Part shown: one piece after another, positions 1 through 32,736 of the stretch
Position numbering within the stretch: position 1 is the first letter of the stretch
How the letters are laid out: every line of letters begins with the position of its first letter
From: Azolla caroliniana
Lineage: Eukaryota > Plantae > Polypodiophyta
NCBI GenBank assembly: GCA_043228905.1
Contig: JBHGNT010000348.1
Span: 1 to 32,736, forward strand
DNA length: 32,736 bases
Reading direction: 5' to 3'
Program-made: the position numbers and the translations under genes
The notes under the pieces: model-generated
The model's input: only the letters and a program-made list of their open reading frames with translations
Databases searched by the model: none
What the model was told of the DNA's origin: nothing

Positions 1-151
1 ACCTGATCGTGCGTGCGTGCGTGCGTGTTGTGCGCGAGCGTGGAGAAATATGATTGAGAGGGTTATGAGAACGTCAAGACACCACACAGAGCACACCATT
101 TACATTTACGATGTTCAGAAAGTGTATAGTTGAAAAAGTTATGTACGTTCT

Positions 152-1188
152 TTAAAAGTGGCGAATACAAGCGCGTGGGCGAAGATCACATTGTTGGAGA
201 AGGCGAGAGGTTGCCACGCTTAGAAGTTGTTCCTCCTCACCGGCCTTGAAACGACGACGTTGTTCCTCATCTTGTCGTCCGGTCATGCGATAACGGCGCT
301 CGTCCTCCTCGCGCTCGCTACTGTCTCTCTCTCGCTCGGCATCCTCTTCCATTGACGACGTTCCCTTGACACTTGGTTATGGCGGTGACCATCATTGCGT
401 GCCTCTTCTCCGCTAATGTATAAGGCCTCGCGGAGGCGGTTGCAACGCTCTTCTACGGGGATTTGTTCCACGTTCCTGCAGCATCTTTCGGAGGGCCTTG
501 CATATCGGCTGATTTCATCCCAAGAGGTGCGACGGCTTCGTCCACGTTCTTCCTTCTCATTACGTTCTTGTAGGTGGCGGACCTGCCTATCGACGAAGTT
601 TTGGCACTCTTGCCTCAACTCTCGGTCTCGTGGCTCATCGCGATCGCGGCCGCGACGATCCCGTTCCTCTTCGGACTCTCTCTTGTTGTCTCTGCGACGT
701 CCTTCATCGAGGGATCCTTCACGACGTCGGTCGCGCCTCTCCTGCTCGACATCCTCCTCCCTGCGTCGATCGCGCCTCTCGTCACGTGACTCATCACGAT
801 CGCGACCGCGACGATCCCGTTCCTCTTCGGACTCTCTCTTGTTGTCTCCGTAGCGCCCCTCCTCGATGGACCCCTCGCGACGTCCCCCGCGCCTCTCCTC
901 ATCGAAATCCTCCTCCCTGCGTCGATCGCGCCTCTCCTCACGTGGCTCATCGCGATCGTGACTGCGACGATCCCGGTCCTCATCCGACTCTCTCTTGTTG
1001 TCTCTGTAGCGCCCCTCATCGATGGATCCCTCACGACGTCCGCTGCGCCTCTCCTCGTCGACATCCTCCTCCCTACGTCGATCGCGCCTCTCCTCTTCGC
1101 GATCCCGTCCTACAGATCTAGCATTGGCCGCGCCGCAGGCGGCTAGCATGATAACCGCCATGAGGAATATGATAGTGAGCTTCGCCAT
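152..1188 (-). pseudogene. Copy 1 of the Arg-rich 2S-albumin-like precursor, 1-bp frameshift near 349-350 (may be a sequencing error)
   Basis: 'ctcttccattg' versus consensus 'ctcttcccattg'. The ORF is split into 283..1188 and 152..352. Confidence 0.7.
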
Positions 1189-1254
1189 TGCTTGTGTTCG
1201 GAACTACCCCGGTTCTCTCTCCGCCTATTTGAGTGTGTCATGGTTGATCCACCC

Positions 1255-1388
1255 TTATATACACAAGGCCATGCATGTCTAGTACATGCATGTCCCTTCC
1301 ACGTCCATTCCTATAGACGTTAATGGCATGATCCATACTTGGGCCACGGAAGAGACCATTCACTTTTATCCACCCCCCTTTACGTGTC
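1255..1388 (-). promoter_or_regulatory. Promoter module of copy 1 (TATA, 2x RY, ABRE)
   Basis: Same motifs as copy 2, with one C missing near 1299-1300. Confidence 0.72.
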
Positions 1389-2311
1389 CAGGATCCTCCT
1401 GCTTCGACCTACCATATCACTAGCCCTATACTCACCTCCATCACACCAGGAGTGGGATTATGCACTTGGGCATTTCAAATCTACTAACCTATGGACGCTT
1501 CGTCCATATTGCAACGTAGACAGTATGTAACCTCATGATAGCCACCTACACATGTGATGCCATTGAGGTTGTAGAGTGCGTATGGGCCTCGTAAAACGAG
1601 GATAAGGTGGTGAGAAAAGGTTTTTAGGGTGTTGGTTCTCTCCACGAAAACGTTATCGGTGGTTGTGGCCACGAGGGGGTTTAGAATCCATTGCGACCAA
1701 CATACGGACGACGACACGCGTTTTCATTGTGATTACAAGATCCGTCGTCGTTGTGGACGCTGCAACCACCGGAGGAATATGAAGGTGGCACCATTCAAGG
1801 ACAACATTTCTAGGTGAAACATGCGTGGGTTGGTTGGTTCACACGATGATGAAAAATGGTAGATAGACATGGGAATTTCATGTGGAATCATGTTTGTAGT
1901 AGGAGTTACGATCAGCCACTACTATTGCGCACATCATGGTACGGCGAGACACGGCATTGTATGAGGGTGGCTTCAATACAACATTGTGATGGCATCGACG
2001 TTTGACGAGTTTCGCGTTGCTCGTGAGAGAGATAGCGATAGATGGATAGAGATAGATATAGGTAGGGTGGGAGTGGGTAGTGTGCGTGTGGGCACGTTAC
2101 CTAATCATGTGTGCGTGGAGTTTCATTTTGCTTGTGCAATGAGCGAGCGAGGGCACGCGACCTGATCGTGCGTGCGTGCGTGCGTGTTGTGCGCGAGCGT
2201 GGGAGAAATATGATTGAGAGGGTTATGAGAACGTCAAGACACCACACAGAGCACACCATTTACATTTACGATGTTCAGAAAGTGTATAGTTGAAAAAGTT
2301 ATGTACGTTCT

Positions 2312-3349
2312 TTAAAAGTGGCGAATACAAGCGCGTGGGCGAAGATCACATTGTTGGAGAAGGCGAGAGGTTGCCACGCTTAGAAGTTGTTCCTCCTCAC
2401 CGGCCTTGAAACGACGACGTTGTTCCTCATCTTGTCGTCCGGTCATGCGATAACGGCGCTCGTCCTCCTCGCGCTCGCTACTGTCTCTCTCTCGCTCGGC
2501 ATCCTCTTCCCATTGACGACGTTCCCTTGACACTTGGTTATGGCGGTGACCATCATTGCGTGCCTCTTCTCCGCTAATGTATAAGGCCTCGCGGAGGCGG
2601 TTGCAACGCTCTTCTACGGGGATTTGTTCCACGTTCCTGCAGCATCTTTCGGAGGGCCTTGCATATCGGCTGATTTCATCCCAAGAGGTGCGACGGCTTC
2701 GTCCACGTTCTTCCTTCTCATTACGTTCTTGTAGGTGGCGGACCTGCCTATCGACGAAGTTTTGGCACTCTTGCCTCAACTCTCGGTCTCGTGGCTCATC
2801 GCGATCGCGGCCGCGACGATCCCGTTCCTCTTCGGACTCTCTCTTGTTGTCTCTGCGACGTCCTTCATCGAGGGATCCTTCACGACGTCGGTCGCGCCTC
2901 TCCTGCTCGACATCCTCCTCCCTGCGTCGATCGCGCCTCTCGTCACGTGACTCATCACGATCGCGACCGCGACGATCCCGTTCCTCTTCGGACTCTCTCT
3001 TGTTGTCTCCGTAGCGCCCCTCCTCGATGGACCCCTCGCGACGTCCCCCGCGCCTCTCCTCATCGAAATCCTCCTCCCTGCGTCGATCGCGCCTCTCCTC
3101 ACGTGGCTCATCGCGATCGTGACTGCGACGATCCCGGTCCTCATCCGACTCTCTCTTGTTGTCTCTGTAGCGCCCCTCATCGATGGATCCCTCACGACGT
3201 CCGCTGCGCCTCTCCTCGTCGACATCCTCCTCCCTACGTCGATCGCGCCTCTCCTCTTCGCGATCCCGTCCTACAGATCTAGCATTGGCCGCGCCGCAGG
3301 CGGCTAGCATGATAACCGCCATGAGGAATATGATAGTGAGCTTCGCCAT
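2312..3349 (-). CDS. Copy 2: Arg/Glu/Asp-rich 2S-albumin-like (prolamin superfamily) storage protein precursor, 345 aa, intronless
   Basis: Signal peptide MAKLTIIFLMAVIMLAACGAANA and plant-type start context GCAATGGCG. Cys at 195, 236, 237, 249, 334, 341. Motifs ERCCRNVEQIPVEERCNRLREAL and RLLQQCDLRPRAC resemble the 2S-albumin CC..L..CxC.AL and LPxxCxL..C segments. RY/ABRE promoter directly upstream. Confidence 0.85.
   Translation of the reverse strand: MAKLTIIFLMAVIMLAACGAANARSVGRDREEERRDRRREEDVDEERRSGRREGSIDEGRYRDNKRESDEDRDRRSHDRDEPREERRDRRREEDFDEERRGGRREGSIEEGRYGDNKRESEEERDRRGRDRDESRDERRDRRREEDVEQERRDRRREGSLDEGRRRDNKRESEEERDRRGRDRDEPRDRELRQECQNFVDRQVRHLQERNEKEERGRSRRTSWDEISRYARPSERCCRNVEQIPVEERCNRLREALYISGEEARNDGHRHNQVSRERRQWEEDAERERDSSEREEDERRYRMTGRQDEEQRRRFKAGEEEQLLSVATSRLLQQCDLRPRACIRHF
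2789..3256 (-). repeat. Intragenic 156-bp (52-aa) repeat x3, present in every copy (copy 2 coordinates shown)
   Basis: DNKRES motif with Asn at residues 64, 116 and 168, exactly 52 apart. EERRDRRREED-like starts at residues 32, 84 and 136. Confidence 0.95.
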
Positions 3350-3415
3350 TGCTTGTGTTCGGAACTACCCCGGTTCTCTCTCCGCCTATTTGAGTGTGTC
3401 ATGGTTGATCCACCC

Positions 3416-3422
3416 TTATATA
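3416..3422 (-). promoter_or_regulatory. TATA box (TATATAA) of copy 2
   Basis: Minus strand GTATATAAGG, 67-73 bp upstream of the ATG. An initiator-like CTCA has its A at 3391, 31 bp from the TATA start. Confidence 0.75.
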
Positions 3423-3430
3423 CACAAGGC

Positions 3431-3453
3431 CATGCATGTCTAGTACATGCATG
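3431..3453. promoter_or_regulatory. Two RY elements CATGCATG (3431-3438, 3446-3453), B3-domain ABI3/FUS3/LEC2-type sites
   Basis: catgcatg-tctagta-catgcatg immediately upstream of the TATA box. RY is the established seed-storage-gene element. Confidence 0.8.
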
Positions 3454-3460
3454 TCCCTTC

Positions 3461-3550
3461 CCACGTCCATTCCTATAGACGTTAATGGCATGATCCATAC
3501 TTGGGCCACGGAAGAGACCATTCACTTTTATCCACCCCCCTTTACGTGTC
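3461..3550. promoter_or_regulatory. ABRE/ACGT-core cluster: ACGTGG on minus strand (3461-3466), GACGTT (3478-3483), TACGTGTC (3543-3550)
   Basis: TACGTGTC matches the ABRE consensus ACGTG(G/T)C and lies within about 100 bp of the RY pair. Confidence 0.65.
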
Positions 3551-4185
3551 CAGGATCCTCCTGCTTCGACCTACCATATCACTAGCCCTATACTCACCTC
3601 CATCACACCAGGAGTGGGATTATGCACTTGGGCATTTCAAATCTACTAACCTATGGACGCTTCGTCCATATTGCAACGTAGACAGTATGTAACCTCATGA
3701 TAGCCACCTACACATGTGATGCCATTGAGGTTGTAGAGTGCGTATGGGCCTCGTAAAACGAGGATAAGGTGGTGAGAAAAGGTTTTTAGGGTGTTGGTTC
3801 TCTCCACGAAAACGTTATCGGTGGTTGTGGCCACGAGGGGGTTTAGAATCCATTGCGACCAACATACGGACGACGACACGCGTTTTCATTGTGATTACAA
3901 GATCCGTCGTCGTTGTGGACGCTGCAACCACCGGAGGAATATGAAGGTGGCACCATTCAAGGACAACATTTCTAGGTGAAACATGCGTGGGTTGGTTGGT
4001 TCACACGATGATGAAAATGGTAGATAGACATGGGAATTTCATGTGGAATCATGTTTGTAGTAGGAGTTACGATCAGCCACTACTATTGCGCACATCATGG
4101 TACGGCGAGACACGGCATTGTATGAGGGTGGCTTCAATACAACATTGTGATGGCATCGACGTTTGACGAGTTTCGCGTTGCTCGT

Positions 4186-4347
4186 GAGAGAGATAGCGAT
4201 AGATGGATAGAGATAGATATAGGTAGGGTGGGAGTGGGTAGTGTGCGTGTGGGCACGTTACCTAATCATGTGTGCGTGGAGTTTCATTTTGCTTGTGCAA
4301 TGAGCGAGCGAGGGCACGCGACCTGATCGTGCGTGCGTGCGTGCGTG
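4186..4347 (+). repeat. Low-complexity spacer tract: degenerate GA/GATA run, G-runs, (GAGC)n and (CGTG)5; present in each unit
   Basis: gagagagatagcgatagatggatagagatagatatagg..., gagcgagcgag, cgtgcgtgcgtgcgtgcgtg read directly. Confidence 0.75.
4283..4288 (-). terminator. Candidate plant poly(A) near-upstream element AATGAA for copy 3 (same position in each unit)
   Basis: Minus-strand AAAATGAAA about 185 bp after the stop codon. I saw no AATAAA in the 3' flank. A TG-rich stretch and TGTAA lie between the stop and this site. Confidence 0.3.
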
Positions 4348-4472
4348 TTGTGCGCGAGCGTGGGAGAAATATGATTGAGAGGGTTATGAGAACGTCAAGA
4401 CACCACACAGAGCACACCATTTACATTTACGATGTTCAGAAAGTGTATAGTTGAAAAAGTTATGTACGTTCT

Positions 4473-5510
4473 TTAAAAGTGGCGAATACAAGCGCGTGGG
4501 CGAAGATCACATTGTTGGAGAAGGCGAGAGGTTGCCACGCTTAGAAGTTGTTCCTCCTCACCGGCCTTGAAACGACGACGTTGTTCCTCATCTTGTCGTC
4601 CGGTCATGCGATAACGGCGCTCGTCCTCCTCGCGCTCGCTACTGTCTCTCTCTCGCTCGGCATCCTCTTCCCATTGACGACGTTCCCTTGACACTTGGTT
4701 ATGGCGGTGACCATCATTGCGTGCCTCTTCTCCGCTAATGTATAAGGCCTCGCGGAGGCGGTTGCAACGCTCTTCTACGGGGATTTGTTCCACGTTCCTG
4801 CAGCATCTTTCGGAGGGCCTTGCATATCGGCTGATTTCATCCCAAGAGGTGCGACGGCTTCGTCCACGTTCTTCCTTCTCATTACGTTCTTGTAGGTGGC
4901 GGACCTGCCTATCGACGAAGTTTTGGCACTCTTGCCTCAACTCTCGGTCTCGTGGCTCATCGCGATCGCGGCCGCGACGATCCCGTTCCTCTTCGGACTC
5001 TCTCTTGTTGTCTCTGCGACGTCCTTCATCGAGGGATCCTTCACGACGTCGGTCGCGCCTCTCCTGCTCGACATCCTCCTCCCTGCGTCGATCGCGCCTC
5101 TCGTCACGTGACTCATCACGATCGCGACCGCGACGATCCCGTTCCTCTTCGGACTCTCTCTTGTTGTCTCCGTAGCGCCCCTCCTCGATGGACCCCTCGC
5201 GACGTCCCCCGCGCCTCTCCTCATCGAAATCCTCCTCCCTGCGTCGATCGCGCCTCTCCTCACGTGGCTCATCGCGATCGTGACTGCGACGATCCCGGTC
5301 CTCATCCGACTCTCTCTTGTTGTCTCTGTAGCGCCCCTCATCGATGGATCCCTCACGACGTCCGCTGCGCCTCTCCTCGTCGACATCCTCCTCCCTACGT
5401 CGATCGCGCCTCTCCTCTTCGCGATCCCGTCCTACAGATCTAGCATTGGCCGCGCCGCAGGCGGCTAGCATGATAACCGCCATGAGGAATATGATAGTGA
5501 GCTTCGCCAT
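4473..5510 (-). CDS. Copy 3: Arg-rich 2S-albumin-like precursor, 345 aa, intact
   Basis: Translation identical to copy 2. Confidence 0.85.
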   Translation of the reverse strand: MAKLTIIFLMAVIMLAACGAANARSVGRDREEERRDRRREEDVDEERRSGRREGSIDEGRYRDNKRESDEDRDRRSHDRDEPREERRDRRREEDFDEERRGGRREGSIEEGRYGDNKRESEEERDRRGRDRDESRDERRDRRREEDVEQERRDRRREGSLDEGRRRDNKRESEEERDRRGRDRDEPRDRELRQECQNFVDRQVRHLQERNEKEERGRSRRTSWDEISRYARPSERCCRNVEQIPVEERCNRLREALYISGEEARNDGHRHNQVSRERRQWEEDAERERDSSEREEDERRYRMTGRQDEEQRRRFKAGEEEQLLSVATSRLLQQCDLRPRACIRHF

Positions 5511-5576
5511 TGCTTGTGTTCGGAACTACCCCGGTTCTCTCTCCGCCTATTTGAGTGTGTCATGGTTGATCCACCC

Positions 5577-5711
5577 TTATATACACAAGGCCATGCATGT
5601 CTAGTACATGCATGTCCCTTCCCACGTCCATTCCTATAGACGTTAATGGCATGATCCATACTTGGGCCACGGAAGAGACCATTCACTTTTATCCACCCCC
5701 CTTTACGTGTC
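5577..5711 (-). promoter_or_regulatory. Promoter module of copy 3 (TATA, 2x RY, ABRE)
   Basis: Same motifs and offsets as copy 2. Confidence 0.72.
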
Positions 5712-6633
5712 CAGGATCCTCCTGCTTCGACCTACCATATCACTAGCCCTATACTCACCTCCATCACACCAGGAGTGGGATTATGCACTTGGGCATTTCA
5801 AATCTACTAACCTATGGACGCTTCGTCCATATTGCAACGTAGACAGTATGTAACCTCATGATAGCCACCTACACATGTGATGCCATTGAGGTTGTAGAGT
5901 GCGTATGGGCCTCGTAAAACGAGGATAAGGTGGTGAGAAAAGGTTTTTAGGGTGTTGGTTCTCTCCACGAAAACGTTATCGGTGGTTGTGGCCACGAGGG
6001 GGTTTAGAATCCATTGCGACCAACATACGGACGACGACACGCGTTTTCATTGTGATTACAAGATCCGTCGTCGTTGTGGACGCTGCAACCACCGGAGGAA
6101 TATGAAGGTGGCACCATTCAAGGACAACATTTCTAGGTGAAACATGCGTGGGTTGGTTGGTTCACACGATGATGAAAATGGTAGATAGACATGGGAATTT
6201 CATGTGGAATCATGTTTGTAGTAGGAGTTACGATCAGCCACTACTATTGCGCACATCATGGTACGGCGAGACACGGCATTGTATGAGGGTGGCTTCAATA
6301 CAACATTGTGATGGCATCGACGTTTGACGAGTTTCGCGTTGCTCGTGAGAGAGATAGCGATAGATGGATAGAGATAGATATAGGTAGGGTGGGAGTGGGT
6401 AGTGTGCGTGTGGGCACGTTACCTAATCATGTGTGCGTGGAGTTTCATTTTGCTTGTGCAATGAGCGAGCGAGGGCACGCGACCTGATCGTGCGTGCGTG
6501 CGTGCGTGTTGTGCGCGAGCGTGGGAGAAATATGATTGAGAGGGTTATGAGAACGTCAAGACACCACACAGAGCACACCATTTACATTTACGATGTTCAG
6601 AAAGTGTATAGTTGAAAAAGTTATGTACGTTCT

Positions 6634-7671
6634 TTAAAAGTGGCGAATACAAGCGCGTGGGCGAAGATCACATTGTTGGAGAAGGCGAGAGGTTGCCACG
6701 CTTAGAAGTTGTTCCTCCTCACCGGCCTTGAAACGACGACGTTGTTCCTCATCTTGTCGTCCGGTCATGCGATAACGGCGCTCGTCCTCCTCGCGCTCGC
6801 TACTGTCTCTCTCTCGCTCGGCATCCTCTTCCCATTGACGACGTTCCCTTGACACTTGGTTATGGCGGTGACCATCATTGCGTGCCTCTTCTCCGCTAAT
6901 GTATAAGGCCTCGCGGAGGCGGTTGCAACGCTCTTCTACGGGGATTTGTTCCACGTTCCTGCAGCATCTTTCGGAGGGCCTTGCATATCGGCTGATTTCA
7001 TCCCAAGAGGTGCGACGGCTTCGTCCACGTTCTTCCTTCTCATTACGTTCTTGTAGGTGGCGGACCTGCCTATCGACGAAGTTTTGGCACTCTTGCCTCA
7101 ACTCTCGGTCTCGTGGCTCATCGCGATCGCGGCCGCGACGATCCCGTTCCTCTTCGGACTCTCTCTTGTTGTCTCTGCGACGTCCTTCATCGAGGGATCC
7201 TTCACGACGTCGGTCGCGCCTCTCCTGCTCGACATCCTCCTCCCTGCGTCGATCGCGCCTCTCGTCACGTGACTCATCACGATCGCGACCGCGACGATCC
7301 CGTTCCTCTTCGGACTCTCTCTTGTTGTCTCCGTAGCGCCCCTCCTCGATGGACCCCTCGCGACGTCCCCCGCGCCTCTCCTCATCGAAATCCTCCTCCC
7401 TGCGTCGATCGCGCCTCTCCTCACGTGGCTCATCGCGATCGTGACTGCGACGATCCCGGTCCTCATCCGACTCTCTCTTGTTGTCTCTGTAGCGCCCCTC
7501 ATCGATGGATCCCTCACGACGTCCGCTGCGCCTCTCCTCGTCGACATCCTCCTCCCTACGTCGATCGCGCCTCTCCTCTTCGCGATCCCGTCCTACAGAT
7601 CTAGCATTGGCCGCGCCGCAGGCGGCTAGCATGATAACCGCCATGAGGAATATGATAGTGAGCTTCGCCAT
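6634..7671 (-). CDS. Copy 4: Arg-rich 2S-albumin-like precursor, 345 aa, intact
   Basis: Translation identical to copy 2. Confidence 0.85.
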   Translation of the reverse strand: MAKLTIIFLMAVIMLAACGAANARSVGRDREEERRDRRREEDVDEERRSGRREGSIDEGRYRDNKRESDEDRDRRSHDRDEPREERRDRRREEDFDEERRGGRREGSIEEGRYGDNKRESEEERDRRGRDRDESRDERRDRRREEDVEQERRDRRREGSLDEGRRRDNKRESEEERDRRGRDRDEPRDRELRQECQNFVDRQVRHLQERNEKEERGRSRRTSWDEISRYARPSERCCRNVEQIPVEERCNRLREALYISGEEARNDGHRHNQVSRERRQWEEDAERERDSSEREEDERRYRMTGRQDEEQRRRFKAGEEEQLLSVATSRLLQQCDLRPRACIRHF

Positions 7672-7737
7672 TGCTTGTGTTCGGAACTACCCCGGTTCTC
7701 TCTCCGCCTATTTGAGTGTGTCATGGTTGATCCACCC

Positions 7738-7872
7738 TTATATACACAAGGCCATGCATGTCTAGTACATGCATGTCCCTTCCCACGTCCATTCCTATAG
7801 ACGTTAATGGCATGATCCATACTTGGGCCACGGAAGAGACCATTCACTTTTATCCACCCCCCTTTACGTGTC
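7738..7872 (-). promoter_or_regulatory. Promoter module of copy 4 (TATA, 2x RY, ABRE)
   Basis: Same motifs and offsets as copy 2. Confidence 0.72.
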
Positions 7873-8794
7873 CAGGATCCTCCTGCTTCGACCTACCATA
7901 TCACTAGCCCTATACTCACCTCCATCACACCAGGAGTGGGATTATGCACTTGGGCATTTCAAATCTACTAACCTATGGACGCTTCGTCCATATTGCAACG
8001 TAGACAGTATGTAACCTCATGATAGCCACCTACACATGTGATGCCATTGAGGTTGTAGAGTGCGTATGGGCCTCGTAAAACGAGGATAAGGTGGTGAGAA
8101 AAGGTTTTTAGGGTGTTGGTTCTCTCCACGAAAACGTTATCGGTGGTTGTGGCCACGAGGGGGTTTAGAATCCATTGCGACCAACATACGGACGACGACA
8201 CGCGTTTTCATTGTGATTACAAGATCCGTCGTCGTTGTGGACGCTGCAACCACCGGAGGAATATGAAGGTGGCACCATTCAAGGACAACATTTCTAGGTG
8301 AAACATGCGTGGGTTGGTTGGTTCACACGATGATGAAAATGGTAGATAGACATGGGAATTTCATGTGGAATCATGTTTGTAGTAGGAGTTACGATCAGCC
8401 ACTACTATTGCGCACATCATGGTACGGCGAGACACGGCATTGTATGAGGGTGGCTTCAATACAACATTGTGATGGCATCGACGTTTGACGAGTTTCGCGT
8501 TGCTCGTGAGAGAGATAGCGATAGATGGATAGAGATAGATATAGGTAGGGTGGGAGTGGGTAGTGTGCGTGTGGGCACGTTACCTAATCATGTGTGCGTG
8601 GAGTTTCATTTTGCTTGTGCAATGAGCGAGCGAGGGCACGCGACCTGATCGTGCGTGCGTGCGTGCGTGTTGTGCGCGAGCGTGGGAGAAATATGATTGA
8701 GAGGGTTATGAGAACGTCAAGACACCACACAGAGCACACCATTTACATTTACGATGTTCAGAAAGTGTATAGTTGAAAAAGTTATGTACGTTCT

Positions 8795-9831
8795 TTAAAA
8801 GTGGCGAATACAAGCGCGTGGGCGAAGATCACATTGTTGGAGAAGGCGAGAGGTTGCCACGCTTAGAAGTTGTTCCTCCTCACCGGCCTTGAAACGACGA
8901 CGTTGTTCCTCATCTTGTCGTCCGGTCATGCGATAACGGCGCTCGTCCTCCTCGCGCTCGCTACTGTCTCTCTCTCGCTCGGCATCCTCTTCCCATTGAC
9001 GACGTTCCCTTGACACTTGGTTATGGCGGTGACCATCATTGCGTGCCTCTTCTCCGCTAATGTATAAGGCCTCGCGGAGGCGGTTGCAACGCTCTTCTAC
9101 GGGGATTTGTTCCACGTTCCTGCAGCATCTTTCGGAGGGCCTTGCATATCGGCTGATTTCATCCCAAGAGGTGCGACGGCTTCGTCCACGTTCTTCCTTC
9201 TCATTACGTTCTTGTAGGTGGCGGACCTGCCTATCGACGAAGTTTTGGCACTCTTGCCTCAACTCTCGGTCTCGTGGCTCATCGCGATCGCGGCCGCGAC
9301 GATCCCGTTCCTCTTCGGACTCTCTCTTGTTGTCTCTGCGACGTCCTTCATCGAGGGATCCTTCACGACGTCGGTCGCGCCTCTCCTGCTCGACATCCTC
9401 CTCCCTGCGTCGATCGCGCCTCTCGTCACGTGACTCATCACGATCGCGACCGCGACGATCCCGTTCCTCTTCGGACTCTCTCTTGTTGTCTCCGTAGCGC
9501 CCCTCCTCGATGGACCCCTCGCGACGTCCCCCGCGCCTCTCCTCATCGAAATCCTCCTCCCTGCGTCGATCGCGCCTCTCCTCACGTGGCTCATCGCGAT
9601 CGTGACTGCGACGATCCCGGTCCTCATCCGACTCTCTCTTGTTGTCTCTGTAGCGCCCCTCATCGATGGATCCCTCACGACGTCCGCTGCGCCTCTCCTC
9701 GTCGACATCCTCCTCCTACGTCGATCGCGCCTCTCCTCTTCGCGATCCCGTCCTACAGATCTAGCATTGGCCGCGCCGCAGGCGGCTAGCATGATAACCG
9801 CCATGAGGAATATGATAGTGAGCTTCGCCAT
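8795..9831 (-). pseudogene. Copy 5, 1-bp frameshift near 9715-9716 (may be a sequencing error)
   Basis: 'cctcctcctacg' versus consensus 'cctcctccctacg'. The frame is lost after about residue 39. Confidence 0.7.
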
Positions 9832-9897
9832 TGCTTGTGTTCGGAACTACCCCGGTTCTCTCTCCGCCTATTTGAGTGTGTCATGGTTGATCCACCC

Positions 9898-10032
9898 TTA
9901 TATACACAAGGCCATGCATGTCTAGTACATGCATGTCCCTTCCCACGTCCATTCCTATAGACGTTAATGGCATGATCCATACTTGGGCCACGGAAGAGAC
10001 CATTCACTTTTATCCACCCCCCTTTACGTGTC
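9898..10032 (-). promoter_or_regulatory. Promoter module of copy 5 (TATA, 2x RY, ABRE)
   Basis: Same motifs and offsets as copy 2. Confidence 0.72.
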
Positions 10033-10954
10033 CAGGATCCTCCTGCTTCGACCTACCATATCACTAGCCCTATACTCACCTCCATCACACCAGGAGTGGG
10101 ATTATGCACTTGGGCATTTCAAATCTACTAACCTATGGACGCTTCGTCCATATTGCAACGTAGACAGTATGTAACCTCATGATAGCCACCTACACATGTG
10201 ATGCCATTGAGGTTGTAGAGTGCGTATGGGCCTCGTAAAACGAGGATAAGGTGGTGAGAAAAGGTTTTTAGGGTGTTGGTTCTCTCCACGAAAACGTTAT
10301 CGGTGGTTGTGGCCACGAGGGGGTTTAGAATCCATTGCGACCAACATACGGACGACGACACGCGTTTTCATTGTGATTACAAGATCCGTCGTCGTTGTGG
10401 ACGCTGCAACCACCGGAGGAATATGAAGGTGGCACCATTCAAGGACAACATTTCTAGGTGAAACATGCGTGGGTTGGTTGGTTCACACGATGATGAAAAT
10501 GGTAGATAGACATGGGAATTTCATGTGGAATCATGTTTGTAGTAGGAGTTACGATCAGCCACTACTATTGCGCACATCATGGTACGGCGAGACACGGCAT
10601 TGTATGAGGGTGGCTTCAATACAACATTGTGATGGCATCGACGTTTGACGAGTTTCGCGTTGCTCGTGAGAGAGATAGCGATAGATGGATAGAGATAGAT
10701 ATAGGTAGGGTGGGAGTGGGTAGTGTGCGTGTGGGCACGTTACCTAATCATGTGTGCGTGGAGTTTCATTTTGCTTGTGCAATGAGCGAGCGAGGGCACG
10801 CGACCTGATCGTGCGTGCGTGCGTGCGTGTTGTGCGCGAGCGTGGGAGAAATATGATTGAGAGGGTTATGAGAACGTCAAGACACCACACAGAGCACACC
10901 ATTTACATTTACGATGTTCAGAAAGTGTATAGTTGAAAAAGTTATGTACGTTCT

Positions 10955-11966
10955 TTAAAAGTGGCGAATACAAGCGCGTGGGCGAAGATCACATTGTTGG
11001 AGAAGGCGAGAGGTTGCCACGCTTAGAAGTTGTTCCTCCTCACCGGCCTTGAAACGACGACGTTGTTCCTCATCTTGTCGTCCGGTCATGCGATAACGGC
11101 GCTCGTCCTCCTCGCGCTCGCTACTGTCTCTCTCCTCGCTCGGCATCCTCTTCCCATTGACGACGTTCCCTTGACACTTGGTTATGGCGGTGACCATCAT
11201 TGCGTGCCTCTTCTCCGCTAATGTATAAGGCCTCGCGGAGGCGGTTGCAACGCTCTTCTACGGGGATTTGTTCCACGTTCCTGCAGCATCTTTCGGAGGG
11301 CCTTGCATATCGGCTGATTTCATCCCAAGAGGTGCGACGGCTTCGTCCACGTTCTTCCTTCTCATTACGTTCTTGTAGGTGGCGGACCTGCCTATCGACG
11401 AAGTTTTGGCACTCTTGCCTCAACTCTCGGTCTCGTGGCTCATCGCGATCGCGGCCGCGACGATCCCGTTCCTCTTCGGACTCTCTCTTGTTGTCTCTGC
11501 GACGTCCTTCATCGAGGGATCCTTCACGACGTCGGTCGCGCCTCTCCTGCTCGACATCCTCCTCCCTGCGTCGATCGCGCCTCTCGTCACGTGACTCATC
11601 ACGATCGCGACCGCGACGATCCCGTTCCTCTTCGGACTCTCTCTTGTACCCCTCGCGACGTCCCCCGCGCCTCTCCTCATCGAAATCCTCCTCCCTGCGT
11701 CGATCGCGCCTCTCCTCACGTGGCTCATCGCGATCGTGACTGCGACGATCCCGGTCCTCATCCGACTCTCTCTTGTTGTCTCTGTAGCGCCCCTCATCGA
11801 TGGATCCCTCACGACGTCCGCTGCGCCTCTCCTCGTCGACATCCTCCTCCCTACGTCGATCGCGCCTCTCCTCTTCGCGATCCCGTCCTACAGATCTAGC
11901 ATTGGCCGCGCCGCAGGCGGCTAGCATGATAACCGCCATGAGGAATATGATAGTGAGCTTCGCCAT
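10955..11966 (-). pseudogene. Copy 6, in-frame 27-bp deletion (junction 11647/11648) plus 1-bp insertion near 11134-11135
   Basis: 'ctcttgt|acccctc' lacks tgtctccgtagcgcccctcctcgatgg. 'tctctcctcgctc' has an extra C. The ORF ends at 281 aa, before the last two Cys. Confidence 0.7.
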
Positions 11967-12032
11967 TGCTTGTGTTCGGAACTACCCCGGTTCTCTCTCC
12001 GCCTATTTGAGTGTGTCATGGTTGATCCACCC

Positions 12033-12167
12033 TTATATACACAAGGCCATGCATGTCTAGTACATGCATGTCCCTTCCCACGTCCATTCCTATAGACGTT
12101 AATGGCATGATCCATACTTGGGCCACGGAAGAGACCATTCACTTTTATCCACCCCCCTTTACGTGTC
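12033..12167 (-). promoter_or_regulatory. Promoter module of copy 6 (TATA, 2x RY, ABRE)
   Basis: Same motifs and offsets as copy 2. Confidence 0.72.
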
Positions 12168-13089
12168 CAGGATCCTCCTGCTTCGACCTACCATATCACT
12201 AGCCCTATACTCACCTCCATCACACCAGGAGTGGGATTATGCACTTGGGCATTTCAAATCTACTAACCTATGGACGCTTCGTCCATATTGCAACGTAGAC
12301 AGTATGTAACCTCATGATAGCCACCTACACATGTGATGCCATTGAGGTTGTAGAGTGCGTATGGGCCTCGTAAAACGAGGATAAGGTGGTGAGAAAAGGT
12401 TTTTAGGGTGTTGGTTCTCTCCACGAAAACGTTATCGGTGGTTGTGGCCACGAGGGGGTTTAGAATCCATTGCGACCAACATACGGACGACGACACGCGT
12501 TTTCATTGTGATTACAAGATCCGTCGTCGTTGTGGACGCTGCAACCACCGGAGGAATATGAAGGTGGCACCATTCAAGGACAACATTTCTAGGTGAAACA
12601 TGCGTGGGTTGGTTGGTTCACACGATGATGAAAATGGTAGATAGACATGGGAATTTCATGTGGAATTATGTTTGTAGTAGGAGTTACGATCAGCCACTAC
12701 TATTGCGCACATCATGGTACGGCGAGACACGGCATTGTATGAGGGTGGCTTCAATACAACATTGTGATGGCATCGACGTTTGACGAGTTTCGCGTTGCTC
12801 GTGAGAGAGATAGCGATAGATGGATAGAGATAGATATAGGTAGGGTGGGAGTGGGTAGTGTGCGTGTGGGCACGTTACCTAATCATGTGTGCGTGGAGTT
12901 TCATTTTGCTTGTGCAATGAGCGAGCGAGGGCACGCGACCTGATCGTGCGTGCGTGCGTGCATGTTGTGCGCGAGCGTGGGAGAAATATGATTGAGAGGG
13001 TTATGAGAACGTCAAGACACCACACAGAGCACACCATTTACATTTACGATGTTCAGAAAGTGTATAGTTGAAAAAGTTATGTACGTTCT

Positions 13090-14127
13090 TTAAAAGTGGC
13101 GAATACAAGCGCGTGGGCGAAGATCACATTGTTGGAGAAGGCGAGAGGTTGCCACGCTTAGAAGTTGTTCCTCCTCACCGGCCTTGAAACGACGACGTTG
13201 TTCCTCATCTTGTCGTCCGGTCATGCGATAACGGCGCTCGTCCTCCTCGCGCTCGCTACTGTCTCTCTCTCGCTCGGCATCCTCTTCCCATTGACGACGT
13301 TCCCTTGACACTTGGTTATGGCGGTGACCATCATTGCGTGCCTCTTCTCCGCTAATGTATAAGGCCTCGCGGAGGCGGTTGCAACGCTCTTCTACGGGGA
13401 TTTGTTCCACGTTCCTGCAGCATCTTTCGGAGGGCCTTGCATATCGGCTGATTTCATCCCAAGAGGTGCGACGGCTTCGTCCACGTTCTTCCTTCTCATT
13501 ACGTTCTTGTAGGTGGCGGACCTGCCTATCGACGAAGTTTTGGCACTCTTGCCTCAACTCTCGGTCTCGTGGCTCATCGCGATCGCGGCCGCGACGATCC
13601 CGTTCCTCTTCGGACTCTCTCTTGTTGTCTCTGCGACGTCCTTCATCGAGGGATCCTTCACGACGTCGGTCGCGCCTCTCCTGCTCGACATCCTCCTCCC
13701 TGCGTCGATCGCGCCTCTCGTCACGTGACTCATCACGATCGCGACCGCGACGATCCCGTTCCTCTTCGGACTCTCTCTTGTTGTCTCCGTAGCGCCCCTC
13801 CTCGATGGACCCCTCGCGACGTCCCCCGCGCCTCTCCTCATCGAAATCCTCCTCCCTGCGTCGATCGCGCCTCTCCTCACGTGGCTCATCGCGATCGTGA
13901 CTGCGACGATCCCGGTCCTCATCCGACTCTCTCTTGTTGTCTCTGTAGCGCCCCTCATCGATGGATCCCTCACGACGTCCGCTGCGCCTCTCCTCGTCGA
14001 CATCCTCCTCCCTACGTCGATCGCGCCTCTCCTCTTCGCGATCCCGTCCTACAGATCTAGCATTGGCCGCGCCGCAGGCGGCTAGCATGATAACCGCCAT
14101 GAGGAATATGATAGTGAGCTTCGCCAT
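13090..14127 (-). CDS. Copy 7: Arg-rich 2S-albumin-like precursor, 345 aa, intact
   Basis: Translation identical to copy 2. Confidence 0.85.
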   Translation of the reverse strand: MAKLTIIFLMAVIMLAACGAANARSVGRDREEERRDRRREEDVDEERRSGRREGSIDEGRYRDNKRESDEDRDRRSHDRDEPREERRDRRREEDFDEERRGGRREGSIEEGRYGDNKRESEEERDRRGRDRDESRDERRDRRREEDVEQERRDRRREGSLDEGRRRDNKRESEEERDRRGRDRDEPRDRELRQECQNFVDRQVRHLQERNEKEERGRSRRTSWDEISRYARPSERCCRNVEQIPVEERCNRLREALYISGEEARNDGHRHNQVSRERRQWEEDAERERDSSEREEDERRYRMTGRQDEEQRRRFKAGEEEQLLSVATSRLLQQCDLRPRACIRHF

Positions 14128-14193
14128 TGCTTGTGTTCGGAACTACCCCGGTTCTCTCTCCGCCTATTTGAGTGTGTCATGGTTGATCCACCC

Positions 14194-14328
14194 TTATATA
14201 CACAAGGCCATGCATGTCTAGTACATGCATGTCCCTTCCCACGTCCATTCCTATAGACGTTAATGGCATGATCCATACTTGGGCCACGGAAGAGACCATT
14301 CACTTTTATCCACCCCCCTTTACGTGTC
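14194..14328 (-). promoter_or_regulatory. Promoter module of copy 7 (TATA, 2x RY, ABRE)
   Basis: Same motifs and offsets as copy 2. Confidence 0.72.
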
Positions 14329-15250
14329 CAGGATCCTCCTGCTTCGACCTACCATATCACTAGCCCTATACTCACCTCCATCACACCAGGAGTGGGATTA
14401 TGCACTTGGGCATTTCAAATCTACTAACCTATGGACGCTTCGTCCATATTGCAACGTAGACAGTATGTAACCTCATGATAGCCACCTACACATGTGATGC
14501 CATTGAGGTTGTAGAGTGCGTATGGGCCTCGTAAAACGAGGATAAGGTGGTGAGAAAAGGTTTTTAGGGTGTTGGTTCTCTCCACGAAAACGTTATCGGT
14601 GGTTGTGGCCACGAGGGGGTTTAGAATCCATTGCGACCAACATACGGACGACGACACGCGTTTTCATTGTGATTACAAGATCCGTCGTCGTTGTGGACGC
14701 TGCAACCACCGGAGGAATATGAAGGTGGCACCATTCAAGGACAACATTTCTAGGTGAAACATGCGTGGGTTGGTTGGTTCACACGATGATGAAAATGGTA
14801 GATAGACATGGGAATTTCATGTGGAATCATGTTTGTAGTAGGAGTTACGATCAGCCACTACTATTGCGCACATCATGGTACGGCGAGACACGGCATTGTA
14901 TGAGGGTGGCTTCAATACAACATTGTGATGGCATCGACGTTTGACGAGTTTCGCGTTGCTCGTGAGAGAGATAGCGATAGATGGATAGAGATAGATATAG
15001 GTAGGGTGGGAGTGGGTAGTGTGCGTGTGGGCACGTTACCTAATCATGTGTGCGTGGAGTTTCATTTTGCTTGTGCAATGAGCGAGCGAGGGCACGCGAC
15101 CTGATCGTGCGTGCGTGCGTGCATGTTGTGCGCGAGCGTGGGAGAAATATGATTGAGAGGGTTATGAGAACGTCAAGACACCACACAGAGCACACCATTT
15201 ACATTTACGATGTTCAGAAAGTGTATAGTTGAAAAAGTTATGTACGTTCT

Positions 15251-16288
15251 TTAAAAGTGGCGAATACAAGCGCGTGGGCGAAGATCACATTGTTGGAGAA
15301 GGCGAGAGGTTGCCACGCTTAGAAGTTGTTCCTCCTCACCGGCCTTGAAACGACGACGTTGTTCCTCATCTTGTCGTCCGGTCATGCGATAACGGCGCTC
15401 GTCCTCCTCGCGCTCGCTACTGTCTCTCTCTCGCTCGGCATCCTCTTCCCATTGACGACGTTCCCTTGACACTTGGTTATGGCGGTGACCATCATTGCGT
15501 GCCTCTTCTCCGCTAATGTATAAGGCCTCGCGGAGGCGGTTGCAACGCTCTTCTACGGGGATTTGTTCCACGTTCCTGCAGCATCTTTCGGAGGGCCTTG
15601 CATATCGGCTGATTTCATCCCAAGAGGTGCGACGGCTTCGTCCACGTTCTTCCTTCTCATTACGTTCTTGTAGGTGGCGGACCTGCCTATCGACGAAGTT
15701 TTGGCACTCTTGCCTCAACTCTCGGTCTCGTGGCTCATCGCGATCGCGGCCGCGACGATCCCGTTCCTCTTCGGACTCTCTCTTGTTGTCTCTGCGACGT
15801 CCTTCATCGAGGGATCCTTCACGACGTCGGTCGCGCCTCTCCTGCTCGACATCCTCCTCCCTGCGTCGATCGCGCCTCTCGTCACGTGACTCATCACGAT
15901 CGCGACCGCGACGATCCCGTTCCTCTTCGGACTCTCTCTTGTTGTCTCCGTAGCGCCCCTCCTCGATGGACCCCTCGCGACGTCCCCCGCGCCTCTCCTC
16001 ATCGAAATCCTCCTCCCTGCGTCGATCGCGCCTCTCCTCACGTGGCTCATCGCGATCGTGACTGCGACGATCCCGGTCCTCATCCGACTCTCTCTTGTTG
16101 TCTCTGTAGCGCCCCTCATCGATGGATCCCTCACGACGTCCGCTGCGCCTCTCCTCGTCGACATCCTCCTCCCTACGTCGATCGCGCCTCTCCTCTTCGC
16201 GATCCCGTCCTACAGATCTAGCATTGGCCGCGCCGCAGGCGGCTAGCATGATAACCGCCATGAGGAATATGATAGTGAGCTTCGCCAT
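15251..16288 (-). CDS. Copy 8: Arg-rich 2S-albumin-like precursor, 345 aa, intact
   Basis: Translation identical to copy 2. Confidence 0.85.
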   Translation of the reverse strand: MAKLTIIFLMAVIMLAACGAANARSVGRDREEERRDRRREEDVDEERRSGRREGSIDEGRYRDNKRESDEDRDRRSHDRDEPREERRDRRREEDFDEERRGGRREGSIEEGRYGDNKRESEEERDRRGRDRDESRDERRDRRREEDVEQERRDRRREGSLDEGRRRDNKRESEEERDRRGRDRDEPRDRELRQECQNFVDRQVRHLQERNEKEERGRSRRTSWDEISRYARPSERCCRNVEQIPVEERCNRLREALYISGEEARNDGHRHNQVSRERRQWEEDAERERDSSEREEDERRYRMTGRQDEEQRRRFKAGEEEQLLSVATSRLLQQCDLRPRACIRHF

Positions 16289-16354
16289 TGCTTGTGTTCG
16301 GAACTACCCCGGTTCTCTCTCCGCCTATTTGAGTGTGTCATGGTTGATCCACCC

Positions 16355-16489
16355 TTATATACACAAGGCCATGCATGTCTAGTACATGCATGTCCCTTCC
16401 CACGTCCATTCCTATAGACGTTAATGGCATGATCCATACTTGGGCCACGGAAGAGACCATTCACTTTTATCCACCCCCCTTTACGTGTC
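16355..16489 (-). promoter_or_regulatory. Promoter module of copy 8 (TATA, 2x RY, ABRE)
   Basis: Same motifs and offsets as copy 2. Confidence 0.72.
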
Positions 16490-17411
16490 CAGGATCCTCC
16501 TGCTTCGACCTACCATATCACTAGCCCTATACTCACCTCCATCACACCAGGAGTGGGATTATGCACTTGGGCATTTCAAATCTACTAACCTATGGACGCT
16601 TCGTCCATATTGCAACGTAGACAGTATGTAACCTCATGATAGCCACCTACACATGTGATGCCATTGAGGTTGTAGAGTGCGTATGGGCCTCGTAAAACGA
16701 GGATAAGGTGGTGAGAAAAGGTTTTTAGGGTGTTGGTTCTCTCCACGAAAACGTTATCGGTGGTTGTGGCCACGAGGGGGTTTAGAATCCATTGCGACCA
16801 ACATACGGACGACGACACGCGTTTTCATTGTGATTACAAGATCCGTCGTCGTTGTGGACGCTGCAACCACCGGAGGAATATGAAGGTGGCACCATTCAAG
16901 GACAACATTTCTAGGTGAAACATGCGTGGGTTGGTTGGTTCACACGATGATGAAAATGGTAGATAGACATGGGAATTTCATGTGGAATCATGTTTGTAGT
17001 AGGAGTTACGATCAGCCACTACTATTGCGCACATCATGGTACGGCGAGACACGGCATTGTATGAGGGTGGCTTCAATACAACATTGTGATGGCATCGACG
17101 TTTGACGAGTTTCGCGTTGCTCGTGAGAGAGATAGCGATAGATGGATAGAGATAGATATAGGTAGGGTGGGAGTGGGTAGTGTGCGTGTGGGCACGTTAC
17201 CTAATCATGTGTGCGTGGAGTTTCATTTTGCTTGTGCAATGAGCGAGCGAGGGCACGCGACCTGATCGTGCGTGCGTGCGTGCATGTTGTGCGCGAGCGT
17301 GGGAGAAATATGATTGAGAGGGTTATGAGAACGTCAAGACACCACACAGAGCACACCATTTACATTTACGATGTTCAGAAAGTGTATAGTTGAAAAAGTT
17401 ATGTACGTTCT

Positions 17412-18449
17412 TTAAAAGTGGCGAATACAAGCGCGTGGGCGAAGATCACATTGTTGGAGAAGGCGAGAGGTTGCCACGCTTAGAAGTTGTTCCTCCTCAC
17501 CGGCCTTGAAACGACGACGTTGTTCCTCATCTTGTCGTCCGGTCATGCGATAACGGCGCTCGTCCTCCTCGCGCTCGCTACTGTCTCTCTCTCGCTCGGC
17601 ATCCTCTTCCCATTGACGACGTTCCCTTGACACTTGGTTATGGCGGTGACCATCATTGCGTGCCTCTTCTCCGCTAATGTATAAGGCCTCGCGGAGGCGG
17701 TTGCAACGCTCTTCTACGGGGATTTGTTCCACGTTCCTGCAGCATCTTTCGGAGGGCCTTGCATATCGGCTGATTTCATCCCAAGAGGTGCGACGGCTTC
17801 GTCCACGTTCTTCCTTCTCATTACGTTCTTGTAGGTGGCGGACCTGCCTATCGACGAAGTTTTGGCACTCTTGCCTCAACTCTCGGTCTCGTGGCTCATC
17901 GCGATCGCGGCCGCGACGATCCCGTTCCTCTTCGGACTCTCTCTTGTTGTCTCTGCGACGTCCTTCATCGAGGGATCCTTCACGACGTCGGTCGCGCCTC
18001 TCCTGCTCGACATCCTCCTCCCTGCGTCGATCGCGCCTCTCGTCACGTGACTCATCACGATCGCGACCGCGACGATCCCGTTCCTCTTCGGACTCTCTCT
18101 TGTTGTCTCCGTAGCGCCCCTCCTCGATGGACCCCTCGCGACGTCCCCCGCGCCTCTCCTCATCGAAATCCTCCTCCCTGCGTCGATCGCGCCTCTCCTC
18201 ACGTGGCTCATCGCGATCGTGACTGCGACGATCCCGGTCCTCATCCGACTCTCTCTTGTTGTCTCTGTAGCGCCCCTCATCGATGGATCCCTCACGACGT
18301 CCGCTGCGCCTCTCCTCGTCGACATCCTCCTCCCTACGTCGATCGCGCCTCTCCTCTTCGCGATCCCGTCCTACAGATCTAGCATTGGCCGCGCCGCAGG
18401 CGGCTAGCATGATAACCGCCATGAGGAATATGATAGTGAGCTTCGCCAT
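17412..18449 (-). CDS. Copy 9: Arg-rich 2S-albumin-like precursor, 345 aa, intact
   Basis: Translation identical to copy 2. Confidence 0.85.
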   Translation of the reverse strand: MAKLTIIFLMAVIMLAACGAANARSVGRDREEERRDRRREEDVDEERRSGRREGSIDEGRYRDNKRESDEDRDRRSHDRDEPREERRDRRREEDFDEERRGGRREGSIEEGRYGDNKRESEEERDRRGRDRDESRDERRDRRREEDVEQERRDRRREGSLDEGRRRDNKRESEEERDRRGRDRDEPRDRELRQECQNFVDRQVRHLQERNEKEERGRSRRTSWDEISRYARPSERCCRNVEQIPVEERCNRLREALYISGEEARNDGHRHNQVSRERRQWEEDAERERDSSEREEDERRYRMTGRQDEEQRRRFKAGEEEQLLSVATSRLLQQCDLRPRACIRHF

Positions 18450-18515
18450 TGCTTGTGTTCGGAACTACCCCGGTTCTCTCTCCGCCTATTTGAGTGTGTC
18501 ATGGTTGATCCACCC

Positions 18516-18650
18516 TTATATACACAAGGCCATGCATGTCTAGTACATGCATGTCCCTTCCCACGTCCATTCCTATAGACGTTAATGGCATGATCCATAC
18601 TTGGGCCACGGAAGAGACCATTCACTTTTATCCACCCCCCTTTACGTGTC
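18516..18650 (-). promoter_or_regulatory. Promoter module of copy 9 (TATA, 2x RY, ABRE)
   Basis: Same motifs and offsets as copy 2. Confidence 0.72.
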
Positions 18651-19572
18651 CAGGATCCTCCTGCTTCGACCTACCATATCACTAGCCCTATACTCACCTC
18701 CATCACACCAGGAGTGGGATTATGCACTTGGGCATTTCAAATCTACTAACCTATGGACGCTTCGTCCATATTGCAACGTAGACAGTATGTAACCTCATGA
18801 TAGCCACCTACACATGTGATGCCATTGAGGTTGTAGAGTGCGTATGGGCCTCGTAAAACGAGGATAAGGTGGTGAGAAAAGGTTTTTAGGGTGTTGGTTC
18901 TCTCCACGAAAACGTTATCGGTGGTTGTGGCCACGAGGGGGTTTAGAATCCATTGCGACCAACATACGGACGACGACACGCGTTTTCATTGTGATTACAA
19001 GATCCGTCGTCGTTGTGGACGCTGCAACCACCGGAGGAATATGAAGGTGGCACCATTCAAGGACAACATTTCTAGGTGAAACATGCGTGGGTTGGTTGGT
19101 TCACACGATGATGAAAATGGTAGATAGACATGGGAATTTCATGTGGAATCATGTTTGTAGTAGGAGTTACGATCAGCCACTACTATTGCGCACATCATGG
19201 TACGGCGAGACACGGCATTGTATGAGGGTGGCTTCAATACAACATTGTGATGGCATCGACGTTTGACGAGTTTCGCGTTGCTCGTGAGAGAGATAGCGAT
19301 AGATGGATAGAGATAGATATAGGTAGGGTGGGAGTGGGTAGTGTGCGTGTGGGCACGTTACCTAATCATGTGTGCGTGGAGTTTCATTTTGCTTGTGCAA
19401 TGAGCGAGCGAGGGCACGCGACCTGATCGTGCGTGCGTGCGTGCATGTTGTGCGCGAGCGTGGGAGAAATATGATTGAGAGGGTTATGAGAACGTCAAGA
19501 CACCACACAGAGCACACCATTTACATTTACGATGTTCAGAAAGTGTATAGTTGAAAAAGTTATGTACGTTCT

Positions 19573-20610
19573 TTAAAAGTGGCGAATACAAGCGCGTGGG
19601 CGAAGATCACATTGTTGGAGAAGGCGAGAGGTTGCCACGCTTAGAAGTTGTTCCTCCTCACCGGCCTTGAAACGACGACGTTGTTCCTCATCTTGTCGTC
19701 CGGTCATGCGATAACGGCGCTCGTCCTCCTCGCGCTCGCTACTGTCTCTCTCTCGCTCGGCATCCTCTTCCCATTGACGACGTTCCCTTGACACTTGGTT
19801 ATGGCGGTGACCATCATTGCGTGCCTCTTCTCCGCTAATGTATAAGGCCTCGCGGAGGCGGTTGCAACGCTCTTCTACGGGGATTTGTTCCACGTTCCTG
19901 CAGCATCTTTCGGAGGGCCTTGCATATCGGCTGATTTCATCCCAAGAGGTGCGACGGCTTCGTCCACGTTCTTCCTTCTCATTACGTTCTTGTAGGTGGC
20001 GGACCTGCCTATCGACGAAGTTTTGGCACTCTTGCCTCAACTCTCGGTCTCGTGGCTCATCGCGATCGCGGCCGCGACGATCCCGTTCCTCTTCGGACTC
20101 TCTCTTGTTGTCTCTGCGACGTCCTTCATCGAGGGATCCTTCACGACGTCGGTCGCGCCTCTCCTGCTCGACATCCTCCTCCCTGCGTCGATCGCGCCTC
20201 TCGTCACGTGACTCATCACGATCGCGACCGCGACGATCCCGTTCCTCTTCGGACTCTCTCTTGTTGTCTCCGTAGCGCCCCTCCTCGATGGACCCCTCGC
20301 GACGTCCCCCGCGCCTCTCCTCATCGAAATCCTCCTCCCTGCGTCGATCGCGCCTCTCCTCACGTGGCTCATCGCGATCGTGACTGCGACGATCCCGGTC
20401 CTCATCCGACTCTCTCTTGTTGTCTCTGTAGCGCCCCTCATCGATGGATCCCTCACGACGTCCGCTGCGCCTCTCCTCGTCGACATCCTCCTCCCTACGT
20501 CGATCGCGCCTCTCCTCTTCGCGATCCCGTCCTACAGATCTAGCATTGGCCGCGCCGCAGGCGGCTAGCATGATAACCGCCATGAGGAATATGATAGTGA
20601 GCTTCGCCAT
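19573..20610 (-). CDS. Copy 10: Arg-rich 2S-albumin-like precursor, 345 aa, intact
   Basis: Translation identical to copy 2. Confidence 0.85.
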   Translation of the reverse strand: MAKLTIIFLMAVIMLAACGAANARSVGRDREEERRDRRREEDVDEERRSGRREGSIDEGRYRDNKRESDEDRDRRSHDRDEPREERRDRRREEDFDEERRGGRREGSIEEGRYGDNKRESEEERDRRGRDRDESRDERRDRRREEDVEQERRDRRREGSLDEGRRRDNKRESEEERDRRGRDRDEPRDRELRQECQNFVDRQVRHLQERNEKEERGRSRRTSWDEISRYARPSERCCRNVEQIPVEERCNRLREALYISGEEARNDGHRHNQVSRERRQWEEDAERERDSSEREEDERRYRMTGRQDEEQRRRFKAGEEEQLLSVATSRLLQQCDLRPRACIRHF

Positions 20611-20676
20611 TGCTTGTGTTCGGAACTACCCCGGTTCTCTCTCCGCCTATTTGAGTGTGTCATGGTTGATCCACCC

Positions 20677-20811
20677 TTATATACACAAGGCCATGCATGT
20701 CTAGTACATGCATGTCCCTTCCCACGTCCATTCCTATAGACGTTAATGGCATGATCCATACTTGGGCCACGGAAGAGACCATTCACTTTTATCCACCCCC
20801 CTTTACGTGTC
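20677..20811 (-). promoter_or_regulatory. Promoter module of copy 10 (TATA, 2x RY, ABRE)
   Basis: Same motifs and offsets as copy 2. Confidence 0.72.
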
Positions 20812-21733
20812 CAGGATCCTCCTGCTTCGACCTACCATATCACTAGCCCTATACTCACCTCCATCACACCAGGAGTGGGATTATGCACTTGGGCATTTCA
20901 AATCTACTAACCTATGGACGCTTCGTCCATATTGCAACGTAGACAGTATGTAACCTCATGATAGCCACCTACACATGTGATGCCATTGAGGTTGTAGAGT
21001 GCGTATGGGCCTCGTAAAACGAGGATAAGGTGGTGAGAAAAGGTTTTTAGGGTGTTGGTTCTCTCCACGAAAACGTTATCGGTGGTTGTGGCCACGAGGG
21101 GGTTTAGAATCCATTGCGACCAACATACGGACGACGACACGCGTTTTCATTGTGATTACAAGATCCGTCGTCGTTGTGGACGCTGCAACCACCGGAGGAA
21201 TATGAAGGTGGCACCATTCAAGGACAACATTTCTAGGTGAAACATGCGTGGGTTGGTTGGTTCACACGATGATGAAAATGGTAGATAGACATGGGAATTT
21301 CATGTGGAATCATGTTTGTAGTAGGAGTTACGATCAGCCACTACTATTGCGCACATCATGGTACGGCGAGACACGGCATTGTATGAGGGTGGCTTCAATA
21401 CAACATTGTGATGGCATCGACGTTTGACGAGTTTCGCGTTGCTCGTGAGAGAGATAGCGATAGATGGATAGAGATAGATATAGGTAGGGTGGGAGTGGGT
21501 AGTGTGCGTGTGGGCACGTTACCTAATCATGTGTGCGTGGAGTTTCATTTTGCTTGTGCAATGAGCGAGCGAGGGCACGCGACCTGATCGTGCGTGCGTG
21601 CGTGCATGTTGTGCGCGAGCGTGGGAGAAATATGATTGAGAGGGTTATGAGAACGTCAAGACACCACACAGAGCACACCATTTACATTTACGATGTTCAG
21701 AAAGTGTATAGTTGAAAAAGTTATGTACGTTCT

Positions 21734-22771
21734 TTAAAAGTGGCGAATACAAGCGCGTGGGCGAAGATCACATTGTTGGAGAAGGCGAGAGGTTGCCACG
21801 CTTAGAAGTTGTTCCTCCTCACCGGCCTTGAAACGACGACGTTGTTCCTCATCTTGTCGTCCGGTCATGCGATAACGGCGCTCGTCCTCCTCGCGCTCGC
21901 TACTGTCTCTCTCTCGCTCGGCATCCTCTTCCCATTGACGACGTTCCCTTGACACTTGGTTATGGCGGTGACCATCATTGCGTGCCTCTTCTCCGCTAAT
22001 GTATAAGGCCTCGCGGAGGCGGTTGCAACGCTCTTCTACGGGGATTTGTTCCACGTTCCTGCAGCATCTTTCGGAGGGCCTTGCATATCGGCTGATTTCA
22101 TCCCAAGAGGTGCGACGGCTTCGTCCACGTTCTTCCTTCTCATTACGTTCTTGTAGGTGGCGGACCTGCCTATCGACGAAGTTTTGGCACTCTTGCCTCA
22201 ACTCTCGGTCTCGTGGCTCATCGCGATCGCGGCCGCGACGATCCCGTTCCTCTTCGGACTCTCTCTTGTTGTCTCTGCGACGTCCTTCATCGAGGGATCC
22301 TTCACGACGTCGGTCGCGCCTCTCCTGCTCGACATCCTCCTCCCTGCGTCGATCGCGCCTCTCGTCACGTGACTCATCACGATCGCGACCGCGACGATCC
22401 CGTTCCTCTTCGGACTCTCTCTTGTTGTCTCCGTAGCGCCCCTCCTCGATGGACCCCTCGCGACGTCCCCCGCGCCTCTCCTCATCGAAATCCTCCTCCC
22501 TGCGTCGATCGCGCCTCTCCTCACGTGGCTCATCGCGATCGTGACTGCGACGATCCCGGTCCTCATCCGACTCTCTCTTGTTGTCTCTGTAGCGCCCCTC
22601 ATCGATGGATCCCTCACGACGTCCGCTGCGCCTCTCCTCGTCGACATCCTCCTCCCTACGTCGATCGCGCCTCTCCTCTTCGCGATCCCGTCCTACAGAT
22701 CTAGCATTGGCCGCGCCGCAGGCGGCTAGCATGATAACCGCCATGAGGAATATGATAGTGAGCTTCGCCAT
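21734..22771 (-). CDS. Copy 11: Arg-rich 2S-albumin-like precursor, 345 aa, intact
   Basis: Translation identical to copy 2. Confidence 0.85.
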   Translation of the reverse strand: MAKLTIIFLMAVIMLAACGAANARSVGRDREEERRDRRREEDVDEERRSGRREGSIDEGRYRDNKRESDEDRDRRSHDRDEPREERRDRRREEDFDEERRGGRREGSIEEGRYGDNKRESEEERDRRGRDRDESRDERRDRRREEDVEQERRDRRREGSLDEGRRRDNKRESEEERDRRGRDRDEPRDRELRQECQNFVDRQVRHLQERNEKEERGRSRRTSWDEISRYARPSERCCRNVEQIPVEERCNRLREALYISGEEARNDGHRHNQVSRERRQWEEDAERERDSSEREEDERRYRMTGRQDEEQRRRFKAGEEEQLLSVATSRLLQQCDLRPRACIRHF

Positions 22772-22837
22772 TGCTTGTGTTCGGAACTACCCCGGTTCTC
22801 TCTCCGCCTATTTGAGTGTGTCATGGTTGATCCACCC

Positions 22838-22972
22838 TTATATACACAAGGCCATGCATGTCTAGTACATGCATGTCCCTTCCCACGTCCATTCCTATAG
22901 ACGTTAATGGCATGATCCATACTTGGGCCACGGAAGAGACCATTCACTTTTATCCACCCCCCTTTACGTGTC
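22838..22972 (-). promoter_or_regulatory. Promoter module of copy 11 (TATA, 2x RY, ABRE)
   Basis: Same motifs and offsets as copy 2. Confidence 0.72.
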
Positions 22973-23894
22973 CAGGATCCTCCTGCTTCGACCTACCATA
23001 TCACTAGCCCTATACTCACCTCCATCACACCAGGAGTGGGATTATGCACTTGGGCATTTCAAATCTACTAACCTATGGACGCTTCGTCCATATTGCAACG
23101 TAGACAGTATGTAACCTCATGATAGCCACCTACACATGTGATGCCATTGAGGTTGTAGAGTGCGTATGGGCCTCGTAAAACGAGGATAAGGTGGTGAGAA
23201 AAGGTTTTTAGGGTGTTGGTTCTCTCCACGAAAACGTTATCGGTGGTTGTGGCCACGAGGGGGTTTAGAATCCATTGCGACCAACATACGGACGACGACA
23301 CGCGTTTTCATTGTGATTACAAGATCCGTCGTCGTTGTGGACGCTGCAACCACCGGAGGAATATGAAGGTGGCACCATTCAAGGACAACATTTCTAGGTG
23401 AAACATGCGTGGGTTGGTTGGTTCACACGATGATGAAAATGGTAGATAGACATGGGAATTTCATGTGGAATCATGTTTGTAGTAGGAGTTACGATCAGCC
23501 ACTACTATTGCGCACATCATGGTACGGCGAGACACGGCATTGTATGAGGGTGGCTTCAATACAACATTGTGATGGCATCGACGTTTGACGAGTTTCGCGT
23601 TGCTCGTGAGAGAGATAGCGATAGATGGATAGAGATAGATATAGGTAGGGTGGGAGTGGGTAGTGTGCGTGTGGGCACGTTACCTAATCATGTGTGCGTG
23701 GAGTTTCATTTTGCTTGTGCAATGAGCGAGCGAGGGCACGCGACCTGATCGTGCGTGCGTGCGTGCATGTTGTGCGCGAGCGTGGGAGAAATATGATTGA
23801 GAGGGTTATGAGAACGTCAAGACACCACACAGAGCACACCATTTACATTTACGATGTTCAGAAAGTGTATAGTTGAAAAAGTTATGTACGTTCT

Positions 23895-24932
23895 TTAAAA
23901 GTGGCGAATACAAGCGCGTGGGCGAAGATCACATTGTTGGAGAAGGCGAGAGGTTGCCACGCTTAGAAGTTGTTCCTCCTCACCGGCCTTGAAACGACGA
24001 CGTTGTTCCTCATCTTGTCGTCCGGTCATGCGATAACGGCGCTCGTCCTCCTCGCGCTCGCTACTGTCTCTCTCTCGCTCGGCATCCTCTTCCCATTGAC
24101 GACGTTCCCTTGACACTTGGTTATGGCGGTGACCATCATTGCGTGCCTCTTCTCCGCTAATGTATAAGGCCTCGCGGAGGCGGTTGCAACGCTCTTCTAC
24201 GGGGATTTGTTCCACGTTCCTGCAGCATCTTTCGGAGGGCCTTGCATATCGGCTGATTTCATCCCAAGAGGTGCGACGGCTTCGTCCACGTTCTTCCTTC
24301 TCATTACGTTCTTGTAGGTGGCGGACCTGCCTATCGACGAAGTTTTGGCACTCTTGCCTCAACTCTCAGTCTCGTGGCTCATCGCGATCGCGGCCGCGAC
24401 GATCCCGTTCCTCTTCGGACTCTCTCTTGTTGTCTCTGCGACGTCCTTCATCGAGGGATCCTTCACGACGTCGGTCGCGCCTCTCCTGCTCGACATCCTC
24501 CTCCCTGCGTCGATCGCGCCTCTCGTCACGTGACTCATCACGATCGCGACCGCGACGATCCCGTTCCTCTTCGGACTCTCTCTTGTTGTCTCCGTAGCGC
24601 CCCTCCTCGATGGACCCCTCGCGACGTCCCCCGCGCCTCTCCTCATCGAAATCCTCCTCCCTGCGTCGATCGCGCCTCTCCTCACGTGGCTCATCGCGAT
24701 CGTGACTGCGACGATCCCGGTCCTCATCCGACTCTCTCTTGTTGTCTCTGTAGCGCCCCTCATCGATGGATCCCTCACGACGTCCGCTGCGCCTCTCCTC
24801 GTCGACATCCTCCTCCCTACGTCGATCGCGCCTCTCCTCTTCGCGATCCCGTCCTACAGATCTAGCATTGGCCGCGCCGCAGGCGGCTAGCATGATAACC
24901 GCCATGAGGAATATGATAGTGAGCTTCGCCAT
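23895..24932 (-). pseudogene. Copy 12, nonsense change R189* (CGA>TGA, G>A at 24368); 188-aa ORF 24366..24932
   Basis: 'aactctcagt' versus consensus 'aactctcggt'. Confidence 0.8.
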
Positions 24933-24998
24933 TGCTTGTGTTCGGAACTACCCCGGTTCTCTCTCCGCCTATTTGAGTGTGTCATGGTTGATCCACCC

Positions 24999-25133
24999 TT
25001 ATATACACAAGGCCATGCATGTCTAGTACATGCATGTCCCTTCCCACGTCCATTCCTATAGACGTTAATGGCATGATCCATACTTGGGCCACGGAAGAGA
25101 CCATTCACTTTTATCCACCCCCCTTTACGTGTC
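24999..25133 (-). promoter_or_regulatory. Promoter module of copy 12 (TATA, 2x RY, ABRE)
   Basis: Same motifs and offsets as copy 2. Confidence 0.72.
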
Positions 25134-26055
25134 CAGGATCCTCCTGCTTCGACCTACCATATCACTAGCCCTATACTCACCTCCATCACACCAGGAGTGG
25201 GATTATGCACTTGGGCATTTCAAATCTACTAACCTATGGACGCTTCGTCCATATTGCAACGTAGACAGTATGTAACCTCATGATAGCCACCTACACATGT
25301 GATGCCATTGAGGTTGTAGAGTGCGTATGGGCCTCGTAAAACGAGGATAAGGTGGTGAGAAAAGGTTTTTAGGGTGTTGGTTCTCTCCACGAAAACGTTA
25401 TCGGTGGTTGTGGCCACGAGGGGGTTTAGAATCCATTGCGACCAACATACGGACGACGACACGCGTTTTCATTGTGATTACAAGATCCGTCGTCGTTGTG
25501 GACGCTGCAACCACCGGAGGAATATGAAGGTGGCACCATTCAAGGACAACATTTCTAGGTGAAACATGCGTGGGTTGGTTGGTTCACACGATGATGAAAA
25601 TGGTAGATAGACATGGGAATTTCATGTGGAATCATGTTTGTAGTAGGAGTTACGATCAGCCACTACTATTGCGCACATCATGGTACGGCGAGACACGGCA
25701 TTGTATGAGGGTGGCTTCAATACAACATTGTGATGGCATCGACGTTTGACGAGTTTCGCGTTGCTCGTGAGAGAGATAGCGATAGATGGATAGAGATAGA
25801 TATAGGTAGGGTGGGAGTGGGTAGTGTGCGTGTGGGCACGTTACCTAATCATGTGTGCGTGGAGTTTCATTTTGCTTGTGCAATGAGCGAGCGAGGGCAC
25901 GCGACCTGATCGTGCGTGCGTGCGTGCATGTTGTGCGCGAGCGTGGGAGAAATATGATTGAGAGGGTTATGAGAACGTCAAGACACCACACAGAGCACAC
26001 CATTTACATTTACGATGTTCAGAAAGTGTATAGTTGAAAAAGTTATGTACGTTCT

Positions 26056-27093
26056 TTAAAAGTGGCGAATACAAGCGCGTGGGCGAAGATCACATTGTTG
26101 GAGAAGGCGAGAGGTTGCCACGCTTAGAAGTTGTTCCTCCTCACCGGCCTTGAAACGACGACGTTGTTCCTCATCTTGTCGTCCGGTCATGCGATAACGG
26201 CGCTCGTCCTCCTCGCGCTCGCTACTGTCTCTCTCTCGCTCGGCATCCTCTTCCCATTGACGACGTTCCCTTGACACTTGGTTATGGCGGTGACCATCAT
26301 TGCGTGCCTCTTCTCCGCTAATGTATAAGGCCTCGCGGAGGCGGTTGCAACGCTCTTCTACGGGGATTTGTTCCACGTTCCTGCAGCATCTTTCGGAGGG
26401 CCTTGCATATCGGCTGATTTCATCCCAAGAGGTGCGACGGCTTCGTCCACGTTCTTCCTTCTCATTACGTTCTTGTAGGTGGCGGACCTGCCTATCGACG
26501 AAGTTTTGGCACTCTTGCCTCAACTCTCGGTCTCGTGGCTCATCGCGATCGCGGCCGCGACGATCCCGTTCCTCTTCGGACTCTCTCTTGTTGTCTCTGC
26601 GACGTCCTTCATCGAGGGATCCTTCACGACGTCGGTCGCGCCTCTCCTGCTCGACATCCTCCTCCCTGCGTCGATCGCGCCTCTCGTCACGTGACTCATC
26701 ACGATCGCGACCGCGACGATCCCGTTCCTCTTCGGACTCTCTCTTGTTGTCTCCGTAGCGCCCCTCCTCGATGGACCCCTCGCGACGTCCCCCGCGCCTC
26801 TCCTCATCGAAATCCTCCTCCCTGCGTCGATCGCGCCTCTCCTCACGTGGCTCATCGCGATCGTGACTGCGACGATCCCGGTCCTCATCCGACTCTCTCT
26901 TGTTGTCTCTGTAGCGCCCCTCATCGATGGATCCCTCACGACGTCCGCTGCGCCTCTCCTCGTCGACATCCTCCTCCCTACGTCGATCGCGCCTCTCCTC
27001 TTCGCGATCCCGTCCTACAGATCTAGCATTGGCCGCGCCGCAGGCGGCTAGCATGATAACCGCCATGAGGAATATGATAGTGAGCTTCGCCAT
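26056..27093 (-). CDS. Copy 13: Arg-rich 2S-albumin-like precursor, 345 aa, intact
   Basis: Translation identical to copy 2. Confidence 0.85.
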   Translation of the reverse strand: MAKLTIIFLMAVIMLAACGAANARSVGRDREEERRDRRREEDVDEERRSGRREGSIDEGRYRDNKRESDEDRDRRSHDRDEPREERRDRRREEDFDEERRGGRREGSIEEGRYGDNKRESEEERDRRGRDRDESRDERRDRRREEDVEQERRDRRREGSLDEGRRRDNKRESEEERDRRGRDRDEPRDRELRQECQNFVDRQVRHLQERNEKEERGRSRRTSWDEISRYARPSERCCRNVEQIPVEERCNRLREALYISGEEARNDGHRHNQVSRERRQWEEDAERERDSSEREEDERRYRMTGRQDEEQRRRFKAGEEEQLLSVATSRLLQQCDLRPRACIRHF

Positions 27094-27159
27094 TGCTTGT
27101 GTTCGGAACTACCCCGGTTCTCTCTCCGCCTATTTGAGTGTGTCATGGTTGATCCACCC

Positions 27160-27294
27160 TTATATACACAAGGCCATGCATGTCTAGTACATGCATGTCC
27201 CTTCCCACGTCCATTCCTATAGACGTTAATGGCATGATCCATACTTGGGCCACGGAAGAGACCATTCACTTTTATCCACCCCCCTTTACGTGTC
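27160..27294 (-). promoter_or_regulatory. Promoter module of copy 13 (TATA, 2x RY, ABRE)
   Basis: Same motifs and offsets as copy 2. Confidence 0.72.
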
Positions 27295-28216
27295 CAGGAT
27301 CCTCCTGCTTCGACCTACCATATCACTAGCCCTATACTCACCTCCATCACACCAGGAGTGGGATTATGCACTTGGGCATTTCAAATCTACTAACCTATGG
27401 ACGCTTCGTCCATATTGCAACGTAGACAGTATGTAACCTCATGATAGCCACCTACACATGTGATGCCATTGAGGTTGTAGAGTGCGTATGGGCCTCGTAA
27501 AACGAGGATAAGGTGGTGAGAAAAGGTTTTTAGGGTGTTGGTTCTCTCCACGAAAACGTTATCGGTGGTTGTGGCCACGAGGGGGTTTAGAATCCATTGC
27601 GACCAACATACGGACGACGACACGCGTTTTCATTGTGATTACAAGATCCGTCGTCGTTGTGGACGCTGCAACCACCGGAGGAATATGAAGGTGGCACCAT
27701 TCAAGGACAACATTTCTAGGTGAAACATGCGTGGGTTGGTTGGTTCACACGATGATGAAAATGGTAGATAGACATGGGAATTTCATGTGGAATCATGTTT
27801 GTAGTAGGAGTTACGATCAGCCACTACTATTGCGCACATCATGGTACGGCGAGACACGGCATTGTATGAGGGTGGCTTCAATACAACATTGTGATGGCAT
27901 CGACGTTTGACGAGTTTCGCGTTGCTCGTGAGAGAGATAGCGATAGATGGATAGAGATAGATATAGGTAGGGTGGGAGTGGGTAGTGTGCGTGTGGGCAC
28001 GTTACCTAATCATGTGTGCGTGGAGTTTCATTTTGCTTGTGCAATGAGCGAGCGAGGGCACGCGACCTGATCGTGCGTGCGTGCGTGCATGTTGTGCGCG
28101 AGCGTGGGAGAAATATGATTGAGAGGGTTATGAGAACGTCAAGACACCACACAGAGCACACCATTTACATTTACGATGTTCAGAAAGTGTATAGTTGAAA
28201 AAGTTATGTACGTTCT

Positions 28217-29254
28217 TTAAAAGTGGCGAATACAAGCGCGTGGGCGAAGATCACATTGTTGGAGAAGGCGAGAGGTTGCCACGCTTAGAAGTTGTTCCTC
28301 CTCACCGGCCTTGAAACGACGACGTTGTTCCTCATCTTGTCGTCCGGTCATGCGATAACGGCGCTCGTCCTCCTCGCGCTCGCTACTGTCTCTCTCTCGC
28401 TCGGCATCCTCTTCCCATTGACGACGTTCCCTTGACACTTGGTTATGGCGGTGACCATCATTGCGTGCCTCTTCTCCGCTAATGTATAAGGCCTCGCGGA
28501 GGCGGTTGCAACGCTCTTCTACGGGGATTTGTTCCACGTTCCTGCAGCATCTTTCGGAGGGCCTTGCATATCGGCTGATTTCATCCCAAGAGGTGCGACG
28601 GCTTCGTCCACGTTCTTCCTTCTCATTACGTTCTTGTAGGTGGCGGACCTGCCTATCGACGAAGTTTTGGCACTCTTGCCTCAACTCTCGGTCTCGTGGC
28701 TCATCGCGATCGCGGCCGCGACGATCCCGTTCCTCTTCGGACTCTCTCTTGTTGTCTCTGCGACGTCCTTCATCGAGGGATCCTTCACGACGTCGGTCGC
28801 GCCTCTCCTGCTCGACATCCTCCTCCCTGCGTCGATCGCGCCTCTCGTCACGTGACTCATCACGATCGCGACCGCGACGATCCCGTTCCTCTTCGGACTC
28901 TCTCTTGTTGTCTCCGTAGCGCCCCTCCTCGATGGACCCCTCGCGACGTCCCCCGCGCCTCTCCTCATCGAAATCCTCCTCCCTGCGTCGATCGCGCCTC
29001 TCCTCACGTGGCTCATCGCGATCGTGACTGCGACGATCCCGGTCCTCATCCGACTCTCTCTTGTTGTCTCTGTAGCGCCCCTCATCGATGGATCCCTCAC
29101 GACGTCCGCTGCGCCTCTCCTCGTCGACATCCTCCTCCCTACGTCGATCGCGCCTCTCCTCTTCGCGATCCCGTCCTACAGATCTAGCATTGGCCGCGCC
29201 GCAGGCGGCTAGCATGATAACCGCCATGAGGAATATGATAGTGAGCTTCGCCAT
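28217..29254 (-). CDS. Copy 14: Arg-rich 2S-albumin-like precursor, 345 aa, intact
   Basis: Translation identical to copy 2. Confidence 0.85.
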   Translation of the reverse strand: MAKLTIIFLMAVIMLAACGAANARSVGRDREEERRDRRREEDVDEERRSGRREGSIDEGRYRDNKRESDEDRDRRSHDRDEPREERRDRRREEDFDEERRGGRREGSIEEGRYGDNKRESEEERDRRGRDRDESRDERRDRRREEDVEQERRDRRREGSLDEGRRRDNKRESEEERDRRGRDRDEPRDRELRQECQNFVDRQVRHLQERNEKEERGRSRRTSWDEISRYARPSERCCRNVEQIPVEERCNRLREALYISGEEARNDGHRHNQVSRERRQWEEDAERERDSSEREEDERRYRMTGRQDEEQRRRFKAGEEEQLLSVATSRLLQQCDLRPRACIRHF

Positions 29255-29320
29255 TGCTTGTGTTCGGAACTACCCCGGTTCTCTCTCCGCCTATTTGAGT
29301 GTGTCATGGTTGATCCACCC

Positions 29321-29455
29321 TTATATACACAAGGCCATGCATGTCTAGTACATGCATGTCCCTTCCCACGTCCATTCCTATAGACGTTAATGGCATGATC
29401 CATACTTGGGCCACGGAAGAGACCATTCACTTTTATCCACCCCCCTTTACGTGTC
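29321..29455 (-). promoter_or_regulatory. Promoter module of copy 14 (TATA, 2x RY, ABRE)
   Basis: Same motifs and offsets as copy 2. Confidence 0.72.
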
Positions 29456-30377
29456 CAGGATCCTCCTGCTTCGACCTACCATATCACTAGCCCTATACTC
29501 ACCTCCATCACACCAGGAGTGGGATTATGCACTTGGGCATTTCAAATCTACTAACCTATGGACGCTTCGTCCATATTGCAACGTAGACAGTATGTAACCT
29601 CATGATAGCCACCTACACATGTGATGCCATTGAGGTTGTAGAGTGCGTATGGGCCTCGTAAAACGAGGATAAGGTGGTGAGAAAAGGTTTTTAGGGTGTT
29701 GGTTCTCTCCACGAAAACGTTATCGGTGGTTGTGGCCACGAGGGGGTTTAGAATCCATTGCGACCAACATACGGACGACGACACGCGTTTTCATTGTGAT
29801 TACAAGATCCGTCGTCGTTGTGGACGCTGCAACCACCGGAGGAATATGAAGGTGGCACCATTCAAGGACAACATTTCTAGGTGAAACATGCGTGGGTTGG
29901 TTGGTTCACACGATGATGAAAATGGTAGATAGACATGGGAATTTCATGTGGAATCATGTTTGTAGTAGGAGTTACGATCAGCCACTACTATTGCGCACAT
30001 CATGGTACGGCGAGACACGGCATTGTATGAGGGTGGCTTCAATACAACATTGTGATGGCATCGACGTTTGACGAGTTTCGCGTTGCTCGTGAGAGAGATA
30101 GCGATAGATGGATAGAGATAGATATAGGTAGGGTGGGAGTGGGTAGTGTGCGTGTGGGCACGTTACCTAATCATGTGTGCGTGGAGTTTCATTTTGCTTG
30201 TGCAATGAGCGAGCGAGGGCACGCGACCTGATCGTGCGTGCGTGCGTGCATGTTGTGCGCGAGCGTGGGAGAAATATGATTGAGAGGGTTATGAGAACGT
30301 CAAGACACCACACAGAGCACACCATTTACATTTACGATGTTCAGAAAGTGTATAGTTGAAAAAGTTATGTACGTTCT

Positions 30378-31415
30378 TTAAAAGTGGCGAATACAAGCGC
30401 GTGGGCGAAGATCACATTGTTGGAGAAGGCGAGAGGTTGCCACGCTTAGAAGTTGTTCCTCCTCACCGGCCTTGAAACGACGACGTTGTTCCTCATCTTG
30501 TCGTCCGGTCATGCGATAACGGCGCTCGTCCTCCTCGCGCTCGCTACTGTCTCTCTCTCGCTCGGCATCCTCTTCCCATTGACGACGTTCCCTTGACACT
30601 TGGTTATGGCGGTGACCATCATTGCGTGCCTCTTCTCCGCTAATGTATAAGGCCTCGCGGAGGCGGTTGCAACGCTCTTCTACGGGGATTTGTTCCACGT
30701 TCCTGCAGCATCTTTCGGAGGGCCTTGCATATCGGCTGATTTCATCCCAAGAGGTGCGACGGCTTCGTCCACGTTCTTCCTTCTCATTACGTTCTTGTAG
30801 GTGGCGGACCTGCCTATCGACGAAGTTTTGGCACTCTTGCCTCAACTCTCGGTCTCGTGGCTCATCGCGATCGCGGCCGCGACGATCCCGTTCCTCTTCG
30901 GACTCTCTCTTGTTGTCTCTGCGACGTCCTTCATCGAGGGATCCTTCACGACGTCGGTCGCGCCTCTCCTGCTCGACATCCTCCTCCCTGCGTCGATCGC
31001 GCCTCTCGTCACGTGACTCATCACGATCGCGACCGCGACGATCCCGTTCCTCTTCGGACTCTCTCTTGTTGTCTCCGTAGCGCCCCTCCTCGATGGACCC
31101 CTCGCGACGTCCCCCGCGCCTCTCCTCATCGAAATCCTCCTCCCTGCGTCGATCGCGCCTCTCCTCACGTGGCTCATCGCGATCGTGACTGCGACGATCC
31201 CGGTCCTCATCCGACTCTCTCTTGTTGTCTCTGTAGCGCCCCTCATCGATGGATCCCTCACGACGTCCGCTGCGCCTCTCCTCGTCGACATCCTCCTCCC
31301 TACGTCGATCGCGCCTCTCCTCTTCGCGATCCCGTCCTACAGATCTAGCATTGGCCGCGCCGCAGGCGGCTAGCATGATAACCGCCATGAGGAATATGAT
31401 AGTGAGCTTCGCCAT
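30378..31415 (-). CDS. Copy 15: Arg-rich 2S-albumin-like precursor, 345 aa, intact
   Basis: Translation identical to copy 2. Confidence 0.85.
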   Translation of the reverse strand: MAKLTIIFLMAVIMLAACGAANARSVGRDREEERRDRRREEDVDEERRSGRREGSIDEGRYRDNKRESDEDRDRRSHDRDEPREERRDRRREEDFDEERRGGRREGSIEEGRYGDNKRESEEERDRRGRDRDESRDERRDRRREEDVEQERRDRRREGSLDEGRRRDNKRESEEERDRRGRDRDEPRDRELRQECQNFVDRQVRHLQERNEKEERGRSRRTSWDEISRYARPSERCCRNVEQIPVEERCNRLREALYISGEEARNDGHRHNQVSRERRQWEEDAERERDSSEREEDERRYRMTGRQDEEQRRRFKAGEEEQLLSVATSRLLQQCDLRPRACIRHF

Positions 31416-31481
31416 TGCTTGTGTTCGGAACTACCCCGGTTCTCTCTCCGCCTATTTGAGTGTGTCATGGTTGATCCACCC

Positions 31482-31616
31482 TTATATACACAAGGCCATG
31501 CATGTCTAGTACATGCATGTCCCTTCCCACGTCCATTCCTATAGACGTTAATGGCATGATCCATACTTGGGCCACGGAAGAGACCATTCACTTTTATCCA
31601 CCCCCCTTTACGTGTC
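31482..31616 (-). promoter_or_regulatory. Promoter module of copy 15 (TATA, 2x RY, ABRE)
   Basis: Same motifs and offsets as copy 2. Confidence 0.72.
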
Positions 31617-32538
31617 CAGGATCCTCCTGCTTCGACCTACCATATCACTAGCCCTATACTCACCTCCATCACACCAGGAGTGGGATTATGCACTTGGGCA
31701 TTTCAAATCTACTAACCTATGGACGCTTCGTCCATATTGCAACGTAGACAGTATGTAACCTCATGATAGCCACCTACACATGTGATGCCATTGAGGTTGT
31801 AGAGTGCGTATGGGCCTCGTAAAACGAGGATAAGGTGGTGAGAAAAGGTTTTTAGGGTGTTGGTTCTCTCCACGAAAACGTTATCGGTGGTTGTGGCCAC
31901 GAGGGGGTTTAGAATCCATTGCGACCAACATACGGACGACGACACGCGTTTTCATTGTGATTACAAGATCCGTCGTCGTTGTGGACGCTGCAACCACCGG
32001 AGGAATATGAAGGTGGCACCATTCAAGGACAACATTTCTAGGTGAAACATGCGTGGGTTGGTTGGTTCACACGATGATGAAAATGGTAGATAGACATGGG
32101 AATTTCATGTGGAATCATGTTTGTAGTAGGAGTTACGATCAGCCACTACTATTGCGCACATCATGGTACGGCGAGACACGGCATTGTATGAGGGTGGCTT
32201 CAATACAACATTGTGATGGCATCGACGTTTGACGAGTTTCGCGTTGCTCGTGAGAGAGATAGCGATAGATGGATAGAGATAGATATAGGTAGGGTGGGAG
32301 TGGGTAGTGTGCGTGTGGGCACGTTACCTAATCATGTGTGCGTGGAGTTTCATTTTGCTTGTGCAATGAGCGAGCGAGGGCACGCGACCTGATCGTGCGT
32401 GCGTGCGTGCATGTTGTGCGCGAGCGTGGGAGAAATATGATTGAGAGGGTTATGAGAACGTCAAGACACCACACAGAGCACACCATTTACATTTACGATG
32501 TTCAGAAAGTGTATAGTTGAAAAAGTTATGTACGTTCT

Positions 32539-32736
32539 TTAAAAGTGGCGAATACAAGCGCGTGGGCGAAGATCACATTGTTGGAGAAGGCGAGAGGTTG
32601 CCACGCTTAGAAGTTGTTCCTCCTCACCGGCCTTGAAACGACGACGTTGTTCCTCATCTTGTCGTCCGGTCATGCGATAACGGCGCTCGTCCTCCTCGCG
32701 CTCGCTACTGTCTCTCTCTCGCTCGGCATCCTCTTC
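32539..32736 (-). CDS. Copy 16, 3' end only (truncated by the window edge)
   Basis: Matches the C-terminal coding segment ending ...RACIRHF*, with the stop at 32539-32541. Confidence 0.8.
   Translation of the reverse strand, partial: EEDAERERDSSEREEDERRYRMTGRQDEEQRRRFKAGEEEQLLSVATSRLLQQCDLRPRACIRHF

Follow-up and report, generated by a model that had tools for sequence, protein, structure and literature searches.

A tandem array of an intronless, nitrogen-rich and likely spore-storage gene in Azolla caroliniana, probably kept uniform in the manner of rDNA

Can a plant keep a protein-coding gene as a long, uniform array, in the way that rDNA is kept? The question is raised by a stretch of 32,736 nucleotides from the fern Azolla caroliniana (NCBI GenBank assembly GCA_043228905.1, contig JBHGNT010000348.1), here called the window, which is the whole of one unplaced contig (C348) and consists of a gene-bearing unit repeated from end to end. 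The storage-protein genes known in plants form clusters of some tens of diverged copies, many of them broken, and a plant gene for a protein held as uniform as rDNA would be out of the ordinary. No report of the array was found in the open-access literature or in the main texts of three Azolla papers (PMC8386757, PMC6786969, PMC12400808). Because the array locus is largely absent from the chromosome assembly, annotation would overlook it.

The window holds 15.15 units of 2161 bp. Self-match reaches 89% at a lag of 2161 and does not exceed 36% at those top lags that are not multiples of it, and each unit carries a single intronless open reading frame (ORF) of 345 aa on the minus strand. Complete head-to-tail units span 46-32432 (starts at 46, 2206, 4367, 6528, 8689, 10849, 12984, 15145, 17306, 19467, 21628, 23789, 25950, 28111, and 30272), with terminal fragments at 1-45 and 32433-32736. 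Period, orientation and intronless coding sequence had been described in a sequence-only reading and were borne out by self-match and ORF reading; its figure of at least 16 complete units has to be lowered to 15 plus fragments, while the array as such stands. Its list of variants proved exact when all units were aligned: substitutions occur at three sites, there is a single 27-bp deletion (at 11648), and 1-bp indels number six, that of the leading fragment included. Eight of the 15 units are identical to the modal unit (12984-15144), whose intact coding sequence lies at 13090-14127 (minus strand). Ten further identical intact copies, also on the minus strand, start at 3349, 5510, 7671, 16288, 18449, 20610, 22771, 27093, 29254, and 31415, making 11 intact copies among the 15 full ones. 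Three copies are frameshifted: copy 1, at the contig end (283-1188, 1-bp deletion near 349), and copy 5 (9259-9831, 1-bp deletion near 9715), both probably through read error, and copy 6 (11121-11966), which has the 27-bp deletion and a 1-bp insertion at 11134. In copy 12 (24366-24932), a nonsense change at 24368, either a real variant or an error, leaves 188 aa. A tandemly arrayed transposon (TRIM, MITE, or LTR) was considered and rejected on reading the ORFs: no inverted repeats of at least 14 bp were found in the unit, and its long direct repeats are confined to the coding sequence. An Rfam search of one unit gave no match.

The window is probably a mosaic of reads, as its sole haplotype switch, from G-type to A-type units, adjoins the 27-bp deletion at copy 6, a probable read join. 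Among the small contigs (14.5-45 kb), 7 of 11 have private deletions of at least 18 bp, none of them shared and mostly with 0-2 bp of microhomology, and in all three contigs holding both unit types the junction between A-type and G-type units adjoins such a deletion. Private 1-2 bp indels in these contigs lie within 2.5 kb of a contig end or a large deletion in 51 of 62 cases (35% expected). Since similar private, unshared deletions are common and sit at type switches, the 27-bp deletion is unlikely to be a real variant and was rejected as such; together with the 1-bp indels of the window it is probably a read-join artefact. These artefacts touch the unit order and the indels of the window contig; that the array exists is unaffected by them.

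Across the assembly, ∼172 units were found on 12 unplaced contigs, with an intact ORF in 143 of the 164 copies scored. One of these contigs, C59, runs from single-copy genes, a flank unique in the genome, into ∼42 units, some of them split by transposons, and then into a gap on C12: its final 245 bp are 100% identical to C12 13,114,219-13,114,463, adjoining a gap of 100 Ns. Decayed copies, 82-97% identical, are spread along 390 kb of chromosome-scale C12, whereas core units are 99.8-100% identical. C>T changes affect 14% of CG and CHG sites in the decayed copies versus 3.5% of CHH sites, a bias suggesting that the locus attracts methylation and that a large part of the array may be silent. The absence of mobile elements noted in the sequence-only reading is correct for the window and fails on C59 and C250, where LTR and DNA transposons interrupt the array. 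LTR elements inside units have nearly or fully identical LTR pairs (454/454, 799/802, and 455/455) and short target-site duplications; the one on C250 is intact, has a 5-bp duplication and lies among window-type units. Haplotype blocks are ordered along the array, and units of a 2200-bp type, perhaps allelic to the 2161-bp type, also occur. The window is one piece of this real tandem array, which likely lies on chromosome C12.

Copy number was estimated from short-read contig k-mer depth, relative to the single-copy flank or an aldolase gene, in five runs that carry four species labels between them. The ratios, which only approximate copy number and are not GC-corrected (unit 53% GC, flank ∼39%), were 218-260 in X7, 348-428 in X15, 343-468 in X12 with a second unit type at 158-209, 328-350 in X21, and 274-394 in X22, with an approximately twofold difference between runs sharing one species label. 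X15, X21, and X22 all come from one study, and X7 may be the assembly's own genotype, as 3.2 kb of its sequence match the assembly flank perfectly. X4 gave a unit depth of 11 and a flank depth of 0. We estimate about 200-450 copies per haploid genome, with similar estimates in related species. The head-to-tail joint is present in short-read contigs of X6 and X12, and depth is hundreds of times single-copy in other genotypes; the check by read depth that had been proposed against an artefact thus speaks for a real array. Ratios of 218-468, the joints, and the placement of C59 at the C12 gap indicate a chromosomal locus with head-to-tail copies in the hundreds, the numbers being estimates. In X6, contig depth over the coding part was ∼5 times that over the spacer; contig depth is no gauge of RNA level.

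Two explanations would do away with a large chromosomal array. That a low-copy gene was expanded in assembly, or amplified as a concatemer, can practically be dismissed: the small contigs do show signs of read joining, but depth ratios above 200 in other genotypes and species refute this explanation, and transposons with target-site duplications within the array also argue against it. Very improbable as well is a modest chromosomal array (∼40 copies, as on C59) whose high depth comes from somatic or extrachromosomal amplification. Such an origin would fit the window-type units, all of which sit on unplaced contigs that have no junction with unique DNA and no direct link to C12. However, the haplotype blocks are ordered and window-type units hold the intact LTR element of C250; moreover, contigs of X15 and X12, two runs dominated by window-type alleles, cross the same flank-array junction by 10-28 bases, too short to serve as bridges.

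The array is likely kept uniform, as rDNA is, by concerted evolution; this rests on the haplotype blocks and on variants that are fixed among the copies of a species. Contigs of X22 show 9 differences in 205 bases and 11 in 204, variants were listed for X22 and X21 at full depth, and likeness within species exceeds likeness between species when core units are set against the X22 contigs. Differences between species appear to be fixed across copies. Coding and promoter DNA aligns between species, whereas most of the spacer fails to align, and 6 of 7 coding changes between species are synonymous (22% expected, p = 6e-4), in a test of 7 positions drawn from 40 of 584 variant rows, with two of nine rows dropped because their alleles are private to the C59 reference. 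Both observations point to selection on the protein. Within the assembled array, 17 synonymous, 40 missense, and 1 nonsense distinct changes were counted over 226 and 809 sites, a ratio of ∼0.67 that is near neutral and includes errors and edge copies. Very recent amplification or concerted evolution had been offered in the sequence-only reading. Concerted evolution is upheld, but a recent burst alone is insufficient, given hundreds of copies under four species labels, species-fixed variants, and the decayed C12 copies; the amplification is old and maintained with concerted evolution, more than a recent burst.

The encoded protein is predicted to be a secreted six-cysteine relative of the prolamin superfamily. 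Its N-terminal 20 residues are hydrophobic, and a signal peptide is predicted from hydropathy only at about residues 1-23 (14059-14127, minus strand). Three 156-bp (52-aa) internal repeats rich in Arg, Glu, and Asp, 86-87% identical, follow at 13565-14034 (minus strand); this charged repeat makes up half of the chain and has no Pfam match. The prolamin-superfamily domain (13093-13560, minus strand; Cys 195, 236, 237, 249, 334, and 341) matches PF00234 just over the cut-off of 21.7 bits when the C-terminal 156 aa are searched (22.7 bits, E = 1.2e-4) and falls under it with the whole protein (19.9 bits). An 84-residue charged insert separates Cys249 from Cys334. The earlier call of a 2S albumin-like protein therefore survives at the superfamily level only: the eight-cysteine motif C-C-CC-CxC-C-C is incomplete, the first and fifth of its cysteines being absent from the mature protein. 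In 2S albumins these two pair with each other, so the remaining three bonds could still form. A single-sequence AlphaFold2 model of the C-terminal 161 aa was uninformative (pTM 0.32), and PDB sequence searches returned 0 matches at E up to 10. No named homologue was found among 7989 scored candidates (1 match, an unnamed fragment), a representatives library (3) or 40 shorter candidates (1), and three homologue fragments that were looked up had no informative name; the one match listed from an Atlas search was a prolamin cluster at 0.79, a lead only.

The protein is likely a spore-storage protein, to judge from its fold family, composition, and promoter. It contains 28.6% Arg and 22.1% N, with a net charge close to neutral (-5) and few hydrophobic residues. 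The predicted proximal promoter (14194-14244, minus strand) has a TATA-like box at -73, an ACGTG core at -117, and two RY boxes, CATGCATG, at 14209-14216 (-89) and 14224-14231 (-104). Of 3000 dinucleotide shuffles, 0 had a pair of RY 8-mers within the proximal 200 nt, and 0.1% had a pair anywhere. When cupins were searched for another storage gene in an array, the largest cluster was one on C8, germin-like in the 3 stretches read, a name that we assign from motifs; that search identified no vicilin or legumin loci. In a fern, the nitrogen sink would be spores, not seeds. According to PMC4973428, fern spores contain 2S albumins, and fern ABI3/LEC2-type genes are described as expressed in mature sporangia (PMC5379062).

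We consider it probable that the C12 locus is a tandem array of an intronless, nitrogen-rich and likely secreted spore-storage gene, likely homogenised and likely serving fast loading of spores. Unequal crossing-over and gene conversion would homogenise the units, and many gene templates would let spores be loaded quickly; fast turnover in the core would leave new units clean, while edge units, escaping homogenisation, would gather transposon insertions as well as mutations at CG and CHG sites. An unlikely though still serious alternative is a gene-derived satellite, in which one or a few copies work and the rest are methylated, silent, and amplified by drift. Near-neutral variation within the array, CG/CHG decay of edge copies, and the twofold difference in copy number are what such a satellite would give. 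Against it stand the retention of hundreds of copies under all four species labels, the high share of intact copies, the excess of synonymous changes, and alignment of coding and promoter DNA between species where most of the spacer fails to align, although conversion from few selected copies could partly explain these observations. Somewhat less probable again is a real dosage array with another job, be it defence against fungi or herbivores, a role in the spore wall or in desiccation, or the feeding of a symbiont. The prolamin superfamily also has inhibitors and wall proteins (PMC4973428), no characterised homologue emerged, and half of the chain lacks a Pfam match; still, the nitrogen content, charge, few hydrophobics, and paired RY boxes fit a reserve better than a cationic antimicrobial.

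Building on the spore-storage reading, we tentatively, and with more doubt than confidence, suggest that heterosporous water ferns carry their main nitrogen-reserve gene as a genus-conserved rDNA-like array of 0.5-1 Mb with about 200-450 active copies, serving to stock a single giant haploid megaspore without polyploid endosperm, and that alleles perhaps tenfold apart in copy number set spore provisioning. If a homogenised array of several hundred copies is kept across species, the rDNA/histone mode of evolution would extend to a tissue-specific plant protein gene. The locus offers a sequence handle on fern spore provisioning, which bears on the origin of seed maturation programmes, and its short unit, marker variants at unit positions 333 and 970 and in a 39-bp segment, two-type hybrids, and natural copy-number differences make it a test system for dosage versus silencing.

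Several known systems share parts of this arrangement. The prolamin cysteine skeleton, predicted signal peptide, lack of introns, and RY boxes recall the 2S albumins, among them fern spore 2S albumin (matteuccin) and those of seeds, and cereal alpha-globulin, and the last two cysteines are preceded by a long loop, as described for rice alpha-globulin (PMC4973428). Unlike 2S albumins, the Azolla protein has 345 aa, three 52-aa Arg/Glu/Asp repeats, six rather than eight cysteines, 29% Arg, and hundreds of gene copies. Maize alpha-zein and wheat alpha-gliadin are likewise tandem storage-type genes whose newest copies are intact and whose older copies are disrupted and carry retroelement insertions, as described in PMC3121756 and PMC5980091, which give 47 alpha-gliadin genes (26 intact) across the three wheat genomes and diverged zein copies, often with transposons between them. 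In contrast, the 2.2-kb Azolla units share more than 99.8% identity in the core, including the spacer, and occur in hundreds of copies. Primate coding macrosatellites (DUX4/D4Z4, REXO1L1, and USP17), with multi-kb gene units in more than 100 copies, share the assembly collapse at a gap and a high copy number common to related species (PMC4063668). They are animal arrays, however, and their products are not bulk reserve proteins. Arrays of rDNA and histone genes are uniform within species and different between them, with spacers that evolve faster than the gene and with decayed edges. The Azolla array resembles them in its uniformity within species, differences between species, fast spacer, decayed edges, and the two unit types of the apparent hybrid X12. 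Homogenisation of rDNA is described in PMC8133586. Unlike these arrays, the Azolla locus likely holds a tissue-specific protein gene, not a housekeeping RNA or a histone.

The whole window consists of a single 2161-bp period. Alignment of all units to the modal unit gave 15 complete units and two fragments, against at least 16 complete units in the sequence-only reading, whose variant list was reproduced: substitutions at three sites, six 1-bp indels and a single 27-bp deletion. The intronless CDS that it reported in each unit is a single minus-strand ORF of 345 aa, intact in 11 of the 15, frameshifted in three and interrupted by a stop in one. Neither an inverted repeat nor an Rfam match was found in the unit. 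Some of this detail is suspect. Outside C59, a 161-kb array contig, there are 62 private indels of 1-2 bp, of which 51 fall no more than 2.5 kb from a large deletion or a contig end (expected 35%; p = 4e-14). Private deletions of at least 18 bp occur in 7 of 11 small contigs, and the two main unit types abut beside such a deletion in all three contigs holding both. The window was therefore probably assembled from two reads (or groups of reads) that meet near 11,650, and its 27-bp deletion, frameshifts and unit order should not be trusted.

The array itself is real. The window is the entire unplaced contig C348 of a 523-Mb assembly of 1503 contigs, at least 22 of them multi-megabase. Searching the assembly for a 25-base pattern at the start codon gave 171 matches; with the remaining array contigs found by two allele-specific patterns, unit DNA covers 372,539 bp (∼172 units) on twelve unplaced contigs. 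The unit is present, whole or in part, in 20 of 24 listed runs (15 studies), none recorded as RNA. Depth on flank and unit was compared in seven of the 24 runs, from five studies, two possible source runs being left out; three of the seven come from one study, and run X7 may be the assembly genotype. Ratios of unit to single-copy flank, estimates taken from the k-mer depth of single contigs without GC correction rather than copy numbers as such, were 218-260 in X7, 348-428 in X15, 328-350 in X21 and 274-394 in X22; in X12 the window-like type gave 343-468 and another type 158-209. These five runs span four species labels, and the ratios lie in the hundreds, not near the single-copy level against which the sequence-only reading had proposed to check depth. 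A 200-fold step far exceeds any such bias; if anything, the array is under-represented in the assembly. In X4 and X6, unit depth was 11 and 91 over a flank depth of 0-2, and the unit end-to-start joint is present in contigs of X6 and X12. At L110:7878-9085 the coding part in X6 is ∼5 times deeper than the spacer (450-500 vs 91.5), an excess that may come from a second type of unit, from bias or from RNA with carried-over DNA. In X7, the 2200-bp unit type appears to have a depth of ∼700 (9053 minus 8346) at L008:9341-9815, close to the value for 42 units on one homologue; its counterpart would then carry ∼450 window-type units, a weak estimate resting on a difference of two contig means.

One array edge is assembled. 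The first 18.9 kb of C59 are non-array DNA, followed by ∼42 units of the 2200-bp type (358 aa) increasingly split by transposons. At C59:9852-16846 lie an OEP24-like gene and a gene that we take, from its sequence, to encode an aldolase, ∼2 kb from the array edge. Because the 3.4 kb adjoining the array is not fully duplicated anywhere else in the genome, the chromosome scaffolds probably lack both genes. Of the named matches to the OEP24 exon, those in Adiantum (77%) and Ceratopteris (73%) score highest, with conifers lower (63-66%), which marks the host as a fern. Very large genomes are usual in ferns (excerpt of PMC6786969), and the size and contiguity of this assembly would suit a heterosporous water fern, probably Azolla. 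C59 ends in 245 bp that exactly match the segment of the chromosome-scale contig C12 at 13,114,219-13,114,463, which abuts a 100-N gap. Within 510 kb of C12, decayed unit DNA amounts to 29.8 kb, spread over 48 pieces. Identity is mostly 82-87% in pieces distant from the gap and rises to as much as 97% close to it. C>T changes affect 14% of CG and CHG sites vs 3.5% of CHH sites in these copies, which is a methylation signature. The window unit is likely the derived type, because 10 of 15 C12 hits span a 39-bp segment that it lacks.

Units are interrupted by three LTR elements with LTR pair identities of 454/454, 799/802 and 455/455 and short target-site duplications, features that an amplification concatemer would lack. 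C59:70528-84565, two LTR elements in tandem, and C250:19442-26459 belong to one recently active retrotransposon family; the LTRs of these members are identical and their open frames are 1479 aa long. Another unit is split at C59:129944-142028 (L019-L021) by a 12-kb insertion that has terminal inverted repeats and an apparent duplication of 4 bp; inside it are an open frame of 619 aa and arrays of palindromic repeats.

Homogenisation, proposed earlier as concerted evolution, is well supported. Core units are 99.8-100% identical, with few variants defining haplotype blocks, and between-species variants appear common to all copies because they stand at full depth among the rows listed (40 of 584). 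The coding part is ∼95% identical in other species labels (X22 differs at 9/205 and 11/204 bases), and most of the spacer cannot be aligned at 80%, the exceptions being the proximal promoter and a single island further upstream. This island (L110:9490-9570, ∼14660-14740 of the window, unit 7), whose distance to the start codon is about 540-620 bp, aligns in organism D whereas neighbouring spacer does not, and is a candidate upstream regulatory element. X12 carries two haplotypes of the flank as well as two types of unit, one of which shares alleles with X22, as would be expected of a hybrid or polyploid. Nine coding differences were found in those 40 of 584 rows; two private to the C59 reference were excluded, and six of the remaining seven are synonymous (22% expected; p = 6e-4), a thin test. 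Inside the assembly, variation comprises 17 synonymous, 40 missense and 1 nonsense changes, which is near neutrality, and 143 of 164 scored copies keep an intact ORF. Five units at C59:39045-56654, with intact units in between, share a 2-bp insertion at unit position 392 that shifts the frame, an instance of a broken allele being spread locally via homogenisation.

The predicted protein comprises a hydrophobic N-terminus, three 52-aa Arg/Glu/Asp repeats and a six-cysteine domain narrowly exceeding the PF00234 cut-off; the one Atlas match listed, a prolamin cluster at 0.79, is a lead only. It resembles 2S albumins but lacks their eight-cysteine pattern. The two absent cysteines, the first and the fifth, pair with each other in 2S albumins, which would leave three bonds possible. 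Arg makes up 28.6% of the mature chain and nitrogen 22.1% of its mass, against ∼16% nitrogen for an average protein. A PDB search and protein folding were uninformative, and homologue searches returned unnamed fragments only. The promoter has a TATA-like box at -73 and two CATGCATG boxes at -89 and -104; two such boxes fell within the proximal 200 nt in 0 of 3000 shuffles, for an RY motif chosen after the sequence was inspected. RY boxes are ABI3/FUS3/LEC2 sites. Expression of fern genes of this family is found in mature sporangia (PMC5379062, in part), and 2S albumins are present in fern spores (PMC4973428, in part).

We infer that a germline array is maintained by unequal exchange and conversion, its core kept clean by fast turnover while its edges decay and are invaded by transposons; template number would limit a brief burst of reserve-protein synthesis in spores, keeping the array large. 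This combination of homogenised array, clean core, decaying edges and dosage for a spore reserve protein is the probable reading, in which the array is observed and the storage role and the dosage effect are putative. That the array is mostly silent repeat DNA is improbable; the CG/CHG signature in the decayed C12 copies favours it, and the intact frames and the synonymous excess between species stand against it. A protein with a function other than storage is less probable still, given a nitrogen-rich chain and paired RY boxes.

In mode, the array works like rDNA and like primate coding macrosatellites (PMC4063668, in part). Known storage-protein clusters are smaller and more broken: wheat has 47 alpha-gliadin genes, 26 of them intact (PMC5980091, in part), and zein clusters are diverged (PMC3121756, in part). 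No report of the array was found in the open literature searched, which included the main text of Azolla papers. About 25 cupin-domain hits cluster at 17.10-18.02 Mb of contig C8 (L130-L132); the five genes read there are intronless, diverged and separated by retroelements and encode germin-like proteins, an ordinary cluster in contrast to the homogenised array.

Follow-up and report, generated by a model that had tools for sequence, protein, structure and literature searches.

The window, by which we mean the whole 32,736-bp stretch of Azolla caroliniana DNA analyzed here, is occupied from end to end (1..32736, minus strand) by a tandem array of 15 head-to-tail copies of one gene, with a unit of 2,161 bp. 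This array, hereafter array A, fills the entire contig (C348; JBHGNT010000348.1 of assembly GCA_043228905.1), with start codons at positions 1188, 3349, 5510, 7671, 9831, 11966, 14127, 16288, 18449, 20610, 22771, 24932, 27093, 29254, and 31415. Eleven of the 15 copies encode an identical 345-aa protein. Among the 14 full units, seven equal the consensus, six differ from it at 1–3 sites, and one carries a 27-bp deletion; a single substitution is common to six adjacent copies at one end of the window, as expected from local spreading. Four copies are broken, one by a nonsense mutation; in the other three a single base is inserted or lost within a homopolymer or dinucleotide run, possibly through read error. 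Tandem amplification is the most unusual feature of the locus.

The copy at 2312..3349 (minus strand, read 3349->2312) is an intronless open reading frame encoding 345 aa, with a mass of 42.7 kDa and an Arg content of 26.7%. The preliminary description proposed a signal peptide at residues 1–23 (3281..3349, minus), and hydropathy bears this prediction out: residues 4–18 form a hydrophobic core (mean Kyte-Doolittle value 2.86), followed by an A-N-A|R end at 23/24. This predicted signal peptide is conserved in a paralogous array (array B, below; dN/dS 0.17). Residues 24–187 (2789..3280, minus) form an Arg/Glu/Asp repeat region of 164 aa, close to the length of about 165 aa claimed earlier, in which 74% of residues are R, E, or D and none is Cys. 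The region comprises three 52-aa units, encoded by three copies of a 156-bp unit at 2790–3256 with 88% matches, and has a net charge of -5 and a nitrogen content of 23% by mass. Each 52-aa unit holds one candidate site (DN|KR; Asn 64, 116, and 168) at which an asparaginyl endopeptidase might cleave.

The remainder of the protein (residues 188–345; 2315..2788, minus) is a six-Cys domain of the prolamin superfamily, as judged from the PF00234 profile, the Cys pattern, and profile alignment. Its cysteines lie at positions 195, 236, 237, 249, 334, and 341, which a profile alignment to the Moringa 2S albumin equates with canonical C2, C3, C4, C6, C7, and C8, respectively. A Cys-patterned domain had been proposed at 195–341; the domain is present, but its core Cys number six rather than eight, and long charged inserts lie within it, in the linker (~207–230) and the loop (~257–322). 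In alignments, the latter insert (residues 257–322; 2384..2581, minus) occupies the position that a passage in PMC2570561 gives for the 2S "hypervariable" loop. Arg carries four nitrogen atoms, and an average protein is about 16% nitrogen by mass; the Azolla protein is 22.1% nitrogen, with a net charge of -5 over 322 aa, and four compact homologues are 18.8–19.9% nitrogen.

A short 3' UTR (2285..2311, minus) follows the gene, and an RNA-type contig from a relative stops nearby with a poly(A)-like tail: in run X18, 284 contigs map to the gene, and a T-run before 2285 forms a loose end of this kind, although X17–X19 are runs from related organisms whose RNA label is a guess, and X18 tells neither tissue nor expression level. 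Two overlapping reading frames, of 145 aa (2577–3014, plus) and 149 aa (2776–3225, minus, in a shifted frame), recur in nearly every unit and likely just mirror the biased codon usage of the charged repeats.

The upstream region resembles a seed-storage promoter. A TATA box lies at 3416..3422 (minus; -73 from the ATG), preceded by two RY palindromes (CATGCATG; 3431..3453, at -89 and -104) that align with RY sites of the array B promoter, and by ACGT-core (ABRE-like) sites at 3462..3548 (-117 and -199), a short motif that is weak on its own. A stretch of 200 bp holds four RY hexamers, where the null model gives a mean of 0.19 (P 0.0002). All four paralogue promoters tested contain RY sites (P 0.0002, 0.0014, 0.047, and <0.0002) along with ACGT cores and a TATA box, and close alignment between the promoters of A and B is confined to the neighborhood of the RY and TATA elements, the remaining spacer being unalignable. 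The spacer is uncovered in X17–X19, which we do not count as evidence because the spacer may have diverged. The combination of RY and ACGT elements is presented as a seed-storage signature in a passage of PMC2770497, and part of PMC5379062 reports expression of fern ABI3/LEC2 genes in mature sporangia.

The proposal in the preliminary description of a 2S-albumin-related domain of the prolamin superfamily was upheld by profile searches. PF00234 matched residues 188–345 at 22.7 bits, marginally above its cut-off of 21.7, while the whole protein scored 19.9 bits, under the cut-off. A fern-family profile matched 6vj0_A, a 2S albumin from Moringa, at E 3e-6 to 4.7e-6, the six Cys falling in register, and in two fern-profile searches 16 of 18 and 10 of 11 PDB rows were named 2S albumins or cereal inhibitors, with 6vj0_A, present in both lists, counted as a 2S albumin on the strength of a passage in PMC4366206. 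The nearest named relatives are fern proteins from Adiantum (125–168 aa; BLASTP to the fern-family protein P0011, E 8e-9), and the six Cys are retained without exception across the 10 proteins aligned. The earlier suggestion that the termini resemble peanut Ara h 2 did not hold: fern profiles match Ara h 2 only at E 0.016–0.84, against 3e-6 to 4.7e-6 for Moringa, and a special kinship to the peanut protein was rejected. Matches in the Atlas (0.80–0.87) are leads only.

The domain departs from canonical 2S albumins in two respects. The eight-Cys motif C..C../..CC..CxC..C..C, described as characteristic of all 2S albumins in a passage of PMC4366206, is not present, there being six core Cys only; the first Cys of CxC is replaced (E-R-C), and C195 is the first Cys of the mature protein. 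Since C1–C5 is one of the canonical 2S disulfides (PMC2570561, in part), loss of these two residues would remove one whole bond and leave three. The precursor, at 42.7 kDa, also lies outside the 18–21 kDa that the same part of PMC2570561 gives for 2S albumin precursors. The unusual length claimed in the preliminary description was thus confirmed at 345 aa, and no annotated homologue with the same architecture was found beyond this genome and close relatives: a homologue search with region 188–345 restricted to lengths of 189–604 aa matched none of 414 candidates, and a search without a length limit gave two matches. As judged from sequence, the protein belongs to a fern six-Cys branch of the 2S scaffold that lacks the C1–C5 disulfide; it is not a canonical 2S albumin, yet it likely works like one.

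Structure searches lent this placement no further support. The AlphaFold (AF2) models of residues 188–345, built from 4- and 11-sequence alignments, were all-helical, with the charged insert as long helices, and weak (pTM 0.49 and 0.56). Neither matched the prolamin fold in Foldseek or VIA-align, in which the best hits were unrelated chains (VIA Z 4.6 and 5.7) and the lipid-transfer chain DIR1 scored within noise (Z 3.6); a phmmer search of the PDB with just the domain likewise returned no matches. The prolamin fold proposed earlier was therefore recovered by profile but not by structure, and because both predictions were weak and nothing matched, support for the fold comes from sequence.

Array A extends far beyond the window. 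In the 523-Mb assembly, which has 22 chromosome-scale contigs (C22 is 12.8 Mb and C23 0.6 Mb), a 24-mer from the array A unit has 183 exact matches, mostly on unplaced contigs. A variant unit of 2,200 bp on C59 (L007–L014) encodes 358 aa; it carries one additional repeat of 13 aa and differs by 13 substitutions. The C59 run is broken several times by ~10–16 kb of non-array DNA. Degenerate A copies (85–97%) lie amid LTR elements at C12:12,980,000-13,114,563, where orientation switches near 13.063 Mb and the last copy runs into a 100-N gap, which suggests that this locus is the likely site of array A. A very high-copy repeat lies between degenerate copies (L018:6600-7900; summed contig depth up to ~770,000 in X5), and a lone 186-bp fragment of the gene's 3' end (96%) occurs on a different chromosome, at C9:12,949,973-12,950,158 (L006). 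Rfam gave no matches in two units.

A second array, B, was found via the database fragment P0001. Its unit of 1,649–1,655 bp encodes a 261-aa paralogue on contigs C109, C113, C162, C238, C304, C315, C316, and others (for example, L038:2890-3675, minus), and its 24-mer has 427 exact matches in the assembly. The B protein has one repeat unit against three in A, with an extra Cys (56) in its repeat. Eleven B units differ at 0–2 sites, and degenerate B copies lie at C3 10.38–10.41 Mb. Low-copy relatives include a His/Glu-rich protein on C3 (L049:8411-9265, minus, and L036) close to P0002, of which a near-identical copy on C432 is perhaps a haplotig, and a 223-aa protein with poly-Glu runs on C4 (L050:5483-6154, minus). 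Family sizes run from 125–168 aa through 223, ~256, and 261 to 345–358 aa. Such stepwise growth through charged segments at the N-terminus, linker, and loop is more in keeping with bulk storage than with a single dedicated peptide.

Together, the two arrays span ~1.1 Mb, or 0.2% of the assembly (183 x ~2.2 kb plus 427 x ~1.65 kb). Of the copies sampled, 28 of 34 are intact in A and 33 of 36 in B, leaving 9 of 70 broken overall, though intact copies in a young or homogenized array do not prove that most are transcribed. In a control with Cupin, 78 matches were obtained from 96 candidates, all scored, and none formed a tandem array on unplaced contigs; 23 of the 78 Cupin_1 matches cluster at C8:17.10-18.02 Mb in both orientations, possibly as a germin-like cluster.

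Contig depths in four DNA runs from four studies also point to high dosage. In X5, an array-type contig reaches a depth of 8,672 against 39.6, 32.7, and 37.4 for divergent C12 copies (ratio ~240); array versus locus-specific depths are ~3,300 versus 5–9 in X14, which carries another species label, 365 versus 3–4 in X1, and 4,500–7,100 versus 6–13 in X16, where the low-depth contigs are less exact. The resulting ratios of roughly 100- to 650-fold support real amplification in the hundreds rather than an exact count: contig depth does not equal copy number, estimates vary several-fold among the four runs, and X5 may come from the very material used for the assembly.

Arrays A and B have diverged, with dS 0.87, dN 0.17, and dN/dS 0.19 overall (0.17 in the repeats and 0.07 at the C-terminus, by simple counting with gapped codons excluded). 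When array A is compared with an RNA-type contig from a relative, synonymous changes account for 12 of 18 altered codons, among 19 of 21 differences listed. Near-uniform arrays separated by dS 0.87 are expected from concerted evolution, and near-identity within arrays with divergence between them is the pattern observed.

With moderate confidence, we interpret the window as a tandem array encoding an Arg/Glu/Asp-rich six-Cys relative of 2S albumins that serves as a spore nitrogen store and was amplified for dosage. The occurrence of 2S storage proteins in fern spores (PMC4973428, in part, citing Rodin and Rask 1990) is consistent with this role. Under this storage reading, ABI3/LEC2-type B3 factors would activate the copies during spore maturation, and the signal peptide would route the protein into the ER. 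Three predicted disulfides (C2–C3, C4–C7, and C6–C8) would hold a small albumin core destined for vacuolar deposition, with Arg neutralized by Glu and Asp to give a soluble, charge-balanced cargo of 22% nitrogen. Peptidase_C13 genes are present in the genome, and a vacuolar asparaginyl endopeptidase would probably clip the protein at Asn; the linker Asn lies at different places in A and B. Breakdown at germination would then feed the gametophyte and embryo, and the uniformity of each array would result from unequal crossover and gene conversion.

Could the copy number itself be an artefact, the assembly having multiplied one gene or a handful of them? Unplaced contigs hold most of the copies, the chromosomal locus stops at a 100-N gap, and overlaps and haplotigs could inflate the unit count. 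However, the depth ratios in four studies, the head-to-tail unit joint found in X14 under another species label, the block-wise variants, and the distinct 2,200-bp unit type already largely refute this explanation, leaving it highly improbable. A fairly unlikely alternative accepts the amplification but makes it satellite-like, the arrays being mostly silenced passengers spread by unequal crossover, with few working copies. On the flanks of both arrays, degenerate copies are interspersed with LTR elements, insertions break the C59 run, and some sampled copies are broken; plant tandem repeats also often attract silencing. Yet two paralogues as divergent as A and B have both been amplified while keeping coding constraint and proximal RY and TATA elements in a spacer that otherwise cannot be aligned, the array is present under two species labels, and three of the four broken window copies resemble read errors, all of which speak against it.

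Alternatively, the product rather than the array may have been misread. As a polyprotein of the PV100 or PawS1 type, the precursor would be cut by asparaginyl endopeptidase into 41–52-aa Arg/Glu peptides that act on their own, in defense or otherwise. The exact 52-aa spacing of the repeat Asn residues, retention of one in array B at position 78, the available Peptidase_C13 genes, and a predicted fragment size near that of PV100 Arg/Glu peptides, which are 4–5 kDa and described as cytotoxic in part of bioRxiv 10.1101/2020.05.26.118075, would all suit such processing. We nonetheless regard it as rather improbable: the repeats are Cys-free and net neutral, unlike folded buried peptides, their number varies freely (array A has three and array B one, and C59 adds a 13-aa unit), and the linker and loop inside the albumin core have the same charged composition, which fits bulk storage better. 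One Asn per unit could simply reflect unit duplication. Less probable still, the protein may act chiefly as a polyampholyte with a protective or structural role, such as a desiccation protectant, a condensate, or a matrix of the spore apparatus, again under ABI3-type control. The net-neutral, low-complexity region would be appropriate to it, and LEA genes are also driven by RY/ABRE promoters according to a passage in PMC5379062, but the signal peptide and albumin core indicate a vacuolar storage route, and the preference for Arg over Lys maximizes nitrogen.

If the storage reading is correct, a more specific and tentative proposal can be made for this heterosporous fern. Each megasporocarp houses a single megaspore (PMC12825409, in part). 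We hypothesize that one haploid nucleus has to fill it and that copy number compensates. More than 600 copies in two independently homogenized arrays, encoding an Arg/acid albumin under RY/ABI3 control, could solve the provisioning of a one-nucleus megaspore. This would represent convergence on seed provisioning through gene dosage rather than many-celled storage tissue. A spore reserve would also test whether the seed-maturation switch (B3 factors acting on RY sites) and albumin storage predate seeds, and whether that program was reused in independently evolved heterospory. A search of the assembly found no nifD contig, a result that has no bearing on a symbiont.

Comparison with known storage proteins places the Azolla protein nearest to ferns. 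The compact Adiantum PF00234 proteins (for example, GOP47_0008549, KAI5076484.1, annotated as "hypothetical") share the six Cys, the PS.RCC, RC, and SRLLQQC.LRP..C motifs, and a signal peptide, but at 125–168 aa they are without long charged repeats and amount to ~9 records, a record rather than genome count, against hundreds here. Angiosperm 2S albumins (Moringa Mo-CBP3/4, napin, and Ara h 2) likewise are intronless, carry a signal peptide, and share the RY/ACGT/TATA promoter and the CC and C-terminal Cys pattern, whereas the Azolla protein has six Cys rather than eight, 42.7 kDa rather than 18–21 kDa, an Arg/Glu/Asp-rich rather than Gln-rich composition, and hundreds of uniform copies rather than a small multigene family. 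Matteuccin is said to have been described by Rodin and Rask in 1990 as the 2.2S spore storage protein of ostrich fern; as a 2S-related fern protein it likely has the same role, a likeness drawn by description alone. The N-terminal segments of PV100 are likewise Arg/Glu-rich, with Asn at comparable intervals, but its host is a vicilin and not an albumin, while PawS1 shares the albumin host. The Azolla protein contains neither a Cys-rich nor a cyclic peptide. Cyanophycin, a non-ribosomal bacterial polymer (multi-L-arginyl-poly-aspartate), follows the same design, in which acidic residues offset Arg to give a neutral store of nitrogen, by analogy rather than homology.

The genomic arrangement has its closest parallels in rDNA, histone arrays, and zein/gliadin clusters, which likewise consist of head-to-tail units, uniform within and divergent between arrays, with high dosage of a bulk product. 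Unlike rDNA, the Azolla array is a protein-coding storage gene whose unit has no Rfam match, yet its dosage is more typical of ribosomal DNA than of protein-coding genes. Cereal zein and gliadin clusters are smaller, more divergent, and richer in pseudogenes; an Arabidopsis array of cysteine-rich-peptide genes would be a further parallel, for which our literature search gave no match. Uniform arrays with hundreds of intact protein-coding copies are rare.

What is new here is the protein architecture and the genomic arrangement; the 2S/prolamin scaffold is known. The literature searched, which left subscription journals mostly outside, contained no description of such an array or protein, though supplements and newer water-fern genome papers could hold one. 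The parts of PMC6786969, PMC8386757, PMC12825409, PMC13434465, and PMC13496105 that answer to the terms "albumin" and storage protein, where these were asked, include no such passage. Short-read assemblies collapse such arrays, which may explain why protein databases show them only as "hypothetical" fragments of 44–46 aa. JGI/IMG "hypothetical proteins" of 44–81 aa (P0001, P0003–P0009, and P0023–P0027) match the C-terminal ends of A and B genes and probably stem from gene calls on host DNA within metagenome contigs.
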